Positions 1-64,000 of a stretch of 64,000 nt of DNA are shown here, piece after piece; positions within the stretch are counted from its first letter, which is position 1; every line of letters starts with the position of its first letter. The position numbers and the translations under genes were made by a program. The stretch spans positions 9,289-73,288 of the forward strand of contig CAWEXP010000008.1 of NCBI GenBank assembly GCA_963813065.1, written 5' to 3'. This stretch comes from Candidatus Kaiserbacteria bacterium (lineage in GTDB: Bacteria > Patescibacteriota > Minisyncoccia > Phycocordibacterales > Phycocordibacteraceae). Below the pieces are notes generated by a model. It ran no database searches, was not told the DNA's origin, and saw only the letters and a program-made list of their open reading frames with translations.

Positions 1-684
1 ACTGTTGGTCAAATAATCCTGGAGATACTGGAGTTGATTCTCGGGGAGCGGTTGGTCATACGTGCTGATGATTGCCTCGGCATTGGCCGCGTAGGCTTTG
101 AGTGCCTCGGGTCCACTGCCAGACACTTTTATATCTACTGCGGTCTTAAAGTCGGGCGCGGGGGCAACACTCGATTCGAGTTGCCCAAGCGCTTGATCGG
201 CAATCGCATTAATCTGGTCAGCGGTCAGGGAGCCGCCATTCGCCTGCTCGGCAGAGAGATAGAGCGCGAAGAAATTTTTGGAGAAGGTGTCGGTAAGTGA
301 ACCTTGGGTGGGAGCAGGGACACCGCCCACGGTTGCACTCGAAGTGGGGGTAGTGGGAGCATTAAGTGCGTTCGTATTGGCAACGGGCACAATGAGCCCT
401 TTCGCAACCGCCGCGCCGTCATCCATGCCAAGGTGGAAGTAGTCGGTGGTCGTTGCGTCGAGCGGAATGCCATACAGCACCTTCTGCCAGTCGGGAAGAC
501 CGTCGCCGGTTGAATCCTTGTTCGCAACCTGTTCGAGAAGCGCGGTCTCGGTCGAGGCTTGCGCCACCGGCGGCGTTACGAGACCCTGCGCGAGCACGTA
601 TGCACCTGCGATGAGGAGCACAGAAAAACCGAGTGCCGCGAATATGTATCGGTTTCGCAGAATCTGCCCCATAGTATTAAACAT
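1..684 (-). CDS. hypothetical membrane-anchored/secreted protein, partial (C-terminus lies beyond window start)
   Basis: Own translation of minus strand from ATG (complement of 682..684): MFNTMGQILRNRYIFAALGFSVLLIAGAYVLAQGLVTPPVAQAST... has an N-terminal hydrophobic anchor and stays open to position 1. Absent from the ORF track because it is unterminated. Confidence 0.4.
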   Translation of the reverse strand, partial: MFNTMGQILRNRYIFAALGFSVLLIAGAYVLAQGLVTPPVAQASTETALLEQVANKDSTGDGLPDWQKVLYGIPLDATTTDYFHLGMDDGAAVAKGLIVPVANTNALNAPTTPTSSATVGGVPAPTQGSLTDTFSKNFFALYLSAEQANGGSLTADQINAIADQALGQLESSVAPAPDFKTAVDIKVSGSGPEALKAYAANAEAIISTYDQPLPENQLQYLQDYLTNS

Positions 685-754
685 AAGTATAGCAGTCGGC
701 GACGTTCTCGAGACTCAAGGGAACGCAAGGTGTGCATTAGTCCCCGCGCCGGAC

Positions 755-2356
755 TTACGAAAACGCAAGGATAAGAATCACGCTCGCGAGATAGAGGAAA
801 TAGAGCGAGAAAAGGAAGTTCTCTTTTTCCCCACGCACAATTGATACCCATGCGACCACACCCGTGATGACTGAAGGTACCCACAGAGCCAGCACGGGAA
901 TGAACAGGGGGATTATGAGGGCCGCGAGACAACACATGCCGCCGATAACAAAACGTGCGCGGCGCTCTCCAAGCAGGGTCGGTATCGTCCATATATGTGC
1001 CGCGGCATCGCCTTGGATATCTTTGAGGTCACGCACATTCGCCATGAGGGTCACTGACAAGAAGATGGCGAATGCGAGTGGCGCGGGAAAAGCGATGATC
1101 GTTTGATTCGCCGACACCAGGAAGAATCCGAGTAACACGAGAGACAAAGTCGCAACACCGATGAACGCAGACGCAAGAATCGGGACACGTTTGAGCCGGA
1201 GCGGCGGCGTGGAGTAGATGAATGCACACGCACTGAAGGCAAGTACCCAGAAGGTTGCATAGGAGCCGAGTGCGAGCGCACCCACGAGTGTCATCGCGCC
1301 GGAAACGAACACCACGTCGCGCATTGTGCTCGGCGTGAGCATACCAGTGATGAGTGGACGTTCCTTATTCGAGATAGCATCAATTGGCTCGTCGACGATA
1401 TCGTTGATGGTAATCGCGAACAGCCAGGCGAAGGTGATGGTGAGTGCGGCGACCGCAATCGTTATGATATCGAGAATATTCCACGAGACCCTCGACCCTT
1501 CCGCGAGCGCGATGAGTCCACCGAGAATTGCGGCGATGATGTAGTGTGCGAGGCGCTCGGGGCGCAGGTTCCGCAGTGTCGCAATCACCGCATGTTTTTG
1601 TGCGCGATACAAAAGTACCAGTCCCGTAAACGTGACGAAGAGATACCAGGTCTGCGCCATTGCCGCATCGAACAGGAGCTCGGCAGTTCGATATGCGCTG
1701 TGTATTTCAGATGGGTGTAAGAAATCACGGGCGATGAGTGAGCCCTGTAAGACGAGCACCCATGCGGAGGCTCCACTGCCCGCGCCAACCGGGAAGAAGA
1801 GGCCGATGAGGCTTGGTAAAGAGCCCGCGATAAATATTACAAGATAGCCCGCAACGAGCGCGAGCAGGGCACGTAGAGGTTGCTTAGTTCGGACGTAGAC
1901 ATATCCTCCGAGAATAAGGAGTGCGCACGCAATCTCAACACGCAAGCCGAACGTCGCGCCCGAGCCAGCCAACGGACCGAAATACGTCAAGAAATCGTAA
2001 AGAAGGGCCTGCGGACTTACCGCAAATATATAGCCAATGGAAGCACCACCTCGGCAGAGATCAATGAGCGGTCCGAGCCAGAGGACTGGCAGAACGAACA
2101 GGAGTGCTCGCGCGACGCAGAGTGGTGCGGTTCGTGAAAAGATGCTCACTATGGTCACGAGCATGAGCGCGACAGCGAGATACCAGAGTCCATAACTCAA
2201 GAGTGTCGGCAGATCACTCGCGACATAGCCACTCACATTCGGACTCGAAAATACTTCAAGAAAACAACGAATCCAGACAATGCCCGCAAAACCGGCGAGC
2301 CAGGTCGCAACGCTCATCGGCGTATTTTCGAGCGAAGCGATGAACCGTTCGAGCAT
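755..2356 (-). CDS. UbiA-superfamily prenyltransferase-like polytopic membrane protein (533 aa)
   Basis: Asp-rich motifs NDIVDEPID (NDxxDxxxD) and DLKDIQGD. Many predicted TM helices. Twelve nt upstream of rsmA on the same strand. Confidence 0.6.
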   Translation of the reverse strand: MLERFIASLENTPMSVATWLAGFAGIVWIRCFLEVFSSPNVSGYVASDLPTLLSYGLWYLAVALMLVTIVSIFSRTAPLCVARALLFVLPVLWLGPLIDLCRGGASIGYIFAVSPQALLYDFLTYFGPLAGSGATFGLRVEIACALLILGGYVYVRTKQPLRALLALVAGYLVIFIAGSLPSLIGLFFPVGAGSGASAWVLVLQGSLIARDFLHPSEIHSAYRTAELLFDAAMAQTWYLFVTFTGLVLLYRAQKHAVIATLRNLRPERLAHYIIAAILGGLIALAEGSRVSWNILDIITIAVAALTITFAWLFAITINDIVDEPIDAISNKERPLITGMLTPSTMRDVVFVSGAMTLVGALALGSYATFWVLAFSACAFIYSTPPLRLKRVPILASAFIGVATLSLVLLGFFLVSANQTIIAFPAPLAFAIFLSVTLMANVRDLKDIQGDAAAHIWTIPTLLGERRARFVIGGMCCLAALIIPLFIPVLALWVPSVITGVVAWVSIVRGEKENFLFSLYFLYLASVILILAFS

Positions 2357-2368
2357 GGGGAGAGTATA

Positions 2369-3136
2369 TCAAGCAATGAGTTGTAGCCAATCAGCGAGCG
2401 AGAGATCTTCGGCACGCGCTTTTTCAGGGATAGTGCCCGCATCGAGACCCGCACCTTCGAGATTCTTGCGGACGAACTTGCGCTTGTGCGCGAAGCCCGC
2501 ATGGAGATAGTCAAAAAACTTTTTTTCGACAACGGGTGATGAGAAATGTTTGCGCGAAATATTTTTAATCGAGAGTACCGCCGAATCTACGTTGGGTGCG
2601 GGCACAAAAGCACCACGCGGTACGGTGAACTCATATTTCGGCTCGCCGTATACTTTCACTGAGAGCGCGAGAATGTTTCCTTTTTTCTCTCGCGCAATGC
2701 GCTCTGCAACTTCTTTTTGCACGAGCACCACGATGCGACTCGGTTGGCTCTCTGATGCGAGAAACTTACGGAAGATGTCACCGGTCAGGTAATAGGGAAT
2801 GTTCGCGACGAACGCATAGCCCGCGGGGAGTGTGCTCGGGTCGAAGGTGCGGATGTCGCCCTGCACTAATTTTAATTTCCCACTCGCGATTTCTTCAGCG
2901 AAGGTACCGTGTAACTGCTGGAACAGTTCTGGATCAGCTTCAACCGCAACAACGCGGCCCACCCTTTGCAACAAAGGTCGGGTTAACATGCCGGTCCCTG
3001 GCCCAATCTCGAGCACAGTGTCGGCGGGAGTGAGCTCGGCAGAATCAGCGATGCGTTCCGCAATCCGCGCGTGCATCAAGAAATTTTGTCCCAAACTTTT
3101 TTTCGCGCGTATCATACGATAATCGCATCTTCCCAC
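2369..3136 (-). CDS. rsmA: 16S rRNA (adenine1518/1519-N6)-dimethyltransferase RsmA/KsgA
   Basis: LGQNFLMHARIAERIA...VLEIGPGTGMLT SAM-binding motif. Start may be the internal Met (MIRAKKSLGQNFL). Confidence 0.9.
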   Translation of the reverse strand: MGRCDYRMIRAKKSLGQNFLMHARIAERIADSAELTPADTVLEIGPGTGMLTRPLLQRVGRVVAVEADPELFQQLHGTFAEEIASGKLKLVQGDIRTFDPSTLPAGYAFVANIPYYLTGDIFRKFLASESQPSRIVVLVQKEVAERIAREKKGNILALSVKVYGEPKYEFTVPRGAFVPAPNVDSAVLSIKNISRKHFSSPVVEKKFFDYLHAGFAHKRKFVRKNLEGAGLDAGTIPEKARAEDLSLADWLQLIA

Positions 3137-5091
3137 TCTCCTTCTTCATATTCAATATGGTGGCCACCCATAGAGCGGAGAAATGAAGACGGCTCGGCAA
3201 CGAAGTCACTCCCATAAATTTTCCGAATGCGCGCGAGCGTGAGTACGAGTCGTGTTTTCGCGCGCGTCATCGCGACATAGAAAAGTCTCCGCTCCTCCTC
3301 TTCGTCGCGGTCCGCATCGTTGCCCATGCCTTGGTGCGGGAACAGTCCTTCTTCCATCCCCGCGACGAAGACCGTATCGAATTCCAAACCTTTCGCCGCG
3401 TGTACCGTCATCATGGTGACACCCCTAGACGGCTCTTGCGAGCCGTCGGGCGACCCGCCTTCGGCGGGTTTAGCCTTTTTCTCTGGACGATCCAATTCAT
3501 CCTGGTCGCCCGCGAGCGCAGTCTCGGCGAGAAAGGCCGCGATGCCCTCTTTGCCGGGCAGAGCATCGTGACGCGTCGCGAGCGTCGCCAGTTCCTGTAT
3601 GTTCTCGAATCGTTCGCGATCTTCTTCGCTCCCCTCGCCCATCTTCACCAATCCGCTTTTTTCCAGCACGAGCTTCACGAATGCTGAGGGCACCAACTTC
3701 TCGCTCGCGCGTTCGAGTTCAGCAAGAATTTTTTCAAACGCCTCGACCTTCGCGAGCTCGCCTGCGCGGAGCTCGTCGCGCTTGCCCGTCGCCATCTTTG
3801 CGAGCAAAACTTTCCCGATACCGCGTGGCGGCGAGCCCGCCGCGCGGATTCGATCGCTCGCGCGCGCCGGTTCGAGCGCGAGTCGCATCCACGCGAGCGC
3901 GTCCTTCACTTCTTTCCGTTCAAAAAATCTCGTGCCGAGCAATTTGTACGGCACACCCGCGCGCAAGAGTCCTTCTTCGAGTGCCCGCGATTGGAAGTTG
4001 GTTCGGAATAATATCGCGACGGTCTCCGGCTTCTCGCCCGCGCGCATGAGCGATTTTATTCTCTGCGCGATCCACTGCGCCTCTTGCTCGGCATTCACGG
4101 CAACATGCACGAGAATTTTTTCTCCCGCCGGATTATCTGTCACCGATTTTTTCTCTTTTCTATTTTTATTTTCCTCAATAACCGAATTCGCCGCATCGAC
4201 AATCGTCTTCGACGAACGATAATTGTGTTCGAGGATAATCGTCTCGGCGCCCGGATACCGCTCCTCGAATTCCAAAATATTTTCCATCTTCGCACCGCGC
4301 CACCCGTAGATTGATTGATCACCATCACCAACAACAAAAATATTTTTGTGTTTCTCGGCGAGCATGGCCGCGAGTTTTTCTTGCAGACGATTCGTATCTT
4401 GATATTCGTCGATGTGGATATACTGCCAGCGCGCTTGGGCGAGCGCGCGGACGTCGGCGTGTTCTTCGAGCAGTCGCACCGGGAGCGCGATGAGGTCGTC
4501 GAAGTCGAGCGCTTTTTCTTCTTTCAATACCTGCTCATACTTCCGCCACGCCTCCGCCGCGATCCGACCGCCGAAACTGCTACGGCCAAATTTCTCTGCG
4601 AACTCACTCACGCGCAGACCCTCCCCTTTCGCCTTCGAGATTCTGCCGAGTACCGCGCGCGGCGACAATTCTTTTGCCTCGACATCGAGCGCCTTCAGCG
4701 CTTGCCCAATCGCGCGCTCCGAGTCATCGCGATCGTAGATAGAAAAATAGCGCGGAAGCCCGATGGCATTGCCGTATTTCTCCAAGAGTTCCCGGCCCAG
4801 TCCATGAAAAGTTGCCACAAAAGGCATTCCGTTTGTTATCTGGTGCTTGGAGCTTGGTGCTTCCGCGTCCAACATCTTGTGGACGCGGTCTCGCATCTCG
4901 CGGGCGGCCTTGTTGGTGAAGGTGACGGCAAGAATTTCATGTGCAGGCACGCCCTGCCGGATAAGGTGATAGATCCGCGTCGCGAGGACGCGCGTTTTCC
5001 CGCTCCCGGCACCGGCAAGCACCGCGACCGGGCCCGAGGTTGCGAGGACCGCCCTTTTTTGCGCTTCATTCAATCCTTCGAGGTAATTCAC
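3112..5091 (-). CDS. uvrD: UvrD/PcrA-family ATP-dependent DNA helicase
   Basis: Walker A AGAGSGKT near the N-terminus and UvrD-family helicase motifs throughout its 659 aa. Confidence 0.9.
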   Translation of the reverse strand: MNYLEGLNEAQKRAVLATSGPVAVLAGAGSGKTRVLATRIYHLIRQGVPAHEILAVTFTNKAAREMRDRVHKMLDAEAPSSKHQITNGMPFVATFHGLGRELLEKYGNAIGLPRYFSIYDRDDSERAIGQALKALDVEAKELSPRAVLGRISKAKGEGLRVSEFAEKFGRSSFGGRIAAEAWRKYEQVLKEEKALDFDDLIALPVRLLEEHADVRALAQARWQYIHIDEYQDTNRLQEKLAAMLAEKHKNIFVVGDGDQSIYGWRGAKMENILEFEERYPGAETIILEHNYRSSKTIVDAANSVIEENKNRKEKKSVTDNPAGEKILVHVAVNAEQEAQWIAQRIKSLMRAGEKPETVAILFRTNFQSRALEEGLLRAGVPYKLLGTRFFERKEVKDALAWMRLALEPARASDRIRAAGSPPRGIGKVLLAKMATGKRDELRAGELAKVEAFEKILAELERASEKLVPSAFVKLVLEKSGLVKMGEGSEEDRERFENIQELATLATRHDALPGKEGIAAFLAETALAGDQDELDRPEKKAKPAEGGSPDGSQEPSRGVTMMTVHAAKGLEFDTVFVAGMEEGLFPHQGMGNDADRDEEEERRLFYVAMTRAKTRLVLTLARIRKIYGSDFVAEPSSFLRSMGGHHIEYEEGEWEDAIIV

Positions 5092-5348
5092 CTGCGCACT
5101 CTACCATTTCGACACTGTACACACCCTCCTGCCAAGCCGGTTGACGCGACTGGTGGATAGGCTAGACTTGCCGAGTCTCCCGCCATGGAAGCATTCAAGA
5201 AATGGCTTAGGTAAGCCGTTTTTGTATCTGGAAGCCCGATCGATCGCCCCACATTCACATCCCCCTGATTCCACTCATTGCGCTCCTTTTCTCTTTCCCG
5301 CAGTCGGCCGCGGCTTTTTGGCCGTTCTCTTCGCAGGCGGATGCCGCC

Positions 5349-6299
5349 ATGAGCGCCGTTATGCCCAGCGCATCGACACCCACTCTCTCCGCGCCGACCA
5401 ACACCAACGCCAACGCCTCCCTCCCGCCCGACGTCTCGATGTCGGGCGGTTCTGCACTCCTCGCCTATTCGGGCCCCGCCGGCACCATCGCCGACGTCGC
5501 CAGCTCGACCCAGCCGGATACCATCTCGGTCTACGAGGTTCGCCCCGGCGACACGCTCTCGCAAATCGCCAACCTTTTTGACGTCTCGGTGAACACCATT
5601 GTCTGGGCCAACAATCTCGGGAGCGTGAAGGATGTTCACCCGGGCGATACGCTCATCATCTTGCCGGTATCGGGCATCCAGCGCGTCATCGCGAAGGGCG
5701 ACACCCTTAAATCGCTGGCCAAGAAATATGGCGCCGATGCGACCGAAATCGCCGAATTCAACGGCCTCGACCCTGCGGCACCGCTCGCGGTCGGCGACAC
5801 CCTCATCATCCCCGGCGGCGAGCTCAATGCACCGGCGCCCGCAGGCGCAAAGGCGTCAGCCAAGGCTTCGAGAGAAATCTATGAGCCCTATCTCGGCGGC
5901 TCGGGCGCGGCACTCGCGGGCTATTACACCGACCCGCTCCCCGGCGCGCCGGTCACCCAGGGCATCCACGGTTGGAATGCGGTTGACCTCGGCGCCGCCA
6001 AGGGTACGCCCATCCACGCCGCCGCCGACGGCATCGCCATCATCGCCAAGGACAATGGTTCCTGGAACGGTGGCTACGGCAATTACGTCGTAATCTCGCA
6101 CCCCAATGGCACTCAGACTCTCTATGCACACATGAAAGCCACGGCCGTCGCGGCTGGCTCGCCGGTTTCGCAGGGTCAAGTCATCGGCTATGTCGGCATG
6201 ACGGGCCTCACCACCGGGCCACACCTCCACTTCGAAGTCCGCGGTGCCAAGAATCCTTTTGCCAATTGCCCCGTCGGAAGCGTCTGCAGTCCGCAGTAG
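5349..6299 (+). CDS. LysM-domain M23-family peptidoglycan endopeptidase
   Basis: Two LysM-like repeats (YEVRPGDTLSQIA..., VIAKGDTLKSLAKKYG). M23 signatures: HNGT...YAHM and TGPHLHFEV. Forty-six in-frame codons upstream (5211..5348) encode a signal-peptide-like hydrophobic segment but lack a canonical start codon. Confidence 0.8.
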   Translation: MSAVMPSASTPTLSAPTNTNANASLPPDVSMSGGSALLAYSGPAGTIADVASSTQPDTISVYEVRPGDTLSQIANLFDVSVNTIVWANNLGSVKDVHPGDTLIILPVSGIQRVIAKGDTLKSLAKKYGADATEIAEFNGLDPAAPLAVGDTLIIPGGELNAPAPAGAKASAKASREIYEPYLGGSGAALAGYYTDPLPGAPVTQGIHGWNAVDLGAAKGTPIHAAADGIAIIAKDNGSWNGGYGNYVVISHPNGTQTLYAHMKATAVAAGSPVSQGQVIGYVGMTGLTTGPHLHFEVRGAKNPFANCPVGSVCSPQ

Positions 6300-7130
6300 C
6301 TAGCGTTTTTCAATAAAGAAATTCTTTCCCATTTTCACTTTCAGCGCGCGGGCCTTCCGCGCGTTTCTTGTTATTTTGATCTTGTGCCGTGCTTTTATGA
6401 GGAGCAGTCGATCAAACTCGCTCCGCACCACTTCGTCGAACGTCTCGTGTTCCCGGTACAGCACGTCAACATCCCGAGCCACCACGGGATCAAGGTGCGC
6501 CTCGGTAATGTAGTCACCAATGACCACCACATAACGATTGCGCTCAGGAAAAATCTCCTCCATGTGGTACTGCCGGAGATCGCTGTCAAAATCTTTTTGA
6601 ATCACCTTATCGAGCGGATCCGTGCCGCCCACCGTCATGAGGAACTGTCGCCCGCTCTTCGCAATGTCCGCGACCAGCTTCTTCTCCGTCTCGGCGCGCG
6701 CGAGATAGAAGAAATAATGCGGATCATAGGTGTAAACCGGCTCGGTCACGGGCGTTTGATTAATAATAAGGCTTTGCGAATGGCCCCAGAACGTGTCGAG
6801 ATGTCGCGTATTCGAGAAGATGTACGAGACACTCTCCTTCTCGCCGAGCGCGAGAACGCCTGTTTCCTCCCTTTTCGGCAGATAGACTTCTTGCACCTGT
6901 TCCGCGACCGAGGCCAGTTCCTTCACCCAGGCAACATTCAACGCCACGTTCTTTTTATAAATAGTGATGGACTCCTCGGCCTCGAGTTTCCGCAGTGCCG
7001 CATAGAAACCCTGCTTGGTTACCTTCTTCTCTTCGGCAATCGCGGCCAGGAGCGTAGTGGTTCGCCGCTCGCCGCCCCGCAGGCGGTAGAGAATCCGTTC
7101 TTCTATATCTATAGGCTTGAGCAGGCTCAT
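6300..7130 (-). CDS. winged-HTH regulator-like protein, paralog family A
   Basis: N-terminal wHTH (RILYRLRGGERRTTTLLAAIAEEKKVTKQGFYAALRKLEAEE). Its C-terminal domain shares LDxFW, PHDxF and KAxALKxK...F motifs with 7556..8362 and 22138..22950. Confidence 0.6.
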   Translation of the reverse strand: MSLLKPIDIEERILYRLRGGERRTTTLLAAIAEEKKVTKQGFYAALRKLEAEESITIYKKNVALNVAWVKELASVAEQVQEVYLPKREETGVLALGEKESVSYIFSNTRHLDTFWGHSQSLIINQTPVTEPVYTYDPHYFFYLARAETEKKLVADIAKSGRQFLMTVGGTDPLDKVIQKDFDSDLRQYHMEEIFPERNRYVVVIGDYITEAHLDPVVARDVDVLYREHETFDEVVRSEFDRLLLIKARHKIKITRNARKARALKVKMGKNFFIEKR

Positions 7131-7268
7131 GGGTAGAATAGTATCAGAAAGTAAACTATTTATTTACTATTTGGCCATAATAGGCTATATTTTGTACAAA
7201 GTCAAACATTACGCGTATTCTCGGGGCAGACAAAGGGCGGGATGGTCTCGCCCTGAATGGAGGTAGCC

Positions 7269-7478
7269 ATGAAAAATCCTATGATCTTGGTCTACATTGG
7301 GCTCCTACTGCTTGGTGTTTTCGTCGCTGGCGAACTCATAACGAATCTCCTCGATCTCACCACCTACGGACATTTTGACTTGTGGGTCGAGTATGGATGC
7401 CCGATTGCACTGCTTAGCCTTGCACTGATCCTTGTGGGTGTCCTCTTAGAGAATGCCAAAAGCGGACCACACCCCTGA
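7269..7478 (+). CDS. small two-TM membrane protein (69 aa)
   Basis: GGAGG sits 7 nt before ATG 7269. Hydrophobic sequence MKNPMILVYIGLLLLGVFVAG... Followed by the terminator at 7491..7519. Confidence 0.45.
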   Translation: MKNPMILVYIGLLLLGVFVAGELITNLLDLTTYGHFDLWVEYGCPIALLSLALILVGVLLENAKSGPHP

Positions 7479-7490
7479 CTAGCGAACTCA

Positions 7491-7519
7491 AGAGCCCCGC
7501 AATGCGGGGCTCTTTTCTA
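7491..7519 (+). terminator. Rho-independent terminator
   Basis: agagccccgc-aat-gcggggctct stem followed by TCTTTT. Confidence 0.6.
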
Positions 7520-7538
7520 TACAAAACCGAGCATATCT

Positions 7539-7553
7539 ATTAAACTTTTAGTT
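7539..7553. repeat. left copy of a perfect 15-bp inverted repeat (attaaacttttagtt) bracketing gene 7556..8362
   Basis: Its reverse complement aactaaaagtttaat recurs exactly at 8362..8376. Confidence 0.7.
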
Positions 7554-7555
7554 GT

Positions 7556-8362
7556 ATGCAGAAAGCGCACGAGCAAATGCGGGAGCGAATAATTGAAACG
7601 CTTGCGGAAGGACCGCGGGAGAAGGTGGCCCTGCGCGATGAGGTCGTCGGCACCAAGCTCACGGTGCAGGGATTCTACAAAGCGCTTGCGAGATTGCGCG
7701 CCGAAGAGGTAGTGACGGTTCACAAAGGGTCCGTCAGTCTCGCGGTCGTGTGGATCCAACACCAAATGCGGCGCTTAGAGGAGATGGCGAGCGTGTATGG
7801 CATCCCGGCATATCGGAGCTATTTCGGCTCGCTGAAGAATGGCAAGAGGCTGTCTTTCACCTTTAAAAATTTGCGTGAGCTCGATCTCTTCTGGACCCAG
7901 GCGGCGCTTATCGCGATTGAGGGCGCGCCAAAGGACACGCCCGTTATTTCATTTCTCCCCCACGACTGGTTCGATGTCGTGCGCCCAAGCAGTTCCGAGA
8001 TTTGGTTCAAGATGCTAGGCAAACGGAATCCACACGTGAACGTCATCACGTACGCGACCCGAGAAGAAAAGAAATTGAGCGAGCACCCGGGTGTGACCAA
8101 GATCGAGAACATGTTTGGCGAGAATCCGCTCCAGCAAAAAGAATCGGACTATGTGAATATGATTGGTGATTTAATTTTCGAAGTGAAGCTCGATGAATCG
8201 GTTCTCTCGGGAATCAGAAACGCGATGCGCGGCGAGCCAGTCGACATAAACAAGCTAACCGCGAAGACGGGCGTCTTCAAACTCTCCATCAAGCGCGACC
8301 CCGCAAAAGCATTGGCTCTTAAAAAGAAAATCCAAAAGTATTTCTCCATTCGCCTCTTTTAA
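7556..8362 (+). CDS. winged-HTH regulator-like protein, paralog family A
   Basis: Paralog of 6300..7130 and 22138..22950 (shared LDLFW, PHDWF, KALALKKKIQKYF motifs). Divergently arranged with 6300..7130. Confidence 0.6.
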   Translation: MQKAHEQMRERIIETLAEGPREKVALRDEVVGTKLTVQGFYKALARLRAEEVVTVHKGSVSLAVVWIQHQMRRLEEMASVYGIPAYRSYFGSLKNGKRLSFTFKNLRELDLFWTQAALIAIEGAPKDTPVISFLPHDWFDVVRPSSSEIWFKMLGKRNPHVNVITYATREEKKLSEHPGVTKIENMFGENPLQQKESDYVNMIGDLIFEVKLDESVLSGIRNAMRGEPVDINKLTAKTGVFKLSIKRDPAKALALKKKIQKYFSIRLF

Positions 8363-8376
8363 ACTAAAAGTTTAAT
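8362..8376. repeat. right copy of the 15-bp inverted repeat (aactaaaagtttaat)
   Basis: Begins at the stop codon of 7556..8362. Exact reverse complement of 7539..7553. Confidence 0.7.
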
Positions 8377-8474
8377 TATGGTCGTTTGATGACTGTTTCT
8401 TTTACTTTTATTCACATTCGCATAAATCTGCCCGTAGGAAGTCTGGGTGATCATTTATTACGAAGGAGGATGAC

Positions 8475-9290
8475 GTGCTCAAGGAAGAAGAATTCGATTG
8501 GTGGAGTGAGCGAGTTACGAACGAGATCTACCTCTCGACCCACCGCGCGGACTGGTGGAAGTTTTGCGGAATTGTTGCTGAGTTGCTGGCTCCGCAAGAA
8601 AATATGATTGATGTCGGGACCGGCGATGGGCATACGCTCTGGCAAATCGTTTCCCACGCATCGACTATGGACACATTCCGTATCAAACGAATCGATCTAC
8701 TCGAACCGAGTGGAGCTGGGCTTCATTGTGCTGTACGACGTTGTTGCGAGCTTCCGACGTTCTCCTTCAGCGCATATCAAGCGCGTTTCGATCAGTTTGT
8801 AGACTACCAGAGAAGACACGTCGAGACGGGACAGATTCCCAGACAGTATGACGCACTCTTTGCCAGCCACGTGAACTACTACCTTGGTGCCGCGGACACC
8901 GTACAAGGACGAGGCAGATACTTCGCGGCGCTTGACGCAATGACAGACCTCGCGCGCACGGTCATTCTCGTGACCGCACCGCGTGAGAGCGACTACTACA
9001 AAATGGTATCGAATCCGTTCGGAAATTATGTCTATAGCGCTGTGGTTGCGGCACACTACCGCTCACGCGGATTCCAGGTTGAGGTGACTGGTACGACGAT
9101 GCGTTTCTACGTGGAACATGTAAACCAGAGTCGACATGAAGCAGTGGTGCTCTGGAAGTTCTTCAACAACACTGAGCGTCAGCCTACCAACGCTGAGCTC
9201 TCGGCGTTTATCACGAACGCAAATCGCGTGAAAGATGGAGATGGAAATATAAATTTTCGCGATGACATTCTCGTCGTCACTGCTCAGTGA
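8475..9290 (+). CDS. putative SAM-dependent methyltransferase-like protein
   Basis: GTG start with AGGAGG 5 nt upstream. Motif-I-like IDVGTGDGHTL. Terminator downstream. Confidence 0.45.
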   Translation: MLKEEEFDWWSERVTNEIYLSTHRADWWKFCGIVAELLAPQENMIDVGTGDGHTLWQIVSHASTMDTFRIKRIDLLEPSGAGLHCAVRRCCELPTFSFSAYQARFDQFVDYQRRHVETGQIPRQYDALFASHVNYYLGAADTVQGRGRYFAALDAMTDLARTVILVTAPRESDYYKMVSNPFGNYVYSAVVAAHYRSRGFQVEVTGTTMRFYVEHVNQSRHEAVVLWKFFNNTERQPTNAELSAFITNANRVKDGDGNINFRDDILVVTAQ

Positions 9291-9306
9291 AACACTCTAT
9301 ACCTTG

Positions 9307-9333
9307 CCGCCCGATGAAATCGGGCGGTTTTTT
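9307..9333 (+). terminator. Rho-independent terminator
   Basis: ccgcccgat-gaa-atcgggcgg stem followed by TTTTTT. Confidence 0.6.
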
Positions 9334-9352
9334 ATTCAAAACCAAACAAGCC
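9333..9352. repeat. direct repeat DR-L (tattcaaaaccaaacaagcc), a duplicate of the comM 3' terminus
   Basis: Matches 10406..10425 at 19 of 20 positions. Its reverse complement encodes G-L-F-G-F-E-stop, identical to the comM C-terminus. Confidence 0.7.
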
Positions 9353-9365
9353 TTTGCAGTGAAAT

Positions 9366-10199
9366 TTATAAGTTGAGATGATTTCTTAAATCTGTATGCG
9401 ATATTTTAAGACCTTGATCTGTTGCGTAATTCAAACGCACAGCACCGCCAGGCAGTAGTTTCCCATTTTCTTTTAAAAAAGAAACATTTACCACTCGCTT
9501 CCCAAGGTCTTTTACTGCGTCAACAGCGGGAACATAGTCCTGATCACCAGACAGTATTACTGCCACATCATAAATATCCTTTAATTTCACGAGATCCGTG
9601 GCCAATTTTACGTCGACAGCTTTTTCCTTACCTAATCGTTTTTCAAAAAGATCATAGCGAATCGAGCCAGAACGTCGAAATTCAATTGCTGTAAAATCTC
9701 CTGCGATTTTATTTTGTATATAGGTCCAACCATCAAATCTACCCTTCATGTGTACTTGATTCTTCTCTAGTGCAGAAAGCATTCTGTCCATTCGATCTTT
9801 TTGAGCCGCATCATTTTGGCCCTTCGACAAATCTTCTGCCCATGGCGGATAGCTTGTTAGAATCTGCTTTAACAAAATTCGATCTTTACGAGCTGTATTT
9901 AAGTTGTACGGCGCACAATCCAGATTAGAGACTACATACCAATACGTTCTGACGCGATACGCATCTTTACCCGCTACCTCACAGGCAATCCAGTCGAAAA
10001 ATTTAGTCCAGTCTGCGTTTTTGGGTAAATAATCCCACTCATTAAAAATAGGCGTTGGGAACAGCTCAACTATCGAATGCCGAAGATTTTCTCCGTCAAC
10101 AAAAATACAGACTCGTTTACCGTGGTTGTGATCGGTGGGCATGAGCAAAGGCGGCTCGACGGCCGCCTTTGTTATATCACATTCTTTCCCCGAATCCAC
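9366..10199 (-). CDS. NYN/LabA-like domain protein (predicted RNase), 277 aa
   Basis: VCIFVDGENL ... VILSGDQDYVPAV motifs typical of NYN/LabA (PIN-like). AT-rich codon usage unlike its neighbours. Confidence 0.7.
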   Translation of the reverse strand: MDSGKECDITKAAVEPPLLMPTDHNHGKRVCIFVDGENLRHSIVELFPTPIFNEWDYLPKNADWTKFFDWIACEVAGKDAYRVRTYWYVVSNLDCAPYNLNTARKDRILLKQILTSYPPWAEDLSKGQNDAAQKDRMDRMLSALEKNQVHMKGRFDGWTYIQNKIAGDFTAIEFRRSGSIRYDLFEKRLGKEKAVDVKLATDLVKLKDIYDVAVILSGDQDYVPAVDAVKDLGKRVVNVSFLKENGKLLPGGAVRLNYATDQGLKISHTDLRNHLNL

Positions 10200-10322
10200 G
10201 GGGGTTACCCGTATGTTATGCGCGTGTTGTCTTTAAGTCAAGATGAAATTATCAGGATGTGCATATCGTTAAAATATAGAAATATCTAAGGAACAATTTC
10301 CTGTTGTTCTGTGAGACACCTT

Positions 10323-10358
10323 GAACCACCTCAGAATAAAAATATTCTGAGGTGGTTC
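10323..10358. other. perfect 16-bp stem-loop (gaaccacctcagaata-aaaa-tattctgaggtggttc) between comM and the cassette gene
   Basis: Read directly from the sequence. No flanking U-tract on either strand. Confidence 0.6.
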
Positions 10359-10404
10359 GCATCTGAACCGGTTATCAAGTGATGTGGTTCGTCTAAAATC
10401 CCAA

Positions 10405-11970
10405 CTATTCAAATCCAAACAAGCCACGCGGACGATACTGGAGGGCCTCGTGCACGAACGCGGGGACAACCGAGTCGGCGCCCGCGAGGTCGGCGATGGT
10501 ACGCGCGACGCGCATGGTGCGATGGTACGCGCGCGGCGATAGTTTCATCCGTGCGGCGGCTTGCGTCAACGTCTCTTTGCTCGCGGTGGTGAAGCCGCTC
10601 TTCTCGTCGAGTTCGCGGCTCGTGAGGTGCGCGTTTGTTGCACCCTTCTTCCCTGTTCTCTTTTCTGCGCGAGCGCGCGCGGCAAGAACGCGCGCGCGAA
10701 CTTTTTCTGAGGATTCTCCGGTGGCAAGTTTCGAGAGTGTCTCGTGCGGGACAAGCGGTACTTCGATCCAGAGATCAAGGCGGTCAACAATCGGCCGCGA
10801 GATCTTGCGTGCCTGACGCAACGCGGCGCGCACATTCGTGACGGCGTCTTCAGAGAGCGTCTCGGCCGGATTCATCGCCGCGACAATCATGCAATCCGCC
10901 GGGAAGGTGATGGTCGCGCGAGCGCGCGAGACCGTGACGATTCTGTCTTCGAGCGGTTGGCGCAGAGCCTCGAGCGCCCGCGCCTCGAACTCGGGGAATT
11001 CGTCGAGAAATAAAACGCCCTTGTGTGCGAGCGTCACCTCACCCGCCTTGGGGAATGCGCCGCCGCCCACGATGGCGACGTGCGAGACCGAGTGGTGCGG
11101 CGCACGGAAGGGTGGCCAGTACACCGCTTCGCCTTCTTTTAATAATCCCGCAGTCGAGTGTATCGCGGTTACTTCGAGCACTTCGTCGTTGGTGAGGGGT
11201 GGGAGGATGCCGGACAAAGCGCGGGCGAGCATCGTCTTGCCGGTGCCCGGCGGACCATAGAAAACGATATTGTGCCGACCCGCGGCGGCGATTTCGAGTG
11301 CACGCTTAGCGCTCTCCTGCCCCTTCACATCCGCGAGGTCGATGGCGGGCGGAGGCGGCACCGCGACGCGCTCGCGCACGAGCCGCGGTAATCTTTTTTC
11401 ACCTTTCAAATGTTGTAAAAGATCGGCCAAAGTCTCGGGCGCATAGACCGCGACACCCTCGGCGAGCAAGGCTTCGCGCGCGTTGCCTGGCGGGACATAC
11501 ACTGTTTTCACGCCTTTTCTCTTGGCGGCCAAGACCTGTGGCAAGACGCCGCGCGTCGAGCGGAGCGTGCCGTCGAGTGCAAGTTCTCCTGCAAACAATG
11601 CTTCTTCTTCGAGTGCTTTCAAATCGTCAGCCGCGATCAGATACGCGAGCGCGAGCGGCAAGTCATAATGCGAACCTTCTTTCTTCAAGTCCGCGGGCGA
11701 GAGCGAGAGAATTATTTTTTTATTTTGTTGCTTGGGCGGCTTGTAGCCCGAGTGACGAATCGCGGCGCTGACGCGATCGCGCGCTTCCTCGACTGCCTTG
11801 TCGGCGAGCCCGACGACGGAGAACGCATGGAGTCCGCGCGTGAGATCGGCCTCGACCGATACGAGTTCGGCCGCCGCACCGACCGGTTGTGCGGCAAGCG
11901 TCTTCGCGTAGCCGTGTTTCGGTTGCGCGACTTTTTTCTGCGCGGGTTGTGGAGAGTGCGAGCTCGACAC
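10405..11970 (-). CDS. comM: ComM/YifB-family Mg-chelatase-like AAA+ ATPase
   Basis: N-terminal Lon-like domain, Walker [11 protein letters not shown], Walker [11 protein letters not shown]. 521 aa. Confidence 0.85.
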
Positions 11971-11993
11971 TCATCTAGTATACAAATAAAAAA

Positions 11994-12356
11994 CTATTTC
12001 AAATGCTTTTTGCAGGTGGTCGCGGCGGGGTCCGCGTCGAGGCGATCGGCTTCTATCTTTTCTCCCGAGACGATGCACGTGCCATAGGTTCCCTTCTCGA
12101 TGCGCTCGAGTGCCGAGAGTACCACGTCGTACCGTGCTTCGAGATCGCGCAAGATACCCTCATTATTTTCAAAACTGGCGATGACATCCGCCTGATCGAT
12201 TTCGTCAGCTTCTGCGCCGCGCGTGCTCCCCATCGGCTCATAATCACCCGGCACGTTCGGATTCTTCCGCCCGACGCTCTGCATTTCTTCCTCCAATTTC
12301 TGCTTCTCTTCTTCGAGCTTTTCCTGGTAGTGGGCAGTGTTCATGCGGAACATCAT
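11994..12356 (-). CDS. DksA/TraR-family zinc-finger protein
   Basis: C-terminal C4-type motif (GTYGTCIVSGEKI...ATTCKKH) after a coiled-coil N-terminal region. Likely start is MNTAHYQ. Confidence 0.5.
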   Translation of the reverse strand: MMFRMNTAHYQEKLEEEKQKLEEEMQSVGRKNPNVPGDYEPMGSTRGAEADEIDQADVIASFENNEGILRDLEARYDVVLSALERIEKGTYGTCIVSGEKIEADRLDADPAATTCKKHLK

Positions 12357-12364
12357 ACCAGAAA

Positions 12365-13561
12365 CTATTTCTGCGAGCGCGAGGTCGCGAGGCGCGTCAA
12401 GAGCTCGGTGAGTGCGGCCTCGTTACGTGCGATGACGAGCGTCTGCTGGTCCCAGTAGCTATAGATGACGATACTGCGGCCCTGCGGATCGCGATAGACG
12501 CGTGCATCATGATTCCCGACGACCTCATCGCGGAATCCGGCCACGGCCGTCGAGGTCGCCACAGGGTACGGTGCGAAAAAGGCAGTTAGATCGTGGGGCA
12601 TAGTTGGCTCCCAGGCAAGCATCCCGGCGAAAGTCTCGCTGTAGGAAGTAACCGAGAGGATGAAGAAGGGCGAGGCGGTACCGCTCACGTTCACGATGCC
12701 CGCCATGCTCCCCGAGGCATTGATATTGCGCAAGAGGACGCCTGGCGCAGGCTCTTGGAGCGCAGAGAAGACGCTGTTGTCGGTCGAGGTCGCATTCGCG
12801 GTGTAGAGGAAACGCACTGCGCCCGTGGCGAGCGAGCGCCCCAGTGATTGTTCGATGGCTTGGGTGAGGATCGCACCCGTGCCACTCACTTCCTGCCGCT
12901 CGTCGACGAAAATCGGTGCGGTGATGACCGGCGCGAGGATGAGCGGCGCAGATGGCGCAACATAATGCGCATAAACGTAATAGACGCCGCCGAGCCCGGC
13001 GACGAGGAGCACAACGCCGCCGATACTGTAGAGAATGCCCGAGAGCCGGTGTGTGGGAGCAGAGACGGGCTTCGGGGCGCCTTGGGCGGCATCCTGCTCG
13101 GCGGCGATGATGGTCGCGGTCGAGGCACCGGTCTCCTTCACCCGCTCCGAGAAATCGCCGGAGTAGGTCTCGAGCGGCGAGTTCGCCGGAGTCGGTGGTT
13201 CGACCGCAATTGGTGCGGGCTTGGGTACAGAAATAGGTTCCGACTCTGACATGGGTGCCGGCATCGCGGGGAGGATCGGCGCGGGCTTGGGCGCCGGTTC
13301 TGACGCCACCGTCTCCGATTGCCCCACGCTCGCCGCCGCGAGCACTGAGTCGAGCGAGGGGAATCCGCCGTTGTTAGGCGCGGGGATAGATTTGGGTACG
13401 GAAATAGAAGAAGAAATCGCCGACGCCTCTGCGGACGTGGATTCTTTTTCCTTCAAGAGCGCGAGATCGGGTTTCGTACCGGCTTTGACCGCGGCGATAT
13501 CGCTCTCGAGCGTGCGAATATATTTCTTCGACGGTTCAGATCCTATCAGAACATCGTCCAT
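12365..13561 (-). CDS. hypothetical bitopic membrane protein with Pro/Ala-rich N-terminal region
   Basis: Single TM helix (ILYSIGGVVLLVAGLGGVYYV) and a long open frame. No family recognised. Confidence 0.45.
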   Translation of the reverse strand: MDDVLIGSEPSKKYIRTLESDIAAVKAGTKPDLALLKEKESTSAEASAISSSISVPKSIPAPNNGGFPSLDSVLAAASVGQSETVASEPAPKPAPILPAMPAPMSESEPISVPKPAPIAVEPPTPANSPLETYSGDFSERVKETGASTATIIAAEQDAAQGAPKPVSAPTHRLSGILYSIGGVVLLVAGLGGVYYVYAHYVAPSAPLILAPVITAPIFVDERQEVSGTGAILTQAIEQSLGRSLATGAVRFLYTANATSTDNSVFSALQEPAPGVLLRNINASGSMAGIVNVSGTASPFFILSVTSYSETFAGMLAWEPTMPHDLTAFFAPYPVATSTAVAGFRDEVVGNHDARVYRDPQGRSIVIYSYWDQQTLVIARNEAALTELLTRLATSRSQK

Positions 13562-13622
13562 GGTCTCTATAGTAGCGCACTCAAGCGCGCGATGACGCGG
13601 TTATCCGCCGCACGAGGGCTCG

Positions 13623-14138
13623 CTAGGAGCGACTCGTGATCGTGAACTTCTTTGGGTCCTCGCACATATCGGTGAAGGCGTGCACGACTTCTTTGAGTTT
13701 CGACGAGGTCGACTTGCCGAAGGAGATCGCTTCGACCTGGCATCCCATATTCATGTCGAGATACTCGACGAGCGGAGCGAAGTCGCCATCGCCCGAGGCG
13801 ATGATAATCGTGTCGAGTTTGGGGGCCATTTTCACTGCATCGATGGCGAGCCCTACGTCCCAGTCGGCCTTCTTAGCGCCGTCGGCGAAGATTTGCAGAT
13901 CTTTCACCTTGGTCTCGATGCCAATCTTGGTGAGCGCGTCGAAGAAAGCGCTCTCTTCCCCACTCTCGGTGGAGATAACGTAGGCAATAGCGCGCACGAG
14001 GATGCGGCCGCCGACGGCTTCTTCGAGCACTTTGGCGAAGTTAACGCGCGCTTTGTAGAGATGTTTCGCGCTGTGATAGAGATTTTGCGTATCGATGAAG
14101 ACGCCTACGCGTTGCGCCGGATGTTTGATGACTGCCAT
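13623..14138 (-). CDS. NYN/LabA-like domain protein (171 aa)
   Basis: VGVFIDTQNLYHSAKHL ... IIASGDGDFAPLVEYL motifs. Confidence 0.7.
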   Translation of the reverse strand: MAVIKHPAQRVGVFIDTQNLYHSAKHLYKARVNFAKVLEEAVGGRILVRAIAYVISTESGEESAFFDALTKIGIETKVKDLQIFADGAKKADWDVGLAIDAVKMAPKLDTIIIASGDGDFAPLVEYLDMNMGCQVEAISFGKSTSSKLKEVVHAFTDMCEDPKKFTITSRS

Positions 14139-14202
14139 AAAATAGAATTAGAAAAACGAAATATTAAAAATACATACACACTATACCACCCCGAGCGGGG
14201 AC

Positions 14203-14469
14203 CTATTTCTTCAACCCAAGCTTCTTGACGACCGCGTTGTAGCGGCGCTTGTCGTTCTCCTCGAGATAGCGGAGGTGGGTGCGGCGATCGGCAACCATCT
14301 GCAAGAGGCCGCGGCGGGAGTGGAAATCCTTGGGGTTCTTCTTGAGGTGCTTCGCGAGATCGTCGATCTGGCGCGAGAGGAGCGCAACCTGCACGTCCGG
14401 CGAGCCGGTGTCAGTGTCATGGCGCGCGATTCCCTTGATGAGAGTCGCCTTTTTCTTGGTGGTAAGCAT
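14203..14469 (-). CDS. rpsO: 30S ribosomal protein S15
   Basis: S15 signature GSPDVQVALLSRQIDDLAKHLKKNPKDFHSRRGLLQMVADRRTHLRYL. Confidence 0.9.
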   Translation of the reverse strand: MLTTKKKATLIKGIARHDTDTGSPDVQVALLSRQIDDLAKHLKKNPKDFHSRRGLLQMVADRRTHLRYLEENDKRRYNAVVKKLGLKK

Positions 14470-14532
14470 GTCCCGCTATCCTACCACGCCTTGATTATCT
14501 GCGCAAGTCCTGCCTAGTATCGAATTCTAATA

Positions 14533-15459
14533 ATGTGCGAAGCTTGGTGGTATCCTAAGCAGATGAACGCCGAAGCGGCCAAGCGACAATTTTTGGAATA
14601 TATCGAGATTGAGCGCGGACGCGCGGTGAAGACGATTGAGAACTATGACCACTACCTGACACGATTTTTCCTGCACGCGAATATCAAGAATACGGGCGAC
14701 ATTACCGAAGAGAAAATTCGTGAGTTTCGTTTGTGGTTAAACCGGCAGGAGGGCGTCGAGGGCTCGATGAAGCGCCGCACGCAGAATTATTATCTCATCG
14801 CCCTGCGCGCATTCCTTAAGTTCTTGCGTAAGCGCGACATCGCGGGCATCTCGCCCGAGCGCATCGAGCTCGCCAAGCTCCCCGAGCGCTCACTCGACCT
14901 CATCACGAGCGCCGAACTCGGCCGTCTGCTCGCGGCGACCGACGGCGCCGACGAGAAATCGCTCCGCGACAAAGCAATTCTCGAATTATTTTTCTCCACG
15001 GGCCTGCGCGTCTCCGAGCTCTGCTCGCTCGATTCCGACCTCGACCTTTCGCGCGACGAATTCTCGGTCCGCGGCAAGGGCGAGAAAGTGCGCGTCGTCT
15101 TCCTCTCCCCTTCTGCCAAGGAGGCGGTGCGGCATTATTTGAAAGCGCGCAAGGATATGGGCGAGGCGCTCTTCGTCAATGTCGCCAAGAGCCGTGCGCG
15201 TGGCGAGCGACTCACGCCGCGCGCCATCGAGATGATGATAAAAACGTACGCCGCGAAGGCGGGCATCACCAAGAAAGTGACGCCGCACGTCCTGCGCCAT
15301 TCGTTTGCAACTGACCTCCTGCAAAACGGCGCCGACATCCGCTCGGTCCAGCAACTCCTCGGCCACGCCTCCATCAACACGACGCAAATCTACACGCACC
15401 TCACCGACACGCACCTGCGCGATGTCCATAAAAAGTTCCATTCTCGCGGCAGGAATTAA
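14533..15459 (+). CDS. xerC: tyrosine site-specific recombinase XerC/XerD family
   Basis: C-terminal catalytic motifs RHSFATDLLQNGADIRSVQQLLGHASINTTQIYTHL. Whether this is XerC or XerD is not resolved. Confidence 0.85.
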   Translation: MCEAWWYPKQMNAEAAKRQFLEYIEIERGRAVKTIENYDHYLTRFFLHANIKNTGDITEEKIREFRLWLNRQEGVEGSMKRRTQNYYLIALRAFLKFLRKRDIAGISPERIELAKLPERSLDLITSAELGRLLAATDGADEKSLRDKAILELFFSTGLRVSELCSLDSDLDLSRDEFSVRGKGEKVRVVFLSPSAKEAVRHYLKARKDMGEALFVNVAKSRARGERLTPRAIEMMIKTYAAKAGITKKVTPHVLRHSFATDLLQNGADIRSVQQLLGHASINTTQIYTHLTDTHLRDVHKKFHSRGRN

Positions 15460-15484
15460 AAACCGCCGGCGTAATCGCCGGCGG
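15456..15484 (-). terminator. Rho-independent terminator for the minus-strand NYN gene
   Basis: ccgccggcg-taat-cgccggcgg stem with a U-tract on the minus strand. Confidence 0.55.
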
Positions 15485-15485
15485 A

Positions 15486-15983
15486 CTAAGGTGGTTGTAC
15501 GAGTTCTCGGAAGAGGAGCCTCTGGTTCGCCGCTTGGGCGAGCCGACGGCTCATATTTGGTCCCGACACTATCACGAAATGTCCTTGTGTCCGCAGATAT
15601 TCGACGATTGGGATAAAATCCTTGTCGCCCGTGAGAATGAGCACGGTGTGTGGCAAGATGCGCCACGCATGCTCATTTTCGATGTCCCGGATGAGCGCCG
15701 GGTCCGCCTCGGTCTCTACCCACCGCATCGAACAGCCCGCGTCGAAGAGGACTCCGTTGATACGTTGGCGACGGTGCTTCCCTATCGGCTCCTTGCGACG
15801 TCCCTTGGCAGAGGCAACCGCTCGATACTGCTCGACCCGGAATCCGTGCCGTTTCAGCGCACGAGGCACCGAAGTGAAGATGCGCGCGAGGCGCCTGATG
15901 ACGACGTCAGTGTCCGAATGGTTCGTGCCGATATTTTCGAGGTCGGCGAATACGGCAATCGGCTGGAGCGGCGTGCGTGCCAC
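15486..15983 (-). CDS. NYN/LabA-like domain protein (165 aa)
   Basis: IAVFADLENI ... ILTGDKDFIPIVEYL motifs. Confidence 0.65.
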   Translation of the reverse strand: MARTPLQPIAVFADLENIGTNHSDTDVVIRRLARIFTSVPRALKRHGFRVEQYRAVASAKGRRKEPIGKHRRQRINGVLFDAGCSMRWVETEADPALIRDIENEHAWRILPHTVLILTGDKDFIPIVEYLRTQGHFVIVSGPNMSRRLAQAANQRLLFRELVQPP

Positions 15984-16056
15984 GTTTTTTCTCCTTCTTC
16001 TCGTGAGTTAGTCCGTCGTGGATTAAAGCAGAAACCAAGCAACGAAGCAATGCGTA

Positions 16057-16086
16057 GGAAAAACCGCCGGCGAGTACGCCGGCGGT
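16057..16086 (-). terminator. Rho-independent terminator
   Basis: accgccggcg-agta-cgccggcggt stem with a U-tract on the minus strand. Near-identical to the hairpin at 15456..15484. Confidence 0.55.
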
Positions 16087-16093
16087 TCTGCAG

Positions 16094-16525
16094 TTACGAA
16101 TTGAGATGCTTTTTAAACCACGCGATTTGCTCGCCGCGCCGCAGGTGGGCGAGCGGAGCTGATATTTCCCTGCCATTCAGCATTCCCTCGAGCGGATCGC
16201 GGTATTCCTTACTGCAATAGAAATCGATACTAGCATCCTCAGGAATATTTTTCCGAATCTGCGATGCCACCTTCAGCGCCCATCGCCTCTGCCCGCGCTC
16301 GGTCAGCGTGTCGAGTGCCAGATTATACGATTCTATCGTTTGATCCAAGTTGAGCAGGCCGTGTTTCGCTGAAATAGCGTAGACTCGATCGTATTCTTTC
16401 AGCGCGAATGCGAGATTGAGTTTGAATCGGTTGGAACAGTAGAGGTAACGGACCTTGCGTCGCCCATCCCGCTTCTGCTTCGAGCAACCAATAATGGCAA
16501 CACGCAGAGGCTTCTTGTTTTCCAC
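16094..16525 (-). CDS. hypothetical small protein with N-terminal IGCSKQK motif
   Basis: 143 aa open frame with its own terminator. Adjacent to a NYN gene. Family not recognised with confidence. Confidence 0.5.
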   Translation of the reverse strand: MENKKPLRVAIIGCSKQKRDGRRKVRYLYCSNRFKLNLAFALKEYDRVYAISAKHGLLNLDQTIESYNLALDTLTERGQRRWALKVASQIRKNIPEDASIDFYCSKEYRDPLEGMLNGREISAPLAHLRRGEQIAWFKKHLNS

Positions 16526-16572
16526 GATGAACCCTCCTTTAAGCTTTCTGCCGCTACCCTACACGACAAGGG

Positions 16573-16599
16573 TTGCAGGGGCAAGCAGTACCGTATAAT
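16573..16599 (+). promoter_or_regulatory. sigma70-like promoter (TTGCAG-15 nt-TATAAT) giving a leaderless xthA mRNA
   Basis: Perfect TATAAT at 16594..16599, six nt before ATG 16606. Confidence 0.5.
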
Positions 16600-16605
16600 G
16601 CACCC

Positions 16606-17403
16606 ATGCGCATCGTCTCGTGGAATGTGAATGGCATACGTGCCGTACACAAGAAAGGTTTGTTTGTGCCGTTTATAAAAGAATTAAAACCAGACGTTCT
16701 CTGCCTGCAAGAGACCAAAGCCGAGGAGCACGAATCGCCCGTTGACCTGCCGGACTACGAAGAGTTTTTGAATTCGGCCAAGAAAAAAGGCTACAGCGGC
16801 ACCGCCATTTTCACCAAACACACGCCACTAAATGTCCTGTTCGGCTTGCCCGAGGACTTGGTAAAGAAATATACGCTCGCTGGCGATGACTATGGCGACC
16901 CGAACGAGGAAGGTCGTGTCGTCGCGGCCGATCTCGGCGATTTCTATGTCGTCTCGGTCTATACGCCTAACGCGAAGGGCGACCTCTCCCGCCTGCCCTT
17001 GCGCCATACGCAGTGGGACCCGGCTTTTCTCGAATACATGAAACGACTCGAGGAGGAAAAACCGGTGATTTTCTGCGGCGATTTGAACGTCGCCCACTCC
17101 CCTATCGATCTTGCTCAGCCCAAGCAAAATGAGGGCGGACACGGATATACCAAGGAGGAACGGAGCGGCATCGACAAGATTATTGCGGCTGGATTCGTCG
17201 ACACCTTCCGCCATTTACACGAAAAAGAAACCGAGAAATATACGTGGTGGAGCAATTGGTCTCATGCGCGCGAACGCAATGTCGGCTGGCGCATCGATTA
17301 CATTTTCGTCAGCAAATCTCTCGCGCATCTGGTCAAAAAAGCCGAAATCCATCCGGCAATCATGGGCTCTGACCACTGCCCTGTTTCCATCACCATCGGA
17401 TAA
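16606..17403 (+). CDS. xthA: exodeoxyribonuclease III
   Basis: MRIVSWNVNGIRAV, CLQETK, and the ExoIII/AP endonuclease family fold throughout. Confidence 0.9.
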   Translation: MRIVSWNVNGIRAVHKKGLFVPFIKELKPDVLCLQETKAEEHESPVDLPDYEEFLNSAKKKGYSGTAIFTKHTPLNVLFGLPEDLVKKYTLAGDDYGDPNEEGRVVAADLGDFYVVSVYTPNAKGDLSRLPLRHTQWDPAFLEYMKRLEEEKPVIFCGDLNVAHSPIDLAQPKQNEGGHGYTKEERSGIDKIIAAGFVDTFRHLHEKETEKYTWWSNWSHARERNVGWRIDYIFVSKSLAHLVKKAEIHPAIMGSDHCPVSITIG

Positions 17404-17460
17404 AAAGAAACCGCGATTTTCGTCGGAACGAAAATCGCGGATGCAGTCCCATCATCTCTC

Positions 17461-17562
17461 TCACCTCAAATAAGGCAAGAGCATGATGCCGACTACAAGC
17501 AAAAGTCCTGCGGCAAGTAGGCAGATGACGCTCTTGAGAGCAATATCAATGCCGTCATTCAT
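17461..17562 (-). CDS. candidate 33-aa hydrophobic micropeptide
   Basis: Own translation: MNDGIDIALKSVICLLAAGLLLVVGIMLLPYLR. GGAGG sits 5 nt upstream of the ATG. Below the ORF-track size cutoff. Confidence 0.3.
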   Translation of the reverse strand: MNDGIDIALKSVICLLAAGLLLVVGIMLLPYLR

Positions 17563-17644
17563 AAAGACCTCCATCTCAATCAGCCAAGAATAATTTCCGG
17601 GCTGAACAGAGCGGAGAAGCCTAAGCTTCTCCTAGGGCACGTGG

Positions 17645-17965
17645 TCATTTCCTCCATTTTTTGACCTCGTCCATGTTACGTCTATTGAACTCGACCACCT
17701 CCGGACACCCATATACTTCAATATGGATGCTCAAAGCATGCTCGGTCATAGGTTCCGGCGGCCCATCGACTTGCTCTCGTACGCGCACAATGTGACTTTG
17801 CGCTGCGTCGATGGCGTCTTGTAGCGCCTCGTTGAGAGTGTCTCGTTCAGGTCCGGCCTCGTAGCAACTTTCGGAATCGCACTCTTCCCAAAGGCCGTTA
17901 CGAGTCACAAAGCCTTTAAATTGAAGTGCCATGCGTTTGCCCTCCTCAGGCGGTTTCGGTTGCAA
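17645..17965 (-). CDS. hypothetical protein (106 aa)
   Basis: Open frame in a clean intergenic context. No family recognised. Confidence 0.4.
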   Translation of the reverse strand: MQPKPPEEGKRMALQFKGFVTRNGLWEECDSESCYEAGPERDTLNEALQDAIDAAQSHIVRVREQVDGPPEPMTEHALSIHIEVYGCPEVVEFNRRNMDEVKKWRK

Positions 17966-18112
17966 AGATCATCTCGATGAGGATTCCATTCGCTTACGCG
18001 GATCGTTTCCTCAATGGAGGGGAGAAGTTGCTAACTTCCCCCAAGTGCGCGCCCTATGTTTATCCTGCCCAGCGCGGCAGTCTGATTTTTGGTTCTGTTG
18101 CCAAGCGGGTGT

Positions 18113-18850
18113 TCATCCCGCTCCGTTATCTCCAAGAGCTTCGTGTAGTTCCCGAGCTATGTGAGGCCAAGCTTCTTCCACGATTCCCGTGAGTAGTCCG
18201 ACACGTTCTAAGTCGTGTACCATTGTTTCAACAGGAATGCTGAAGTGAAGACGTCCTGACTTAGCGTAGTACCGAGGATGCGCTTCTGGGTCATGGCGAT
18301 CTAGGATGTTCCATCCCTTAGTGGGACGATAACAATCTAAGATTTCCACCGTGCATTGCGGGAACAGTTCCCCTAGCCATGCACGAAGACTCTCGCATCC
18401 CAATTCGGGATTACCGCGGAAGGGCTCATGATCTCCAAAGTGGGAAGTCCAGAGAGAAACGACCTTAGGCTCGCCGATCTTGTCGGCAACCATCCGAGCC
18501 ATTTTTTGAAAGATGGCCTTCGTTTCTTCCAGCCCGATATCATGGGTCGACTTTTCTCCAAAGAGAGAGGCCGAAATCCCCCGAGCAATCAACTGATCTA
18601 GTCCACCGAAACGAAACTGCTTGGCGGATAGAAACAGATCATTCTCGCAAGTGAGGTCGGGGAGCCAATAGGAAGCATCCACTGCCTCCGCTTCCATCTT
18701 GTCGCGATCATTGAAGATGTCTTGAGATCCACGAGGATAGGATTTCTCCTTTACCTCGTACCCAGCCATCTTCAATGTCTCGAGGATGCGCGGGACATAC
18801 GCCTCGAATACGTCATTGGAGCGATACGTGACGAGTACGGTTTTAGTCAT
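18113..18850 (-). CDS. hypothetical protein (245 aa)
   Basis: Long open frame, lower GC than its neighbours. No family recognised. Confidence 0.45.
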   Translation of the reverse strand: MTKTVLVTYRSNDVFEAYVPRILETLKMAGYEVKEKSYPRGSQDIFNDRDKMEAEAVDASYWLPDLTCENDLFLSAKQFRFGGLDQLIARGISASLFGEKSTHDIGLEETKAIFQKMARMVADKIGEPKVVSLWTSHFGDHEPFRGNPELGCESLRAWLGELFPQCTVEILDCYRPTKGWNILDRHDPEAHPRYYAKSGRLHFSIPVETMVHDLERVGLLTGIVEEAWPHIARELHEALGDNGAG

Positions 18851-18944
18851 ATGGTTGCCCTCCTGAGGCAGGCGCCGAAGCGCGATGGGATGAACTTGAT
18901 TTCTGCGACTAGTGTATCGGAATGTAGTATAAAGTCAAGAGGTA

Positions 18945-18973
18945 TTGACGACTAAACTAATGACCGATAATAT
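18945..18973 (+). promoter_or_regulatory. sigma70-like promoter TTGACG-17 nt-TAATAT upstream of 19000..19773
   Basis: Consensus-like hexamers with 17-nt spacing in an AT-rich intergenic region. Confidence 0.5.
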
Positions 18974-18999
18974 AGGTAGATACTAGCTATTTCTATACT

Positions 19000-19773
19000 A
19001 TGTCAATAATTATTGACCAAACGGATAGTAAGGAATTGATTGGGGGGCTAGAAACGTTAGGACTCAACGCCAAGGAGGCGCAGGTCTATCTGGCTCTCCT
19101 GCCCCGTCGGGACGTGGGGTCCTCGAAGATTGTGCTCGCGACCGGGCTCCATAAGCAGTTCGTCTACAACGCTATCGAGAAGCTGGAGCAGTTAGGACTT
19201 GTCAAGCACGTCATCCAGAACGGGCGCAAGAAATTTAGCGCCAATCCGCCCAGCCGTCTGCTCTCTATAGTTGAGGAAAAGCGCCTTGCGGCGCAGAATA
19301 TGGCCAAGCGCTTACAGGAACGATTCAGTGGTCAGCACGAACAGGACGTTGAGGTATTCCAAGGGGATTCAGCCGTCCTCGCCCACCACTACGACATGTT
19401 GGAGCGTATCGAGCAGGACCAAGAGGCACAGGTTATATGCGGCCCGACCGAGACTTTTCTTAAGATTATCGGCCCGGACGAAAAGGACGTGTTCGAGGAG
19501 ACGCGCGTGGCTAAGGGGCTACACATCCGATATCTAGGGATGGAATCTATGAGGGAACGACTCATCGAGACGAAAAAATGGCGCAAGCTTTTTGATTACC
19601 GCATATTGCCCGGCGGCCAGTCTACCGGCCAACTCGATATTGATATATGGCCTAACAACGTGACCTATAACCTCTTCGGCGACCCCCTTCTCTCCATCAC
19701 AATTACGAACAAAGCAATGACCGACGGATACCGAGAATTCTTCGAATCGCTCTGGGCGCTCTCCAAGCCATAA
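19000..19773 (+). CDS. TrmB-like wHTH transcriptional regulator, paralog family B
   Basis: N-terminal TrmB-type HTH (AKEAQVYLALLPRRDVGSSKIVLATGLHKQFVYNAIEKLEQLGLV). C-terminus shares YREFFESLW with 29853..30590 and 47695..48588. Confidence 0.7.
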   Translation: MSIIIDQTDSKELIGGLETLGLNAKEAQVYLALLPRRDVGSSKIVLATGLHKQFVYNAIEKLEQLGLVKHVIQNGRKKFSANPPSRLLSIVEEKRLAAQNMAKRLQERFSGQHEQDVEVFQGDSAVLAHHYDMLERIEQDQEAQVICGPTETFLKIIGPDEKDVFEETRVAKGLHIRYLGMESMRERLIETKKWRKLFDYRILPGGQSTGQLDIDIWPNNVTYNLFGDPLLSITITNKAMTDGYREFFESLWALSKP

Positions 19774-20036
19774 AGGACATTTTTAAATAGTTATCCCCAC
19801 CTGTGTCCTTTACACTGTCCTTGAAAGAACTATGATCAATCTCAGACGGAGGTTCTTTCTTGAACATTGGTTCTTCATCAGTTTGCGCTTTTGCGGCTTC
19901 TCTCTACGTCCGCGACGATATCGCGATTACCTGAGGAGACGAATCTGCTTCGTAAGCGCTGTTCTGTTCTTTGAGAAAGACCGCCCACACCTATGTGTCA
20001 GGGGCCCCATCATTAAGCCCCTCTCCTTTTGCCTCT

Positions 20037-20062
20037 GACCGCCCTGGGCGGTCTTTTTGTTT
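20037..20062 (+). terminator. Rho-independent terminator
   Basis: gaccgccc-tgg-gcggtc stem followed by TTTTTGTTT. Confidence 0.5.
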
Positions 20063-20071
20063 CCCGTGCAA

Positions 20072-20123
20072 CAAATCGAGGTTAAACCTTGAGAACTTGC
20101 CTTTAAGGTTTAACCTCGATTTG
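20072..20123. repeat. perfect 19-bp inverted repeat (caaatcgaggttaaacctt / aaggtttaacctcgatttg) with a 14-nt spacer, 6 nt past the cca stop
   Basis: Read directly from the sequence. Confidence 0.6.
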
Positions 20124-20128
20124 GCGCG

Positions 20129-21643
20129 CTAGCAGACGTGATGCTTCTCCATTATCTTCTGCACCTCCTCGTCTTCCTTCTCTTCCCTCTTTTGCTTGCC
20201 CGATTCACCAAGCCCCTTAAGCTCATCGTCTGGAAGAGTGAGCAATTCGATCGTTTTTGTATCCAAATAGTCTTCTGTATTGCGCGCAGGGTCTTCGAGC
20301 ACATCCTCGAGGAGCGCATTGAGGGTCCAGCCAATCCTGGGGCCAGGTTCCACGTGGAACTTCTCCATAATCCGCGTACCGTCCGTCTTAAGCATGGCTA
20401 CCGATATCGGGTCCCTCAGGGCTTGGTCAATCATCGCCATATACTTCCGCAAGCGAAACGGCTGTTCCTTGGGCCGGCCGGTGCCTATCCGGTCACAAAT
20501 CCGCAACTTCAAGAGGTCATCAATGTTCTCCCTACCCACGTTTGTAATCAGGCGCCGGACTGCTGAGAGTGTGATTTCATCGGGATCTGAAAAAAACATG
20601 TGCCAACGCACCAAATTGCTCACTTTGTCTATTGTTGCACGTGAAAATTTCAAATCCTCTAAAGCCTTCTTTGTTACACGTGCACCAACGACGTCATGAC
20701 CATGGAATGTCCACTCTTTCTTCTCATCCGACCAACGGCGGGTCTCCGGCTTAGAGACATCGTGGAAGAGGGCCGCGAGGCGAATATCGAAGTCCCAGCC
20801 CTTGTCGGCCGCATGTTGCATGGAGCGCATGAGGTGGCCAAAGACGTCGTAGCTATGGGCCTGATTCTGCTCGACGCCAATGCCGCGAACCAGGTCCGGC
20901 GAGATGTTCTCGAGGATACCGAGCTGTTGGGAGAGCACGAGGCCCATCATCGGCTTGTCCGACTTAAGAATCCGCACCAACTCATCGCGCACGCGCTCAC
21001 GAGAAACATGGCCTAAATGCTTTGCATTCTCGCTAATCGCCGCGGCAGTATCGCCATCGATACCGAAATCGAGTTCGGCAACCAGACGCACCGCGCGGAG
21101 CATGCGCAGAGCGTCCTCGTTGAACCGCTCCGAGGCGTTACCCACCGCACGCACCAATTTGTCCTTTATGTCCTTTTGACCCTCGTAGAGGTCAATAAGA
21201 TGTCCTTTACCCGTCCCTAAGACTGGGCCAGGCAGGGACTCATCAAGCGCGAGGGCGTTGATGGTGAAGTCGCGGCGCGCGAGGTCCTCTTCGAGCGACA
21301 CGCCGAAGTGTACTTCGTCGGGGCGACGCTTGTCGCTGTAGCCACTCTCGGCGCGGTAGGGAGTTACCTCAATAATTTTCAACGTCTCGTCGATCGAATC
21401 GGTTTTGACCCCGACGGTGCCGTACTCATTCTCGTAGAAAGAGTCAGGAAATACGCCCTGAATCTGCTCGGGGGTCGCGTTGGTGGTGATGTCCCAATCC
21501 TTCGGCTTCCGGCCCATGATCAGGTCGCGGACACAACCGCCGACCAGATACGCCTCGTATCCGGTCGCGCGCAGAGCGCCGCTTACCTTGGAGACTTCGT
21601 CCGGAATAGGGAAGTGCACTTGTGGTGAGTCTGGTCGAACCAT
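20129..21643 (-). CDS. cca: CCA-adding enzyme / tRNA nucleotidyltransferase with HD domain
   Basis: GGCVRDLIMGRKPKDWDITT poly(A) polymerase head motif plus an HD domain. Confidence 0.9.
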   Translation of the reverse strand: MVRPDSPQVHFPIPDEVSKVSGALRATGYEAYLVGGCVRDLIMGRKPKDWDITTNATPEQIQGVFPDSFYENEYGTVGVKTDSIDETLKIIEVTPYRAESGYSDKRRPDEVHFGVSLEEDLARRDFTINALALDESLPGPVLGTGKGHLIDLYEGQKDIKDKLVRAVGNASERFNEDALRMLRAVRLVAELDFGIDGDTAAAISENAKHLGHVSRERVRDELVRILKSDKPMMGLVLSQQLGILENISPDLVRGIGVEQNQAHSYDVFGHLMRSMQHAADKGWDFDIRLAALFHDVSKPETRRWSDEKKEWTFHGHDVVGARVTKKALEDLKFSRATIDKVSNLVRWHMFFSDPDEITLSAVRRLITNVGRENIDDLLKLRICDRIGTGRPKEQPFRLRKYMAMIDQALRDPISVAMLKTDGTRIMEKFHVEPGPRIGWTLNALLEDVLEDPARNTEDYLDTKTIELLTLPDDELKGLGESGKQKREEKEDEEVQKIMEKHHVC

Positions 21644-21694
21644 AGCGCGATAGTACCACGTGAACCCGCTATTTCGTGGTATTGTCCCTCTATC

Positions 21695-21766
21695 GCCCCG
21701 ATGGTGAAATGGATATCACAACAGCCTTCGAAGCTGTTGTTCCAGGTTCGAATCCTGGTCGGGGCA
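21695..21766 (+). tRNA. tRNA-Arg (anticodon TCG)
   Basis: Manual cloverleaf: acceptor GCCCCGA/TCGGGGC, D-arm GTGA-AATGGATA-TCAC, anticodon loop CTTCGAA, T-arm CCAGG-TTCGAAT-CCTGG. Confidence 0.8.
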
Positions 21767-21805
21767 CTACTTCGCTCAGAGTACTGAGCTTCGCAGTGCA
21801 AGCAC
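21761..21805. repeat. attL-like repeat overlapping the last 6 nt of tRNA-Arg
   Basis: ggggcactacttcgctc is identical to 27503..27519. The following ~28 nt are about 80% identical. Confidence 0.6.
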
Positions 21806-21828
21806 AAAAAAAGGCGGCCGTAGCCGCC
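21805..21828 (-). terminator. Rho-independent terminator for the minus-strand small membrane protein gene
   Basis: ggcggc-cgta-gccgcc stem with a U-tract on the minus strand. Confidence 0.5.
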
Positions 21829-21837
21829 TAGCTAAAG

Positions 21838-22095
21838 TTAGAAACAAGGTAACCAAGCACCGCAGTGATCCATCATTGTATTGAAGATTGTCGCAAGCAG
21901 TAAGCCCAGCGCTATGGCTCCAAAATTGCATACGATACCGGTGAGCGCGTATTTCTCTCTGTCTGTCACTAGTTTCTCCTTGAATTCATCCAACCAACCC
22001 TCGGGCTCGTTCTTAATCATTTCTATCTCCCTACTGTCTAAGTGACAATTTACTAAAAAATAAATTAGCGCACTACTTTTAATGCATATTTTCAT
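21838..22095 (-). CDS. small membrane protein
   Basis: AT-rich frame with a C-terminal TM helix (GIVCNFGAIALGLLLATIF). Terminator downstream. Start may be the internal Met at 22017. Confidence 0.4.
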   Translation of the reverse strand: MKICIKSSALIYFLVNCHLDSREIEMIKNEPEGWLDEFKEKLVTDREKYALTGIVCNFGAIALGLLLATIFNTMMDHCGAWLPCF

Positions 22096-22137
22096 AACTT
22101 TTGCACTTTTTGTTCATTTTATGCTATTCTGGCCCGA

Positions 22138-22950
22138 GTGATTTTCACCACACAAGAGACACTTGAAGACCGCATCATCCGGCTGGTGCTTGAAGAGAAG
22201 GCAAGCATCAAGGCGCTCCACCAACGCCTCGCGGGAGAGGAGAAGCTCTCCCTCCGCGCGGTCTACAAGGCCGTCGACAAGCTGATTGGCGCCGGCGTGC
22301 TCATTAAAGCGGGTCAGCGGGTGGTGCTGAGCGCAGAGTGGGCGGGAAGAGTCGTCGAGGGGTTACAGACTTCTCCTTTGTCGGTGCTCGGCGAGGGCGA
22401 ACGAGCGGTCTACACCTTCGCGAGCATGGAACATCTCGACGCCTTCTGGAAAACGGTAGTTCTACCGCTCGAGGCGGCGGCCGAGGAGAAAGAAATCTTC
22501 TTCTACAATCCCCACGACTTCTGGGCGTATCTCCCCGAGCGGCGGGAGAGCGAGGATGCCTATTACCGACATTTTGCAGCAACCGGGAGGCATGGTTTCT
22601 TGGTTGTTGGCGGTGAGTCGCTGGCAGATCGAGAGTTTAAGCGCACATACCAGAACGAAAACTTCCAAATTGATACGCGAAATGTGAGTTCTCTCGCACG
22701 CCGAGACCATCTCACCATCCTCGGGCCACTGGTTATAACCGTCCGCCTGCCTAAAAAGCTTGCGGCCCATATCGACGATCTCTACGCATCGGGGAAGGCG
22801 ATGTCGGCGCTCCTGCCGAGCGTGCTCGAGGCTTGCCGGGCACCCGGGACACTACGCTTTGTCCTTGAGAACCATCCGGCGAAAGCGAAGAGAATTAAAC
22901 AGCTATTGGCTAAGAATTTCTATTTCAAACAGCACGAGGGCATGTTATAG
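22138..22950 (+). CDS. winged-HTH regulator-like protein, paralog family A
   Basis: Paralog of 6300..7130 and 7556..8362 (LDAFW, PHDFW, KAKRIKQLLAKNFYF). Confidence 0.6.
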   Translation: MIFTTQETLEDRIIRLVLEEKASIKALHQRLAGEEKLSLRAVYKAVDKLIGAGVLIKAGQRVVLSAEWAGRVVEGLQTSPLSVLGEGERAVYTFASMEHLDAFWKTVVLPLEAAAEEKEIFFYNPHDFWAYLPERRESEDAYYRHFAATGRHGFLVVGGESLADREFKRTYQNENFQIDTRNVSSLARRDHLTILGPLVITVRLPKKLAAHIDDLYASGKAMSALLPSVLEACRAPGTLRFVLENHPAKAKRIKQLLAKNFYFKQHEGML

Positions 22951-22961
22951 TCTCGAACGAA

Positions 22962-23032
22962 GCGGATATGGTTTAGTGGTAGAACGCGTCCTTGCCAAGG
23001 ACGAGACGGGAGTTCGATTCTCCCTATCCGCA
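22962..23032 (+). tRNA. tRNA-Gly (anticodon GCC)
   Basis: Acceptor GCGGATA/TATCCGC, anticodon loop TTGCCAA, T-arm GGGAG-TTCGATT-CTCCC. Confidence 0.8.
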
Positions 23033-23101
23033 CAGCAGTCAGGGCCCCAGTTTTCGTCTGCGAGGCCTCGAAAATAGTTCGCAACCGCGAGGGGTATTTT
23101 G

Positions 23102-23404
23102 CTATGCCCGATGCGTTTTGCGGTGCTCGATTAGCACCTCCGCCGGAGACTTGCCGTCGAGGATGCGGTGCGGGAAGCAGTTCCAGGCATCCGTTGCGGT
23201 TTCCACTGCGTTACTCATGTTGATAGGGTCGCCATTGTCGAACATCATGATGACCTGTTGCATATCGTCGGTCTCTTCCTCCTCATAAATAGCTTCGAGC
23301 ACATCGGCAAGCTCGAAGTCGCTCCCGGTCGACTTCGAGAAATCCGCTATTTCGACCTCAAGCTCGGCGCGACGGGCAAGCAATTCCTCAATGGTTTCGG
23401 GCAT
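23102..23404 (-). CDS. hypothetical acidic protein (100 aa)
   Basis: Open frame inside the island. No family recognised. Confidence 0.4.
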   Translation of the reverse strand: MPETIEELLARRAELEVEIADFSKSTGSDFELADVLEAIYEEEETDDMQQVIMMFDNGDPINMSNAVETATDAWNCFPHRILDGKSPAEVLIEHRKTHRA

Positions 23405-23427
23405 TGGGGATATAATAGCGCACTCGA

Positions 23428-23670
23428 TTAAGACGCGTAAAAGTGCTCGCGCAATTCGTCCTCTGGTATGTAGCGGGAGGCCTGCTTGAATATCGCCACC
23501 ACCGCGCCAGTCTTGAGCTCCTTGTGGTTCGAGATGAGGAGCGTCTGCTTCTGCCCAGCTCGCTCGCGCACGAGGATGATGTGGCTTCCGCGTTGGCGCT
23601 CCACTTCAAATCCAAACTGCGCGAGCATCTTAACGACTTCTGCTCCAGAGAGACGCTTCGGCTTAGGCAT
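23428..23670 (-). CDS. hicA: HicA-family mRNA interferase toxin
   Basis: SGAEVVKMLAQFGFEVERQRGSHIIL pattern typical of HicA (YcfA-like). Confidence 0.7.
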   Translation of the reverse strand: MPKPKRLSGAEVVKMLAQFGFEVERQRGSHIILVRERAGQKQTLLISNHKELKTGAVVAIFKQASRYIPEDELREHFYAS

Positions 23671-23890
23671 GCGCGAGCGCAGGGAGCTCGAAGTTCACGA
23701 GCACCGAAGGGTCTGCGGAAAAACCGAGGTCGGAGAGGGCCTCCCCTTCCATAAAGAGGCTGACTGCTTCTTTAATATTCGCCGTAAGCTCATCAAGTGT
23801 ATCGCCTTGGGTGACGATAGGCACAGAGACGCCCTCAGCGACATAGCCGCCGTCGCTCTCGGAGACCTGGAATTGCAGGATGCCTTTCAT
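23663..23890 (-). CDS. hicB: HicB-family antitoxin (UPF0150-type N-terminal domain)
   Basis: YVAEGVSVPIVTQGDTLDELTANIKEAVSLFME matches the HicB N-terminal fold consensus. Overlaps hicA by 8 nt. Confidence 0.65.
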   Translation of the reverse strand: MKGILQFQVSESDGGYVAEGVSVPIVTQGDTLDELTANIKEAVSLFMEGEALSDLGFSADPSVLVNFELPALAHA

Positions 23891-23923
23891 ATCAGCAGTA
23901 TACCATATTTGCTCATTTTCAGC

Positions 23924-25336
23924 CTAATCCGCGAGCGTGATTTGCCGGTCATTCAATATCAACCGATCTCGCAAGTGCTCCAGCAGCTCCCGCTTCTCCT
24001 CTCGGCTGCCATTCTTCAGCAGATACTTAGCGTATTTGCGTATGTCCATCTCCTTGGCCTCGATGGTGTCCATAGTGCCATCCACCTCCGCTCGCAGCTT
24101 GTTGTACCGGGACACCTCGCGCTCGATGAGGTGCCGCGCCCCGATCTCGTCGAGGGAGATGCGGTCGATAAGAGTGGCGAGCTGCTCAAGCACGCGCTCC
24201 TCCCGCAGATACGGGTTCTTGCACTGGGTATCCTTGGCGCGAGAGCAGGAGTAATAGATGTACGATACCGGCTCTCCGGTACTGAGCAGTTTAGATTTTT
24301 CTTGCGCTGTGATGCCTGAGCCGCAGTACCCGCAGAGGAGGAGCTTGGTGAAGTTCCATTCCTTGAATCTGGTCTTTGGGCGATTCTCCTCTGCGATCTT
24401 TTCTTGTACCGCTTGGAATAATTCCTGAGTGATGAGCGGCGTATGCTTGCCGGTATACCAATTGCTCGAGCCTCGTGGATATTCGAAGACGCCACAGTAG
24501 AAGGGATTCTTGAGCATTTTGTATAGGGTAGATAGGTTCATGCTCTTGCCGATTCGGGAGGCGAAGTGCACATCGCGCTTGAGCCACCCGTGTACCTTGC
24601 GGCCGCTCCAACGCTCGACACCAACTTTCTCAAACACTTGCTTGATGATAGGGGAGCGGACTGGATCAACGAGTACCTCACAGCGATGATCCTTTCGACC
24701 ATCATTCAAGTATCCCGTTGGCGCGATGCCAGGCCAGAGTCCCATTTCGACTCGCGCTCTGAGACCGCGCTTCACGTTGACGCGCTTGTTGTCGTTCTCG
24801 AGCTTGGCCTGCGAGCCGAGAATCATGAGCAAGAACTTCTCATTCGGGTTATTGCCGAACCGCTGGCCGTACGTCCTAATGTCCACCAAGTGCTTGCTGT
24901 CCATCAGGTCCACGATGCGGCCGAGGTCTCCGGCGTTCCTGCTAATGCGGTCTGGTGCCCAGGTTAAGATGCCGTTGAACTTCCCGGCCTTCAGCTCCTC
25001 CACGATCTCGTTGAACACCGGCCGCGCCCCGGCTTCCTTGGCCGAGTGCGATTCGCGCTTCATTTCGACAATCTCCAATTTCTCCTTCTTCGCCAAGGCG
25101 AGCATCTCCTTCACCTGGCTCTCGATGCTCAATACCTGCTGTTCCTCACTCTCTGTGCTCTTGCGAGCGTAGAGGCAATACCGCACCGTCTGCACCTCCA
25201 CCAAGGGAGGAGCCGCCCCGAAACCGCCCTGAATCATTGCTGTTTCCATTGTTATTGCCGTTATTGCTAACGGTCTAAGGGATGACGCAACCCCTCGCGG
25301 GTGTCCAGCGAGGGGTTGTTGGTATCTTTTAATCAA
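23924..25336 (-). CDS. large serine recombinase (resolvase N-terminal domain + recombinase domain + zinc ribbon)
   Basis: [20 protein letters not shown] catalytic-Ser motif, recombinase domain and C-terminal Cys cluster. The true start is probably an internal Met near 25249. Confidence 0.85.
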
Positions 25337-25360
25337 GTTCGGTAGGTAATGCTATGATGT

Positions 25361-26791
25361 ATGCATCAAGTACCGCTCGCCATGGCTTCAGATCACTTCA
25401 GCCAAGTAGTCGATAAAATTTGGCTGGTGCCGCTAGTGCGTGAGATCGTTAACCCGATTATTCTGCTACTCGTCGCAGGCGCATTCGTGATGTTTCTTTG
25501 GGGCGTTTTTAATTTCATCAGGAATGCTGGCGATGCGACGCAACGAGAGCAGGGGCGTAATAGCATCGTCTGGGGCATAGCCGGTCTCGTAGTGATGTTT
25601 GGCGCGTACGGCATCATTAATATTGCACTAACTACTTTCAATCTCCCAACTATTCATAAAATCTCCACCGTTGCGACGAATCAGATTGGAGGTTCAAGTG
25701 GCAGTGCCTGTACTGATGCCGGAGCAACAACTGGTACTGGTGGTACAGCAACCGATATCTCAACGATGGTCGCGGGAAGTGCAAAAGTCGCCGCTAATAC
25801 TGGTGCAAATTCCTGCGCCGCTCTTGCTGCTACTGGGGGCGATACGTACAGAGAGATCTCGCTCAATCAGTGCTCCTGCACTACTACTCAAGGTGTCGTT
25901 TGTTGTGGCGAGTTTCCGGCCAGCCAACCAGACGTCATTACAATAGATCCCACTCTAACTCCCGATACAAGGATTAGCGACCTGATAACACTCACACTCC
26001 CGAACGGGACAACCCAAACTTATAACCCACAGCCTTCCTGTTCAGGCGATGCTGTGCTTGCGGCAAAGACCTTTGCGGACGGCATCACCGCAATCAAACA
26101 GTTGATGACCACTTGCCCCCATGAAGTTGGCGCAAAATTCATCACGCAAACTACCGTACCCGAGCACTGGTTCGACTATCAAGAATTCGGTGCTACGGGC
26201 GGGTACATGAGTACTTCGGTAATTGTGGCTTCCGAAAAAGCCCAGTCGGAAAATAATGCGAACTACAATGCTCCGGATGGTTTGCTGTATCCAGGTATCG
26301 GATTGTTGCATCTCGTGCACACGCACCCCACAGCTATGGCGATTCCTTACCTCCCGCCCTCCGGTACGGATATAGAATCGTGTCTCGCTACAGACTCTGC
26401 AGCAAAAAGTATTTCGATGGACTATGAAGGCACCTTTGAATATGACGTCGTTGCTCCCAATGGATTGTATTCTTTTAATTGTGACGGAACGAATAAGTAC
26501 GTGGAGCCGTTCACGCCAAGCGCGCAGCCTTGGACCACGGACGACGAGAATAAATTTCTGTCTACAGAGAAAAATATCGCCTCGCAGATAGACCAAGATT
26601 TCCCTGTTGATGAGATACTCAAGTTCCAAGATATTTATGCTGGTCCGATCGACACGGCAGGCAACCTTGCTCCCTCATCCGCCACCTTGGCGCAGAAACA
26701 ATCTGCTGTAGACGGACTTCTCGGTCTTTATAGTTCGATTGGCATTTCGGTTACGCTCACGCCGTGGGGCAGCTCGATACCAGAGTTCTAG
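25361..26791 (+). CDS. membrane-anchored, Cys-rich, Thr/Gly-rich secreted protein (476 aa)
   Basis: Two N-terminal TM helices, then low-complexity T/G/A-rich and Cys-containing (CSCTTTQGVVCCGEF) extracellular region. Low GC. Confidence 0.5.
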   Translation: MHQVPLAMASDHFSQVVDKIWLVPLVREIVNPIILLLVAGAFVMFLWGVFNFIRNAGDATQREQGRNSIVWGIAGLVVMFGAYGIINIALTTFNLPTIHKISTVATNQIGGSSGSACTDAGATTGTGGTATDISTMVAGSAKVAANTGANSCAALAATGGDTYREISLNQCSCTTTQGVVCCGEFPASQPDVITIDPTLTPDTRISDLITLTLPNGTTQTYNPQPSCSGDAVLAAKTFADGITAIKQLMTTCPHEVGAKFITQTTVPEHWFDYQEFGATGGYMSTSVIVASEKAQSENNANYNAPDGLLYPGIGLLHLVHTHPTAMAIPYLPPSGTDIESCLATDSAAKSISMDYEGTFEYDVVAPNGLYSFNCDGTNKYVEPFTPSAQPWTTDDENKFLSTEKNIASQIDQDFPVDEILKFQDIYAGPIDTAGNLAPSSATLAQKQSAVDGLLGLYSSIGISVTLTPWGSSIPEF

Positions 26792-26845
26792 TTGACAACT
26801 AGCCATATAGCCTATATAAAGGATTTTGCTCAGATGGAGGTACCA

Positions 26846-27037
26846 ATGCTCTTTACGCGACTGATTTATACGTTCGCATTTTGTCTGCTTTTAGTGGGCT
26901 GCGCAAATCAGGAATTCGGACATTGTCCCGGCCCGAACGAAGTGTATACTCATGGATCTTCGTCCGTGGATTCAAGAGCCCGCTTCGAGTGGCTCAGAAA
27001 GTGCACCACCGAACCCGCCGCTAATCATTCAAGATAG
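26846..27037 (+). CDS. small lipoprotein
   Basis: GGAGG sits 6 nt before ATG 26846. Signal peptide with lipobox LLLVGC. Terminator overlaps the stop codon. Confidence 0.5.
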   Translation: MLFTRLIYTFAFCLLLVGCANQEFGHCPGPNEVYTHGSSSVDSRARFEWLRKCTTEPAANHSR

Positions 27038-27048
27038 CGGCGGGTTTT
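27013..27048 (+). terminator. Rho-independent terminator
   Basis: cccgccgcta...tagcggcggg stem followed by TTTT. Confidence 0.55.
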
Positions 27049-27502
27049 ATGTTCAAAATATCGGCATTTGTAGGCATTTCGGAGCCTGCCACATGAGTGT
27101 CTAATGTGTCTAGCGTTCCAAAATGCGACATGCCCAAAACGCTCTTTTGACGTTGCATTCTATATCACTTTGACCCCCGACCCCCTGTCAGATTTGTAAG
27201 GTTGCAGTCCGCCTTCCGAACACAAACCGAACAGTCAAAATAAGCCTTTTCGTGTTCGGTTTGTTCGCTTTTCCAGTCCGCAACCGCGAGGGATGCACTG
27301 GAAACAGGCGAGACACGCTCTAAACGTTAGAATACCCTTATTCTGCTTGCTGGAATCGCTAAAACGAGACAGTGTCCGATATACCCGACCCGTGTCTCAT
27401 TTGTCTCATTTTGTACCCGACCGCGAGGCCTCGATCCGGGTGAGCGACTACTCGCCAAACGGCCCTTGTGTTGCCTCACCTGGGCCAGTTCAGTACAGTG
27501 AG

Positions 27503-27548
27503 GGGGCACTACTTCGCTCGGATTACCGAGCTACGCAGTGCACGGCAC
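27503..27548. repeat. attR-like repeat
   Basis: See 21761..21805. Preceded by ccagttcagtacagtgaggg, which resembles a degraded tRNA T-arm and acceptor. Confidence 0.6.
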
Positions 27549-27667
27549 CAAGTTTGTCAGCGGGTCAAATAGTTGGGGATATCGCGGGGGATACTGGGGA
27601 TAAAGGACATGTCTTTGTTGAGCTCGGGTATAAAATAACCAGCAAATGAGCCGTTTATCTAAAAGCC

Positions 27668-28063
27668 GTGGACCTCTCCTCTAAGACGCGGAAAGAGGTC
27701 GGTGCTCTGGGAGAAGCCATTGCCGCCGAGTATCTTAAACGGCGCGGATTCTCGATAGAAGACAGAAATATCGCGCGGAAGACGGGCGAGCTCGACCTCA
27801 TCGCGCGCGAAGGAAGCGTTTTACATTTCGTAGAGGTGAAGACGGTGTTGGCGGATGAATTTCCTGATGAGAAATATGCGACCGATGAGTATGATCCTTC
27901 GCTCAACTTGCACGAATCGAAAATACGGAAGGTGGCGCGGACCGCCGAGTGGTACGCGATGGAGAAAGGTTGGGAAGGGGATTGGCAGGTGGATGGGTGC
28001 CTGGTCTGGCTCCGCAGACGCGACGGCCTCGCGCGGGTCCGCTACCTACCGCAGATTGTTTAA
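27668..28063 (+). CDS. yraN: YraN-family (UPF0102) endonuclease
   Basis: GALGEAIAAEYLKRRGFSIEDRNIARKTGELDLIAREGSVLHFVEVKT matches the UPF0102 consensus. Confidence 0.75.
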   Translation: MDLSSKTRKEVGALGEAIAAEYLKRRGFSIEDRNIARKTGELDLIAREGSVLHFVEVKTVLADEFPDEKYATDEYDPSLNLHESKIRKVARTAEWYAMEKGWEGDWQVDGCLVWLRRRDGLARVRYLPQIV

Positions 28064-28112
28064 TGGTACAGTGGCGAAGACCCTTCTTCGCCAAAGGCTA
28101 CGAAGGGCACGG

Positions 28113-28183
28113 CGGGGCGTTGTGTAACGGTAGCACGCGACCTTTGGGAGGTTGTAGTCCGAGTTCGAATCTCGGCGCCCCGA
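28113..28183 (+). tRNA. tRNA-Pro (anticodon TGG)
   Basis: Acceptor CGGGGCG/CGCCCCG, anticodon loop TTTGGGA, T-arm CCGAG-TTCGAAT-CTCGG. Ends 1 nt before the pirin start codon. Confidence 0.75.
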
Positions 28184-28184
28184 C

Positions 28185-28892
28185 ATGAAGACCGTCATCC
28201 ATCGAGCAGACGAGCGCGGGGTAGGGGAGCATGGCTGGCTCTCGACCCGCTATAGCTTCAGCTTCGCAGATTGGTATGAGCCGACCCGGATGGGCTTCGG
28301 CACTCTCCGCGTCATCAACGACGATACAATCGCACCCGCGTCAGGCTTCCCCATGCATGCGCATCAGGATATGGAAATCATCACCATCGTGATGCGCGGG
28401 GCAGTGACGCACAAAGACAGTTTGGAAAATGTGGGCACGGTCCCCGCCGGCGACATCCAGGTGATGAGCGCGGGCACTGGCATTGTACACTCCGAGTACA
28501 ACGCCTCCGCGAGTGCGCCGCTCGCGCTCTTCCAGATCTGGATCGAGCCGAACAAGCATGGTGTCCGCCCACGCTACGCGCAGAAGTCATTTACCGATGC
28601 AAAGAGGAGCGATTTCCAACTACTCGCATCGCCCACGGGAGCGAATGGGAGTTTAGGCATACACCAAGACGCCTACATCTGCCTGGCGCGCGTGGACAGA
28701 GACCATCCGCTCAACTTTGAATTACAGAACAAGCGCCACGGCGTGTATCTGTTTGTCATCAGCGGCTCGATAGAAATAGCGGGGGAGACGCTCGACGCAC
28801 GCGACGCCATCGGCATCACCGAAGCCGACAAAATCCGCATCGAATCGCCACAATCTGCCGAGCTCCTCATCATAGAGGTGCCGATGAGCTAA
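28185..28892 (+). CDS. pirin-family cupin protein
   Basis: GFGTLRVINDDTIAPASGFPMHAHQDMEIITIVMRG matches the pirin N-terminal cupin motif. Confidence 0.85.
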   Translation: MKTVIHRADERGVGEHGWLSTRYSFSFADWYEPTRMGFGTLRVINDDTIAPASGFPMHAHQDMEIITIVMRGAVTHKDSLENVGTVPAGDIQVMSAGTGIVHSEYNASASAPLALFQIWIEPNKHGVRPRYAQKSFTDAKRSDFQLLASPTGANGSLGIHQDAYICLARVDRDHPLNFELQNKRHGVYLFVISGSIEIAGETLDARDAIGITEADKIRIESPQSAELLIIEVPMS

Positions 28893-28929
28893 AGAAAACC
28901 CCGGCCGTAGCCGGGGCAAGAGATGATGT

Positions 28930-29205
28930 CTAGAGTTTTAGCTTGCGCACCAGAAATGCGAGAATTTGTTCGCCGCGCCAGCGCCACATTCCTGCCAGAA
29001 AGCACCCGAGCAAGAACGCGCTACTGCTCCAAAAGACAAATTGACGGACAATCGCTGACCCGTCATAGACCAATACTTCGGCCACTATGAACGCCAACAG
29101 GAACAATTGGAACTCTTGTGGATGTTTGCCGACAAACCAAAATACCAGCATGTATCCATACACGAAAGCCGTGAGGCAAGCCGCAAATAGAATAATCAGA
29201 CCCAT
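28930..29205 (-). CDS. small membrane protein (91 aa)
   Basis: AAGGAG sits 7 nt upstream of the ATG. Two or three TM helices. Minus-strand terminator downstream. Confidence 0.45.
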   Translation of the reverse strand: MGLIILFAACLTAFVYGYMLVFWFVGKHPQEFQLFLLAFIVAEVLVYDGSAIVRQFVFWSSSAFLLGCFLAGMWRWRGEQILAFLVRKLKL

Positions 29206-29224
29206 TTACATCTCCTTTCTTGAC

Positions 29225-29419
29225 TTAGCCGAACCATGCAATCACAAGAGAGAGGAAGACCAGGCACACCGCAACCCAACCGAGTCCGCAGATGCACCGT
29301 ATGACAGCTTTCGCGAACCACGACTTTGGTTCGTCTTCAACAAAAATACAGAGCATGCCGGCCAGAAAGACGAGTCCTTCACCGGACAAGAGTAAACTTT
29401 GTGAGAGCGTGTATTCCAC
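29225..29419 (-). CDS. small membrane protein (64 aa)
   Basis: GTG start with AAGGAG 5 nt upstream. Two TM helices. Confidence 0.4.
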   Translation of the reverse strand: MEYTLSQSLLLSGEGLVFLAGMLCIFVEDEPKSWFAKAVIRCICGLGWVAVCLVFLSLVIAWFG

Positions 29420-29468
29420 ATGGTCTCCTTTTCAGTTTTTAGAGTGGGTCGCGATGCAAGCCGGGATA

Positions 29469-29696
29469 CTAGTCGTCGCGAAAGCGATATTTCTTTTCGC
29501 GTTCCTTTTCACGTTCCCATTTGTAGCCACCGCATTTCCATGCGGACACTGCCAGAAGAAGAAACGCTGGTATCCCAATTAACCACGAGTCCATATACAC
29601 GGCGAGCATCAAGATTAATGAACAGGCCCAAACCAGCGCCCGCCATCGCTTTTCCGTCATGTTTTCCTCCGTCAATGAGCCGGGCACCATGCCCAA
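29469..29696 (-). CDS. small membrane protein (75 aa)
   Basis: Hydrophobic core followed by a basic, Glu/Lys-rich tail. Low-GC tandem with the two previous genes. Confidence 0.35.
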   Translation of the reverse strand: MGMVPGSLTEENMTEKRWRALVWACSLILMLAVYMDSWLIGIPAFLLLAVSAWKCGGYKWEREKEREKKYRFRDD

Positions 29697-29852
29697 CTTC
29701 CGATAAGAAGAATACAGAACAATGTGTGAATTTGTCAGTACTGGCCTGATTCTATAAATTTCTTGGCCGAAATGTGACGTATATGCTTGTTCGTATAGGT
29801 GATAAATGTCAGAAATATTGACAAAATAGCTGGTTTAGAATAAGCTGTTTGC

Positions 29853-30590
29853 GTGAATGCAACGATATTAGAATCGCTCGGGATGGGCGAAAAGGCGGCA
29901 AAAATATATCTCGCGGGGCTCGCGCTCGGGACGACGAGCGTACAAGAGCTCGCGCGGAAGTCGGGCTTGAAGCGCCCGACGGTGTATCTGCACATCGACG
30001 AGCTGGTGAAGCAGGGACTCTTTGAGCTCGCACCAATCAACAAGAAAAATTATTACCGCGCGACCGATCCCACCACGATCGAGGAGCGCATGCAGAAAAA
30101 CTTGGCGGCACTCCAGCGCGAAATGCCCAAGCTCGAAGCAATGCGCGGCGATCTGCACGGGAAGCCCTCGGTGCGCATTCTCGAAGGCGAAGAAGGAGTG
30201 CGGCAGGTCTATCGCGAGATTGCGAAGGCGCACAGTTGGCGCATCTGGTCCAACGTCGGCGACGCGTACGGCCAGTTCTACCAGATCTATATGGAACTCT
30301 GCGAGGCCGTGCGCGAGCAGGGCACCAGCGTGCGCGAAATTATTGCGGACACCAAGGAATGCCGCCACCAGGCGCGGCTCGTTGCGAAAATTGCGGGGCC
30401 TACCTATACCGCGCGCACGGCGACCGTCGAAGGGCTCGAGAACGATACGATTATTTATGGCAACACGGTTGCGCTCTTCCGGCTCTCGGGATTGAATATG
30501 TTTGTGGTTCGCATTGAGGACAAAACTATTGCTGATTCACTCCGAGCTATTTTCGAGATGGCATGGAAGACTGCGCGATCACTCACATAA
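29853..30590 (+). CDS. TrmB-like wHTH transcriptional regulator, paralog family B
   Basis: GEKAAKIYLAGLALGTTSVQELARKSGLKRPTVYLHIDELVKQGL HTH. Shares its C-terminal domain with 19000..19773 and 47695..48588. Confidence 0.7.
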   Translation: MNATILESLGMGEKAAKIYLAGLALGTTSVQELARKSGLKRPTVYLHIDELVKQGLFELAPINKKNYYRATDPTTIEERMQKNLAALQREMPKLEAMRGDLHGKPSVRILEGEEGVRQVYREIAKAHSWRIWSNVGDAYGQFYQIYMELCEAVREQGTSVREIIADTKECRHQARLVAKIAGPTYTARTATVEGLENDTIIYGNTVALFRLSGLNMFVVRIEDKTIADSLRAIFEMAWKTARSLT

Positions 30591-30592
30591 GT

Positions 30593-31102
30593 ATGACCAT
30601 TACTCTGATTGGCATGAGCGGAGCGGGGAAGAGCGCCGTGGCGGAACACCTCGTGCGCCTCTCGGGCGGCACAATGCTCGATATCGATAAGGTTATCGAG
30701 AGCGAAGAAGGTGAGGCGCTCGAACACACCCTCGCGCGCCTGGGCGAAGAAGATTTTCTGCGGAGAGAAGAGCGCGCGGCGCTCGCACTCAACCTCGACG
30801 AGCACGCCATCATTTCGACCGGCGGGAGCATTGTGCTTTTGCCCGAGGCGATGGCATTCCTCAAAGAGAATTCGACAGTGATTTATCTGCAGACAGACTT
30901 CGAGACGATTGCGCAGAGGATCGGCGAAGGTGGTGGCCGCGGTATCGTCGGCTTGGGGCGCAAATCGCTTCGCGAGATTTATGACGAGCGGCTTCCACTC
31001 TACGAGCAATACGCCGACATCATTGTCGATACTAATCGTGCATCAGTCGAAGACATTGCAGGCCGAGCGTACGCGCTCGCGCAATCTACAAATTTTTCGT
31101 AA
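30593..31102 (+). CDS. aroK: shikimate kinase
   Basis: ITLIGMSGAGKSAV Walker A and shikimate-kinase layout. ATG 30593 chosen over the upstream track start, which overlaps the preceding gene. Confidence 0.8.
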   Translation: MTITLIGMSGAGKSAVAEHLVRLSGGTMLDIDKVIESEEGEALEHTLARLGEEDFLRREERAALALNLDEHAIISTGGSIVLLPEAMAFLKENSTVIYLQTDFETIAQRIGEGGGRGIVGLGRKSLREIYDERLPLYEQYADIIVDTNRASVEDIAGRAYALAQSTNFS

Positions 31103-32261
31103 TCTCCGCTTCGAGTGCGCGGATTTGCGGGGCGAATGCGGAGGCGGCTTGCATAGGCGTTTCTGCAAAAAGAGTTTCGAGTGTGGTGCCCGTCTCGCCG
31201 ATGTACGCGCGGCGGATGTAGTCAGCAGTGATGGCGTTCACATTGCGCGTATTGGTCGCACCCTCGACGGTGCTCGTGGTAATCGTGGCTTCGAGATTAC
31301 CCGAGGTGCCCGCGACACCGCCGCCCGAGGAGCCCTCCTGCGCCGCGGCAGAGCCCCCGAGCGCGATGATGTCGGGTGTATCGGTGTCAAAGGTGTACAC
31401 GCCTTTCACGCTCCCGTAGACAATGGTGGGGTAGAGCGAAGATTGTATCTGGGCGGATTGCAGGAATTGCGCACCATACGAGGCGATGACGACCGGCTCA
31501 TTCGTCGTCGGCGCAACACTCGCGAGCGGAATGGCAGGGAAGATGGTTGGGAGCGCCGCACCACCTGTGGTGAGCGAAGTCGAACCAGACGCAGAACCGG
31601 TAATCGCGAGCAGTGCGTAATCGTGTTCGCCATCGCCCGAGGGTGCCGACTCGGAGAGGACCGCGCTGTTGGCAGAAATCCACGCCGGCGAAATGAACAT
31701 GAGCGCGGCGCGATAACTGTCGACGGCGGGACTGCCCACGCGAATGTCGCAGGCGACGCCGCGATCAGCGAGGAGGAAATATTGCGCGACGTGTGCATTG
31801 GTGAGGATGATGCCGCGCGAATCGATGATGATGCCACTCCCCGATATTGAGCGAATGGAGGAACCTGCAGGCGCGTAACAGACGATATTGACGAGTGCCG
31901 AGCGGAGCGCAAGCGCGGTGGCATCGAGCGGCACCGTACTCGCGGGCGCGGGGCTAGCCGGCACCGGAATAACGACAGCCGGAGGAGCGGGCGGTGCAGC
32001 CGAAATCTTTTTTATCGGTGGAGTCGGCGTGGCTGGCGCAGGAGCAACAGGGATAGTCGAAGAAGGAAGCGTTGGCAAAAGACTCTGGATGGTGATCGGC
32101 GCGGATTTCTCGCTTGGTATCACCACAAGCTCGGGCGACGAGCTCGAACTTTCTGACGCAACGACGGCGACCGGCCGGGGCGGCGCACCCGTAGAATAGA
32201 CCACGATGAAGGCCGCGAGGAGACATCCTGCCGCGACACCGAAGTAGGGAAACCAGCGCAT
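31086..32261 (-). CDS. membrane-anchored trypsin-like (S1) serine protease
   Basis: N-terminal TM anchor and Pro-rich linker. GSGIIIDSRGIILTNAHV (His region), DYALLAI (Asp), QEGSSGGGV (GDSGG-like Ser). Confidence 0.65.
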   Translation of the reverse strand: MRWFPYFGVAAGCLLAAFIVVYSTGAPPRPVAVVASESSSSSPELVVIPSEKSAPITIQSLLPTLPSSTIPVAPAPATPTPPIKKISAAPPAPPAVVIPVPASPAPASTVPLDATALALRSALVNIVCYAPAGSSIRSISGSGIIIDSRGIILTNAHVAQYFLLADRGVACDIRVGSPAVDSYRAALMFISPAWISANSAVLSESAPSGDGEHDYALLAITGSASGSTSLTTGGAALPTIFPAIPLASVAPTTNEPVVIASYGAQFLQSAQIQSSLYPTIVYGSVKGVYTFDTDTPDIIALGGSAAAQEGSSGGGVAGTSGNLEATITTSTVEGATNTRNVNAITADYIRRAYIGETGTTLETLFAETPMQAASAFAPQIRALEAEITKNL

Positions 32262-32311
32262 TACGGTAACGCTACCGCAAAAACCGAAAAAACGGTATGC
32301 TCGAAATGTTC

Positions 32312-32385
32312 GCGGAGTTAGTTTAATGGTAGAACTTCAGTTTTCCAAACTGATAGCGGGAGTTCGATTCTCCCACTCCGCACCA
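32312..32385 (+). tRNA. tRNA-Gly (anticodon TCC), CCA encoded
   Basis: Acceptor GCGGAGT/ACTCCGC, anticodon loop TTTCCAA, T-arm GGGAG-TTCGATT-CTCCC, 3' CCA. Confidence 0.8.
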
Positions 32386-32457
32386 TCTAGTGCTAGTTCA
32401 AGTGACCGAGGTGCTCCGTTGGTAATAGTAGCTACCCAACGAGCTATACTCTCAGAT

Positions 32458-32943
32458 ATGGAGCTCTGGCTCAACTTTGTAGTTGTCGGTCTCGTCGCCC
32501 TTTTTCTTTTTATGGTCTGCGTATTCCGTGAACAGAGATATTCTGATGCGCCCCGTCTTCTTTTGCTAGGAATTATTACCGGTGTGCCGCTCGGTTTACT
32601 TTCTGACTTCGCGTTGCGGGGAACATATACATACCCGCTCGGATACGGATTACTCTATTTAATCCTTAACGCCGCGGTCGTGTACGGACTCTTCGTAGCT
32701 ACTGTCTTGGCTTTGCAACGGGTTCGGTTCTTACGTTTTTCTATCTGGATTATCGCAATTATGGCGGTATACGAAATTACTAACCACGTCTTTCCTGTAT
32801 GGGGTTACAAAGTCTCGCCGTTTCTCGGATGGCTCTCGTTCGTTCTGGTGGGTTATTTTGCGACCGCGATTTTTATTGCGCTAATTGGTCATATGATTTT
32901 CGGATACAGATTTCAACTTATTAACGACTTACTCAAGAAATGA
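32458..32943 (+). CDS. polytopic membrane protein (about 161 aa)
   Basis: Four or five TM helices. I moved the start to Met 32458 so that it no longer overlaps tRNA-Gly. Confidence 0.45.
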   Translation: MELWLNFVVVGLVALFLFMVCVFREQRYSDAPRLLLLGIITGVPLGLLSDFALRGTYTYPLGYGLLYLILNAAVVYGLFVATVLALQRVRFLRFSIWIIAIMAVYEITNHVFPVWGYKVSPFLGWLSFVLVGYFATAIFIALIGHMIFGYRFQLINDLLKK

Positions 32944-33089
32944 TCTTTTTACAGAAGATCCGACTCTGTCTCAGATTTTTCTGACCGAAATGCCTCACTT
33001 GCTCGATGGGGAAGCCGCGAAAGCGGCCTTGCAGGAGAGGCAAAGAAAGTGTACGGTGCGAGAAGAATCTCGATCTTGAAGGAGGCAAT

Positions 33090-33344
33090 ATGCGTGCGCT
33101 CTACACTATTGAAGACGCGCTCAAAAAATCGTCTCTGGACCTCAACATCCTGCTGACGCCACCGACACAGGAGGGCGAGATACCTCAGCTCGATATCCGA
33201 CGCGGACGACAGCACGTCGTAATCCAGGCGCTTGCAGAAACGCTCTTCGGCGTCTCCGCAGACGGGCCGGATACGCTCTACGAATCTGAGGAAGATACGC
33301 TTGTCGCCGTTATCGCTCTGCTCGAACAACCGCAATACGACTAA
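33090..33344 (+). CDS. small acidic hypothetical protein (84 aa)
   Basis: AAGGAGG sits 4 nt before ATG 33090. Strong terminator immediately downstream. Confidence 0.5.
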   Translation: MRALYTIEDALKKSSLDLNILLTPPTQEGEIPQLDIRRGRQHVVIQALAETLFGVSADGPDTLYESEEDTLVAVIALLEQPQYD

Positions 33345-33348
33345 TTCT

Positions 33349-33377
33349 GCGGCCCCAGTCGGGGCCGTTTCTTTTTC
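33349..33377 (+). terminator. Rho-independent terminator
   Basis: cggcccc-agtc-ggggccg stem followed by TTTCTTTTTC. Confidence 0.6.
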
Positions 33378-33401
33378 TCTGCGCAGGAGTAGGCTTATTG
33401 C

Positions 33402-34559
33402 ATGGAACCCCTTGCCGCGCGGATACGGCCCACGACTATCGAAGAAGTCGTGGGGCAGGAGCGCCTTGTCGGCGAGGGCAAGCCGCTCCGCGTCGCGGTA
33501 GAGAAGAAGCACCTCTTCTCCTTCATCCTCTGGGGCCCGCCGGGGACGGGGAAGACGACCATCGCGCGAATCTATGCGCGAGCACTCGACGCAGAGCTTT
33601 TCGAGCTCTCGGCGGTCTCTGCGGGGAAGGAGGATATCAAGAAAATTATCGAGAAAGGGAAGGCGCCGGGGAGCCGCAGTATCCAGCTCATCGCGAGCAA
33701 GCCCAAAGTACTCTTTCTCGACGAGATCCATCGCTTCAATAAGTCGCAACAAGATTTTCTCCTGCCCTATGTCGAGAGCGGGGAACTGACGCTCATCGGC
33801 GCGACCACTGAGAACCCGAGCTTCGAAGTCATCGGCGCGCTCCTCTCGCGGTGTCGCGTGTTCGTGCTCGAACCACTCTCTGAAGAGGCACTGAAAGCAA
33901 TTGTAAAAAGAACAAAACTGAAAGTGCCAAAGGATGCGTTCGATTGGCTCCTCGGCTACAGCAACGGCGATGCACGCAAGGCGATCGGCATGCTCGAAGG
34001 GGCGCAAGAGTTATATGGAAAAGTAACTGCCGAGAACTTAGGCCGCGCGCTCGAGTCGCCGAACCTGCGCTATGACAAGAAGGGCGAAGAGCACTACGAC
34101 ACCATCTCGGCGTTTATTAAGAGCATGCGCGCCAGCCAGCCCGACGCGGCTATCTACTATCTCGCGCGGATGGTCGAGGCGGGCGAGGATCCGCTCTTCA
34201 TCGCTCGCCGGATGGTCGTCTTCGCCTCTGAGGATATTGGCCTCGCGCAACCGACCGCGCTCGTGGTCGCCAACGCCGTCTTCCGCGCCTGCGAGACGAT
34301 TGGGTACCCCGAGTGCGCCATCAATCTCGCGCACGGCGTCGCGTACCTCGCAAGCGCCAAGAAGAATCGCTCGGCCTATAACGCACTCCGCGCGGCCCAG
34401 GCCGACATTCACGAGTCAGGCAATCTCCCTATCCCGAAAAAAATTCGTAATCCCGAGACAAAATTGATGAAAGAGCTCGGCTATGGTGCGGGCTATGAGA
34501 AATACGACAAGGAATCCTATCTGCCGGAAAAATTAAAGAAAAAGAAATACCTGAAATAG
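33402..34559 (+). CDS. rarA: replication-associated recombination protein A (MgsA/RarA AAA+ ATPase)
   Basis: [53 protein letters not shown], and the C-terminal MgsA domain. Confidence 0.9.
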
Positions 34560-34587
34560 AAAAGGCCCCGACTATCGGGGCCTTTTA
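34558..34587. terminator. bidirectional Rho-independent terminator
   Basis: A-run, then ggccccg-actat-cggggcc stem, then TTTT. Confidence 0.55.
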
Positions 34588-34597
34588 AGACTTGAGA

Positions 34598-35170
34598 TTA
34601 TGCTGTAGCTACAACGCGATGCTTGCGCTCCTTCAGCCAGTGCGAGATCTTCATCCCGCTCCAGACGATGCCCGTTCCTGCCGCAATCACTGCAGATGGG
34701 ACAAGCATGAGCGAGAGGGCGATGGCGCTCGAATCGGTGAGGCCTGCCGCCATAAGCTGCGACACGACGCCATCAAGGCCGAGCGCCGAGGATGCCGTCG
34801 CGCCCTCTAAGAGAGCGGCACTAAGCCCAGCAACACTAGAGACGATAGCCAGACCGGCGCCGACTTCAATCGTCTTGCCGCGCCGATATGCATCATTCAC
34901 TTTTTCTTGAGAAGCCATGTCAATTCCCTTCTTTTCAGGTCCGCTTTCTACTTTAGCAGATTCTTGCCCGTTGTCAATAGCTTTCTTCTCTTGTGCGGCC
35001 GTGTGCGCGAGACGTTCTTGCACTGCCGCAATCGCCGCCTCGCGTGCCTCGGGAGTTTCTGCGCTCGGTGCTACGGCTACAGCTTCAAGGGGTTCTGGAG
35101 CTGGAATTGGTTCTGTCTCGAGTCCGATATCTGCTGTGGTCATTTCACGAAGCGGCTGATTTTCATTCAT
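34598..35170 (-). CDS. hypothetical membrane protein with C-terminal TM region
   Basis: Open frame lying between the bidirectional terminator and the NUDIX gene. Hydrophobic C-terminus. Confidence 0.4.
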   Translation of the reverse strand: MNENQPLREMTTADIGLETEPIPAPEPLEAVAVAPSAETPEAREAAIAAVQERLAHTAAQEKKAIDNGQESAKVESGPEKKGIDMASQEKVNDAYRRGKTIEVGAGLAIVSSVAGLSAALLEGATASSALGLDGVVSQLMAAGLTDSSAIALSLMLVPSAVIAAGTGIVWSGMKISHWLKERKHRVVATA

Positions 35171-35173
35171 ACG

Positions 35174-35734
35174 TTACGGTTGCGGGCTAATGTCACTAGT
35201 ATAGCGTATAAGCTTCTCGAGAATCGCGGACTCGTCGATATCGTCGCGGCCGAATTTTTCTCTTTGCGCTTTCATTAAAGGAATCAATTCTGCGGCGCTT
35301 TTCCATTCGAGAATACTCTGACCCTCTTCGTCGGCCATATCGCGCTCGCCCGGGAGCTCGCCGGCATAGGTGCAGAGGAAATAGAGTGTCGTCTTCTGAA
35401 AAAGCTCAGCGCCGTCGGTGCCATGCGCGGTGATTGAGCCGAAGTAGTCGTCGATGGTTGCGGTGCAATTGAACTCTTCCTGCAAACCACGGTGCACCGC
35501 CGATTCGAGCGTCTCGTTTGGGTTCAACGTCTCCCGCATAAGGATGTAGAAATCACTCACCCCGACGCCTTTCCAGAATCCGCTCGGGAGATCGGCGGGG
35601 AAGTGGTGGACGCGGATTAGTCCTTCTGCATTTCGCACCACGGCACCAACGGAGATGTGACGCGGATGTTTCGCATTGCCTTGGAAATAGTTCATGTATG
35701 CATCATAGCAAAAGCCCGCGGCGCAAGGCGCCAC
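35174..35734 (-). CDS. NUDIX-hydrolase-like protein
   Basis: Loose NUDIX box around ETLESAVHRGLQEEF. Start is probably MNYFQGN at 35695. Confidence 0.4.
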   Translation of the reverse strand: MAPCAAGFCYDAYMNYFQGNAKHPRHISVGAVVRNAEGLIRVHHFPADLPSGFWKGVGVSDFYILMRETLNPNETLESAVHRGLQEEFNCTATIDDYFGSITAHGTDGAELFQKTTLYFLCTYAGELPGERDMADEEGQSILEWKSAAELIPLMKAQREKFGRDDIDESAILEKLIRYTSDISPQP

Positions 35735-35781
35735 GGGCTTTTGTACCGAAAACCTATTTAACCGCGCTTGTGCCGTGGTTC

Positions 35782-36054
35782 TTACTTTACGGCATCCTTG
35801 AGCGCCTTGGCGGGGCGGAACTTGGCCGTGCGGGTCGCCGCGATGCGAATGGTCTCGCCGGTGCGCGGATTGCGCCCCTCGCGAGCCGGGCGCGCCTTCG
35901 TGACGAAGATGCCGAGCCCCGCGATCGAGACTTCGTCGCCCTTCTTGAGCCCCTCATGGATAGACTCGATGACCGTCTCGACGGCGCGCTCCGCGTCGGC
36001 CTTGGTCGAGCCGAGAACTTCCTGCACCTTGCCTGCGATATCGTTCTTGTTCAT
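35782..36054 (-). CDS. hup: DNA-binding protein HU
   Basis: MNKNDIAGKV...GLGIFVTKARPAREGRNPRTGETIRIAATRTAKFRPAKALKDAV is the canonical HU/IHF fold sequence. Confidence 0.9.
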   Translation of the reverse strand: MNKNDIAGKVQEVLGSTKADAERAVETVIESIHEGLKKGDEVSIAGLGIFVTKARPAREGRNPRTGETIRIAATRTAKFRPAKALKDAVK

Positions 36055-36183
36055 AGTGCGTATAAGTTAGTAACAAAAGAAGTATAGGATGTGCGCTTTT
36101 TTGCGCAATGCCCCTAGACAACTCTCGGGGATAACGCGAAATGAGTAACCTGTTGATAGCACAACGCCACGCACTACCGGGAA

Positions 36184-37185
36184 TTGCACAAATATACGAT
36201 TCCCGGTAAAATAAGCCACATTATGAAGATACACCTGCCTAACAGCGCCTTTCTCGGGAATTTAGACTCCTTCTTGCGAAAGTTTGATCCGAGCAATCCA
36301 AAGGAGCTCCGAATAACCGCAAATCCGAATTGGGTATCGGTGCACCCTGTCGTTCTCACAATGATTGCCGCGCTTGGGCAGATTGTTCCACCTGGAAATA
36401 TCGCCTTCGAGATTATGGAAGCGAAATCGAAGCACTACTTTCAACGGATGGGACTTTTCACTATGCTGGGACTCGATTCCGGCATGTCCATAACTGAACA
36501 CGACTCTACCGGGAGATTCATTCCGCTCACCCAAATAAAAAATTCTACCGAGCAAACGAATTTTATAAAAGAAATGGTGCCTCTTCTCCATCTTTCTCCA
36601 GAACACACTGAGCCCATACGCTATATCCTTGGGGAACTCATACGCAACGTTCTTGAACATGCAGATTCGCCTCATGGAGCCATCGTGGCGGCACAATACT
36701 ATCAAAAAACCAATACCATTCGTATTGGTATTTGTGACGTGGGTGTAGGAATTACCAAGACGATCAGACAATCACACCATGCTCTTGACGACCTACAGGC
36801 ACTACGTCTCGCCTTAACGCCGGGGATAACGGGTACAACGAAAAGAGAGGGTGGTACGCAACAGAATGCCGGTGCAGGACTTTTTTTCGTAAAATCGATT
36901 GCCGCCGTGAATGGAGACTTTTTTGACATTTATAGTGGGGACGCTTTCTATAAGCTACTGCGTCAAGATTCGTCCAAGAAAAACGCTCTCAACGCCGATC
37001 CCATGGATGATCGTCATTCCGCGATGAATGAATATCCGTATTGGCAAGGGGTTGCAATTGGTATCGACATGAAACTTGACGCGCACGAAAAGTTTACCGC
37101 CCTCTTGGGACACATACGAAATGTATATGCGAAAGCAGTGCGCGACCGCAAGAAAGTACATTATAAAAAACCTTTATTCATATGA
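36184..37185 (+). CDS. GHKL-family (histidine-kinase-like) ATPase, SpoIIAB/anti-sigma-kinase-like C-terminal domain
   Basis: N box ELIRNVLEHA, G1 box ICDVGVGI, G2 box GAGLFFV. Low-GC region. 333 aa with an uncharacterised N-terminal half. Confidence 0.65.
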   Translation: MHKYTIPGKISHIMKIHLPNSAFLGNLDSFLRKFDPSNPKELRITANPNWVSVHPVVLTMIAALGQIVPPGNIAFEIMEAKSKHYFQRMGLFTMLGLDSGMSITEHDSTGRFIPLTQIKNSTEQTNFIKEMVPLLHLSPEHTEPIRYILGELIRNVLEHADSPHGAIVAAQYYQKTNTIRIGICDVGVGITKTIRQSHHALDDLQALRLALTPGITGTTKREGGTQQNAGAGLFFVKSIAAVNGDFFDIYSGDAFYKLLRQDSSKKNALNADPMDDRHSAMNEYPYWQGVAIGIDMKLDAHEKFTALLGHIRNVYAKAVRDRKKVHYKKPLFI

Positions 37186-37472
37186 CCTCTATAAAAATAA
37201 AAGAACTTGCGGGAGTTTTTGCCGAAAATAAAGACGTGGCGCAACAAGCGCGCATTACAACACTCCTCCCCGCCCTTAAAAAAGGAGAGGCTGTCATCCT
37301 AGATTTCGAAGGGGTCGATGGTGCAACGCAATCCTTCGTCCATGCTCTCATTAGCGAACCGTTCCGCATCTATAAAGAAAAAACTTTGGATCTAATCCGT
37401 TTCAAAGACTGTAATAGCTCCATCAGGCAAATAATAACTATCGTGACGGAGTATATGCAGGAAGCGGAGTAA
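37182..37472 (+). CDS. STAS-like (DUF4325-like) small protein, translationally coupled to the ATPase
   Basis: ATGA overlap with the upstream gene. Ninety-six aa with an LDFEGV-containing motif reminiscent of anti-sigma-factor-antagonist/STAS-like domains. Confidence 0.5.
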   Translation: MTSIKIKELAGVFAENKDVAQQARITTLLPALKKGEAVILDFEGVDGATQSFVHALISEPFRIYKEKTLDLIRFKDCNSSIRQIITIVTEYMQEAE

Positions 37473-37478
37473 TTTTAA

Positions 37479-39008
37479 CTAGCGGGCGAACTCGACGACG
37501 CGATTCTCACGGATGATATTCACCTTGATTTCGCCCGGATATTTGAGCTCTTGCTGGATGCGCTCGGCGATGGCGCGCGCCATCTTGTGCATCGCGAGGT
37601 CCGAGACCTTGCCCGGGTTCACGAAGACGCGGATTTCGCGCCCTGCGGAGATTGCGTACACCTTTTCCACACCCTCGAAGCCCGCGGCGAGGCGCTCGAG
37701 GTCGCCCAAGCGCTCGAGATACCGCTCGACCGTGTCGCGGCGGGCTCCCGGGCGGCCACCGCTGATAGCGTCGGCGACCTGGACGATGATTGCCTCGGGC
37801 GTTTCGTACGGATATTCGTCATGATGCGACTGCATCGCCTGGATAATGCGTTTATCCATGCCGAATTTCTCGAGAATGCGGCGACCGATCTCGACATGCG
37901 TGCCCTGGACCTCATGGTCGACCGCCTTACCGATGTCGTGGAGGAGCGCACCCGTGCGTGCGATCTGCGGGTCAGCGCCGAGCTCGGTGGCGAGCATGCC
38001 CGCGATATGCGCCATCTCGACCGAGTGCTGGAGCACATTCTGGCCGTAGCTGGTACGGAAGTAGAGCCGACCGAGGAGCGCGATGAGTTTGGGGTCGAGC
38101 CCTACCACACCCGCTTCGTACGCGGCTTCTTCGCCCTTCTGCTTCACCATCCCCTCGACCTCGGCACGCGTTTTCTCCACAGTCTCCTCAATCTTGGCGG
38201 GCTGGATACGCCCATCGGCGATCAACTTTTCGAGTGCGAGCTTCGCGATGTGGCGACGGAGCGGATCGAAGGAGGAGAGCGCGATGCGATCCGGCGCGTC
38301 GTCGATAATGACGTCCACGCCCGTTGCGCGCTCGAACGCTTTAATATTGCGGCCTTCCTTGCCAATGATTTTGCCCTTCACCTCCTCAGAAGGAATCTGC
38401 ACCGCGAGCGACATGGTCTCGGCGTTGACTGCGTTGCCCAGGCGGTGAATGGCCGTGGTGAGGATACTGCGCGCCTTCTCCTCGAGGCGTTCGCGGCCGT
38501 GGGCATCGAGCTTCTGGATGCGGCCGAGAATGGCCTCCTCGTGCGAACGCTCAACCTCGGCAATTAATTCTTCACGTGCCTTCTCGGCCGAGAGGTTGCT
38601 CGCGCGCTCGAGGATTTTGGTACGTTCAGCGATGAGCTCATCGGCGCTCCTCTTGGCACGCGCGGCCTCCTGTTCACGATTCTTCACCTCTGCCTCGTTG
38701 TCGTCGAGGTCACTCTGGCGGCCGTCGAGATACTCCTCGCGCGCGGCGAGGCGTTCTTCGAGCTTATTCAATTTCTCTTCGCGCTCCTCGATGGGCGCGA
38801 GGCGTTCAGTCTCGAGCACCTCGCCGCGATAGGTGGCATCGGCGATAATCTTGTTCGCGGCCTCCTTGGCCTGGAGCATTTTCTGCTTGATCTCGAGCTC
38901 TACCGAGCCGCGAGAGGCGAGGCCGATGAGCACGCGCAGGACATAGCCGAGCAAGATGCCACCCGCTCCCGAGAGCGCGAGCAGTATGAGGATTATTTTT
39001 ATTGACAT
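37479..39008 (-). CDS. rny: ribonuclease Y
   Basis: N-terminal TM helix, coiled coil, KH domain, and HD domain (HSVEMAHIAGMLATELG...LLHDIGKA). Confidence 0.9.
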   Translation of the reverse strand: MSIKIILILLALSGAGGILLGYVLRVLIGLASRGSVELEIKQKMLQAKEAANKIIADATYRGEVLETERLAPIEEREEKLNKLEERLAAREEYLDGRQSDLDDNEAEVKNREQEAARAKRSADELIAERTKILERASNLSAEKAREELIAEVERSHEEAILGRIQKLDAHGRERLEEKARSILTTAIHRLGNAVNAETMSLAVQIPSEEVKGKIIGKEGRNIKAFERATGVDVIIDDAPDRIALSSFDPLRRHIAKLALEKLIADGRIQPAKIEETVEKTRAEVEGMVKQKGEEAAYEAGVVGLDPKLIALLGRLYFRTSYGQNVLQHSVEMAHIAGMLATELGADPQIARTGALLHDIGKAVDHEVQGTHVEIGRRILEKFGMDKRIIQAMQSHHDEYPYETPEAIIVQVADAISGGRPGARRDTVERYLERLGDLERLAAGFEGVEKVYAISAGREIRVFVNPGKVSDLAMHKMARAIAERIQQELKYPGEIKVNIIRENRVVEFAR

Positions 39009-39062
39009 AGCCCTTTGGGTTAATCCCGAGCCCTCGTGGCAGGGGAACGAAGTTCTAAAAGA

Positions 39063-39112
39063 AGGCTAAAACTTCCGTTGCGGAAGTTCGCCCGACGCGC
39101 CGTTGCGGCGCG
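39063..39112. repeat. copy 1 of a ~50-nt twin-hairpin element (ggctaaa-acttccgNNNcggaagt-tcgcccga-second hairpin)
   Basis: Near-identical copy at 40758..40811. Confidence 0.6.
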
Positions 39113-39262
39113 TTTAGGGGAAACAGCCAAGCATCCGTAGCAGTCAGTCAGCGAAGCGGTACGGGCTTAATGTAGCACAAAAAACGATTTCTGCCGAACC
39201 TGAGTTGACAAAACGCCTACGATGGTGTATGCTTGTCCTGAGGTTCAAACGCGGAGTTCACC

Positions 39263-39445
39263 ATGAACATCTTGCACTTTGTGAGAGAATTGCTCGCGGC
39301 CAGCGGCCTCGTGTACGCCGCCGCGATTGGCATCGCTGTTGTCTTGGCAATTCGTGCGGCCCGTCGTCCACAAACGGACGAGGACCACGCACTTGCCGAG
39401 AATCGGGCCATTGTTCTCGGCGTCTATAGCCGATTCCAGCACTGA
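39263..39445 (+). CDS. candidate small membrane protein (60 aa)
   Basis: GGAG sits upstream of the ATG. Hydrophobic helix. A bidirectional terminator follows. Could instead be chance within the rny leader region. Confidence 0.3.
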   Translation: MNILHFVRELLAASGLVYAAAIGIAVVLAIRAARRPQTDEDHALAENRAIVLGVYSRFQH

Positions 39446-39499
39446 AAAACGAAAGGGCGGACGCTTTACGCGCCGCCCTTTTTCTATTTCTATCTCAGA

Positions 39500-40102
39500 T
39501 TATTTATATACCTGATCGACGATACCGTACTTCTTGGCCTCCTCAGCGGTCATGAAGAAGTCGCGCTCCATATCTTTTTCGATTCTCTCGAGCGGTTGCC
39601 CGGTATTTTTCGCCATGATTTTGTTGAGTCGCTCGCGGGTAGCGAGAATGTGTCGCGCGCTAATTTCGATGTCGGTCGCCTGACCCTCGGCACCGCCCGA
39701 GGGCTGATGGATCATTATCTCGGCGTTCGGCAAAGCGAATCGCTTGCCCTTGGCCCCTGCAGAAAGGAGCCATGCGCCACCCGAGGCCGCGACGCCGATA
39801 CAGACAGTAGAGACGTCGGGCTTGATGTGGTTCATGGTGTCAATCATAGCCAAAGTCGCGGTGACGGAGCCACCAGGTGAATTGATATAGAACTGAATAT
39901 CCTTCTTCGGGTCCTCTGATTCGAGGAAAAGAAGCTGAGCAACAACGAGATTCGCCACCTCGCCCTCGATGGGTCCGCCGAGGAAGATGATGCGGTCCTT
40001 GAGGAGGCGAGAATAAATATCGTAGGCACGCTCGCCGAATTGCGACTTTTCGAGCACCATCGGCACCAGCATGTTCGCACGCGGTTCTTGGGAATTCTTC
40101 AT
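39500..40102 (-). CDS. clpP: ATP-dependent Clp protease proteolytic subunit
   Basis: [18 protein letters not shown] ... active-site Ser/His/Asp context; 200 aa. Confidence 0.9.
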
Positions 40103-40121
40103 GAGGGGAGTGTACCAAAAG

Positions 40122-40149
40122 AGGCAGAAATAAAAAAGCGCGGCGCCCT
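40122..40149 (-). terminator. Rho-independent terminator
   Basis: gcgcggcgcc-ctt-ggcgccgcg stem with a U-tract on the minus strand. Confidence 0.55.
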
Positions 40150-40164
40150 TGGCGCCGCGTTGTA

Positions 40165-40506
40165 TTAATCTTGGGAAGAACCGTAGCCTCGCTCGTGGAT
40201 ACGCCCGGTGGTAACCGCCGCATCGACGAGGTTTTGCAGATCAGCGGTCAGAGGTGAATCCTCGCCGATGAGCTTCCGCAATGCCCGCAGACCGCCATTG
40301 ACCAGGACTACGTGTACGCTGAGCAATTCTTCTTCGAGCGTCGCGTGTACTTGGAGGCGCTTGGTTCGGCCATAGAGCCGAATGATTTCGTCGGGAGTTT
40401 TGTACTCCAGGCGATACTGGATGGTGCCTGGTTTCCCAAGGGCATCCCGCTCTTTAACTACAATCACGCTCCACTCGACACTGGGATTGCACGATTTCGA
40501 CATCAA
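40165..40506 (-). CDS. hypothetical protein (113 aa)
   Basis: Open frame with its own terminator. No family recognised. Confidence 0.4.
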
Positions 40507-40565
40507 CTTCTCCTCTGGGTGACTCTGCAGAGGACCCTACGCGCAAAAATGCGTTGTGTCAAATA

Positions 40566-40826
40566 TTAGTACGTATTCGCGGTCGAACTCGCCGTCTCGA
40601 TGAGCGCACGCTCGGCGGCGATGCGCTGGCCCCAGGCGTAGAAGGCACCAATAATAATCATGAGGACGATGATGATGATGGAGATGATGACACCCCACGA
40701 CTGCTGGGCGGGGGAGGGTGGCGGGATGATGGGCGCAGGATTGTTGAGTGACGGTTCGGCTAAAACTTCCGGCTCAACCGGAAGTTCGCCCGAAACTTCG
40801 CCTGGCGAAGTGTGTAGGGGAGGCAT
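40566..40826 (-). CDS. small membrane protein with Pro-rich N-terminal region
   Basis: TM helix IISIIIIVLMIIIGAFY. The N-terminal coding region overlaps repeat copy 2, so the true start is uncertain. Confidence 0.4.
   Translation of the reverse strand: MPPLHTSPGEVSGELPVEPEVLAEPSLNNPAPIIPPPSPAQQSWGVIISIIIIVLMIIIGAFYAWGQRIAAERALIETASSTANTY
40758..40811. repeat. copy 2 of the ~50-nt twin-hairpin element
   Basis: ggctaaaacttccggctcaaccggaagttcgcccga + acttcgcctggcgaagt. Compare 39063..39112. Confidence 0.6.
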
Positions 40827-40839
40827 GGGTGGAGTATAG

Positions 40840-40873
40840 CAAAAACGCGCGCCGCTGTGCGGCGCGCGTTTTG
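40840..40873. terminator. bidirectional Rho-independent terminator
   Basis: AAAAA, then aacgcgcgccgc-tgt-gcggcgcgcgtt stem, then TTTT. Confidence 0.6.
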
Positions 40874-40882
40874 CATCTCTCG

Positions 40883-41401
40883 TTATTTTTTCTCTTCGTA
40901 GAGTTTCACCGAGCGCTCAAATGCCGCTTCGGCCGAGGCCTTGCCCTCGAACTCTTTTACAATCACTTCTGTCTTTTGGATTTGCTTGTAAGTCGCGAAG
41001 AAGTGCGCAATCTCTTTAAGCGTATGCGGATTGATGTCCTCGAGGTCCTTGATGTGGTCCCAGCGCGGATCGTGGGTGGGTACCGCGAGAATCTTTTCAT
41101 CCGGTGCGCCGCCGTCATGCATATTCAAGAAACCAACCGGTCGCGCTTTGACCAGGATACCGGGGAGAAGCGGATACGTGGCGAAGAGAATCACATCGAT
41201 CGCATCGCCATCGTCCCAGAGCGTCTGCGGCACGAAGCCGTAGTCGAAGGGGTAGTGCTGGGCGCTGTAGAGCACCCGATCGAGCGCGATGACGCCGGTG
41301 GCCTTATCAATCTCGTATTTATTGTGTGAGCCCTTGGGGATCTCGATGATGACGTTCATCTCGGTCGCTTTCCCGGGCGCAATATCCTTCAGGAGATTCA
41401 T
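40883..41401 (-). CDS. ppa: inorganic pyrophosphatase (family I)
   Basis: Family I PPase motifs (DGDAIDVILF..., HDGGAPDEKILAV); 172 aa. Confidence 0.9.
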   Translation of the reverse strand: MNLLKDIAPGKATEMNVIIEIPKGSHNKYEIDKATGVIALDRVLYSAQHYPFDYGFVPQTLWDDGDAIDVILFATYPLLPGILVKARPVGFLNMHDGGAPDEKILAVPTHDPRWDHIKDLEDINPHTLKEIAHFFATYKQIQKTEVIVKEFEGKASAEAAFERSVKLYEEKK

Positions 41402-41412
41402 GGTCGGAGAGA

Positions 41413-42891
41413 TTATTCGTCGGACGCGCTCTTGTCGCGCGACTCTTCGGTATCGACAATAGAATTGTCTTCGGTCTGCATCAGCTCCTCCTCAGCAGGG
41501 AGCTCGTCCTTCTCCGGCGCGACGACTACTTCGATAAGCTCGTCGCTCTCGGTCGGCAGAACGCCAGCCTCTTTCGCGAGCAGGTCGGGGTCGGTCGGTT
41601 CAACCGTAGGAATCTCATCGGCTAAAGCCTGCTCTGCAGGCTCGCCCGACGCGCCAGCTGGCGCGTCTAGGGGAACGGTCACGACTTCGCCGTCGCTCTC
41701 GGCGACCTCGGTGCCGCCGGTGGAGACGATGTCGATGTTCCAGCCGGTCAGCTTGGCGGCGAGGCGAACGTTCTGGCCGCCACGACCAATCGCAAGCGAC
41801 TGCTCATCCTCAGAGACGGTCACGGTCGCGCGGTGGCCAGCCTCGTCGAGCTCCACCGTAAGTGGTGTCGCGGGGGAGAGCGCTTCCTTAATAAATTCGC
41901 GTGAGTCGTCGTTCCACTCGATGATGTCGATGCGCTCGCCACCGAGCTCGCTCATCACCGTCGAGACGCGCACGCCGCGCTGGCCGACAAGCGAACCGAC
42001 GGGGTCGACATGTGGATCGAGTGAGGCAATCGCAATCTTGGTGCGACTGCCGGGCTCGCGCGCGATGCCCTTCACTTCGAGCGAACCGGCCGCCAGCTCG
42101 GGCGCCTCCTGCTCAAAGAGCTTCACGACAAACTTGGGGTGTGCACGCGAGAGGCGCAGGTACACGCCGCGGAATCCTTCTTCCACATTGTAGAGATACG
42201 CGCGGATGCGCTCGCCCGGGCGATAGCGCTCGCCGGGAATCTGTTCCTCGTAGGGGATAAGGCCGGTAGCGCGGCCAAGGTCGACGAAAATCGCCCCACG
42301 CTCCATGCGCTGGACGATGCCACCGACAATCTCGCCCTTCTTCTCGCCAAATTCCTCGAGCATCGAGAGCTTCTCGGCCTCGCGCACCTTCTGGATGACC
42401 GTCTGCTTGGCAGTCTGGGCGGCAATGCGGCCGAAGTCCTCCTGTGGTTCGAGCGGGAAGACGATTTCATCGCCCAAAACGGCGCCACGCTTGATCAGCT
42501 TGGCATCGGCGAGGAGGATGTGCTTCTCGGGGTCGAAGCGCGGGAGCTCGCCCTCGGCAAGCTGTTCCTCTTCGTCACGATGGAAATGCGGACGCTCTTC
42601 GACTACCTCCTCCGACTCGTCGGGGAAGCGAACGGTGCTCTCGTCGACGACGGTTTTCACCTGCTCGAAAGAGACGGTGCCGGTCGAGAGGTCAATCCGC
42701 GACCGGATGACCTGCCCGCGCTTGCCGTACTCACGCTTGTACGCGGTAGCCATGGCGCTCTCGATGGCGTCGATCATCGTCGCGCGACTGATGCCGCGAT
42801 CCTCGAATTCTCCCAGAACTGCGTTGATTGTTTTGAGGTCTAACATATGGATTGTGTATGTCTCACCTTGTAAAAAGAAAGTCCGGCGCAC
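41413..42891 (-). CDS. nusA: transcription termination/antitermination factor NusA with acidic C-terminal extension
   Basis: N-terminal domain, S1 domain (IVGGIVQRMERGAIFVDLG), two KH domains. The start is probably the Met at 42846. Confidence 0.9.
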   Translation of the reverse strand: MRRTFFLQGETYTIHMLDLKTINAVLGEFEDRGISRATMIDAIESAMATAYKREYGKRGQVIRSRIDLSTGTVSFEQVKTVVDESTVRFPDESEEVVEERPHFHRDEEEQLAEGELPRFDPEKHILLADAKLIKRGAVLGDEIVFPLEPQEDFGRIAAQTAKQTVIQKVREAEKLSMLEEFGEKKGEIVGGIVQRMERGAIFVDLGRATGLIPYEEQIPGERYRPGERIRAYLYNVEEGFRGVYLRLSRAHPKFVVKLFEQEAPELAAGSLEVKGIAREPGSRTKIAIASLDPHVDPVGSLVGQRGVRVSTVMSELGGERIDIIEWNDDSREFIKEALSPATPLTVELDEAGHRATVTVSEDEQSLAIGRGGQNVRLAAKLTGWNIDIVSTGGTEVAESDGEVVTVPLDAPAGASGEPAEQALADEIPTVEPTDPDLLAKEAGVLPTESDELIEVVVAPEKDELPAEEELMQTEDNSIVDTEESRDKSASDE

Positions 42892-43270
42892 CGGACAGTC
42901 AGTAGGAATAGGATAGCAGAAAGGAAAGGTTGCGTCAATAACGCCGAGAGGGTAGGGTGAGCACAGAAAGGAAGGTGTTGGATGGACGGGAAGAAAATAA
43001 TTTCGGTCATCGAGATGTACCAGCGCAAGCTTTCAGGGTGCGGCGTTATTCAAGAACGAATGGATCCTGGGAGGACCTTTCAAAGCTTATCTCAGGACGA
43101 ATTACTATCGCATGCTTTCTTTTTGTGTTCGTTTGCGAAGGAATACGCCGCCGATCCGGAAAAATTCGGCAAGGCAAATCGGCACCTTACCGCAATACAG
43201 ATGTGTCTCAGCTTCGCCGGTTGGTACACTCTTGAAGACTTGATGAATCATAATCGCCCTTGAGCATTGC
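42870..43270 (+). ncRNA. speculative RNase P RNA-like structured RNA. Alternative reading: an AT-rich CDS at 42982..43263.
   Basis: Motifs in the expected order: GAAAGTCCGG (42877..42886, P4 5' strand), TAACGCC (42939..42945), AGGGTGAGCACAGAAAGG and AGGGTGCGG (42952 and 43035). A downstream CGCCGGTT (43215) could pair with the P4 5' strand leaving a bulged U. Followed by the terminator at 43277. Not verified. Confidence 0.2.
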
Positions 43271-43276
43271 TCACAC

Positions 43277-43308
43277 CGGGCGGCCGATTACGGCCGTCCG
43301 TTTTATTT
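43277..43308 (+). terminator. Rho-independent terminator
   Basis: cgggcggccg-atta-cggccgtccg stem followed by TTTTATTTT. Confidence 0.5.
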
Positions 43309-43309
43309 T

Positions 43310-45073
43310 GTGAGCTATACTGGTGTGATGCATGTCTCGGAAGGGGAGCTGAAGGAGTTCATCATCGACTCCGGCCTCGTCGCGAAATCGGAGATCGACG
43401 ATGCTGATGCCGAAGCGAAACAGCGCGGTCAATCACTCGGCGATATTCTCGTCTCGCGCGGCACGCTGACCGAGGACGCCCTGCGGCGCATCCAGGCGTA
43501 CGTGATCGGCGTACCCTTCGTTAATTTGAAAGACCAGCGCATCCTGCCCGAGATTCTCTCGCTGATTCCTGAGCCCATCGCGCGCACGCACAACATTATC
43601 GCCTTCAAGCGGAGCGCCGACTCACTCGAAGTCGCGATGCTCGATGCCGAGGACCTCGCCTCGATTGATTCGGTGCGCAAGAAGACCGGACTGAAGATTT
43701 TGGTTCGACTCACCGACACCGAAAGCGTCAAGAATGCGCTCCTGCAGTATCAGAAGTCGCTCAAGGATGAGTTCGGTGACATCGTCTCGACCGAGACCGC
43801 GAAACTGAAGAACGTGGCGGGCGATGCTGACCTCTCGGCGAGTGAGTTGAAGAAGATGGCCGAAGATTTGCCGATTGTGCGCATCGTCGACACGCTCCTG
43901 CGCCACGCGATTGTGCAGAGCGCTTCCGATATCCATATCGAACCGATGGAAGATGAGGTGCTGGTGCGCTATCGCATCGACGGCATTCTCCATGACGCAA
44001 TGACGCTCCCGCGCGCGGCGGCGGCGGGCATTGTCGCGCGCATCAAGGTGCTCGCCAACTTGAAATTGGACGAAAAAAGATTGCCGCAGGATGGTCGCTT
44101 CAAGATGGAAACTGAGGCGGACAAAGTATCTTTCCGCGTCTCGACGCTCCCCACCTTCTACGGCGAGAAGGCCGTGATGCGTATCTTGCGCGAGAATGGC
44201 GAAGGATTCACGCTCGATGTACTCGGTTTCCACGGCGAGGATCTCGAGCGATTGCATCGCGCGCTCCGACAGACCACCGGCATTGTGCTTGTCTCGGGCC
44301 CAACCGGTTCTGGCAAGACGACGACGCTCTACACCATGCTCGATATTTTGAATACGCCGCGCGTCAACATTTCAACCATCGAAGATCCTATCGAATATCA
44401 GATGAAGCGCGTGAATCAGACGCAGGTGAACCCGCAGATCGGTCTCACCTTCGCCAATGGTCTGCGCTCGCTCGTGCGCCAGGACCCTGACATCATCATG
44501 GTCGGCGAAATCCGCGATGCCGAGACCGCCTCACTCGCCATAAATGCCGCACTCACCGGTCACCTCGTCCTCTCGACCATTCACACCAACTCGGCCAGCG
44601 GCGCCATCCCGCGCCTCATCGACATGGGCATCGAGCCCTTCCTCCTCGTCTCGACCATTCGCGCCATCGTCGGCCAGCGACTCGTGCGTCGGCTCTGCGA
44701 CAGCAAAGAGGCGGCCGAACTTTCGTCCGCACTCCGTGCCACTATTTGCCCTGAAGAACATTTCGATTCTGCACTGCAGACATTGAAGGACGAAAATCTC
44801 GTGCCTGCGGAGACCGCGCTTGATGCTTTGCCTTTTTATCGTGCGGTCCCCTCGGTCGAGTGCGAGGATGGCTACAAAGGTCGCATCAATATTTCAGAAG
44901 TGATGACCATCACACCCTCGCTCCGCGAGAGCATCCTCGCATCTGCATCGAGCGATGTGCTTGAAGAGCAGGCGCGCAAGGAGGGCATGCGCACGATGCT
45001 TGAGGACGGTATCTACAAAGCCGCGCGTGGCATCACCTCACTCGAGGAAGTGCTTCGCGCCGTCTCTGAGTGA
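43310..45073 (+). CDS. pilB: type IV pilus assembly ATPase PilB (GspE family)
   Basis: GspII_E N-terminal domain, Walker A VSGPTGSGKTTTLYTML, Asp and His boxes, C-terminal tetracysteine. ATG 43328 is the likely start (TATACT sits 6 nt upstream, implying a leaderless mRNA). Confidence 0.9.
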   Translation: MSYTGVMHVSEGELKEFIIDSGLVAKSEIDDADAEAKQRGQSLGDILVSRGTLTEDALRRIQAYVIGVPFVNLKDQRILPEILSLIPEPIARTHNIIAFKRSADSLEVAMLDAEDLASIDSVRKKTGLKILVRLTDTESVKNALLQYQKSLKDEFGDIVSTETAKLKNVAGDADLSASELKKMAEDLPIVRIVDTLLRHAIVQSASDIHIEPMEDEVLVRYRIDGILHDAMTLPRAAAAGIVARIKVLANLKLDEKRLPQDGRFKMETEADKVSFRVSTLPTFYGEKAVMRILRENGEGFTLDVLGFHGEDLERLHRALRQTTGIVLVSGPTGSGKTTTLYTMLDILNTPRVNISTIEDPIEYQMKRVNQTQVNPQIGLTFANGLRSLVRQDPDIIMVGEIRDAETASLAINAALTGHLVLSTIHTNSASGAIPRLIDMGIEPFLLVSTIRAIVGQRLVRRLCDSKEAAELSSALRATICPEEHFDSALQTLKDENLVPAETALDALPFYRAVPSVECEDGYKGRINISEVMTITPSLRESILASASSDVLEEQARKEGMRTMLEDGIYKAARGITSLEEVLRAVSE

Positions 45074-45074
45074 T

Positions 45075-46286
45075 ATGAAATTCACCGTCGTCATCGAACG
45101 CGAGGGTGGCCAACGCGAAGAGCGCGTGATCGAGGCGGAGTCGCGCTTCGCGGTCTATGCCAACGTGCAACGCGAAGGCGGCACGGTCATCTCATTTAAA
45201 GAGAAAAGTAATTTCAACCCGCTCGCCTGGCTCACTCGGCCGATTGGCCTCGGCGTGAGTCGCCGCGAACTCGTCATCATGACGAAAAATCTCTCCGCGA
45301 TGCTCGCCGCCGGTCTCCCGCTCTCACGCGCCCTCGAGGTAATCGAGAAACAATCGCCCGGCACCAGCATGCGCACCGTCGCCGCGAGCGTTGGCGCCTC
45401 GGTGCGGAAAGGCTCTTCATTCCACGACGCTCTGGCCGAGCATCCGCACGTCTTCTCCGGACTCATGATCGCGATGACCAAGGCCGGCGAGGAATCGGGG
45501 TCGCTCGCGAAATCGCTCGCGGTGACCAGTCTCCAGATGGAACGCTCGCTCGAGCTCTCGCGCAAGATTACGGGAGCACTCATCTACCCGGCCATCGTGC
45601 TCGCGACGGTCATCGTTGGCACCATCTTGATGCTCACCTATGTCGTGCCGACTCTGACCAGCACCTTCGCCGAGATGCGCATCCAACTCCCACTCGTGAC
45701 GCAGATTATTGTCGCAACCTCGAGCTTTTTTGTCGCCAACATGGTCGCGGTAATTTGCACACTCATTATTATTATTCTACTGGCCGTCCTCTTCTTCCGT
45801 TCGCGCGCCGGCGGCACGACCGGATTGTGGGTTGCGCTCCGCATTCCGATTATCGGTGAGCTCGTGCGCGAGAGCTATGCGGCGCGCACCGCACGCACCC
45901 TCTCCTCGCTCCTCGCCTCAGGCGTGCCAGTACTGAGTGCGCTCGCGATTACCCGCGAGGTGGTTCGCGCGGGAAGCTTCACGCGGGTCGTTGCCGAGGC
46001 TGAAGCGCGTGTGAAAAAAGGTGAACCTATGTCGAGCGCTTTCTCCGCACACAAGGATATCTATCCCGCCATGATGAGCGAAATGCTCGCGGTGGGGGAG
46101 GAGACCGGCACGGTCGCCGAGATGCTCCAACAAGTCGCCGATTTCTACGAGAGCGAAGTCGCGGACAAGACCAAAGACCTCTCCGCGCTCATTGAACCGC
46201 TCTTGATGCTCCTCATCGGCACCATGGTTGGCATCTTCGCTATTGCGATGATCGCCCCGATTTATTCGCTTTCATCGGCTATCTAA
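45075..46286 (+). CDS. pilC: type IV pilus inner-membrane platform protein PilC (GspF family)
   Basis: Two GspF repeats and TM helices. ATG 45075 lies 1 nt after the pilB stop. Confidence 0.85.
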   Translation: MKFTVVIEREGGQREERVIEAESRFAVYANVQREGGTVISFKEKSNFNPLAWLTRPIGLGVSRRELVIMTKNLSAMLAAGLPLSRALEVIEKQSPGTSMRTVAASVGASVRKGSSFHDALAEHPHVFSGLMIAMTKAGEESGSLAKSLAVTSLQMERSLELSRKITGALIYPAIVLATVIVGTILMLTYVVPTLTSTFAEMRIQLPLVTQIIVATSSFFVANMVAVICTLIIIILLAVLFFRSRAGGTTGLWVALRIPIIGELVRESYAARTARTLSSLLASGVPVLSALAITREVVRAGSFTRVVAEAEARVKKGEPMSSAFSAHKDIYPAMMSEMLAVGEETGTVAEMLQQVADFYESEVADKTKDLSALIEPLLMLLIGTMVGIFAIAMIAPIYSLSSAI

Positions 46287-46708
46287 TGCGCGCTATTTTT
46301 AGAGGATCCGCCTCGGCTCAGACGCCTCGTCGAGACGGGTTCAGCCTCATCGACACTCTGGTCGGCATCGCGCTGGTGCTGATTCTCTTCCTCGCGCTCT
46401 TCGGCGTCCTCCGCGCCTCGCTCGCGCTCTCGAATCTCGCGCGTATCAAGTCCGCCGAGGTCGGGCTCCTCGAGACTCAGATGGAATATCTGCGTGGTAT
46501 TAGCTATGACTCACTCGGCATCACGGATGGCGACCCTGTGGGCGTGATCGCGGCCGAGACAGAGGCAACGGTTGATGGCGCGCACTACACCATCCGCACC
46601 GCCATCGTGATGGCCACGAGCACGGACCCGGCCAAGACTGCCGAGGTGACCGTCTCGACCAATGACGGAGCACACGCGCTCTCGCTCGTCTCCAACTTTG
46701 CACCATGA
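46286..46708 (+). CDS. prepilin-type (type IV pilin/pseudopilin) protein
   Basis: Class III signal motif GFSLIDTLVGIALVLILF (G/FxLxE-like N-methylation site). ATGA overlap with pilC. Confidence 0.7.
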   Translation: MRAIFRGSASAQTPRRDGFSLIDTLVGIALVLILFLALFGVLRASLALSNLARIKSAEVGLLETQMEYLRGISYDSLGITDGDPVGVIAAETEATVDGAHYTIRTAIVMATSTDPAKTAEVTVSTNDGAHALSLVSNFAP

Positions 46709-47193
46709 AGCTAAAACAATTGCGGAGCAATTGTTCGCCCGAACGCGCAGAAGCGCGTTTTAGGGGCTTCACTCTTATTGAAACACTCGTCGCCATCGCA
46801 CTCTCGGTGATTGTGGTGACGGCGCTCGCGAGCATGATTAACTATTTCTACGCGACGAATGCCACGACACTCGCCGCGTGGCAATCGGTCTCGAGTGACC
46901 GGGCGAATCTCGAATGGTCGATGACCAAGCTCCGCGAGGCATCGTCCATCACCAGCGCCGGAGACTCTTCACTTTCGTACGAAACGATGCTCGGCGGCGC
47001 GACCACCTCGGCTTCCTACACACTCAGCGACGCGACATTCACGTACTATGACGCCAGTGGCACGCCGCTCACCAATCCCGTTGATCCGGCGCAGGTGCGC
47101 GCGGTGCTCGTGCGCGAAGTGGTGAACGCCGGCCAGGCGGTCGAGACGACGCTCTTCGCCGGCGCCGCACTCCGCAATTCTCCAAGACCATGA
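46705..47193 (+). CDS. prepilin-type protein
   Basis: RGFTLIETLVAIALSVIVV class III signal motif. Overlaps the neighbouring gene by 4 nt. Confidence 0.7.
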   Translation: MKLKQLRSNCSPERAEARFRGFTLIETLVAIALSVIVVTALASMINYFYATNATTLAAWQSVSSDRANLEWSMTKLREASSITSAGDSSLSYETMLGGATTSASYTLSDATFTYYDASGTPLTNPVDPAQVRAVLVREVVNAGQAVETTLFAGAALRNSPRP

Positions 47194-47669
47194 AAAACTT
47201 TTCACGCGGTTCAGTCCTTATCCTCGCACTTGTCTTCGGCGGAATCTTCTTCGCGGTCTTCACCGCGCTCGCGGGCTACCTCCTTTCGATTGATCGCGCA
47301 CAAGATTTCGTCTATCAAAAAGCCGAGGCGCTTTCGACTGCGGAGGCGGGTCTCGCGCTCGAACGTTCGCATCTCGAGAACAATCCGCTCGATACCAGTA
47401 CCCCAAACCCGAGCACGGTGTCTTATCAAAATATTGAGGGTACTACCGTCGGTACCTATACCATCGCGGTCGTGCCGCACACCGAATGCGGTGAGAGCAC
47501 CGCGTTCGATCTTAGCTCGACCGGCATACCGAGCGATGCGCCCTCGATCAGCACGACCATTTCTCTACGCTATGTCGAACCATCGGGCACCTATTCGCTC
47601 GCGCCAGACTGCGTGCCCCTGTCCGCCTCCTCGACCGCGCCGCAATTCTTAGACTGGCAGGAACGATAA
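47190..47669 (+). CDS. pilus minor component-like protein with N-terminal hydrophobic anchor
   Basis: MKNFSRGSVLILALVFGGIFFAVFTALAGYLL. Lies in the same operon with 4-nt overlaps. Confidence 0.5.
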   Translation: MKNFSRGSVLILALVFGGIFFAVFTALAGYLLSIDRAQDFVYQKAEALSTAEAGLALERSHLENNPLDTSTPNPSTVSYQNIEGTTVGTYTIAVVPHTECGESTAFDLSSTGIPSDAPSISTTISLRYVEPSGTYSLAPDCVPLSASSTAPQFLDWQER

Positions 47670-47694
47670 TTGCTTTCCTGGAGGGAAACGGTTT

Positions 47695-48588
47695 TTACTT
47701 CTTACTTTTACTCCACAGGAAGTCGAAATAATTTTGATAATTTGTGGCGAGTTCCTTATTCACAATCTCGACAACGAAATACGGCTCGACGAACGACTGG
47801 ATGCAGATTCGGTCGCCCAGAATCTCGATATTGTTCGTATCGCTCGAGACCAGCGTATTGGTGCGTATCTCGGTAAGACCTTTTGTCCGCTTCGCATAAC
47901 TTTGTATGGCAGGGAAGTGCTCTTTGGCAATACCGCGCGCTTTAACTTTCTTCGCTTTTTGTATAGCGATAACCTCGTTCTCGACCGAGGGGCCCGCGAT
48001 GGTATGCCAGTGTGGGGAAGTCCCGAGGTAGCGGAGCGTGTCACCTGGTTTCGCAAGACTATAGGAACGCGCGACATGCCTGCGGAACTCGTCGATACCC
48101 TCGTAAACGATAATCTCTTGGTCATTCGTGTGCCGCGAAAGCAAACGAAGCTCATCAATAGCGAGTTTCGCGGCGCGCTCCCGCTCTTGTGCATCGGCGA
48201 GGAGTCGCGCAGGCGGAAGCATCTTGTAGAGCGCGACTCCCTTCACACGCGAGAGCGCGACGAGCCCTTTCTCTCGCAATTCCTCGAGTGCGGTATACAC
48301 AATGTTGCGATGCAAACCCGTTTTCTTGATCAGCTCGCCCGCCTTTGCTTCGCCCATCTTCGCCAGAGCTAGATAAGTCGTCGACTGATTCTCGGTGAGC
48401 CCGACATTCTTCAAGTGGTCGAAAATAGCTGTCATAGCGAGGGTGATGGGGAAGTAAATCGGCTCGTAATTACTCACACATTCTGTCATCTCCCAGTATA
48501 TATCATCATAAAAGTGTTGACAATCATCTCTGTGGCGCGCAAGGTAGGTACAGACACTCTTTGAAAGGAGATAGGAATGCCTGAACAA
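47695..48588 (-). CDS. TrmB-like wHTH transcriptional regulator, paralog family B
   Basis: TTYLALAKMGEAKAGELIKKTGLHRNIVYTALEELREKGLV HTH. C-terminal YQNYFDFLW matches the other family B members. Confidence 0.7.
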   Translation of the reverse strand: MFRHSYLLSKSVCTYLARHRDDCQHFYDDIYWEMTECVSNYEPIYFPITLAMTAIFDHLKNVGLTENQSTTYLALAKMGEAKAGELIKKTGLHRNIVYTALEELREKGLVALSRVKGVALYKMLPPARLLADAQERERAAKLAIDELRLLSRHTNDQEIIVYEGIDEFRRHVARSYSLAKPGDTLRYLGTSPHWHTIAGPSVENEVIAIQKAKKVKARGIAKEHFPAIQSYAKRTKGLTEIRTNTLVSSDTNNIEILGDRICIQSFVEPYFVVEIVNKELATNYQNYFDFLWSKSKK

Positions 48589-48996
48589 ACGAAAAATCCT
48601 GCTACCTGGAAGGATTGGGGTATCGGTATCACCATACTGATGGTTCTATGGCTTGCCGGCATTGGTGGTATTGCCAGTGACGATGGACCCGGTGCGTTCG
48701 GCGGGGGAGTATTCCTTACTGCCGCTGTCGTAGGTACATTCGGCTACTGGATTGCTGATCCGTTTATAAAATGGACGTTCAAACACTTGGTTCTTGCGGC
48801 TATTCTTAGTGCTCTTGCCTTCGTCTCGGCAGTCATCGCTCTTGCACTCTGGCTGACTAGCCCAATTGCAAACGCAATTGCCGGTACTCTGATCATACTC
48901 GCAATTGCGTCAGCATCGATCGTTGGTCTCTGTCGCACCGTTCTCTATTTCAAACGTCTGGACGAACAAACCAGTGACAAGAACACTGAAACATAG
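48577..48996 (+). CDS. hypothetical polytopic membrane protein (139 aa)
   Basis: Three or four TM helices. Terminator downstream. Confidence 0.45.
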   Translation: MPEQTKNPATWKDWGIGITILMVLWLAGIGGIASDDGPGAFGGGVFLTAAVVGTFGYWIADPFIKWTFKHLVLAAILSALAFVSAVIALALWLTSPIANAIAGTLIILAIASASIVGLCRTVLYFKRLDEQTSDKNTET

Positions 48997-49001
48997 TCTC
49001 C

Positions 49002-49031
49002 CGCGCGCCTTCCGAGGCGCGCGATTTCTTT
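49002..49031 (+). terminator. Rho-independent terminator
   Basis: cgcgcgcc-ttccga-ggcgcgcg stem followed by ATTTCTTT. Confidence 0.55.
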
Positions 49032-49032
49032 G

Positions 49033-49071
49033 CCCGGTACCAAATACATTTGGTACCGGGTTTGGTAGAAT
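49033..49071 (+). promoter_or_regulatory. 28-bp palindromic operator-like site overlapping the leaderless tpiA promoter (-10 TAGAAT at 49066..49071)
   Basis: cccggtaccaaat-ac-atttggtaccggg has perfect 13-bp arms. The -10 hexamer sits 6 nt before the tpiA ATG. Confidence 0.5.
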
Positions 49072-49077
49072 AGAGAC

Positions 49078-49836
49078 ATGTTGATTGTTGCCAACTGGAA
49101 GGCGTATGTCGAAGATCTCGCGCGGGCGAAGAAGCTCGCGGTACTCGCAAAGCGCCTCGCCGGAACAACCAAGCACGATCTTGTGCTCGCGCCGACGGCG
49201 CCTTTTCTCGCACTTCTTGCCGCACGCAATCGTTCGAGTGTTGCCTTCGCGGCACAAGATATTTCAGCAACGGTCGGAGGTGCCGCGACTGGCGAGATAT
49301 CGGCGCGGGCCTGCGCGGGGGCAGGTGCGACCTACGTCCTCATCGGCCACTCTGAACGCCGTGCCGCAGGCCTGCCCGGCCAGGGCGACACCGACGCCAT
49401 CGTCGCCGAGAAACTGCGCCGCGCGCTCGCGCAGGGGCTCGTGCCTATCCTCTGCGTCGGAGAGCGAGAACGCGACACCGAGGGCCACTATCTCGCCTTC
49501 GTCCGCGCGCAGATGACCTCGGCGCTCGACGCCGTGGAGCCCAACGAGCGCGCGAACGTTATTCTCGCCTACGAGCCGATCTGGGCAATCGGGAAGTCCG
49601 CGGCCGACGCGCTCCCACCGAATGATCTCGCTGAAATGGTGCTCTATTTGCGTAAAGTGCTCGCCGAACTTTTGCCCGGCAAGTCTTCGTCGCGTTCGAA
49701 GGTGTTGTATGGCGGCTCGGTCGAACCCGAAGGGATTCGTGCACTCGCCGGCGGCACCGGCGTTGACGGGTTCCTCGTCGGCCACGCCTCGGTCGAACCG
49801 AAAATGTTCGCGGGGCTCATTCGCGCGTTGGCCTGA
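49078..49836 (+). CDS. tpiA: triosephosphate isomerase
   Basis: IVANWKAY, LIGHSERR, and YEPIWAIGKS active-site motifs. Confidence 0.9.
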   Translation: MLIVANWKAYVEDLARAKKLAVLAKRLAGTTKHDLVLAPTAPFLALLAARNRSSVAFAAQDISATVGGAATGEISARACAGAGATYVLIGHSERRAAGLPGQGDTDAIVAEKLRRALAQGLVPILCVGERERDTEGHYLAFVRAQMTSALDAVEPNERANVILAYEPIWAIGKSAADALPPNDLAEMVLYLRKVLAELLPGKSSSRSKVLYGGSVEPEGIRALAGGTGVDGFLVGHASVEPKMFAGLIRALA

Positions 49837-49955
49837 AGAGAATCAGTATTCGTTTTTGAGGGCTCCGGAGGCGGGCAGCCGAGGCCGAGCAAATTCGCCA
49901 GCAGGCGAATTATGCGTACCTCAAAAATGAATGGTGATTCTCGTAATCCGCTATA

Positions 49956-51080
49956 ATGATTCAAATGAAAAGCGTCCGCGAGATTCCTGTTTTTAAAAAC
50001 ATTCCCATCCTGGTGCGCGCGGCGCTCAATGCGCCGGTGGCGAACGGGGTCGTCGTCGGCGAGAGTTTCCGCCTCCAGCGAGCGGTGCCGACACTGCGAT
50101 TTTTACAAGAGCGCGGTGCGCGCATCATCGCGATAAGCCATATTGATCCGCCCGGCACGACCGAGGTCGGCATGACGGCCGCAACACTCGAGCCAGTCGC
50201 GAAGAAGCTGGGCGAACTCTTGCCGCAGGTTTCTTTTTTCCCCGAAACCATCGGCCCTACCGTGCGCGAACGAATCCGCCAGATGGCGCCGGGCGACATT
50301 CTCGTCCTCGAAAATTTGCGCCGCAATCGCGGCGAGGTGATGAACGATCCCGCCTTCGCGCGCGAGCTCGCGGCGCTCGCGGATGTGTTTGTCGAGGATT
50401 CTTTTGACACCTGCCACCGCGTGCACGCATCCATTGTCGGCGTGCCGCCGCTCCTGCCGAGTTATGCCGGTCTCACCCTGCTCGAAGAAGTTGCGGCGCT
50501 CACCGCGGCGCTCAAACCGAAATCTCCCTCGCTCGCAGTTATTGGTGGCGCGAAGTTCTCGACCAAGGAGGCAGTCATTGAGACCCTGCTCGAGCATTAC
50601 ACGCACGTCTTCATCGGTGGCGCACTCGCGAATGACTTCTTGAAAGCGTCGGGTCACCCGGTGGGGAAGTCGCTCGTCTCCCTGGCCGGGCAGGCGGGTG
50701 CTGATCCAGAAGAGATTAAAAAATTGCTTGGTAACCCCAAGCTCATTCTGCCTATCGACTGGGTGACGAAAGATGATTCGATTCTCGACGGCGGCGCGGG
50801 TACCAGCGCAATCCTCGCCGACCTCGCGCAGAAATCGAAATCAATTCTCTGGAATGGTCCACTGGGAAATTATGAAAACGGTTTCACCGCCGCCACCGAC
50901 TCCTTCGCGCGCGCGGTTGCGAGCTCAAGGGCGCACTCGGTCGTCGGTGGCGGCGACACCATCGCTTCAATTCAAAGTTTGAATCTACTCTCGCAATTCT
51001 CCTTCGTCTCCACGGGCGGTGGCGCGATGCTCGAATTTTTGGCAAAGGGGAATCTGCCGGGCATCAAGGTGCTCAGCTAA
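49956..51080 (+). CDS. pgk: phosphoglycerate kinase
   Basis: N-terminal RADLNAP-type motif region, VIGGAKFSTK, and VVGGGDTIASI. Confidence 0.9.
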   Translation: MIQMKSVREIPVFKNIPILVRAALNAPVANGVVVGESFRLQRAVPTLRFLQERGARIIAISHIDPPGTTEVGMTAATLEPVAKKLGELLPQVSFFPETIGPTVRERIRQMAPGDILVLENLRRNRGEVMNDPAFARELAALADVFVEDSFDTCHRVHASIVGVPPLLPSYAGLTLLEEVAALTAALKPKSPSLAVIGGAKFSTKEAVIETLLEHYTHVFIGGALANDFLKASGHPVGKSLVSLAGQAGADPEEIKKLLGNPKLILPIDWVTKDDSILDGGAGTSAILADLAQKSKSILWNGPLGNYENGFTAATDSFARAVASSRAHSVVGGGDTIASIQSLNLLSQFSFVSTGGGAMLEFLAKGNLPGIKVLS

Positions 51081-51340
51081 GTTCCGTACAAATTGTGGTG
51101 CGTATCAATATCCGTCAACAGGATAGTGTTCTCGCCGAATCTTTCGTAAATCAAACGCCAATCGCCGGTGATATTTATACTGCGCTCATTCTGTCGGCTT
51201 CCTGAAAGCGCGTGGTCGTTCAGAAGAGGGTGCCGCGAATTCTTCAAGAAAAGCTCGAGACGGTCAGCCATCGCATTGCGAATATGCGGAGAAAGTTTGG
51301 CGAACTTTTTCGAAAAATGCGGGCGGCGAGCAACGCGCAT
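51077..51340 (-). CDS. RelE/YafQ-family type II toxin
   Basis: GDWRLIYE...DTHHNLY resembles the YafQ/RelE C-terminal catalytic region. Overlaps the pgk stop by 4 nt, convergent orientation. Confidence 0.65.
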   Translation of the reverse strand: MRVARRPHFSKKFAKLSPHIRNAMADRLELFLKNSRHPLLNDHALSGSRQNERSINITGDWRLIYERFGENTILLTDIDTHHNLYGT

Positions 51341-51342
51341 AG

Positions 51343-51606
51343 TTATGTCCGCAGTTCAGCGATAAAGTCTTCCATGCTTGATACGACGAACCGCTCCGGG
51401 TGTTCTCGGTACTCGCGGCTGGTGCGTTCCCATTCGCGCAATTTCTCGGGACGGGGAGTGAGCGAAACCTCAAAACGACCGTCGGTGACGAACTGCGCGA
51501 GCTGGGCATTGATAACCGTGGTGAGCGGAATGCCGAGCTTTTTCGCCGTATTTTTTGCCGCATCGCGGAGCTTCTTATTGGTCTTAAAGGTCAGGGTTGT
51601 TTCCAT
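51343..51606 (-). CDS. RelB/DinJ-family antitoxin
   Basis: 87-aa protein encoded 2 nt upstream of the toxin gene. Ribbon-helix-helix-like N-terminus (TFKTNKKLRDAAKNTAKKLGIPLTTVINAQLAQF). Confidence 0.6.
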   Translation of the reverse strand: METTLTFKTNKKLRDAAKNTAKKLGIPLTTVINAQLAQFVTDGRFEVSLTPRPEKLREWERTSREYREHPERFVVSSMEDFIAELRT

Positions 51607-51627
51607 ACCAATATACTACTTTTAGTA

Positions 51628-52044
51628 TTACTTGCCGTCAAGTGCTTTTTTAATATTCTCGAGAATCTTTTCTTTTTCGCCTTCGGCATATGCCACCTTG
51701 GGCCAGAGTTCGAAAGTGCTCCCGTCGCGTCGCGGGATGAGGTGAAAGTGGAGATGGAAAACGTCCTGTCCGGCAGTTGACTCGTGATTCGACTGGATGT
51801 GCATCCCGCTCGCGCCTGCCGCGTCGCGCACGGCAGGCGCAATCTTGCGAACCGTATGCATAGTCTGCATGAGTGTTTCTTCATCAACATCAAAAATGTT
51901 TACGGCATGTTTTTTAGGGATGACGAGCGTATGACCTAACGTGACCGGCGCACGATCCAAGAACGCGAGGGTATGTTCATCCTCGTACACCTTGGCTGCA
52001 GGTACCTCACCTGCGACGATTTTGCAAAAAATGCAGTTCTCCAT
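51628..52044 (-). CDS. HIT-family hydrolase
   Basis: MENCIFCKIVAGEVPAAKVYED... and the histidine triad HLHFHLIP. Start set at Met 52044 (139 aa) rather than the long upstream extension. Confidence 0.8.
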   Translation of the reverse strand: MENCIFCKIVAGEVPAAKVYEDEHTLAFLDRAPVTLGHTLVIPKKHAVNIFDVDEETLMQTMHTVRKIAPAVRDAAGASGMHIQSNHESTAGQDVFHLHFHLIPRRDGSTFELWPKVAYAEGEKEKILENIKKALDGK

Positions 52045-52069
52045 TGCGGATAGTATACAATGCGCGGAC

Positions 52070-53787
52070 ATGTTCCCCCTCCACGATCCGCTCTCTACCA
52101 CGCTCCGCGATGAACTCGCCGGATATGACGACCTCCTCTCGGCACTGCTCGCGCGACGCGGCGTTACTACGAAAGCCGAGGCGGAACTTTTTCTCAATCC
52201 GTCATATGACAACCATTTGCACGATCCGCTCCTGATGACGGATATGCGGAAGGCGGCGGAGCGACTCGCGGCGGCGATTCAGTCGGGCGAACATATCGCC
52301 GCGTGGACCGATTATGACTGCGATGGCATTCCCTCGGCAGTTATCTTGCATGATTTTCTAATCAAGGTCGGAGCGAATTTCGAAATTTACATTCCGCATC
52401 GACACGACGAGGGCTATGGCCTGAACACGAGCGGCATCGAGGCGCTTGCTGGGCGCGAGACGAAATTGATCGTGACCGCCGACTCCGGCATCACCGATGT
52501 CGCGGCAGTTACACGCGCCAACGAGCTCGGGATAGAAGTGATTGTTACCGACCACCATCTTCCGGCCGAGCAGTTGCCGCCCGCGTTCGCGGTGGTGAAT
52601 CCGAATGCACGCGCCGACGAACCGTATCCCTTCAAGGGCCTCTGCGGTGCCGGCGTCGCGTGGAAACTCTGTTGCGCGACACTCGCCGTCTCGCCTGAAT
52701 TGCGTGAAAAAGTTTCGCCGGGGTGGGAGAAATGGCTCCTCGATATGGTCGGCCTCGCCACCATCGCCGATATGGTTCCGCTTACCGGCGAGAATCGCGT
52801 CCTCGCGACCTATGGTCTGCGCGTCCTGCGCAAGTCGCCGCGCATCGGATTGCAGAAACTCTGCCGTGTCATGCGCGTGGAGCAATCGCGATTTACCGAA
52901 GATGATGTCGGTTTCATGCTTGCGCCGCGTGTGAATGCCGCGAGCCGTATGGGCGATGCGCTCGAAGCGTTCAAACTTTTTGTTACTGCTAACGAGGACG
53001 AGGCCGAAGCGCTCGCAAAGAAACTCGACAAAGCCAATCGCGAACGCAAAGCGCAAGCGGGCGCAATCACGCGCGCGGTGCATGCGCGATTGAAAGACCG
53101 CGAGCTCCGTTCCGTCATCGCGCTCGGCGACCCCGAGTGGCGACCAGCGCTCCTCGGCCTCGTCGCCAACACCATTGCTGAAGAATACGAGCGGCCTGTG
53201 TTCCTCTGGGGAAGGGAAGGCTCCGGTGCAATCAAAGGCTCGGTGCGGAGCGGGAGAGTTCACGCACTCGAACTCATGAACGCGACCGTCGACACCTTCT
53301 CACAATTCGGTGGGCATGCGGCGTCGGGCGGATTCACCGTTCGCGACGACGCCGTCTTTTTTCTCGAGGACAAATTGGTTGAAGCCTTCGCGCGCATTGA
53401 GCAAAACCCGGAAGAAAGTCGCTCGCGTCGCACGCCGATGCCGTCATCAATCCTGCAGAGGCAACCTTGGATTTGTTGAAAAAAATAGAACAGCTCGCCC
53501 CCTTCGGTCGTGAGAATCCGAAACCGCTCTTCCTCTTGCGCGATACGACCGTTCATTCGCTCGCCCGTTTCGGCAAAGCGCAGGAACATTTGAAATTGAA
53601 AATCGCGAGTGATGATTCGCGGGGCACCATCGACGCGGTCACTTTTTTTGTGAAAGGAAACATCGCGAAAGTCGCCGCGACGCTCGCGCCGGGCAGTCGC
53701 GCGAATCTCCTCGTGCATCTCGAGCGCGACACATTTTCGAGAGGCTCGCCGGTACGCCTGCGCTTAGTTGACATTAGAATGGCGTGA
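52070..53787 (+). pseudogene. recJ: single-stranded-DNA exonuclease RecJ, reading frame interrupted near 53400..53410 (frameshift at an A/C homopolymer; either a pseudogene or a sequencing indel)
   Basis: DHH domain (DYDCDGIPSAVILHDFL, VTDHH) in frame A ends at TGA 53479. The C-terminal OB domain (LDLLKKIEQLAPFGRENPKPLF) continues in another frame that is open from 53401 to 53787. Confidence 0.55.
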
Positions 53788-53788
53788 C

Positions 53789-53865
53789 CCCGCGAATGGG
53801 CACAGCGTTCAAAGGCAGCGCTGGGCCAAGTCTTACTGCCTTTTCGCACTACGCCCATTCGCGGG
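53789..53865. repeat. nested inverted repeats (outer 13-bp cccgcgaatgggc / gcccattcgcggg; inner aaaggcag / ctgccttt), immediately followed by TATACT -10 and the leaderless rnhA start
   Basis: Read directly from the sequence. Confidence 0.55.
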
Positions 53866-53871
53866 TATACT

Positions 53872-54297
53872 GTGCCGATGCAATTCACGATCCATGCCGA
53901 CGGGGGAGCGCGGGGGAACCCGGGGCCGTCGGGCGCGGGAGCGACGGTGCGTGACGAAAAGGGAAAGCTCGTCGCAACCGTTTCAAAATTTCTCGGGCAT
54001 CAGACCAATAATTTTGCTGAGTACGAAGCGGTGATTCTCGCCTTCGAACAACTTTTAAAAGTGGTGCCAGAGAAAAAGCGCGCCGAGACCGGCGTCTCGG
54101 TGAAGATGGACAGCATGCTCGTCGTGCGCCAGATGGCGGGGGAATGGAAGATAAAGCATCCGTCGATGAAGATCCAGCAAGCGCGACTCGCGCCTCTGGT
54201 CGCGCGTTTCAAATCGGTTTCATTTCAACACGTGTATCGCGAAAACAACGCCGATGCCGACGCCCTCGCCAACGAGGCAATGGATAGGACTGCCTGA
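53872..54297 (+). CDS. rnhA: ribonuclease HI
   Basis: IHADGGARGNPGPSG (DEDD Asp1), TNNFAEYEAV (Glu), MDSMLVVRQM (Asp), HVYRENNADADALAN (His/Asp). ATG 53878 is the likely start. Confidence 0.85.
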   Translation: MPMQFTIHADGGARGNPGPSGAGATVRDEKGKLVATVSKFLGHQTNNFAEYEAVILAFEQLLKVVPEKKRAETGVSVKMDSMLVVRQMAGEWKIKHPSMKIQQARLAPLVARFKSVSFQHVYRENNADADALANEAMDRTA

Positions 54298-54309
54298 TAA
54301 AATAATCGA

Positions 54310-55899
54310 GTGAAATTCCTGCTCGCCATCGTGGGCGGCTTCGCGGCCGGCGTTTTGATGCGTTCGCTGTTCGTGTTCGGCTGGCCGGTGTATGTGTTTG
54401 TGGGCATCCTCTTTGTGTTGTGCGCCGTAGCCACTTTTTTGAAACCCCGCCGAGCGTCTGCGCTCGGCGGGGTGTTCTTTGTATTTCTCACGCTCGGCAT
54501 GTGTCGCGCCGCGCTTGCCGACACACCCTTGCCGAAAAGTTTTGTGCAAGATTTGAAACATCGCGTTTCGTATGAAGGAGTCGTCACGAACGATCCGGAT
54601 CTGCGTGATGCGAATCAGCGCATTGAAATTGCTGTTTCCTATGGTGGCGCGTCAACAAAAGTACTCGCGGTCGTGCCGCGTTCGCCCGAGGTCAGGGTGG
54701 GGGAGCAGGTTGCGGTGTCTGGCACGCTCCTCGTGCCCGAAACATTCTCCGACGACAATGGCCGCACGTTTCGGTACGACAAATATCTCGAGCGCGATGG
54801 TGTCCGTTTCATGCTCGACTTTGGCTCCGTACGGGTGCTCGCGCCAGCACCATGGTATTCGATTCCCGCGCTGTTCGCCCGCATCAAACACCTCTTTCTC
54901 GATGGCCTCGCTCGCGCACTGCCCGAGCCGTATGCCTCCTTGGCTGGTGGCATCGTTATCGGCGGGAAGTCCGGACTGGGAACTGAGTTGCAAAATGCAT
55001 TTGTGAAAAGCGGTCTCGTGCAAATCATCGTGCTCTCGGGCTACAACGTGATGATTGTGGCTGAGTGGGTGATGGCGGGACTCGCGTACGCGCGACTGAA
55101 AAGGAAGTGGTCTGCGCTCGCGGGTACTCTCGCGGTGCTGGTCTTCGTCGGCATCGCGGGCGCCTCGGCGACGGCACTCCGCGCGATGTTGATGGCCTTC
55201 ATCGCGCTCTATGCGCGCGCAACGGGCCGAAGCTACGCCGCCGGTCGCGCGCTCCTCGCTGTCGTGTTCCTGATGCTCCTCTACAATCCGCTCTACCTCG
55301 CCTTCGACCCGGGCTTTGGCCTCTCGGTCGCGGCGACGGCGGGTCTCATCTGGCTCGCGCCACCAATGGAGCGATGGTGGGTGCATTTTTTGAGAGTAGG
55401 CCAAGTGCAGCGACATCCCACCACACCTTTAGGTGCGGCGGGTTTGAGCGAAACGCTCTCAAAAAATGTACCCATCAGCGCGAAAGGTTCGTTCTGGACG
55501 AATGCGGTAGCGACCACCTGTGCCGCGCAAATCGCGGTGCTCCCACTTCTCTTGTATGACACCGGCAACCTCTCGCTCGTAGCGCTCCCCGCTAACCTCC
55601 TCGCGATGCCCTTTGTCCCTGCCGCAATGGCACTCTCGGCCCTGGCGGGCATCGCGGGCATTCTTTTTTCATGCGCACCAATCATCAGCATCGTACTTGG
55701 GATGCCCGCATATCTCGCGACGCTGTATCTCATCGAGCTTGCACAGTGGAGCACCGCGCTTCCATTCGCGGCGTTCACCCTGCCCCCATTTCCTTTTTGG
55801 CTCGTGGTCGCGAGTTATGCGGCACTCATTTGGCTCGCCTCGTCAAAACGTTTCTCGATGACGCTCCAATTAAGATTGGCGAAGAACGCGTCGATATAA
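54310..55899 (+). CDS. comEC: ComEC/Rec2-like DNA uptake channel protein (N-terminal and competence domains only; lacks the MBL domain)
   Basis: Polytopic membrane protein. Competence-domain-like region LVQIIVLSGYNVMIVAEWVM. Its 3' end overlaps sodA convergently by about 85 nt. Confidence 0.55.
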   Translation: MKFLLAIVGGFAAGVLMRSLFVFGWPVYVFVGILFVLCAVATFLKPRRASALGGVFFVFLTLGMCRAALADTPLPKSFVQDLKHRVSYEGVVTNDPDLRDANQRIEIAVSYGGASTKVLAVVPRSPEVRVGEQVAVSGTLLVPETFSDDNGRTFRYDKYLERDGVRFMLDFGSVRVLAPAPWYSIPALFARIKHLFLDGLARALPEPYASLAGGIVIGGKSGLGTELQNAFVKSGLVQIIVLSGYNVMIVAEWVMAGLAYARLKRKWSALAGTLAVLVFVGIAGASATALRAMLMAFIALYARATGRSYAAGRALLAVVFLMLLYNPLYLAFDPGFGLSVAATAGLIWLAPPMERWWVHFLRVGQVQRHPTTPLGAAGLSETLSKNVPISAKGSFWTNAVATTCAAQIAVLPLLLYDTGNLSLVALPANLLAMPFVPAAMALSALAGIAGILFSCAPIISIVLGMPAYLATLYLIELAQWSTALPFAAFTLPPFPFWLVVASYAALIWLASSKRFSMTLQLRLAKNASI

Positions 55900-56426
55900 C
55901 TTTTCTTCTCGGCGGGGACATAGTCCACCATGTACGCATGCTCCCAGAGATCGAGCGCGAGGATAATCGGCAAGCCCGCGAGTTGCCCCAGCTCATGATC
56001 GGCGACGAACGTCGTGTGGAGCATCTTCGCGACCGCGTCGTAATAGACCACCACCCAGCCGATGCCGCGCGTGCTCGCAACTTCTCGGATATGCGCGAGG
56101 AATTTCTCGCCGCTTCCATATTTCTCGGCCGCTGCTTTGGCGAGCGTTGATTCGGGGCTCCCACCCTTCTCTCCCTCGAACTGTGAAAAATAGTGTTCGT
56201 GCATGCGCATACCATCGAATTCGAAGGCGAATCGCCGACGCATCTCGGCAATCGCGTACTTGTCGCCCTCGCTCGCGGCATCGCCGTAGGACGCATAGCC
56301 CTTGAGCGTTTCGGTAATAAGATTCACATTTTTAACGTAGCCCTCGTAGAGCGCCAGATGCACTTTGATCTGTTTCTCCGACAACCCCGAGAGTGCTGGC
56401 AGGTTAAATGTTTTTGGTGTGTACAT
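55815..56426 (-). CDS. sodA: Fe/Mn superoxide dismutase
   Basis: LPALSGLSEKQIKVHL...HH, DLWEHAYMVDY, and the Fe/Mn SOD C-terminal domain. Start at MYTPKTF. Confidence 0.9.
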   Translation of the reverse strand: MYTPKTFNLPALSGLSEKQIKVHLALYEGYVKNVNLITETLKGYASYGDAASEGDKYAIAEMRRRFAFEFDGMRMHEHYFSQFEGEKGGSPESTLAKAAAEKYGSGEKFLAHIREVASTRGIGWVVVYYDAVAKMLHTTFVADHELGQLAGLPIILALDLWEHAYMVDYVPAEKKSYIDAFFANLNWSVIEKRFDEASQMSAA

Positions 56427-56533
56427 ATACCCAAACGATAGCACGAACACGAATTGACAAGAACCCCGCACACGACCATGATGTCCGACGGGCGCCCCCT
56501 TTGAGGAGCGCGGTACAAACGAGAGAGGAACGT

Positions 56534-56716
56534 ATGGGGCTGAAACCGGAAACGTATAGGGAAAAAATTAAACGCTTGGCCGCCGAGGCAGCAGAACGCA
56601 ATAGTGAGCTGGTGCCCGATCCGGAAGGATGTGTCTTGCGTCCCCGTTCTATCACGGAGATGCAAACCGCTATCCACGAAGGAAAGATCGAGGTCAGTAT
56701 GAGCTCATCAGAATAA
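56534..56716 (+). CDS. candidate small protein (60 aa)
   Basis: GAGAGGA sits upstream of ATG 56534. A strong terminator follows. Confidence 0.35.
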   Translation: MGLKPETYREKIKRLAAEAAERNSELVPDPEGCVLRPRSITEMQTAIHEGKIEVSMSSSE

Positions 56717-56720
56717 ACAT

Positions 56721-56756
56721 GGGCGGGCGCTCTAGCGCCCGCTTTTTATATTTTTA
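56721..56756 (+). terminator. Rho-independent terminator
   Basis: gcgggcgc-tcta-gcgcccgc stem followed by TTTTTATATTTTT. Confidence 0.6.
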
Positions 56757-56833
56757 CAGAACCTGAAGACATTGACAGTTTTGTTGCATAGTGCTAGTCT
56801 ATTTTTAGGCCGCCAACCCCGCTCGACGGGCTC

Positions 56834-57855
56834 AATCCGAACACTCGAATTTCATGCGCCTCGGCGCTTTTTTCGTTTCCGTACCGCAGCTAATGCTTCC
56901 GCCGGAGTTTTGTATTGGAGGCATTTCAGTATCCTCCGGTTCAGCTTGTCCTCGAGCTTTTGTATAAATGCCTTTGAATAGCGAGAAATGTTTGCGCCTT
57001 TCGGTATGTCTTTGCGTATGACGCCGTTTGTATTCTCAACCGTTCCTTTCTCCCAGGAGTGATACGGCCGACAGAAATAGATGCGCACCCCCAGAAGAGT
57101 GGCGAGTGCCTGATGATCTCGGAACAAAATATCGTTGTCAGTGGTGATGGTGCGGAGCTCGGGGAATCTCTGTTGAATGCGGAGGAATGCCCGGTGCACG
57201 TTCGCCACTGACACATCGAGAATGCGTTCGATGAACGTGACGCGGAGCTTCCGGTCGACCACCACGAGCAGGATGCCTCTGCCAGTCTTGCCCGAGACAA
57301 TGAAGTCAGCCTCGACATCTCCGCTCCTCGAACGAGCGTTGATATGCCTGGGCCGTTTGTCGATGAAGGTTCGCTCTGAAAGAGCCGCGACTCTCGGGTG
57401 ATACTTTCTTCGTTTCTGCTTTCGCGCGTTCCGATGCGACTCAATTCTCCGGCCATACACGCTTTTGATGAATCGGTACACGCCGTCTTTCGAGATGGTC
57501 GGCAGACGCTTGGCATACTTCCGGACTCTTCCGGCGATGTTCTCGGGCGATTGGTCGTCATACAACAGCTCTTCCACGAGTGAACGCAGACCCGCATGCC
57601 CGACGATCTTCATGCCTTGATACTTCGCGTACTTTCTTCGTGCATACGCCTTGTGTGCAGCCTTCTGTACATCATACAAACCTCGCACTCGATTCCTCTT
57701 CAACTCTTCCGAGATGCTGGAAACACTGCGGCCAAGAGCTCGAGCAATCGCACGGAGCGAATACTTCTTGCGCTTCAGTATTGAAATCTCAGACCGCTCG
57801 CTCGTGCTCAGCTGCTTCCAACGTTTCTTTTTTCATGCACGCACAATACCGCGAG
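56834..57855. mobile_element. IS30-family insertion sequence (~1.02 kb)
   Basis: 14-bp terminal inverted repeats aatccgaacactcg (56834..56847) and cgagtgttcggatt (57842..57855) bracket an IS30-type transposase gene. Confidence 0.7.
56852..57826 (-). CDS. IS30-family transposase, N-terminal HTH region out of frame at an A6 tract
   Basis: DDE core with HSWEKGTVENTNGVIRKDIPKG. ATG at 57826 gives MKKETLEAAEHERAV-stop, whereas removing one A at 57818..57823 yields MKKKRWKQLSTSERSEISILKRKKYSLRAIARALGRSVSSISEELKRNRV..., a full IS30 N-terminus. Confidence 0.7.
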   Translation of the reverse strand, partial: KRWKQLSTSERSEISILKRKKYSLRAIARALGRSVSSISEELKRNRVRGLYDVQKAAHKAYARRKYAKYQGMKIVGHAGLRSLVEELLYDDQSPENIAGRVRKYAKRLPTISKDGVYRFIKSVYGRRIESHRNARKQKRRKYHPRVAALSERTFIDKRPRHINARSRSGDVEADFIVSGKTGRGILLVVVDRKLRVTFIERILDVSVANVHRAFLRIQQRFPELRTITTDNDILFRDHQALATLLGVRIYFCRPYHSWEKGTVENTNGVIRKDIPKGANISRYSKAFIQKLEDKLNRRILKCLQYKTPAEALAAVRKRKKRRGA

Positions 57856-57933
57856 TGTTCGGATTCATATGAGAATGCGCGAACCGACATCACTCCTTTG
57901 GGGTGTCGCTTGCCGGAAAAACAGGAGGTGTCT

Positions 57934-58284
57934 ATGCGTACCAATGTCGCTGTAGCCCATCGCTACAAGCTCGTTCCAACCGACCCCAATGTGACGATCC
58001 CCGCGCTTCGCAATTTGAAACCTGGCGAACGGATCGTGTATCACACCGGATGCCTCGACTCCGACCGGAGCGACCACGACGTCAACCTGGTCGCCAACAC
58101 TGCCTTCGCGCTCGCCCACAGTGGGGAAATCCACATTGTGCAGCGCCGGGTGGCTCCGCCTGATGGCGGCCGCGAAGAACGGACGTACCGACCGCGCGGC
58201 AGGGCATACGGACGGGGATTCCGCTACGCTGCCGTCACGGGCAACGGCAGCGGCTTCCAGTACATCGCTATCGGAGCAAAATAA
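57934..58284 (+). CDS. hypothetical protein (116 aa)
   Basis: AGGAGG sits 6 nt before ATG 57934. A terminator follows. Confidence 0.5.
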   Translation: MRTNVAVAHRYKLVPTDPNVTIPALRNLKPGERIVYHTGCLDSDRSDHDVNLVANTAFALAHSGEIHIVQRRVAPPDGGREERTYRPRGRAYGRGFRYAAVTGNGSGFQYIAIGAK

Positions 58285-58291
58285 CTACGTA

Positions 58292-58320
58292 CCCCGCGCT
58301 TCGGCGCGGGGATTTTTTAT
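58292..58320 (+). terminator. Rho-independent terminator
   Basis: ccccgcgc-ttcg-gcgcgggg stem followed by ATTTTTTATT. Confidence 0.6.
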
Positions 58321-58343
58321 TCATATTTGCTACACTAGCCTCC

Positions 58344-59243
58344 ATGAACAATGGCGAAAGAATAATGCGTATCGCAGAAGAGCCACTCGATCCGGTCTTG
58401 GAACGAGCACACAACAAGGCACTAGCCTTCATGCACGACAAGGCGATACCGTCGGACAAAGAAGACGCGGAGCGAGCGGAGCAGATCAAGACGCATTTTG
58501 GTGTTGAAGATAAGGGGCGACAGATGGCGCGCATCTTCGAGGCAATGGTGTGCGATTTGTCCTCGTCCTACACCCTACCGAATGACAAATATAAAATGCC
58601 GCAGCCAGGCTGGTTCGGGTATCGCGGCGTCGCCATAAAAACTTCTGATTATGATGACTTCCTCAACCACACCGACTTGGTGCTTGAGTTCGACGGTGGG
58701 GCCAAGGATCCGCGGCGCGTCCAGATTGCAGTCGATCTCACCTTTGGTGGACACGACGAAACGATACAGAAAAAATTAGCAACAACTCAAAATGAAATCA
58801 CCTCCGGCGGCGGCCGACAGTTACGCTATTTTGAATCTGAAAAGTCGGGGAAGAAACGTAATCTGCATCATTTGCCGAGCGCAGTACTGGGTATTGGATA
58901 TCCAACTATATCCGGATTGGCAAAACTGTGGGTCAGTGAGGACCCGAAGGACGAACAGAAACTCCGCACCAGTGCGGTACGCAAGATTATTGCCCAAGAG
59001 CTGCTCGAACAAGTCGGTGCTCATCGCGTGGAATTAGAGAAAGAATTGCGGGCACATCCCGAGCGATCGGCAGAACTCCACGACCTACTCGAACAATATA
59101 CGCTCGCTCACCATTTCGCTAAAGACTTTTTCAATCGTGTCGCTGATGCGAAGTATAAAGACGGGGAAGACGAGGATCCGGTATTCCGCAAGCTCATGGC
59201 CGGGAGGAAGACCGAGGCACGGGAGCTGGAGGCCGCAGAGTGA
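58344..59243 (+). CDS. hypothetical protein (299 aa)
   Basis: Long open frame. No family recognised. Confidence 0.45.
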   Translation: MNNGERIMRIAEEPLDPVLERAHNKALAFMHDKAIPSDKEDAERAEQIKTHFGVEDKGRQMARIFEAMVCDLSSSYTLPNDKYKMPQPGWFGYRGVAIKTSDYDDFLNHTDLVLEFDGGAKDPRRVQIAVDLTFGGHDETIQKKLATTQNEITSGGGRQLRYFESEKSGKKRNLHHLPSAVLGIGYPTISGLAKLWVSEDPKDEQKLRTSAVRKIIAQELLEQVGAHRVELEKELRAHPERSAELHDLLEQYTLAHHFAKDFFNRVADAKYKDGEDEDPVFRKLMAGRKTEARELEAAE

Positions 59244-59247
59244 CGCT

Positions 59248-59808
59248 GTGACCCGAACGACACTGCTCGTCTGTACCACCATCTGCATCGCGACGAATAT
59301 CGTCATCTGGCGAGACATTTTTATGCCTCACCTCGAGGTCCGCGTGCTCGGTGTGGGGAATGGTGATGCCATCTTGCTGACCACACCGAGCAGGAAAACG
59401 ATTTTGATAGATACCGGCCCCGACGCATCAATCCTGCGCGCGCTCGGCCAGGCTTTGCCGGAGTGGCAGAGGCATCTTGATGCAGTTATTTTGACGAGCT
59501 CGGTCGCAGACGCGACCGGTGGTTTACCAGAAGTAGAAAAAAAGTATACCGTCGGCGCCATATTGCAGGCGCCCCAATTGCGAGAGGGAACCCGACTCTC
59601 GCTCGGCGGAGGCATTTTCATCGAGGTGCTCTGGCCGAGCCTTGCGGCAGAAAACATGAAGCCTGCCGACAGCGCGCTCGCAGTGCGTATCAGTGGCGGC
59701 ACGAAATCGTATCTGATTGAAGAAAATCTCTCGACGCGAGTACAAAAATGGCTCGATGTCCGAGCCGATGTGACTATTTCGACTAGCACCCCCGCAGGGG
59801 AATATTAG
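59248..59808 (+). CDS. metallo-beta-lactamase-fold protein resembling the ComEC C-terminal domain, with N-terminal signal anchor
   Basis: VRVLGVGNGDAILLTTPSRKTILIDTGPD...LDAVILTSS (MBL motif region). GTG 59248 gives the hydrophobic N-terminus TTLLVCTTICIATNIVIW; the alternative ATG is 59323. Confidence 0.55.
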   Translation: MTRTTLLVCTTICIATNIVIWRDIFMPHLEVRVLGVGNGDAILLTTPSRKTILIDTGPDASILRALGQALPEWQRHLDAVILTSSVADATGGLPEVEKKYTVGAILQAPQLREGTRLSLGGGIFIEVLWPSLAAENMKPADSALAVRISGGTKSYLIEENLSTRVQKWLDVRADVTISTSTPAGEY

Positions 59809-60047
59809 ATAACGCCGGCTTTCTTGAGGGTGGCGTACGCGCCGTTCTTTTTGACGTGCTTCATGCCTTTGACCGAGAGGTCAACGATGAGCGTCTTGCC
59901 GAGCTCCGCGACATAGATGCGGCGGCGCTGGAGATTCGCCTTGCGGCGGACCTTGCCGGTCGGATTGAATTGCGTCGCGCGGGTACGATTGGAGTACCGC
60001 CCGCCTACTTGCGTGCTCTTGCCGGTGACTGCGCAGGTGCGTGCCAT
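59805..60047 (-). CDS. rpmB: 50S ribosomal protein L28
   Basis: MARTCAVTGKSTQVGGRYS...TRATQFNPTGKVRRKANLQRRRIY matches the L28 consensus (CxVTGK ... PNLQ). Confidence 0.85.
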   Translation of the reverse strand: MARTCAVTGKSTQVGGRYSNRTRATQFNPTGKVRRKANLQRRRIYVAELGKTLIVDLSVKGMKHVKKNGAYATLKKAGVI

Positions 60048-60084
60048 AGTTGCTCGATACTAGCATAGGTTCTATGCTCTGCAA

Positions 60085-60714
60085 ATGGTCCTCGCTTTAA
60101 CCGTCGTCATCCTCATCCTCTCGATTATCGCGCACGAGGTCGCGCACGGCTACGCCGCCGACGCACTTGGCGATCCCACCGCGCGGCTCGCCGGTCGCCT
60201 GACGCTCAATCCGCTCCCACACATCGACCTCGTGGGCTCTATCCTCGTCCCTGCGCTCCTCATTTTTTCGGGCTCACCCATCCTCTTCGGCTGGGCGAAA
60301 CCGGTACCCTACAATCCGTACAATCTGCGCAATCACCGTTGGGGCGAATTTGTTGTCGCCATCGCGGGCATCGCGACCAATGTTGCACTCGCACTCATCT
60401 TCGGTTTTATTGCTCGGTGGGGTGGGGGATTCGGCCTCTCCGCGGCGGCGGTCTCACTCGCGGGCACCATCGCCTTCGTGAACCTCTTCTTGGGCATGTT
60501 CAATCTCATCCCCTTCCCGCCGCTCGACGGCTTTACTGCGCTCCGCTCTGCACTGCCCTGGAATCTCGCGCGCGGCCTCAACACCTTCGAGCACCAGATT
60601 CGCTCGACCGGCCCCGTGGCGCTCCTCCTCTTCCTCCTCGTCTTCTCCTATATCCTCGCCAATCCCTTCTTCAATCTTGTTTCTTGGATTTTCAAACTTA
60701 TTGTGGGCGGGTAG
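60085..60714 (+). CDS. site-2 protease family (peptidase M50) membrane metalloprotease
   Basis: HEVAHGYAA HExxH motif within a TM helix. Polytopic membrane protein. Confidence 0.7.
   Translation: MVLALTVVILILSIIAHEVAHGYAADALGDPTARLAGRLTLNPLPHIDLVGSILVPALLIFSGSPILFGWAKPVPYNPYNLRNHRWGEFVVAIAGIATNVALALIFGFIARWGGGFGLSAAAVSLAGTIAFVNLFLGMFNLIPFPPLDGFTALRSALPWNLARGLNTFEHQIRSTGPVALLLFLLVFSYILANPFFNLVSWIFKLIVGG
60643..60714. repeat. copy A of a 72-bp direct repeat (the current 3' end of the M50 gene)
   Basis: About 85% identical to 62608..62679. Both encode FSYILANPFF(N/D)LVSWIF(K/R)LI(V/T)GG-stop. Confidence 0.65.
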
Positions 60715-62607
60715 TTCCAACAGCGACCTAAATTCTCTGGCCACCAAGAAGGTAGTATCATGCCTGCAATGCTTCTTAGTGCAAAATCTTCGTTCGGTGG
60801 ATTCTGGACGGCGACTATCTTTGTCGTTACAGACGCGTGGAAGAATAACCGTCGGCTATTTATCCTGACAACACTGGCTTCGGTGCTGGTTGCGGTACTC
60901 CCGTATGCAGTTAACGGCACCCAAGCTTTGTTGCTGAATGAACTCGCCGCTTCTGTAACGCACGGTTTTGTGCCACAGAAGATAGTGTTGCTTATCGCTG
61001 TCATCGGAGTTTTATTTCTTATGCGTGATGCGGTATCGCTTGTGTATGCGTATCTCGATCGAATTCTCTACCATCGAGGAGCAAAACTTCGTCAGATGGA
61101 GTTTTCTGCGAAAATGCTCGAGCTCGACCAGGCGACTCATGAAGATCCAAAGTTTCAGGACGAGCTGCAAGTCTTAAACGAGCATAGCTCGACCTATGTA
61201 ATACCGAACTTCCTGGACTCGCTTACCAGTAATGCGCAGAACGTTTTTGGTTTCGCAACCGCCGCCTTAATTGTCCTTGCGATTGACTGGAGACTCTTTT
61301 TCCTCATCGTCATATTCAGCATTCCCCGCTTATACGTGGAACTGAAGTACGGGCGGCAGTTGTGGGGATTCTTCCACTCGCAGTCAGAAGACCGACGCCG
61401 TTTCAGAGAATTCAGTCGGCAAATTGATTCAGAGAGCATCGCCGAGCTTCAAACGTTCCAGTCCGAGCCCTTCTTTCTTGGCCGGATGGACTCGATGCTT
61501 GAACGATGGTTTAACGGCCAGATTGCCGAGGATCGAAAGAAGTTCTGGCTTTCATCGCTCGCACAGATTTTTGCTACTACTGCAATCGTTGTTGCTTTGG
61601 CCCTCCTGGTCTACCAGAGCCTCAACGGCAGGATGCACGTGGGAACACTGGTGTTCGCTATTTCCTCGATAGTCGGACTCCAGGGTTCGGTTTCAGGATT
61701 TTTCTTAGGTCTCGGCAGTATTTCGCGTTTTGCGCGACCCACGAATGCCTACCAAGCAATTATGAAGCGAACACGCTTGGTGCAGCTTCCGGTTCATGGT
61801 GTGCGGCGAACGTTCATCAAAGCGCCGCGCATCGAGTTTCGGAATGTTACGTTTGCGTATCCGAGTAGGCCTGACCGCCCCATCTTAAAAAACTTCAATT
61901 TAACCATCGAACCTGGTGAACGTCTCGCGATTATCGGTATCAACGGCGCGGGCAAATCCACACTCATAAAACTTCTATGCCGGTTCTATGATCCGACAGA
62001 AGGGCAGGTGCTGATAGATGGTATTGACCTTCGAGAGATGGATCTTGCCGATTGGTATCGCATCCTGTCGTTGCTTTCGCAGGACTTCAATAGGTACCGA
62101 TTTCGGGTTGATGAGAACATCGGTCTTGGTCGCAGTGACTCGTCTCCAGATCGAGCGCGAGTGGAGGACTCCTCTATACGCGCGGAAGCGGATGAATTTA
62201 TATCGAAATGGGAAGGTTCCTACGAACAGCAGATTGGCACACAGTTCGGTGGGGTAGACCCCTCAGGAGGTCAGTGGCAAAAGCTGGCGCTTGCCCGAAC
62301 GCTCTATCGAGGTGCGCTGGTGACCATACTTGATGAACCAACGGCACACGTGGATGCTTCTGCCGAGCAACACATATTCGAGCGATTGTATGGGCAAGTG
62401 AGCCGTGACCAGACGCTCATCATCATTTCGCACCGTTTCTCGACGATACGTAATGCGGATCGGGTCTGTGTTATCGAAGATGGTCACGAAGTTGAGGTCG
62501 GCTCCCATGACGAGCTCATGAAGCTCGACGGAACCTACGCCCGTCTCTTCACGACTCAAGCAGAACAGTACCAATAGGCACTTTGAGGCAACAACTTGCT
62601 CATCATG
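60715..62607. mobile_element. single-gene cassette (ABC exporter) inserted at the 3' end of the M50 protease gene; no integrase inside
   Basis: Flanked by the duplicated gene terminus. A 24-codon orphan mini-ORF (62605..62679) reproduces the M50 C-terminus. Confidence 0.45.
60760..62577 (+). CDS. ABC transporter, fused permease/ATP-binding protein (exporter type)
   Basis: Six-TM N-terminal domain. Walker A GINGAGKST, signature PSGGQWQKLALART, Walker B ILDEPTAHVD. Confidence 0.9.
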   Translation: MPAMLLSAKSSFGGFWTATIFVVTDAWKNNRRLFILTTLASVLVAVLPYAVNGTQALLLNELAASVTHGFVPQKIVLLIAVIGVLFLMRDAVSLVYAYLDRILYHRGAKLRQMEFSAKMLELDQATHEDPKFQDELQVLNEHSSTYVIPNFLDSLTSNAQNVFGFATAALIVLAIDWRLFFLIVIFSIPRLYVELKYGRQLWGFFHSQSEDRRRFREFSRQIDSESIAELQTFQSEPFFLGRMDSMLERWFNGQIAEDRKKFWLSSLAQIFATTAIVVALALLVYQSLNGRMHVGTLVFAISSIVGLQGSVSGFFLGLGSISRFARPTNAYQAIMKRTRLVQLPVHGVRRTFIKAPRIEFRNVTFAYPSRPDRPILKNFNLTIEPGERLAIIGINGAGKSTLIKLLCRFYDPTEGQVLIDGIDLREMDLADWYRILSLLSQDFNRYRFRVDENIGLGRSDSSPDRARVEDSSIRAEADEFISKWEGSYEQQIGTQFGGVDPSGGQWQKLALARTLYRGALVTILDEPTAHVDASAEQHIFERLYGQVSRDQTLIIISHRFSTIRNADRVCVIEDGHEVEVGSHDELMKLDGTYARLFTTQAEQYQ

Positions 62608-62679
62608 TTCTCCTACATCCTCGCCAACCCCTTCTTCGACCTCGTGTCTTGGATTTTCCGGCTCATAACGGGAGGGTAG
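62608..62679. repeat. copy B of the 72-bp direct repeat (displaced duplicate of the M50 3' end)
   Basis: See 60643..60714. Preceded by ATG 62605, in frame. Confidence 0.65.
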
Positions 62680-62687
62680 GAGGGTAC

Positions 62688-62715
62688 TTGACACAAGTCG
62701 AGTTTCGTGTATACT
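62688..62715 (+). promoter_or_regulatory. sigma70 consensus promoter TTGACA-16 nt-TATACT
   Basis: Hexamers at 62688..62693 and 62710..62715, upstream of 62773..63267. Confidence 0.55.
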
Positions 62716-62772
62716 GTGCGCAGGCCCTAACGCGTTCGCGTTGTGGGCACCACCCATTCGGAGGAGTTCTTC

Positions 62773-63267
62773 ATGCTCTCAATATCCAAGTTCGCGATTC
62801 TCGCGTCCGTCCTGTTCGCGCTCTCGGGCTCTGCCCAGGCGGGGAATTGGTTCCAACAAATGTCGACGCCACCAGCGTCGGAGTGGATCACCCGCGGCGA
62901 CATGGACATGGCCATGTTCGTCTTTAAGGGCCACTTGACCCCGTCCACGCCGTGGCACACGGACTTCATCCAGGGCCCGACGTTCTCGAACAAATACAGC
63001 GACGTCGCCCGGTTCTCAGTGAGCGGCGCCTCGGCAACGGTTCGCGTGCAATTCGAACGCGAGGAGCATGGCGATCGCTGGGTCAAGATCCAAGTGCTCC
63101 ACACCAGCCCCCACATGGTGAGTGGCCACGCCTACTACATCAAGAATGGCGCCTGCGATCACACCGTTGGAATGTTCGCAGACTGCGACGCCATGGAAGC
63201 GCGGGACTGGAAGGAAGTCTTCGACGCTGGCGCCGACTTCGCCAAAAAGCACGGGGCCACCTTCTAA
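62773..63267 (+). CDS. secreted hypothetical protein with signal peptide (164 aa)
   Basis: GGAGG sits before ATG 62773. Signal peptide MLSISKFAILASVLFALSGSAQA. A terminator follows. Confidence 0.55.
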   Translation: MLSISKFAILASVLFALSGSAQAGNWFQQMSTPPASEWITRGDMDMAMFVFKGHLTPSTPWHTDFIQGPTFSNKYSDVARFSVSGASATVRVQFEREEHGDRWVKIQVLHTSPHMVSGHAYYIKNGACDHTVGMFADCDAMEARDWKEVFDAGADFAKKHGATF

Positions 63268-63301
63268 CGAAGGCCACGAACAACGCAAATAGTTAATACC
63301 T

Positions 63302-63333
63302 GGCGCGGGACCCCTCCCGCGCCATTTTTATTT
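63302..63333 (+). terminator. Rho-independent terminator
   Basis: ggcgcggga-cccc-tcccgcgcc stem followed by ATTTTTATTT. Confidence 0.6.
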
Positions 63334-63789
63334 GGTGTGAGATGCGAAACGCCGCTGTTTTAGTTCTTGCCAGACGATAACGGCGAGGCTGAAAATGAAG
63401 AACAGTTTTCCGACAAACTGGGCGATATCGTCAGGACTGAAGGTGAACATGTCGAAATATGACCCAGGACTACCGCCAATCGGTAATTGGGTCAGGGCGA
63501 GGGAGATTAACAAAGCCCATAGGGAAAATTTGAGCCAAGTACGGAATACATTTCGACTGACAAAAATGGCGGCGAAAGCGGGAATAAGTGCAAATGATGC
63601 GAGTAAATAAATCGGGTCCAGAATATTGAACGTTATATTCCAAATTGGAGTGCGCAACACGCAGGCGGTAGCATCGGCACATCTATAGAGAAGCTCGACG
63701 ACAATCATGACGCCGAGAAGCGTGGCAAACGGCCAGACTTGTTTCATTTTATTTGAACGGGGCGTTGTTTCTAAATTTAGGGATTTCAT
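63328..63789 (-). CDS. hypothetical polytopic membrane protein
   Basis: Low-GC frame with 4 predicted TM helices. Start is probably MKQVWPF. Confidence 0.4.
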   Translation of the reverse strand: MKSLNLETTPRSNKMKQVWPFATLLGVMIVVELLYRCADATACVLRTPIWNITFNILDPIYLLASFALIPAFAAIFVSRNVFRTWLKFSLWALLISLALTQLPIGGSPGSYFDMFTFSPDDIAQFVGKLFFIFSLAVIVWQELKQRRFASHTK

Positions 63790-64000
63790 AGAAATTGGTG
63801 GATTGCTTTAAACAAAGTTCGAGTAAAGCTCTTGAACATACTATACACGGATTGGGCCGGCTGAACTGCGCCATAAACTGCCGCCGTTTGCGAGAAATCA
63901 GGAACGGTCACGGATGGCGTGATGAGCGGCTTTTTCTTTTTCACAAGAGCAATCTTCGCCGCGACGCGCACACGAGCTACAGAAAGTGTGGTCGTGGCGG

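Follow-up and report, generated by a model that had tools for sequence, protein, structure and literature searches.

In this study, we asked how six predicted DNA-binding regulators are related to one another, and what they might control, in a 64-kb stretch of DNA (64,000 nucleotides; the window) from a Kaiserbacteria-like candidate phyla radiation bacterium with a tiny genome. All six ORFs listed in a preliminary description of the window were found at the coordinates given there (Table 1), and its division into two three-member families, A (A1, A2 and A3) and B (B1, B2 and B3), is borne out by full-length blastp similarity and by a census in which per-family HMMs, run against all 735 ORFs in the window that reach 50 aa, recovered exactly three A and three B members. 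Family A proteins are 22–29% identical to each other over their entire length, with pairwise blastp E values of 3e-22, 7e-13 and 6e-10, and the corresponding values for family B are 7e-16, 2e-8 and 2e-4 (database size set to 1e6 for these within-family comparisons). The C-terminal motifs quoted previously are real: L110, D111, W114, P136, H137, R144 and F270 are invariant in an alignment of 54 family A sequences, and F248 and W252 in an alignment of 32 family B sequences. The TrmB label is likewise correct for family B, whose members match PF01978 (Pfam TrmB) with E values of about 1e-10 to 1e-13. For family A there were no matches to Pfam, NCBIfam or PDB sequence models, and PF01978 matched none of the 54 members even at E≤1; this family has diverged past sequence-profile recognition and has so far been annotated only as 'hypothetical'. 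An hhalign comparison of A with B gave a probability of only 10%, with the recognition helices paired, including a conserved Tyr that corresponds to Y50 of TrmB (PMC4158304).

Table 1. Coordinates of the regulator genes, candidate operators and neighbouring features in the window
Feature	Position	Strand	Basis or remark
A1, family A regulator, 276 aa	6300..7130	-	ORF, translation, AF2, Foldseek, orthologs
Candidate A1 operator, dyad AGTAAA-N7-TTTACT	7150..7168	.	Upstream alignment
Small membrane ORF, 69 aa	7269..7478	+	Called as gene on same organism's Logan contig; sequence and ORF
Terminator hairpin after 69-aa ORF	7490-7514		Perfect 12+1+12
A2, family A regulator, 268 aa	7556..8362	+	ORF, blastp, tree
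Candidate B1 operator O1, GTCAAGAGGTATTGAC, core TCAA-N6-TTGA	18934..18949	.	55 B1-type loci
B1, family B TrmB-type regulator, 257 aa, most conserved clade	19000..19773	+	PF01978 E 2.6e-10
Candidate B1 operator O2, TCAATAATTATTGA, overlaps codons 2-6	19003..19016	.	55 B1-type loci
tRNA-Arg(TCG), conserved left neighbour of A3	21695..21767	+	ARAGORN, Rfam
Candidate A3 operator, dyad TTGCAC-N5-GTTCAT	22101..22117	.	Alignment of A3-type loci
A3, family A regulator, 270 aa, core gene	22138..22950	+	ORF, blastp, orthologs
tRNA-Gly(GCC), conserved right neighbour of A3	22962..23033	+	ARAGORN, Rfam
Candidate B2 operator, perfect dyad TGTCA-N7-TGACA	29807..29823	.	Comparison with one ortholog locus
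B2, family B TrmB-type regulator, 245 aa	29853..30590	+	PF01978 E 6.8e-10
B3, family B TrmB-type regulator	47695..48435	-	PF01978 E 9e-13; listed ORF reaches TTG 48588
Conserved block GTCAACACTTTTATGATGATA, B3 promoter region	48501..48521	-	Window and 4 orthologous loci
139-aa membrane ORF between B3 and tpiA	48577..48996	+	ORF
Terminator hairpin of 139-aa ORF, plus T-run	49002-49023		
Perfect 13+2+13 palindrome CCCGGTACCAAAT-AC-ATTTGGTACCGGG	49033..49060	.	Unique in window
tpiA	49078-49836	+	Pfam TIM 4e-60
pgk	49956-51080	+	Pfam PGK 2e-93

It had been suggested that the six genes represent a strong expansion within a compact genome. As judged from trees and searches, each gene is instead the only local member of an old clade distinct from the others, and relatives occur among other Kaiserbacteria, Paceibacterota and Patescibacteria; the six are not recent duplicates. 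Identities to orthologs are 42–66% for A1, 46–61% for A3, 48–93% for B1, 66–70% for B2 and 45–83% for B3. The same clades co-occur in other genomes, A1, A3 and B1 types lying within ~7 kb on one 131-kb contig, and additional family B clades were found elsewhere. What stands of the expansion is a phylum-level radiation, lineage-specific and unusually dense, rather than a recent event in this genome, and the trees and searches come close to the picture of conserved orthologs that the preliminary description had set against that of lineage-specific paralogs. A2 stands apart in the tree as the sparse and fast-evolving third clade of family A; a phmmer search of 1.84e9 representatives returned 480 matches at E≤1e-3, the best full-length ones just 41–43% identical. 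A1 and A2 are divergently oriented as claimed but are not an adjacent pair, since a small membrane ORF and its hairpin intervene. Nor is A3 borne on the recombinase island (serine recombinase, T4SS-pilin-like gene; 4.3 kb, ~23055-27434), which merely adjoins it and begins past tRNA-Gly. A3 belongs to a conserved tRNA-Arg/A3/tRNA-Gly/tRNA-Pro cluster, and its place between tRNA-Arg and tRNA-Gly is kept in 8 of 10 related genomes; its orthologs occur in 13 GTDB species representatives, and its internal conservation is very high (58 invariant columns in 18 sequences).

The assignment of family A to the TrmB superfamily rests on predicted structure. In Foldseek, the AlphaFold (AF2) model of A1 (pLDDT 93.3) found TrmBL2 as its top PDB match (5bpd; E 5.7e-7 over about 290 columns), then TrmB (3qph; 2.9e-5) and, after these, the PLD-fold proteins NucT, SauUSI and phospholipase D; whole-chain TM-scores against the PDB matches are only 0.33–0.40, because domain orientations differ. 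The B1 model (pLDDT 86.4) matched TrmBL2 at 3e-14, TrmB at 1.3e-9 (TMq 0.53) and the TrmB sugar-binding domain (2f5t) at 1.2e-4, with NucT, Nuc, F13 and PLD3 as further matches. Since both models best match TrmBL2 and TrmB, the six proteins are predicted to have a TrmBL2 architecture in common, namely an N-terminal wHTH, followed by a long helix and a C-terminal PLD-like domain without the HKD motif. This supports the earlier view of wHTH regulators with common C-terminal domains and carries the TrmB label over to family A.

TrmBL2 (Pyrococcus furiosus PF0496, Thermococcus kodakarensis TK0471; PDB 5bpd, 5box, 5bqt and 5bpi) is the top structural match for both families and falls into the same size class (264 aa, against 245–276 aa for the six proteins); it has the same succession of domains and is without the C-terminal sugar-binding sub-domain (PMC4158304; PMC3031468). 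However, TrmBL2 is archaeal whereas the proteins described here are bacterial, their sequence identity to it is just 11–18%, and there are six distinct clades per genome, in five of which the regulator's own promoter bears conserved elements that are sharply defined. TrmB, TrmBL1 and Tgr of the Thermococcales and TrmB of Halobacterium (PDB 3qph, 2f5t) share the PF01978 wHTH with family B and are structurally similar, a similarity that extends to the N-terminal portion of the domain that binds the effector. For archaeal TrmB-family members, among them TrmB, TrmBL1 and Tgr, palindromic operators and autoregulation are documented (PMC4158304), and glycolytic genes lie near one member here, B3. 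In contrast to TrmB, the proteins in the window are ~90 aa shorter and none of them gave a significant match to PF11495 (Regulator_TrmB), which means that they lack the sugar-binding sub-domain; the TrmB-type operators TGM (TATCAC-N5-GTGATA) and TACT-N7-8-GAGTA are also unlike the candidate operators described below. The C-terminal domain shares its alpha/beta fold with PLD-superfamily nucleases (Nuc, NucT, SauUSI N-terminal domain; Foldseek E 5e-3 for A and 5e-5 for B, TM normalised to target 0.52–0.62). It differs from these in its fusion to a wHTH and in the catalytic HxK(x)4D motif, which is absent from all six proteins; a catalytically dead PLD version of the same kind is already known from TrmB.

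In five clades (A1, A3, B1, B2 and B3), conserved elements specific to the clade, for the most part dyads, are found at the regulator's own promoter. Within the 64-kb window, the A1, A3, B1 and B2 dyads each occur only at their own gene, and no other targets were found there. For the B1 clade, 55 non-redundant B1-type loci were compared. In 44 of them the core dyad precedes the gene, in 34 cases at -65 to -63 relative to the start codon (mean in shuffled sequence, 0.2), and a second, exact copy at +3 is present in 29 of 55; just three further copies were seen in about 235 kb. At the second site, codon 2 is TCA in 50/52 sequences and codon 5 ends in T in 48/51 while its amino acid varies, which points to constraint at the nucleotide level, at synonymous sites, and supports a role of O2 as DNA. 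The two copies, at -64 and +3 and 67 bp apart in the majority of the loci, argue for autoregulation of B1. The A1 dyad sits just upstream of the extended -10 element TGATACTAT (minus strand, 7138-7146), is kept in all four aligned A1-type upstream regions and is unique in the window, where 0.03 chance matches are expected. Similarly, the A3 dyad in the window lies upstream of the extended -10 element TGCTATTCT (22122-22130); the family consensus TTGnAC-N5-GTnCAA is exact in 8 of 12 A3-type loci, 20–37 nt before the start codon, three loci (the window, L002 and L005) have one mismatch, and a single off-target match was found among the related loci scanned. The right arm of the B2 dyad, also unique in the window, is the -35 element of B2 (-10 TAAGCT at 29841-29846), and the dyad is part of a 23-nt block found unchanged at a second locus, that of an ortholog with 69% identity, although the flanks have diverged; B2 orthologs (66–70% identity) likewise start with GTG.

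These dyads might be overlapping promoter elements, with the -35 and -10 boxes of divergent genes arranged face to face or back to back; the true targets of the regulators would then be others. -35-like hexamers (TTGACA, TTGnAC) coincide with several dyad arms, those of A3, B1 and B2 resembling TTGACA, a divergent neighbour lies upstream of most of the genes, and at the A1 dyad a promoter scan picked up TTTACT-17-TATATT on the plus strand. Part of the dyad symmetry could indeed stem from back-to-back divergent promoters instead of operators. As a general explanation we nevertheless regard this as unlikely: the second B1 copy lies under nucleotide-level constraint in coding sequence, where no divergent promoter is expected, and dyads stay while the divergent neighbour changes between genomes. 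Furthermore, the A3 half-site GTnCAA is conserved in the spacer region, and promoter spacers are normally not conserved.

A low-specificity mode of DNA binding would be another way to account for proteins of this architecture. The archaeal TrmBL2 is an abundant chromatin protein whose binding shows little specificity and extends over coding as well as intergenic DNA (PMC3031468; PMC4158304), and its place as top structural match, its similar length and layout and the striking conservation of B1 (48–93% identity across Paceibacterota) would be consistent with the idea that some or all of the six, B1 especially, coat DNA as nucleoid proteins and act as global silencers. We consider this improbable, since sharp, position-fixed dyads at the genes' own promoters, with almost no other copies, argue for sequence-specific binding, and six different clades per genome would be unexpected for an architectural protein. 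In addition, HU (Bac_DNA_binding) genes are found in related loci, and therefore a conventional nucleoid protein already exists.

The preliminary description also implied that B3 controls the neighbouring tpiA and pgk genes through a 28-bp palindrome, a model with analogies in TrmBL1 or Tgr of Thermococcales and in CggR, the central glycolytic genes regulator of Bacillus subtilis (PDB 8r3g). The proximity and the palindrome, a single copy in the window, are both real. The palindrome abuts an extended -10 element (TGgTAGAAT, 49063-49071) and ends 17 nt upstream of the tpiA ATG, a placement relative to the -10 like that of the A1 and A3 dyads; B3 is near tpiA-pgk also in two relatives of ~65% identity, and archaeal TrmB-family proteins regulate glycolytic genes via palindromes (PMC4158304). 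CggR is encoded beside gap-pgk-tpi-type genes and offers a functional analogy, but it is a SorC/DeoR family protein with another effector domain, has the wHTH alone in common with the proteins here and is a weak Foldseek match (E 7e-4 for B1, 0.018 for A1). Against this model, neither of the syntenic relatives has the palindrome in front of tpiA (in L016 an ordinary terminator takes its place, in L015 nothing), and the palindrome bears no resemblance to the conserved elements at the regulators' own promoters, that of B3 included. The B3-tpiA-pgk order is lost in two more distant relatives (55–61% identity), a membrane-protein gene that has a terminator of its own intervenes between B3 and tpiA, and the whole NusA-PilB...tpiA-pgk-RecJ order is conserved, so that proximity is no specific evidence. 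Control of glycolysis by B3 through this element is thus improbable. Folding as a strong hairpin directly past a terminator, the palindrome is either a candidate operator for another factor or a second terminator hairpin. B3 itself most likely starts at ATG 48435, not at TTG 48588, as the resulting 246 aa are of ortholog-like length (about 70 orthologs at 45–83% identity, nearly all of 244–252 aa). The 21-nt block in its promoter region is kept at four orthologous loci (51–66% protein identity) and resembles the B1 operator with a spacer one base longer.

That the C-terminal domain is an active nuclease or phosphodiesterase of a defence or mobile-element system, as the matches to NucT, Nuc, the SauUSI PLD domain, PLD3 and F13, the invariant polar residues D111, H137 and R144 of family A and the island beside A3 might suggest, is highly improbable, given the missing catalytic motif, the dead fold in TrmB and TrmBL2, the core and syntenic position of the genes across genomes, which are no island cargo, the PADLOC search, which matched family B at HTH level only and family A not at all, and the single marginal HTH match in PHROGs.

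Taken as a whole, the data are probably best explained by six TrmB-superfamily regulators of the TrmBL2 type that belong to old clades and are candidate autorepressors acting at clade-specific dyads. The long helix probably dimerises the regulator, and each protein, as a dimer or a dimer of dimers, most likely binds a dyad-symmetric site specific to its clade that overlaps its own promoter; binding there would repress its own transcription. B1 may bridge its two sites as a tetramer. Further targets would lie elsewhere in the genome, and the conserved C-terminal domain would sense a small-molecule or protein signal.

The six regulator genes were found as open reading frames at the coordinates that the preliminary description gave for them, and its grouping of these genes into two real families of three is borne out by full-length alignments and by the HMM counts. 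The family A proteins (A1, A2 and A3) align with each other from end to end with 22-29% identity and blastp E-values of 3e-22, 7e-13 and 6e-10, and the family B pairs (among B1, B2 and B3) give E-values of 7e-16, 2e-8 and 2e-4, with the database size set to 1e6 throughout. Family HMMs run against all 735 ORFs in the window that reach 50 aa recovered exactly three family A and three family B members, and neither HMM detected a further member below E=0.1; window genes were annotated by Pfam scans. The motifs quoted earlier turned out to be the conserved cores of the families in alignments of 54 family A and 32 family B sequences. Residues Y42, L48, W67, L110, D111, W114, P136, H137, R144 and F270 are invariant in family A, and Y30, V55, Y56, G66, L67, P84, F248 and W252 are among the invariant residues of family B. 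The start of B3 is almost certainly the ATG at 48435, giving a 246-aa protein, and not the TTG at 48588; its orthologues have a similar length, and the GenBank call is a 264-aa form.

Coordinates of the regulator genes, candidate regulatory elements and neighbouring features in the window
Feature	Position	Strand	Description
A1 gene	6300-7130	-	clade relatives 42-66% identical
A2 gene	7556-8362	+	clade sparse and fast-evolving; best full-length relatives 41-43% identical
A3 gene	22138-22950	+	clade relatives 46-61% identical
B1 gene	19000-19773	+	clade relatives 48-93% identical
B2 gene	29853-30590	+	clade relatives 66-70% identical
B3 gene	47695-48588 (as first listed)	-	clade relatives 45-83% identical, ~70 clusters
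A1 dyad	7150-7168		AGTAAA-N7-TTTACT, just upstream of extended -10
A3 dyad	22101-22117		consensus TTGnAC-N5-GTnCAA, 20-37 nt before start codon
B1 dyad, site O1	18934-18949		TCAA-N6-TTGA, fuller TGTCAA-N6-TTGAyGA
B1 dyad, site O2	19003-19016		same dyad as O1
B2 dyad	29807-29823		perfect TGTCA-N7-TGACA
B3 block	48501-48521		GTCAACAyWTTyATGrTGAyA, 21 nt, conserved over five loci
tpiA palindrome	49033-49060		GGTACCAAAT-N2-ATTTGGTACC, perfect 13+2+13
-10 box to start codon, A1	7128-7146
-10 box to start codon, A3	22122-22140
-10 box to start codon, B2	29841-29855
-10 box to start codon, tpiA	49063-49080
Membrane ORF between B3 and tpiA	48577-48996		139 aa
Terminator hairpin between B3 and tpiA	49002-49023		strong
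tpiA	49078-49836	+
pgk	49956-51080	+
Competence/pilus neighbourhood	41413-47669 and 51941-55899
ORF with weak rve match	56852-57703	-
NYN-domain genes	9366-10199 and 13623-14138	-	predicted RNases
tRNA-A3 cluster	21695-32385
ORF upstream of A3	21838-22095	-	85 aa
Integrative island	23055-27434		~4.3 kb, between tRNA-Gly(GCC) and tRNA-Pro(TGG)
Large serine recombinase	23924-25336	-	in island
T4SS-pilin-domain protein	25361-26791		in island, 476 aa
Imperfect direct repeats	23055-23071/27418-27434 and 23076-23093/27275-27292		flanking island

At the level of sequence, family B can be assigned to the TrmB family. The TrmB winged helix-turn-helix (wHTH) model PF01978, which has a gathering score of 25.6 bits, scores 40.4 bits with B1, 39.1 bits with B2 and 48.3 bits with B3, and it is also recorded among the precomputed matches of family B homologues. 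The effector domain PF11495 had no significant match in the window regulators, its sole hit being non-significant (E 0.057) and misplaced in the spurious N-terminal extension of B3, and the NCBIfam equivalogs for TrmB, TrmBL1 and TrmBL2 gave 12-33 bits against cut-offs of 500-650. The sugar-sensing proteins TrmB, TrmBL1, Tgr and MalR carry PF11495 with a sugar-binding sub-domain and are ~340-360 aa long, whereas the six window proteins, of 245-276 aa, have neither feature. In Pyrococcus furiosus TrmB seven residues contact the sugar, largely within this sub-domain (PMC4158304), so that the part of the protein holding most of these contacts is missing here. Among the relatives of B3 are proteins of ~388 aa (P0307-P0312) from Magasanikbacteria and other Patescibacteria, which are 37-43% identical over the full length of B3 and are longer by ~140 residues, which may form an added sensor domain.

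For family A, PF01978 did not match the three window proteins or any of the 54 members at E<=1, no Pfam or NCBIfam model matched the family, and sequence and profile searches of the PDB returned nothing significant and nothing below E 0.09. The predicted model of A1 (pLDDT 93.3) has as its best PDB neighbours TrmBL2 (5bpd, E 5.7e-7) and TrmB (3qph, 2.9e-5), over ~280-290 aligned columns, followed by NucT, SauUSI and phospholipase D, which have the phospholipase D-like (PLD) fold. The same ranking, with stronger values, was obtained for the B1 model (pLDDT 86.4), which matches TrmBL2 (E 3e-14), TrmB (1.3e-9) and the TrmB sugar-binding domain 2f5t (1.2e-4) and then NucT, Nuc, F13 and PLD3; the whole-chain TM-scores of both models to PDB neighbours are only 0.33-0.53. 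Both models begin with a three-helix wHTH with a beta-hairpin wing, followed by a long helix (residues 65-82 in A and 85-109 in B) and a beta-alpha-beta-alpha-beta domain closing with a C-terminal helix, which bears the KAxALK...F tail in family A or the YRxFFxxLW tail in family B. Our conclusion from these predictions is that all six proteins share the TrmBL2-type architecture of wHTH, long helix and PLD-like alpha/beta domain; judged by the models, family A is a cryptic TrmB relative that is recognisable by fold only and by sequence does not belong to the TrmB family. Homology between A and B at the sequence level was rejected, as hhalign matched only 22 recognition-helix columns, including the Tyr equivalent to TrmB Y50 (PMC4158304), with a probability of 10%, and we therefore treat A and B as separate families joined by fold. 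A regular-expression search for the catalytic motif HxK(x)4D (HKD) gave no match in any of the six proteins. An active PLD enzyme was rejected on this ground, and the PLD-like domain is thus of the non-catalytic kind already found in TrmB; the strand equivalent to the HKD position reads DH(I/L/V)T in the A3 clade. A defence or phage affiliation was likewise rejected, since PADLOC and PHROGs gave HTH-level matches or none for the six regulators.

Aligning the upstream regions of orthologues clade by clade revealed conserved elements at the regulators' own promoters. For A1, A3 and B2 these are dyads at a fixed position, for B1 two copies of such a dyad, and for B3 a conserved block. The A3 dyad lies directly upstream of an extended -10 (TGnTAnnnT) and is exact in 8 of 12 loci, with one mismatch in the window and in two related loci (L002 and L005); it had only one off-target match across the loci searched. 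The A1 dyad occurs in all four aligned loci, 0.03 matches being expected by chance in the window, and the B2 dyad falls within a 23-nt block that is identical to the block of a 69%-identical orthologue. The B3 block resembles the B1 element with one additional spacer base. Further copies of the A1, A3, B1 and B2 dyads were not found in the 64 kb, and a window-wide search for regulon sites with the clade dyads and the tpiA palindrome, allowing mismatches, gave no additional credible sites.

The strongest of these cases is B1. Among 55 non-redundant loci, reduced from 77 found in a metagenome scan, the upstream dyad is present in 44, in 34 of them at -65 to -63 from the start codon, and the dyad is found again at +3 in 29; only three further copies occur in ~235 kb, and composition-matched shuffles gave 0.2 per 56 sequences. 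The second dyad overlaps codons 2-6 (MSKxxD). Of 52 sequences, 50 have TCA, one of six Ser codons, as codon 2; the third base of codon 5 is T in 48 of 51, although the encoded residue can be I, T, L, F, V or S; and residues 1-5 are disordered in the predicted model, which together point to a constraint at +3 that acts on the DNA. The best-supported reading of these patterns is that the six proteins would be sequence-specific wHTH regulators, dimers or dimers of dimers, that bind their own promoters and autoregulate; own-promoter binding or autoregulation has been described or proposed for archaeal TrmB-family members (PMC4158304). As the two B1 sites are 67 bp apart and a tetrameric state has been described for TrmBL1 (PMC4158304), a B1 tetramer may bind them cooperatively or bridge them. 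Several dyad arms look like -35 hexamers, so that part of the dyad symmetry could stem from divergent promoters that overlap; however, the intragenic B1 site counts against this as a general explanation. The strongly conserved C-terminal domain may offer a ligand- or partner-binding surface, as suggested by the invariant D111, H137 and R144 of family A and by 58 invariant columns in the A3 clade (18 sequences).

At tpiA, A1, A3 and B2 no Shine-Dalgarno sequence is present, and just 6-9 nt separate the start codon from the end of the -10 box, which often has the extended form TGnTAnnnT. This arrangement is shared by tpiA in two other genomes (L015, ~2588-2610; L016, ~4020-4040), and this suggests that leaderless mRNAs are common in the lineage.

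The palindrome upstream of tpiA is real, as previously described, and unique in the window; the proposed link between B3 and the tpiA-pgk operon is supported by proximity only. The palindrome abuts an extended -10, TGgTAGAAT (49063-49071), with 6 nt between that box and the tpiA ATG, the same geometry as that of the A1 and A3 dyads. Three points speak against a conserved role in regulation: it is absent from both relatives that keep the B3...tpiA-pgk neighbourhood, it resembles none of the clade-specific regulator elements, and it folds as the second of two strong tandem hairpins located between the membrane ORF and tpiA (49002-49060; combined -48 kcal/mol, z = -8.9). The first hairpin is a GC-rich terminator with a T-run, and the palindrome hairpin is followed only by TTTGG. 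The palindrome could serve as operator of one of the six regulators (A2 being without an element of its own), be peculiar to the strain or act as a back-up terminator. The genes around B3 and tpiA form a competence/pilus neighbourhood, with NusA, PilB (T2SSE), PilC (T2SSF) and two prepilin-like genes upstream of B3 and a RecJ-like DHH protein and ComEC downstream of pgk, and the order NusA-PilB...B3...tpiA-pgk-RecJ is retained in L016. The minus-strand ORF with a weak match to rve (integrase core; 28.1 bits vs a gathering score of 32.6 bits) is a possible IS remnant.

The regulators had been taken for a lineage-specific or recent expansion in this genome, a view that our data do not support. 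All homologues of the families are from Patescibacteria (Ca. Kaiserbacteria, Parcubacteria group, Paceibacterota, Minisyncoccia, Uhrbacteria, Sungbacteria and Magasanikbacteria), and family A comprises ~500 clusters at 50% identity, all annotated as 'hypothetical'. From the names of the closest homologues and loci, the window is assigned to a Kaiserbacteria-like genome of the candidate phyla radiation. Trees and identity tables place every window regulator in its own old clade; the search with A2 gave 480 representatives at E<=1e-3, 15 of them at <=1e-30. On a 131-kb contig of another genome, A3-type, A1-type and B1-type genes lie within ~7 kb, in the order A3-type, CCA-adding enzyme, A1-type, exoIII-like and B1-type. 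Since the clades are separate and old and co-occur in other genomes, the paralogy is ancient and phylum-wide rather than a recent burst in this genome. A recent origin of A2 by tandem duplication of A1 was rejected because A2 has its own old clade, and it is also countered by A1 orthologues in three other genomes that have no A2-type neighbour. Family B genes orthologous to none of B1-B3 are present in the flanks of many loci: A-type and B3-type anchors had 13 of them in ~215 kb, and B1 anchors 12-15 in 320 kb. These counts are biased in that the loci were anchored on family members. A high density of TrmB-like genes seems typical of the lineage in general, and it is unusual for bacteria, in which TrmB proteins are reported to make up 0.5% of transcription factors compared with ~12% in archaea (PMC9426492).

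A1 and A2 are divergently oriented as described, but they are not a simple pair, being separated by a perfect terminator hairpin and an ORF for a 69-aa membrane protein. Two NYN-domain genes lie within 5 kb of each other in the window, near ComM/Mg-chelatase-like and XerC/D-like genes; genes for NYN, exoIII-like and XerC/D proteins, CCA-adding enzyme, RNase Y and ClpP are reshuffled around A1 and B1 orthologues elsewhere. A3 had been called island-borne; it lies between tRNA-Arg(TCG) and tRNA-Gly(GCC), and the integrative island adjoins but does not surround it. The distance from tRNA-Gly(GCC) to tRNA-Pro(TGG) is 5.1 kb in the window vs ~0.6-0.75 kb in related genomes, and the order tRNA-Arg, A3, tRNA-Gly(GCC), tRNA-Pro(TGG), ..., tRNA-Gly(TCC) is kept in 8 of 10 related loci. 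This cluster, an odd arrangement of a regulator gene amid tRNA genes, recurs in L002, L003, L006-L009 and L014, from Kaiserbacteria-like genomes. A small conserved ORF (MPPSGF...) lies ~150-400 nt upstream of the A3-type gene on the opposite strand in L002, L003, L005, L006, L009 and L014; the window has a different, 85-aa ORF instead. In L014, which comes from a MAG, the A3-type gene is split into two overlapping ORFs (5998-6405 and 6293-6802), either as a frameshift pseudogene or through an assembly error.

Regulation in bacteria of the candidate phyla radiation (CPR) is almost unstudied, and our search of the accessible library found no paper pairing TrmB with Patescibacteria, CPR or related lineage names. 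A bolder reading, which we regard as rather unlikely, is that the TrmB superfamily, with family A counted, is the principal transcription factor family of Kaiserbacteria/Paceibacterota, an ancient, autoregulated and archaeal-style repertoire with operators readable directly from comparative genomics, in which B1, near-universal and with paired operators, would be a global regulator. No new mechanism is involved, since the fold, the binding of palindromic DNA and autoregulation are already known from archaeal TrmB proteins. What is new is the view of family A as TrmB-like, based on the predicted models, a CPR lineage with many ancient TrmB-like clades, and specific candidate operators, the dual B1 site among them. 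Should this view be correct, the 'hypothetical' proteins of family A would become interpretable as TrmB-like regulators, and a bacterial lineage would depend to a large extent on regulators of a family that is considered chiefly archaeal. It would also provide testable pairs of protein and operator for organisms that are mostly not culturable, the best being B1 with its two TGTCAA-N6-TTGAyGA sites, and the reconstruction of regulons from metagenomes would become feasible.

Follow-up and report, generated by a model that had tools for sequence, protein, structure and literature searches.

The arrangement known as "insertion with long target duplication" (ILTD; Nobusato et al. 2000; Furuta, Abe and Kobayashi 2010, PMC2853133) involves restriction-modification gene units of the addiction type, which are accompanied by no mobility genes and occur mostly in competent species. 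The flanking repeats are long, vary in size (30 to about 400 bp) and have no further copies in the genome, the insert's GC content is unlike that of the host, and an overlap of the repeat with a gene's 3' end is possible, as for a 46-bp repeat in Haemophilus influenzae; the mechanism was never explained (PMC2853133). The CIMEs (cis-mobilizable elements) of streptococci are integrase-less elements of 1.2-13 kb that are flanked by att sites at the 3' ends of conserved genes and form tandem arrays there. By definition they derive from ICEs or IMEs by decay, and the cognate integrase of a co-resident element acts on their att sites (PMC7563491). The composite SCC islands of staphylococci contain modules at orfX delimited by 15-bp direct repeats (PMC7029739), and minimal mobile elements have been described in Neisseria (Saunders and Snyder 2002; PMC3787668). 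Patescibacteria (CPR) exchange many genes, mostly with one another (PMC12455944). Their genomes are tiny, and the route by which single genes become integrated has not been worked out so far.

The window, a stretch of 64,000 nucleotides from Candidatus Kaiserbacteria, a tiny groundwater bacterium, carries a small insertion behind comM. The target gene comM (10405..11970, minus strand) is intact and encodes an Mg-chelatase-like AAA+ competence helicase of 521 amino acids that matches Pfam Mg_chelatase (5.5e-79), ChlI and Mg_chelatase_C, and its synteny is kept in 80 related loci. The sequence TATTCAAAACCAAACAAGCC at 9333-9352 and the sequence TATTCAAATCCAAACAAGCC at 10406-10425 are identical in 19 of 20 positions and are the only two matches of the 20-mer in 64 kb when up to three mismatches are allowed (chance expectation, 0.01). 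The gene-attached copy of the comM terminus (T1, 10405..10425, minus strand) consists of the last six codons plus TAG and reads GGC TTG TTT GGA TTT GAA TAG, i.e. GLFGFE and a stop codon. The displaced copy (T2, 9332..9352, minus strand), located 13 nt past the stop codon of the NYN gene, reads GGC TTG TTT GGT TTT GAA TAA and encodes the same peptide followed by a stop codon. The earlier note had described both copies as encoding the same terminal peptide plus a stop and had tied them to an insertion; both points are borne out, and the 20-mer is not a genome-wide motif. The longest exact runs common to T1 and T2 are only 11 and 8 nt. As regards an IMEX, an Xer-dependent element that integrates at a dif-like site with XerC and XerD arms, inspection of the 20-mer by eye revealed no dyad symmetry, and the target sequences differ between genes. 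The GC3 of the last 11 codons of comM is 0.36, compared with 0.72 in the preceding 100 codons; relative to the trend in the related loci, it is lower by ~2 SD.

The stretch from comM to the LysM/M23 peptidase gene (5349..6299, plus strand), its conserved convergent neighbour with identities of 47-76% among the related loci reaching that gene, is a hotspot of variable DNA with the peptidase gene at its far edge. The extra DNA in the window fills the entire stretch of 6300-10404 (4.1 kb), in which the NYN segment is the newest, comM-proximal layer. The earlier claim of an insertion at the 3' end of comM stands, whereas the 1.05-kb segment is only part of the extra DNA. The older accessory layer (6300..9290) comprises hyp276 (6300-7130, minus strand), hyp73 (7257-7478, plus strand), hyp268 (7556-8362, plus strand) and the Methyltransf_12-like hyp271 (8475-9290, plus strand), whose GC3 values are 0.57-0.68. 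None of the four was found at this position in the 80 related comM loci, and a distant hyp276/hyp268 homologue is present in one of these loci alone (L006), elsewhere in the locus. A canonical bidirectional intrinsic terminator (9304..9331), with a stem at 9306-9328 followed by a T-run, adjoins the left copy of the 20-mer. The terminator serves the methyltransferase-like gene, and its position before the insertion would have been behind comM. The arrangement at comM is identical in an independent assembly (Logan contig L001).

Comparisons with the relatives, for which 80 loci per gene were examined, showed that the site predicted to exist without an insert is present. The gap between comM and the LysM/M23 gene is <100 bp, with a single copy of the terminus, in 33 of 70 related loci, all of them from other species rather than from a same-species pair, and 32 of the 70 carry 0.34-4.2 kb of unrelated cargo behind comM. 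A sister strain preserving the exact site before insertion was not available, because hyp271 has only 10 homologues, none of them close. The cargo census covered 53 gap ORFs from 31 of the 33 occupied comM sites. The 25 best-matching Pfam families of these ORFs include Fic, 23S_rRNA_IVP, HicA, NUDIX and enolase, and the census contains one IS200 Y1 transposase; no integrase or resolvase was detected by Pfam among the 53 ORFs, nor was any evident on reading the ORFs of the other inserts. A larger island with VirB4/TraG-like genes lies behind comM in one locus (L039).

The ~1.05 kb between the two 20-mers contains one gene of the LabA/NYN family with its own promoter and leader, and no recombinase gene. 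The GC content of 0.40-0.43 over 9201-10200 is the minimum of the window and rises to 0.64 at 10400, and the NYN ORF has a GC3 of 0.35 vs. 0.69-0.82 in the neighbouring core genes. The earlier description of a low-GC, single-gene segment that lacks a recombinase is accurate. The non-coding head of the insert (10246..10404, minus strand) contains a hairpin with a perfect 16-bp stem (10323-10338/10343-10358), also as described, which was not called by the terminator scan and whose exact sequence had 0 hits in the metagenome contigs. The head is not common to the NYN homologues elsewhere and may be comM-downstream sequence or a terminator of the donor. A search for further copies, proposed in the earlier note, turned up no additional cassette, hairpin or 20-mer, either elsewhere in the window or in the metagenome collection that was searched. 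The stretch of 9353-10404 is not flanked by terminal inverted repeats, and its only hairpin is at one end. An NYN homologue in another locus (L086) is bracketed by 90-nt inverted repeats, which are absent at the comM insert. The insert therefore does not match a MITE, another non-autonomous transposon or an IS200/IS605-type palindrome-associated element, which would have terminal inverted repeats with a short target duplication or subterminal hairpins at both ends.

The promoter-like site and the conserved two-hairpin 5' leader occupy 10143..10245 (minus strand). The predicted promoter is TTGACT-17-TAACAT (10241-10213), and alignment against the leaders of homologues showed compensatory changes in both leader hairpins (10188-10203 and 10146-10171); the Rfam scan gave no match, either for the leader or for an attC-type element. 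The ORF of 9366..10199 is a gene as proposed, except that it probably starts at ATG 10142 and not at GTG 10199, giving a cargo gene at 9366..10142 (minus strand). The resulting protein of 258 amino acids is identical to the database protein P0001, matches Pfam NYN with an E-value of 1.5e-12 (48.7 bits vs. a cut-off of 24.2) and has 924 homologues, and Asp16, Asp177, Asp200 and Asp202 are invariant in 39 of them. The AlphaFold2 model (pLDDT of 94) shows a PIN-like RNase fold with a long helical insertion, its sole significant fold match in the PDB being 2qip. Judged by the modelled NYN/PIN-like fold and the conserved acidic residues, the cargo belongs to LabA/NYN (PF01936) and is predicted to be RNase-like. 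The closest homologues (72% nucleotide identity) are located away from comM and have only the promoter, leader and ORF in common with the insert, so that the idea of a mobile cassette family is not upheld. Overall, the comM insertion is recent, foreign and positioned exactly at the comM stop codon.

The second instance noted within the window, at the gene of an M50-type metalloprotease (60085..60714, plus strand), was confirmed. A gene of a fused permease/ATPase ABC exporter of 605 amino acids (60760..62577, plus strand) lies between the gene-attached terminus (T1, 60630-60714) and a displaced terminus (T2, 62595..62679, plus strand) that is in frame, ends in TAG and is 79% identical to T1, the repeat being 85-87 nt long. 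The exporter gene has a GC3 of 0.55 vs. 0.76 for the M50 gene, and none of the 80 related loci carries it downstream of M50. The last 13 codons of the M50 gene are AT3-rich and resemble the insert. Since the GC3 of both the comM and the M50 terminus is insert-like, these gene ends look imported; the base composition suggests that the termini now in use arrived with the inserts, the evidence being stronger for M50 than for comM.

A scan of ~1.5 Mb of related DNA showed that the scar of a repeated gene terminus recurs in 14 events at seven genes (comM, M50, rpmB, recJ, xer, labA and one unnamed). Apart from the two events in the window, scars were found at comM (L008, L027, L037 and L048), labA (L021), xer (L026), recJ (L094), an unnamed ORF (L107) and rpmB (L140 and L113, with two events each in arrays of three terminus copies), and they stem from many studies and assemblers. 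The scan gave 13 hits in the downstream direction, whereas the upstream-direction control gave three, each a secondary match of repeats already found. The comM fragments in the gaps are always C-terminal and never internal. Every insert is AT-richer than its host, and the inserts are small (about 0.4-1.9 kb); the cargo of the other events includes toxin-antitoxin pairs, Fic, four-helix-bundle proteins, the ABC exporter and others. The repeats measure 20, 49, 49, 65 and 90 nt at comM in five genomes, 43-57 nt at rpmB and 20-90 nt over all events. On the right they end anywhere between -10 and +21, counted from the stop codon, their left boundaries differ between events at one gene, and no conserved core common to the repeats was found. 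The earlier reading of the repeat as a signature of site-specific integration is not supported: there is no defined att site, and repeats of 20-90 nt at seven genes have shifting ends. The recurrence of the scar in the relatives suggests gene gain without a dedicated recombinase, and its frequency suggests that members of the group commonly acquire genes in this way.

The differences between T1 and T2 are of a coding type. Third codon positions account for 46 of 65 differences (binomial p = 8e-10), and all 10 differences in L008 are synonymous, indicating that the copies are termini of different lineages rather than a fresh target duplication. In L037 and at M50, T1 is host-like in its left part and T2 is AT-rich there, with the pattern reversed on the right, a mosaic switch in GC that would result from a crossover inside the repeat. 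The coding-type differences and the mosaic switching together argue that what looks like a duplicated target is in fact an orthologous gene end that was imported and recombined with the resident end. Across all 12 pairs, the GC bias between T1 and T2 does not run in a consistent direction (52 vs. 45 sites), an observation that counts against insertion by host recombination.

The explanation preferred here, to which a probability of about one half is given, is that host recombination inserted incoming DNA bearing a homologous gene end. The repeats are best read as two versions of the comM terminus, one that arrived with the incoming DNA and one that is the displaced resident, rather than as the work of a cassette-specific recombinase or as a newly made target duplication. 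The donor would be a different Parcubacteria lineage with the cargo already placed behind comM, and its DNA would enter the cell. Uptake by natural transformation is plausible, since the window contains the genes of ComEC (54310-55899), of the type IV pilus ATPase and platform and of ComM; a cultivated CPR bacterium has been shown to be naturally competent (PMC10633639). General host recombination would then integrate the DNA via the short, highly conserved homology of the gene end. This could take place by a reciprocal Campbell-type crossover with a circularised fragment, or by a double crossover with a long and a short arm, in which the distal copy of the terminus would provide a portable arm of homology on the right. 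One 40-bp arm and one long arm suffice to transform Vibrio cholerae exonuclease mutants (10.1101/127308). Both options would yield the gene, T1, the cargo and T2 in this order with the target gene intact, and each newcomer would land beside the gene, so that arrays would accumulate. A donor genome with comM followed immediately by this hairpin and the NYN gene was not found, the closest NYN homologues being in other contexts.

Several observations sit uneasily with insertion by host recombination. A repeat of 20 nt at 95% identity is short for RecA-dependent exchange. All the detected repeats are ~90 nt or shorter, which calls for the extra assumption that longer repeats were deleted or that donor fragments were short. 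The model gives no account of the first T2 copy. Repeats resembling attL and attR and gene-proximal growth of arrays are equally expected from site-specific accretion.

The foremost alternative, which is the model of the earlier note, is a non-autonomous element flanked by att sites, like a CIME or an SCC module, that is moved in trans by a site-specific recombinase acting at the comM terminus and restores the reading frame with a mimic of the gene end. Such an element would account for direct repeats that bracket the insert with both copies ending at a stop codon and for a comM end in use that looks imported, and a selected mimic would likewise diverge chiefly at synonymous sites. The three-copy arrays at rpmB bring to mind how CIMEs accrete at rpmG, rpsI, fda and rplL (PMC7563491), as well as the modules flanked by direct repeats at orfX (PMC7029739). 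The window also encodes an Xer-type tyrosine recombinase (14533-15459), its only Phage_integrase protein, and a large serine recombinase (23924-25336), which the earlier note had put forward as mobilisers. However, the Xer gene is a syntenic housekeeping core gene in the relatives, and the serine recombinase lies in a separate region bracketed by 40-nt repeats that have nothing in common with the comM 20-mer, so neither is retained in this role. The lack of any integrase or resolvase in the census and in the other inserts, the left boundary that varies between events at a single gene (20-90 nt at comM, 43-57 nt at rpmB), the loose right boundary and the lack of a second cassette, hairpin or 20-mer in the sequences searched also count against it, and seven unrelated targets would call for either many recombinases or a single enzyme of great promiscuity. 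Movement of a CIME- or SCC-like element in trans is unlikely, and gained no positive support.

A larger, integrase-bearing island that entered at the 3' end of comM and was then reduced by deletion, integrase included, to attL, a single cargo gene and attR is quite improbable. CPR genomes are streamlined and deletion-prone, which counts in its favour, as does the larger island behind comM in L039. CIMEs arise by such decay (PMC7563491). However, only 13 nt separate T2 from the NYN stop codon and 160 nt separate T1 from the NYN promoter, so that a near-surgical deletion would be required, the recombinase would have to be lost in 14 of 14 events, and the inserts are uniformly small. A true long duplication of the target at insertion, for example by filling in of staggered breaks, with the copies drifting later, is the literal sense of the term coined for restriction-modification genes (PMC2853133), and the repeats in L026 (54/55 nt identical) and L107 (33/33) are nearly perfect. 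It is nevertheless highly improbable, because the non-coding T2 should drift without regard to codons, contrary to the third-position and synonymous bias, and because the change in GC along the mosaic repeats of L037 and M50 speaks for two parental sequences. The absence of any insertion, i.e. a chance repeat, an ancestral arrangement lost elsewhere or an assembly chimera at a conserved k-mer, is scarcely credible even for a metagenome-assembled contig and a repeat of just 20 nt, given the chance expectation of 0.01 hits, the NYN GC3 of 0.35 vs. ~0.7 in the host, the same path in the independent Logan assembly, exact runs of 11 and 8 nt that should be too short to confuse a k=31 graph, and 14 scar events from many studies and assemblers.

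With an imported gene end, the recombinase-free insertions that were described for restriction-modification genes 25 years ago would gain a concrete mechanism open to testing. A more general proposal is advanced tentatively and is rather less probable than the preferred explanation: CPR may host recombinase-independent cassettes in which the copy of the terminus is a portable homology arm, supplying the mechanism of ILTD. If so, units of mostly addiction or defence type would carry the last 20-90 nt of comM, rpmB, recJ, xer, labA or M50 and, once taken up, could be inserted by the host's own recombination behind the same gene in any related genome irrespective of the downstream sequence. The core gene would remain undisturbed, arrays of cassettes would accumulate beside it, and the mechanism missing for the ILTDs reported since 2000 would be at hand. 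In practice, a gene-end arm of 20-90 nt might suffice to target cargo behind core genes in transformable CPR.

Comparison with the described systems places the locus near several of them. With integron cassettes it shares single-gene, recombinase-free units, arrays and the frequent toxin-antitoxin genes, whereas here the unit has its own promoter and lies between copies of the terminus of a host gene. The unit does not fit an integron cassette, there being no attC-type imperfect palindrome and no integron integrase, and the sole hairpin being perfect and on the 5' side. SCC integrates at the 3' end of orfX (rlmH), and some SCC modules, e.g. ACME, lack ccr and depend on CcrAB in trans. Modules delimited by direct repeats at the end of one gene are a likeness; however, SCC uses one defined 15-bp site and dedicated large serine recombinases, whereas the repeats here are variable and the targets many. 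With no fixed site, and with the sole serine recombinase of the window tied to unrelated repeats, the locus does not fit an SCC-type cassette. The likeness to CIMEs extends to cargo without an integrase, direct repeats at the 3' ends of genes including those of ribosomal proteins, an intact target and decayed elements farthest from the target gene in arrays, the last being no proof of mechanism by itself. In contrast, an integrase-bearing partner, a fixed att core and a conjugation module were not found here (80 loci per gene), and with neither fixed-core attL/attR sites nor a cognate integrase the locus is not assigned to the CIMEs.

Minimal mobile elements show variable content between two conserved genes, exchanged by transformation and homologous recombination without a mobility gene. 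The comM-LysM/M23 hotspot fits this description, with 0-4.2 kb of variable content over 70 loci, 32 of them occupied and most without a scar. Minimal mobile elements, however, use both flanking genes as arms and have no duplicated terminus, whereas here both arms may stem from one gene end. The closest likeness in organisation is to ILTD: small units free of transposase and integrase, long variable direct repeats, deviating GC content and addiction-type cargo. The empty site with a single terminus copy in 33 of 70 loci, the absence of the ABC gene behind M50 in the relatives and an insert of 1.05 kb with one gene and no mobility gene, well within the <20 kb of ILTDs, agree with this; the comM repeat of 20-21 nt falls below the >30 bp of that system, whereas the M50 repeat (85-87 nt) and those of the sister events (about 33-90 nt) exceed it. 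The earlier suggestion of an undescribed class of elements was thus overstated, given the precedents (PMC2853133; CIMEs, PMC7563491; SCC, PMC7029739). The differences from ILTD are the cargo, which consists of NYN, toxin-antitoxin, Fic, four-helix-bundle, ABC exporter and other genes rather than restriction-modification genes, the anchoring of the repeats at or near the stop codons of conserved core genes, the three-copy arrays, the CPR host and the synonymous-type divergence, which indicates that one copy was imported and not duplicated in place.

A 20-mer with one mismatch between its two copies flanks the comM insert at 9333-9352 and 10406-10425; a search allowing up to three mismatches found no other match in the window (chance expectation 0.01). 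Read on the minus strand, the right copy encodes the final six codons and the TAG stop of comM, a 521-aa ORF (10405-11970) with the Pfam domains Mg_chelatase, ChlI and Mg_chelatase_C. The left copy encodes the same peptide, GLFGFE, followed by the stop codon TAA, and is adjoined by a canonical bidirectional terminator (9306-9328). The interval between the copies has the lowest GC content of the window (0.40-0.43), which rises abruptly to 0.64 at 10400, and its single gene has a GC3 of 0.35 compared with 0.69-0.82 in the adjacent core genes. The perfect 16-bp hairpin at 10323-10358 was verified. No further copy of it was found in the window, an exact search of the metagenome contigs gave 0 matches, and neither it nor the leader of the insert's gene matched a known RNA family of the Rfam type. 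The same arrangement is present in an independent Logan assembly. The duplicated comM terminus, the low-GC one-gene interval, the stem-loop and the lack of a recombinase in the insert, all described in the earlier note, were thus confirmed. Its second instance, at the M50 metalloprotease gene (60085-60714), is also real: an in-frame terminus copy of 85-87 nt (62595-62679), with 79% identity and ending in TAG, is located behind the gene of a 605-aa ABC exporter (60760-62577).

The probable start of the gene in the comM insert is ATG 10142, which gives a 258-aa protein (NYN258) identical to the database protein P0001. Its family is large and well conserved (~250 aa, 924 matches); members occur in Parcubacteria as well as on contigs several megabases long, and four aspartates, D16, D177, D200 and D202, do not vary among the homologues. 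The AlphaFold2 model (pLDDT 94) shows a predicted LabA/NYN core with a long helical insertion; 2qip is its sole significant fold match in the PDB, where no solved structure is homologous by sequence. PADLOC returned only weak NYN and HEC-09 matches and no secure defence-system assignment. The gene is preceded by its own promoter-like site on the minus strand. A conserved promoter and a ~75-nt 5' leader with two hairpins characterize the family, in the window (10143-10245) and upstream of the NYN genes of L085, L086, L094 and L002/L003 (L-numbers denote related loci or metagenome contigs). Compensatory base changes occur in both hairpins when homologues with 56-76% protein identity are compared, and the second hairpin is GC-rich and followed by a T-run, ending 3-8 nt ahead of the ATG. 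Judged from these sequence features, the leader looks like an attenuator or an autoregulatory target of the RNase. A mobile NYN cassette family aimed at gene ends was rejected, as the nearest homologues (L085-L093, 72% nucleotide identity) lie at sites other than comM and share with the window segment no more than the promoter, the leader and the ORF. In the Hainich groundwater contig L086, inverted repeats of ~90 nt (262-349 and 1587-1672; 58 nt at 88% and 33 nt at 91%) flank the closest homologue (75% amino acid identity), a transposon-like frame absent from the window copy.

A scan for comM gave 80 loci from genomes of related species, mostly named Candidatus Kaiserbacteria or Paceibacterota. 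The loci are strongly syntenic: xer (minus strand), labA, a gene for a 398-aa protein, dksA and comM precede a LysM/M23 peptidase gene in convergent orientation. In the 70 loci with both comM and the peptidase gene, all from other species, the gap between the two is <100 bp in 33, 133-187 bp in 5 and 344-4169 bp in 32. The 33 gaps of <100 bp represent the empty comM site that the earlier note had proposed to look for. The gap in the window measures 4105 bp (6300-10404) and contains five genes, none of which is at that place in any relative, indicating that the NYN segment is only the comM-proximal layer of a hotspot. A sister strain with the exact pre-insertion site was not found; for hyp271, a methyltransferase-like accessory ORF of the older layer (6300-9290), just 10 homologues were found, all of them distant and located away from comM. 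Nor was a donor genome found for the insert, and the relatives are too distant (comM ~75-79% nucleotide identity) for nearest-neighbour comparison to tell the native terminus copy from the imported one.

The cargo of the occupied gaps is small and unrelated between loci. A Pfam census of 53 gap ORFs gave, among the 25 best-matching families, Fic, 23S-rRNA-IVP four-helix-bundle, HicA, NUDIX, enolase, superoxide dismutase, GH114 and a TraG/AAA_10 pair, and no integrase or resolvase among these 25. The sole mobility gene seen in any occupied gap, also represented among the 25 families, encodes an IS200-like Y1 transposase (L030, 8182-8628). At least seven genomes have the 23S-rRNA-IVP gene behind comM. 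AT-rich repeats (ATTTAAAAATGTAAAYATATAA; tandem TTTAAAC/TTCTAAAC units) are located at every gene boundary of the gap cassettes in L020 (5678-7000) and L008 (6385-6447), most evidently before the 23S-rRNA-IVP gene.

The duplicated terminus recurs. Four further genomes carry a second comM terminus copy downstream of an insert, of 90 nt in L008, 49 nt each in L027 and L048, and 65 nt in L037, with differing cargo. A scan of comM loci (~1 Mb) and M50 loci (0.5 Mb) for long ORFs with a further, stop-terminated copy of their terminus downstream gave 13 matches; the upstream-direction control gave 3, all of which were secondary matches of the same repeats. Further scars were thereby found at labA (L021, 56 nt), xer (L026, 68 nt, spanning positions -47 to +21 relative to the stop codon), recJ (L094, 61 nt) and an unnamed ORF (L107, 33 nt). 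At rpmB, encoding ribosomal protein L28, arrays of three terminus copies (43-57 nt) enclose two cassettes in L140 (1400-2957) and in L113 (3343-4765, minus strand), the latter found by unbiased self-BLAST. The L113 cassettes resemble RelE/ParE-type toxin-antitoxin pairs by sequence, and those of L140 are two opposite-strand genes. The inserts measure ~0.4-1.9 kb and are AT-richer than the host in every case, and no recombinase-like ORF was seen in them (by Pfam scan for the comM gaps and by ORF inspection elsewhere). In total, 14 events at 7 genes were found in ~1.5 Mb, frequent enough to merit a systematic survey.

The earlier note explained the comM insert by site-specific integration, with a nearby recombinase acting in trans. 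The insertion of foreign DNA at a gene end stands, and completion of the reading frame by this DNA is supported. However, the repeat has no fixed left boundary within one gene, its length being 20-90 nt at comM and 43-57 nt at rpmB; its right boundary lies between -10 and +21 relative to the stop codon; and no common junction motif or shared element end was found over five comM events. These variable boundaries, together with seven unrelated targets and the lack of recombinases in the inserts, argue against a defined att site of one recombinase. The proposed helpers do not fit: the Xer-type recombinase (14533-15459) is a syntenic core gene, itself a scar target in L026, and the large serine recombinase (23924-25336, minus strand) lies within a region framed by 40-nt repeats unrelated to the comM 20-mer.

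These direct repeats (21761-21800 and 27503-27542; 36/40 identical) begin at the 3' end of a tRNA-Arg gene and frame 5.7 kb that also encodes a T4SS-pilin-like protein, an internal tRNA-Gly and a paralogue of the accessory ORFs hyp268 and hyp276. Since a 6-bp hairpin within the repeat differs between the two copies by compensatory changes, classical att sites are doubtful and it may be a structured repeat. The three ~270-aa paralogues (6300-7130, 7556-8362 and 22138-22950; 21-30% mutual identity) are all in accessory regions and have no Pfam match; in L095 a hyp268 homologue is paired with a hyp271 homologue, suggesting a two-gene module. An ORF at 56852-57703 (minus strand) matches the rve integrase core domain weakly, below the cut-off (28 against 32.6 bits), and may be a decayed IS remnant. 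Near the M50 locus, several metagenome contigs carry an intergenic, hairpin-containing short repeat, GGATTTGCGAGCGGGGTA...CGCTCGC, which looks like a REP-type element (L103 979-1017, 1778-1816 and 2622-2644; L107 1738-1768 and 2641-2671; L111 1963-1998 and 2663-2698).

In-place duplication of the gene end would leave two identical copies, of which the displaced one is non-coding and expected to decay randomly. Comparison of six pairs of gene-attached (T1) and displaced (T2) copies showed that 46 of the 65 differences are at third codon positions (binomial p = 8e-10), and all 10 differences in L008 are synonymous. The copies therefore diverged while both were functional gene ends, in different lineages, and one of them came with the insert; in-place duplication is an unlikely source. 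In L037 and the window M50 pair, where informative sites are numerous and the GC contrast is strong, T1 is host-like and T2 AT-rich on the left, and the reverse holds on the right, a switch that a reciprocal crossover inside the repeat would yield. Over 12 pairs, T1 was not consistently the AT-richer copy (52 vs. 45 sites), the switch being clear in these two only. The GC3 of the last 11 comM codons is 0.36 compared with 0.72 in the previous 100, about 2 SD under the trend of related loci, and that of the last 13 M50 codons is 0.38 compared with 0.69 in T2, which supports the completion of the reading frame by imported sequence. Gene replacement leaving random pseudogene remnants is ruled out, as sensitive tblastn of comM against all gaps found only fragments ending at the last residue and no internal ones.

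Host-mediated recombination through conserved gene-end homology on incoming DNA would explain the scars most economically. We infer two routes: a circular fragment would enter by Campbell-type integration, or a long-arm/short-arm transformation event would use the distal terminus copy as its short arm, for which 40 bp are enough in Vibrio cholerae exonuclease mutants (10.1101/127308). Either would produce the order gene, T1, cargo, T2, leaving the core gene intact, placing newcomers beside it and building arrays; in that case, the hairpin-bearing 160-nt head of the insert would represent sequence from downstream of the donor's comM. Genes for ComEC, for ComM and for the ATPase and platform protein of a type IV pilus are present in the window. 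Experiments on cultivated Saccharibacteria have demonstrated natural competence (PMC10633639), and most transfers detected in groundwater Patescibacteria are among Patescibacteria (PMC12455944). At 20 nt, the comM repeat is short for host recombination.

The insertion at the comM terminus is genuine and recent, lacks a recombinase and carries an imported gene end. Contrary to the claim of the earlier note, it does not belong to an undescribed class of site-specific cassettes, since this insertion mode has been reported. Integron cassettes, MITEs and IS200-type elements were excluded for the window segment. In its behaviour, the comM-LysM/M23 hotspot resembles the minimal mobile elements of Neisseria (PMC3787668). 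CIMEs (PMC7563491) and the direct-repeat-flanked SCC modules at orfX (PMC7029739) share the geometry of the scars, but their definition includes a cognate recombinase and a fixed core, neither of which was found here. The closest match is the insertion with long target duplication of restriction-modification units, which has no mobility genes, long variable repeats, possible overlap with gene 3' ends, inserts of deviant GC content and mostly competent hosts, and whose mechanism is unexplained (PMC2853133). The present cases differ from it in their cargo, their anchoring at core gene termini and the evidence for one imported repeat copy. The comM feature is thus best filed as a variant, in a CPR host, of this known but mechanistically unexplained mode of insertion.

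Follow-up and report, generated by a model that had tools for sequence, protein, structure and literature searches.

Large serine recombinases (LSRs) of the phage type, such as the integrases of A118/LI, SPbeta (SprA), Bxb1 and phiC31, leave attL and attR junctions that share few bases, without long duplication, and use attP and attB sites with differing arms. In SCCmec, the cassettes placed by Ccr recombinases are small, not self-transmissible and interchangeable in cargo; they enter at the 3' end of one housekeeping gene (rlmH), which remains active. The mycobacterial phiRv1 serine integrase targets the REP13E12 repeat, while REP/BIME sequences are short, dispersed, imperfect palindromes with Y1 transposases and a GTAG-type head. 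Of the serine integrases that have been characterised, most split a protein-coding gene (PMC5704250, PMC10654092), and the elements of serine recombinases have very short flanking repeats (PMC5704250). Islander-type tyrosine-integrase islands (PMC4383910) sit directly 3' of a tRNA gene that stays functional, have a far end resembling the tRNA 3' half, and form hot spots with cargo that differs by genome.

Here, we analysed a 64-kb stretch of DNA (the window), whose source genome is a Kaiserbacteria-like Patescibacterium (candidate phyla radiation). An integrated cassette at tRNA-Gly(GCC) and a separate family of tRNA-flanking motifs together explain the locus, a reading to which we assign a probability of about 0.85. 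What is established comprises the insertion polymorphism and its junction sequences, the conservation of the ends, the recurrence of the target in other genomes and the existence of the motif family.

The resident tRNA backbone

The order CCA enzyme, tRNA-Arg, tRNA-Gly(GCC), YraN is kept in more than 35 relatives (L numbers below), and the CCA-enzyme gene adjoins tRNA-Arg in all of them. The spacing from CCA enzyme to YraN ranges from 327 (L001) to 6181 nt with widely varying gap contents, and relatives differ by inversions of single tRNA genes or pairs of them at the locus. The backbone features of the window are:

21695-21767, + strand: tRNA-Arg(TCG) (ARAGORN; Rfam 69.5 bits)
21812-21829, - strand: intrinsic-terminator-like hairpin and T-run, for the small membrane-protein gene
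21838-22095, - strand: small membrane protein, 85 aa, block X (ORF)
22138-22950, + strand: winged-helix-like (wHTH) protein, 270 aa, block X (tblastn homologues)
22962-23033, + strand: tRNA-Gly(GCC) (ARAGORN; Rfam 73.3 bits)
27596-27610, + strand: conserved backbone box GGGGATAAAGGACAT (alignment with relatives)
27668-28063, + strand: YraN/UPF0102 gene, backbone flank (PF02021)

An initial annotation had placed a single island of 5.8 kb (21768-27502), wHTH gene and tRNA-Gly included, in the 3' end of tRNA-Arg, with a 46-nt direct repeat as att core. The repeat is indeed real, unique in the window and begins in the last bases of tRNA-Arg, and a sequence resembling a tRNA 3' half precedes its right copy. 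However, tRNA-Gly(GCC) adjoins tRNA-Arg in the >35 relatives and, because this backbone order holds, is a resident gene; no second tRNA-Gly(GCC) follows the right repeat copy. L003, L010 and L016 carry block X and tRNA-Gly without any recombinase, and a Pfam domain search of the interval detected no tyrosine integrase. Furthermore, comparison with nine other genomes maps the ends of the element to 23034 and 27509, many tRNAs have members of the repeat's family beside them, and the tRNA-like sequence is conserved element sequence. The tRNA-Arg model is already contradicted by these data and retains almost no probability. In the window's genome, tRNA-Arg(TCG) is a backbone gene and not an insertion site; the actual site is the 3' end of tRNA-Gly(GCC) at 23033. 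This gene, 97% identical to its L152 copy, is both a resident and the attB-bearing target of the cassette, and was left intact.

Family searches with the 85-aa membrane protein returned no match; small genes occupy the equivalent position in L067 and L069, where equivalent terminator hairpins directly follow tRNA-Arg. By tblastn, the wHTH protein has 47-61% identical homologues in L003, L010, L016, L024, L067, L069 and L152. In relatives without the recombinase, homologues sit between tRNA-Arg and tRNA-Gly, and distant paralogues lie in the window at 6306-7040 and 7571-8353. Block X, formerly counted among the island genes, is variable backbone, separate from the recombinase element. Nor was the low GC stated for the genes of the proposed island confirmed: GC is 0.48-0.58 inside versus 0.50-0.60 outside, and only 21800-22199 dips, to 0.43.

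A recombinase cassette at the 3' end of tRNA-Gly

Sequence comparison delimits a putative mobile unit of ~4.48 kb (23034-27509), rather than 5.8 kb, directly after the ...GCAC end of tRNA-Gly(GCC):

23030-23033: GCAC core at attL, tRNA positions 71-74 (junction table)
23034-23093, + strand: P' arm of the element (aligned attL set)
23060-23071, + strand: P' arm box1, GCGAGGCCTCGA
23076-23092, + strand: P' arm box2, AGTTCGCAACCGCGAGG
23102-23404, - strand: acidic protein, 100 aa (ORF)
23428-23670, - strand: HicA toxin (PF07927, E=1.5e-15)
23663-23890, - strand: HicB-like antitoxin, weak assignment (PF15919, 17.2 bits versus cut-off 27)
23924-25249, - strand: LSR, 441 aa, start METAMIQ... (Pfam, homologues)
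25288-25318: hairpin with 14-bp arms upstream of the recombinase gene, holding the box2 core CCGCGAGGG (inverted repeats)
25361-26791, + strand: membrane-anchored cargo protein, 476 aa, N-terminal T4SS-pilin-like domain (PF18895, 1.8e-7)
26834-27037, + strand: small lipoprotein, cargo (ORF)
27040-27505, + strand: conserved non-coding end B of the element (L067 alignment)
27216-27267: hairpin within end B, with a 2-nt bulge
27275-27291: end-B box2
27423-27434: end-B box1
27485-27505, + strand: P arm CCAGTTCAGTACAGTGAGGGG in end B
27506-27509: GCAC core at attR (junction table)

The recombinase contains all three LSR Pfam domains (Resolvase, Recombinase and Zn_ribbon_recom) and an active-site motif of the YxRxSTxxQ type in the catalytic resolvase domain. 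The class assigned by the initial annotation was therefore correct, but not the length of 470 aa: since homologues measure 437-444 aa, the protein has 441 aa and starts at 25249. It matches the phrog_95 integrase (6.5e-66), has SPbeta SprA (9dxd, E=1e-13) and the A118 integrase (4kis) as PDB relatives, and is at most 28% identical to any recombinase in phage or plasmid collections. Its best NCBIfam resemblance is to CcrB, at 101 bits versus a cut-off of 900. JGI annotation labels its homologues 'DNA invertase Pin-like'. The hairpin at 25288-25318, a candidate operator, lies in sequence that L067, L069 and L073 share with the window up to 25327-25330.

As had been annotated, the integrated element carries a serine recombinase, HicAB, a surface protein and a lipoprotein. 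Within the toxin-antitoxin pair, HicA is secure while HicB falls short of the Pfam cut-off; hicB overlaps hicA by 8 nt. HicA is 91% and the HicB-like protein 85% identical in L151, where a 93% identical acidic protein lies beside both. The acidic protein, unmatched in family searches, is cargo travelling with HicAB. The 476-aa protein scores 28 bits against the pilin-like family NF045849, below its cut-off, and was not found in other elements of this LSR group. The lipoprotein ORF is open from 26792, with a likely start at ATG 26834 and a lipobox LLVGC, and gave no family matches. Cargo differs in every genome that carries a related LSR.

LSRs 64-94% identical to that of the window occur in nine other genomes with the same geometry at tRNA-Gly, the 3' end of the LSR gene facing that of the tRNA gene. 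The occupied gene is tRNA-Gly(GCC) in L069 and L073, and tRNA-Gly(TCC) in L067, L142, L143, L145, L152 and L153. All occupied sites in the L genomes read ...GCAC directly followed by AGCRGTYAG.., and the P' arm is kept over 60 nt in closer relatives (87-88% nucleotide identity between the window and L069-L073). Across ten genomes and two different tRNA-Gly genes, the insertion point does not shift by a single nucleotide. In L067 the right end is followed by the native tRNA-Gly(TCC) trailer, the same one that follows the window's own unoccupied tRNA-Gly(TCC) at 32385.

Relatives without the insert, whose search had been proposed earlier, were found. At the empty sites (L014, L079, L095, L096, L123), tRNA-Gly(GCC) ends in ...GCAC and continues directly with TACTTCGCTC...GCAGTGCAC.GCAC, then YraN; the nearest of these genomes represent other species (CCA enzyme 69-78% identical). 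Junctions of the attP type (P-GCAC-P') are present in L151 and L152. The L152 junction adjoins a truncated recombinase remnant, which indicates tandem accretion of cassettes. GCAC is the sole sequence common to attL, attR, the empty attB sites and the attP-type junctions.

End B aligns with L067 over 393 nt at 85% identity, up to 27509. It lacks codon periodicity, has a fold z-score of about -2.6 and gave no match in an Rfam search. The hairpin reported in this non-coding stretch is present, albeit with the bulge, and L067 retains no more of it than the core CCGAACAC/GTGTTCGG. The window and L067 have an identical right end, ...CAGTACAGTGAGGGG-GCAC, and those of L073 and L152 resemble it. The same distribution holds for ccagttcagtacagtgaggg, the supposed tRNA remnant; the sequence exists, but it is the conserved P arm. 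The junction half-sites show no clear dyad symmetry, and no directionality factor was identified. End B (~470 nt), with its repeated boxes, is longer and more elaborate than a minimal serine-integrase attP.

Alternatively, the LSR could be a resident invertase or resolvase of a hypervariable locus, whose variation arises by ordinary recombination and gene loss. The inverted tRNA genes, the varied gap contents and the Pin-like label of the homologues would fit such a role; it is nevertheless very improbable in view of the integrase-type recombinase and zinc-ribbon C-terminal domains, the nucleotide-identical insertion point, the conservation of both cassette ends and the existence of attP-type junctions. 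Moreover, the recombinase and the non-coding ends are far more similar than the backbone: the LSR is 82-92% identical in amino acids (77-83% in nucleotides), versus 70-72% (~68%) for the CCA enzyme of the same relatives. Of ~40 GTDB relatives in which the site is covered, 0 carry the LSR clade. In this integrative cassette, the ends and the recombinase are conserved and the cargo can be swapped.

A palindromic motif beside tRNA genes

The direct repeat (21761-21805 and 27503-27548) is present as initially annotated. Its copies match at 36 of 40 positions (21761-21800 versus 27503-27542), start with a perfect 17-nt stretch, GGGGCACTACTTCGCTC, and, with one indel allowed, remain similar up to ...GCAC at 21805 and 27548; the window contains no further match, and shuffling gives an expectation of 0. 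A motif widespread downstream of tRNA genes, which the initial annotation had itself named as refuting its reading, is what they represent. Instead of an att duplication, the pair belongs to a palindromic family bordering many tRNA genes:

21764-21805, + strand: left motif copy, trailer of tRNA-Arg (covariance model 49.4 bits)
27506-27548, + strand: right motif copy (covariance model 51.6 bits)

The motif is a hairpin, GCACTRC-TTC-variable stem-TWC-GCAGTGC. The left copy has an outer stem GCACTAC/GCAGTGC, a TTC/TTC internal loop, an inner hairpin GCTCAG-AGTA-CTGAGC and a tail AAGCAC, and folds at -15.6 kcal/mol. The motif is carried by 68 metagenome contigs, where it abuts the 3' ends of tRNAs Arg(CCG/CCT/GCG), Gly, Ile, Leu, Lys, Met, Phe and Val; at Thr and Asp tRNAs it lies mirrored against the 5' end. 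Of 23 distinct long inner segments, 21 fold into hairpins from end to end, versus 1.3% of shuffles, and double changes at five inner pairs fill 36 cells versus 12.2±3 in shuffled data (0/500 shuffles as high). Across 1.19 Mb of unselected loci, the only strong covariance-model matches were the two window copies, L014 and the L073 attR. The conserved hairpin borders tRNA gene ends in many Patescibacteria.

The right copy is syntenic with L014 and L022, where the motif directly follows tRNA-Gly, and is the native tRNA-Gly(GCC) trailer, displaced 4.5 kb by the insertion. Among the genomes sampled, tRNA-Arg(TCG) bears the motif only in that of the window. It is conceivable, though rather unlikely, that the tRNA-Gly trailer was the source of the left motif, which would have reached tRNA-Arg as a copy in the course of the island's history, with the cassette still at tRNA-Gly. 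Register-shifted recombinase events at GCAC pseudo-sites, or template switching at GGGGCAC/GCAC microhomology, are possible routes. Besides the absence from tRNA-Arg(TCG) in all sampled relatives, such copying could account for the terminator hairpin directly after GCAC in L067 and L069, from which a 38-nt block with GCAC at both bounds sets the window apart. It could also account for the GGGGCAC before both copies and for their inner stems, which have the same length, agree at 13 of 16 positions and are slightly closer than those of unrelated members. However, the family is found beside more than 15 tRNA species, bounded in the same way (GCAC...A.GCAC) and with no nearby recombinase, so that an island-specific copying process is unnecessary. 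Copies within a contig resemble each other elsewhere too (L075, L103). Four substitutions and one indel, including a compensatory pair, separate the window copies, which are therefore not recent duplicates. The GGG just upstream of both is a coincidence of the tRNA-Arg acceptor end and the P arm.

Proposed mechanism and relation to known systems

Under the cassette reading, the 441-aa LSR would have recombined two sites: P-GCAC-P' on the element and, on the chromosome, a site in which GCAC stands between the T-arm and acceptor end of tRNA-Gly and the trailer. Crossover would fall inside GCAC (tRNA positions 71-74), so that attL reads tRNA-Gly-GCAC-P' and attR reads P-GCAC-trailer. As the gene does not encode CCA and keeps every position up to C74, the tRNA is left intact. 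One motif copy belongs to tRNA-Arg, and the other, once that of tRNA-Gly(GCC), now follows attR. The cassette presumably passes through a circular intermediate and may be active at present. The puzzle of long att repeats with a serine recombinase, raised by the initial annotation, vanishes because the true junctions share only GCAC, a short overlap as expected for this class.

The domain set and the junctions, with few shared bases, no long duplication and differing attP and attB arms, are those of phage-type integrases. In contrast to the latter, the cassette targets a tRNA gene 3' end that is left intact, lacks phage, replication or transfer genes, and has ~470 nt of conserved non-coding DNA with repeated boxes on its P side. 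With SCCmec it has in common an LSR that delivers small cassettes, not self-transmissible and with interchangeable cargo, to a housekeeping-gene 3' end without inactivation, as well as tandem accretion (L152). Unlike in staphylococci and enterococci, the LSR is not a Ccr and is encoded by a single gene, the target is tRNA-Gly instead of rlmH, and the host phylum is Patescibacteria. The position directly 3' of a functional tRNA gene, the tRNA-like far end and the hot-spot behaviour recall Islander-type islands, from which the cassette differs in having no tyrosine integrase and no duplicated tRNA fragment: its junctions have only GCAC in common, and the P arm imitates the T-arm and acceptor only loosely.

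Like REP/BIME, the tRNA-flanking motif has conserved outer bases, a variable inner stem and a patchy distribution among orthologous sites; unlike REP, it is fused to tRNA termini, shares the terminal GC(AC) and has a fixed orientation relative to the tRNA on either side. Neither a linked Y1 transposase nor a GTAG-type head was found in the sequences examined. As for phiRv1, the target lies beside a repeated chromosomal element with several possible sites per genome, but here the palindrome is dispensable for the cassette: the tRNA-Gly(TCC) insertion sites lack it. The common denominator of the cassette sites is the tRNA-Gly 3' end. What emerges is an unusual target for an otherwise ordinary LSR mechanism and, beside it, an undescribed palindrome flanking tRNA genes.

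The recombinase element among resident tRNA genes

The following tRNA genes were located with ARAGORN and Rfam.

tRNA-Arg(TCG), 21695-21767
tRNA-Gly(GCC), 22962-23033
tRNA-Pro, 28113-28184
tRNA-Gly(TCC), 32312-32385

With the CCA-adding enzyme that adjoins tRNA-Arg as query, 66 related loci were found in GTDB genomes; the best matches, at 78% identity, come under the names Candidatus Kaiserbacteria or Paceibacterota. Of the 66, more than 35 carry the CCA enzyme, tRNA-Arg(TCG), tRNA-Gly(GCC), YraN and tRNA-Pro in that order, and the distance from the CCA enzyme to YraN ranges from 327 nt (locus L001) up to 6181 nt. The tRNA-Gly(GCC), which the initial annotation had counted as content of a 5.8-kb island inserted at tRNA-Arg, is therefore a resident gene. 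Nor is the proposed island of low GC, as had been claimed: GC inside it is not below that outside. Measured against the minimal arrangement, the window contains two separate inserts, block X (21806-22961) and block Y (23034 to ~27509). Block X holds a small membrane protein and a wHTH gene. Homologues of the latter lie between the two tRNA genes in L003, L010, L016, L024, L067, L069 and L152, and several of the loci carrying one are without any recombinase.

The recombinase element occupies block Y and encodes a 441-aa large serine recombinase (LSR). Its resolvase catalytic domain (PF00239, E = 7e-21, profile positions 3-143 of 145) includes the 11-residue serine-nucleophile motif, and the C-terminal domains PF07508 (Recombinase, 9e-13) and PF13408 (Zn_ribbon_recom, 1e-8) are both above their cut-offs. 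Homologues number in the thousands in metagenomes (>8000 matches) and are typically 437-444 aa long, on which basis the start of the gene was placed at 25249. The protein is distant from phage integrases (phrog_95, 6.5e-66), with SprA and A118 as the closest solved structures. Identity to entries of phage and plasmid collections is at most 28%, and viral contigs hold relatives of only 52-61%, in unrelated low-GC contexts. The protein falls outside the Ccr families, the best NCBIfam resemblance being to CcrB at 101.6 bits against a cut-off of 900 (CcrA, 50.9 against 700; CcrC, 36.3 against 900). Exact-sequence look-ups with the window's recombinase and CCA-enzyme ORFs gave no match, likely because the mechanically called ORFs begin too early. 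No tyrosine integrase was detected among the proteins of 21838-27037 (no match to PF00589), and in relatives Phage_integrase genes come no nearer than several kb and are XerC/D-like members of the backbone.

The gene list of the initial annotation was broadly right. Besides the three recombinase domains, a clear HicA toxin domain (PF07927, 57.4 bits, cut-off 27) and a T4SS-pilin-like N-terminus in the 476-aa protein were recovered. HicB is the weak entry, since PF15919 in the gene adjacent upstream of hicA scores 17.2 bits against a cut-off of 27; the hicB-hicA gene order and 8-nt overlap fit HicAB, and the pair is conserved in L151.

Several further features of the locus were observed. The tRNA genes are inverted among relatives while the flanks keep their orientation (L008, L010, L011, L024, L049): in L008 (9794-9980) tRNA-Arg and tRNA-Gly are flipped together relative to L001 (9789-9964), and single tRNA genes, tRNA-Pro included, are inverted in other relatives. 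A second insertion lies on the far side of the CCA-enzyme gene (17405-20128), with a gap of 2.7 kb against 310 nt in L001. A module at 18049-19777, comprising a 246-aa gene and a TrmB-type wHTH gene (19000-19773), is 86% identical in nucleotides and 96% in amino acids to L067 5367-7098, where it sits just outside the recombinase island, beside an IS200-like Y1 transposase. Its inclusion in the island, whose non-coding end B it adjoins in L067, was rejected, as it lies beyond attR, past the native tRNA-Gly(TCC) trailer and terminator. At the sequence level, 18049-19777 is a separately transferred module. The ATG of the pirin ORF directly follows the last base of tRNA-Pro (28184/28185), so that tRNA 3' processing would yield a leaderless mRNA; an Exo_endo_phos ORF begins likewise right after a tRNA in L142 (13855) and L143 (11718). 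An invariant box, GGGGATAAAGGACA (27596-27610), preceded by a GTGGATAA-like sequence, lies ~60 nt upstream of YraN. It is kept at the homologous positions of all relatives examined (L001, L014, L016, L020, L022) and may be a promoter or operator.

Ends and target of the element

Genomic context was taken for nine LSR homologues. In L069 and L073 the recombinase lies ~105 nt from tRNA-Gly(GCC), its 3' end towards the tRNA 3' end; in L142, L145, L152 and L153 it is found at a comparable distance from tRNA-Gly(TCC), and in L067 and L143 the two are separated by cargo genes. Every target tRNA ends in ...GCAC, followed by AGCRGTYAG.., and closer relatives share a 60-nt arm after the tRNA (the P' arm) with the boxes GCGAGGCCTCGA and AGTYCGCAACCGCGAGG. 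By this arm, the closest element is that of L153 (recombinase 90% identical), which sits at tRNA-Gly(TCC), the window's being at tRNA-Gly(GCC); one specificity thus covers both genes.

At the nucleotide level, the window matches these loci in three places only: tRNA-Gly plus 60 nt, the recombinase gene plus 80 nt upstream, and 27118-27509, which is 85% identical to L067 and where homology stops exactly at 27509. The right end of the L067 element reads ...CAGTACAGTGAGGGG-GCAC and then ACTCTAGTGCTAGTTCAAGTGACCGAGGTGC, which also stands after the unoccupied tRNA-Gly(TCC) of the window, except for the first two bases (AC in L067, CA in the window). In the window and in L073, the right end is followed by a palindromic motif; at the empty sites of L014, L079, L095, L096 and L123, the motif stands directly after tRNA-Gly(GCC), and YraN comes next. 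In alignment A2, the window from attR to YraN lines up co-linearly with L014 and L022 from tRNA-Gly to YraN. A joined P-GCAC-P' form occurs in two loci: L151, where the HicB-HicA-acidic module of the window is also present (81% nucleotide identity), and L152, where the junction adjoins a truncated recombinase remnant, indicating tandem accretion.

GCAC is the only sequence common to attL, attR, the five empty attB sites and the two attP-type junctions, which sets the element at 23034-27509. The attP and attB arms are unrelated and the junction core is very short, as in serine integrases; the crossover is predicted to lie within tRNA positions 71-74. By the serine-integrase mechanism, the LSR would join attP and attB through a 2-bp staggered crossover. 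The predicted empty attB junction is ...CCCTATCCGCAC joined to TACTTCGCTCGGATTACC, and the predicted circular attP junction is ...CAGTACAGTGAGGGGGCAC joined to AGCAGTCAGGGCCCCAG. Dyad symmetry of P and P' around GCAC is not established; the CTGGGCC/GGCCCCAG pair is off-centre. The idea that the P arm tracks the T-loop of its host tRNA (AGTTC versus AGTCC at -19) fits the window, L067 and L073 but fails in L152, and was rejected.

The other end of the element, end B, is a ~470-nt non-coding stretch that closes with the P arm, the sequence earlier taken for a tRNA remnant. Coding potential was rejected for end B (mismatches against L067 of 22/17/11 by codon phase), which is modestly structured (fold z-score ~-2.6). 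It holds direct copies of both P' arm boxes, and the core of the second box is found again in a hairpin ahead of the recombinase gene, which suggests that the repeated boxes are putative protein-binding sites beyond the minimal attP. Neither end B nor the palindromic motif has an Rfam family: at E<=1 in 20000-30000, the only matches were three tRNAs and RF04354, a weak chance match over tRNA-Gly below the gathering score. No excision factor was identified for the element. A ~56-nt hairpin, CGAACAGAAACCGAACAC...GTGTTCGCTTTGTTCG, is present once in the window's element end (27216-27267) and twice inside the 7.9-kb L073 island (3963-4018, 7642-7697); L067 keeps only its 8-bp core.

As far as sequence can tell, the feature is an LSR cassette of a Patescibacteria-specific clade, ordinary in its predicted mechanism and unusual in its tRNA-Gly 3'-end target. 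According to reviews, elements of serine recombinases are flanked by very short repeats and mostly interrupt dispensable genes, tRNA targets being typical of tyrosine integrases (PMC5704250, PMC10654092, PMC4383910). The corrected map defines the mobile unit, its target and its ends to the nucleotide, and resolves the apparent paradox that a serine recombinase should have long att repeats.

A palindrome flanking tRNA genes

The longest direct repeat of the region pairs 21761-21800 with 27503-27542 (36 of 40 positions identical; repeat finder). Its degenerate 40-nt pattern occurs in only two places in the 64-kb window, with none expected from shuffles. The repeat reported initially is thus real; the initial interpretation, an integrated island at tRNA-Arg, finds support only in part. 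The two inner-stem differences between the copies, A:T to G:C, are compensatory, a first hint of a structured element and not an att scar. The GGG shared upstream of both copies has two sources: the tRNA-Arg acceptor end at the left copy and the P arm at the right. An Islander-type direct repeat was not found, as the repeat holds only 4-7 nt of tRNA and is otherwise the trailer palindrome of many tRNAs.

Parts of the palindromic motif
Outer stem: 7 bp, GCACTRC/GCAGTGC, the first four bases being the tRNA's own end
Internal loop: TTC/TWC
Inner stem: 2 bp in the common short form, 4-10 bp in long forms
Tail: A.GCAC

A pattern search for the motif returned 70 matches on 68 metagenome contigs, ~80% of them directly abutting the end of a tRNA gene. 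Forty stand at the 3' end of Arg(CCG, CCT, GCG), Gly(GCC, TCC), Ile, Leu, Lys, Met, Phe or Val tRNAs, and ~15, mirrored, at the 5' end of Thr or Asp tRNAs (mirrored copies in L084, L089, L092, L103, L105, L108, L115, L117, L118, L122, L126 and L128). By the initial annotation's own standard, a motif widespread downstream of tRNA genes speaks against its island, and the family found at many tRNAs is just that. The left copy (21764-21805) is the trailer of tRNA-Arg, and the right copy (27506-27548) is the trailer of tRNA-Gly, displaced by the insertion.

Whichever side of the tRNA the motif occupies, the same arm (GCACTRCTTCGC) faces it, which argues for recognition or an insertion preference at the DNA level and against a strand-specific RNA signal. 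The inner segment folds end to end in 21 of 23 distinct long forms, against 1.3% of shuffles. In alignment A3 the outer stem is invariant and double changes occur at five inner pairs (36 cells, with 12.2±3 in shuffles; none of 500 as high). With a covariance model, the window gave no matches beyond the two copies, and 1.19 Mb of loci chosen without regard to the motif added strong matches only in L014 and at the L073 attR. An intrinsic terminator was rejected, as A.GCAC follows the motif without a T-run and the terminator scan does not call it. A REP/RAYT origin is without local support: neither the window nor the 68 contigs with the motif gave a tblastn match to the L067 Y1 protein. The palindrome is apparently a separate conserved element, hitherto undescribed.

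Among the genomes sampled, only that of the window carries the motif at tRNA-Arg(TCG). In L067 and L069 a terminator hairpin directly follows the tRNA-Arg GCAC, and the window differs from both by a 38-nt block with GCAC at both bounds. The block could mean that the motif itself is mobile; copying of the motif from the neighbouring site would also place it there and seems improbable. The palindrome (GCACTRC-TTC-stem-TWC-GCAGTGC-A.GCAC) could be mobile, or it could act in tRNA processing. It may also lie behind the inversions of single tRNA genes and the short scar-like inserts at tRNA sites. Inserts of 38-75 nt part a tRNA (Gly or Leu) from the palindrome in L141 (190-270), L080 (5605-5640) and L120 (7295-7332), each ending in GCAC preceded by a degenerate copy of the tRNA 3' half; integrative elements may have left them as scars, or they may be miniature derivatives of such elements.

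Cargo and movement of the cassettes

Recombinase identity stands at 82-92% against homologues in genomes where the CCA enzyme matches at only 70-72%, and end B is 85% identical to L067 against ~68% for backbone genes. Cargo is different in every element.

Cargo of recombinase cassettes
Window: HicAB, pilin-like protein, lipoprotein
L069: retroelement with bAvd and reverse transcriptase, plus CobT/AAA_5 genes
L142: methylases and zeta toxin
L152, L153: N_methyl pilin-like genes

PADLOC returned no defence match. This recombinase clade is absent from ~40 GTDB relatives covering the site. In the recombinase island of L069 to L071, a diversity-generating retroelement (DGR) lies at L069 6288-7698 beside the CobT/AAA_5 genes; such cassettes thus move DGRs between genomes. 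L024 encodes a member of a second LSR clade (1947-3535). This 516-aa protein is 32% identical and has all three domains; its gene and an inverted tRNA-Arg(TCG) meet 3' end to 3' end, and a SocA/Panacea antitoxin is among the cargo. Other clades here may thus target tRNA 3' ends too.

The literature searched yielded no account of the motif, nor of serine recombinases that target tRNA-Gly in Patescibacteria. We tentatively raise the possibility, which we consider rather unlikely as a whole, that Patescibacteria have an SCC-like system in which LSR clades on tRNA 3' ends shuttle cargo between species, with the palindrome as an undescribed class of element. Candidates for such tRNA-specialised clades may be the present one, at tRNA-Gly GCC/TCC, and the 32%-identical one at tRNA-Arg(TCG) in L024; the cargo shuttled may include defence, toxin-antitoxin, DGR and surface-protein genes.

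Kaiserbacteria-like species, whose genomes are tiny and for which few mobile elements are documented, exchange small recombinase cassettes. These sit always at tRNA-Gly 3' ends and bring varied cargo: toxin-antitoxin systems, surface proteins, DGRs and methylases. To our knowledge, the phylum Patescibacteria is not yet engineerable. Natural attP/attB pairs of a Patescibacteria-specific serine integrase would offer a start for genetic tools.
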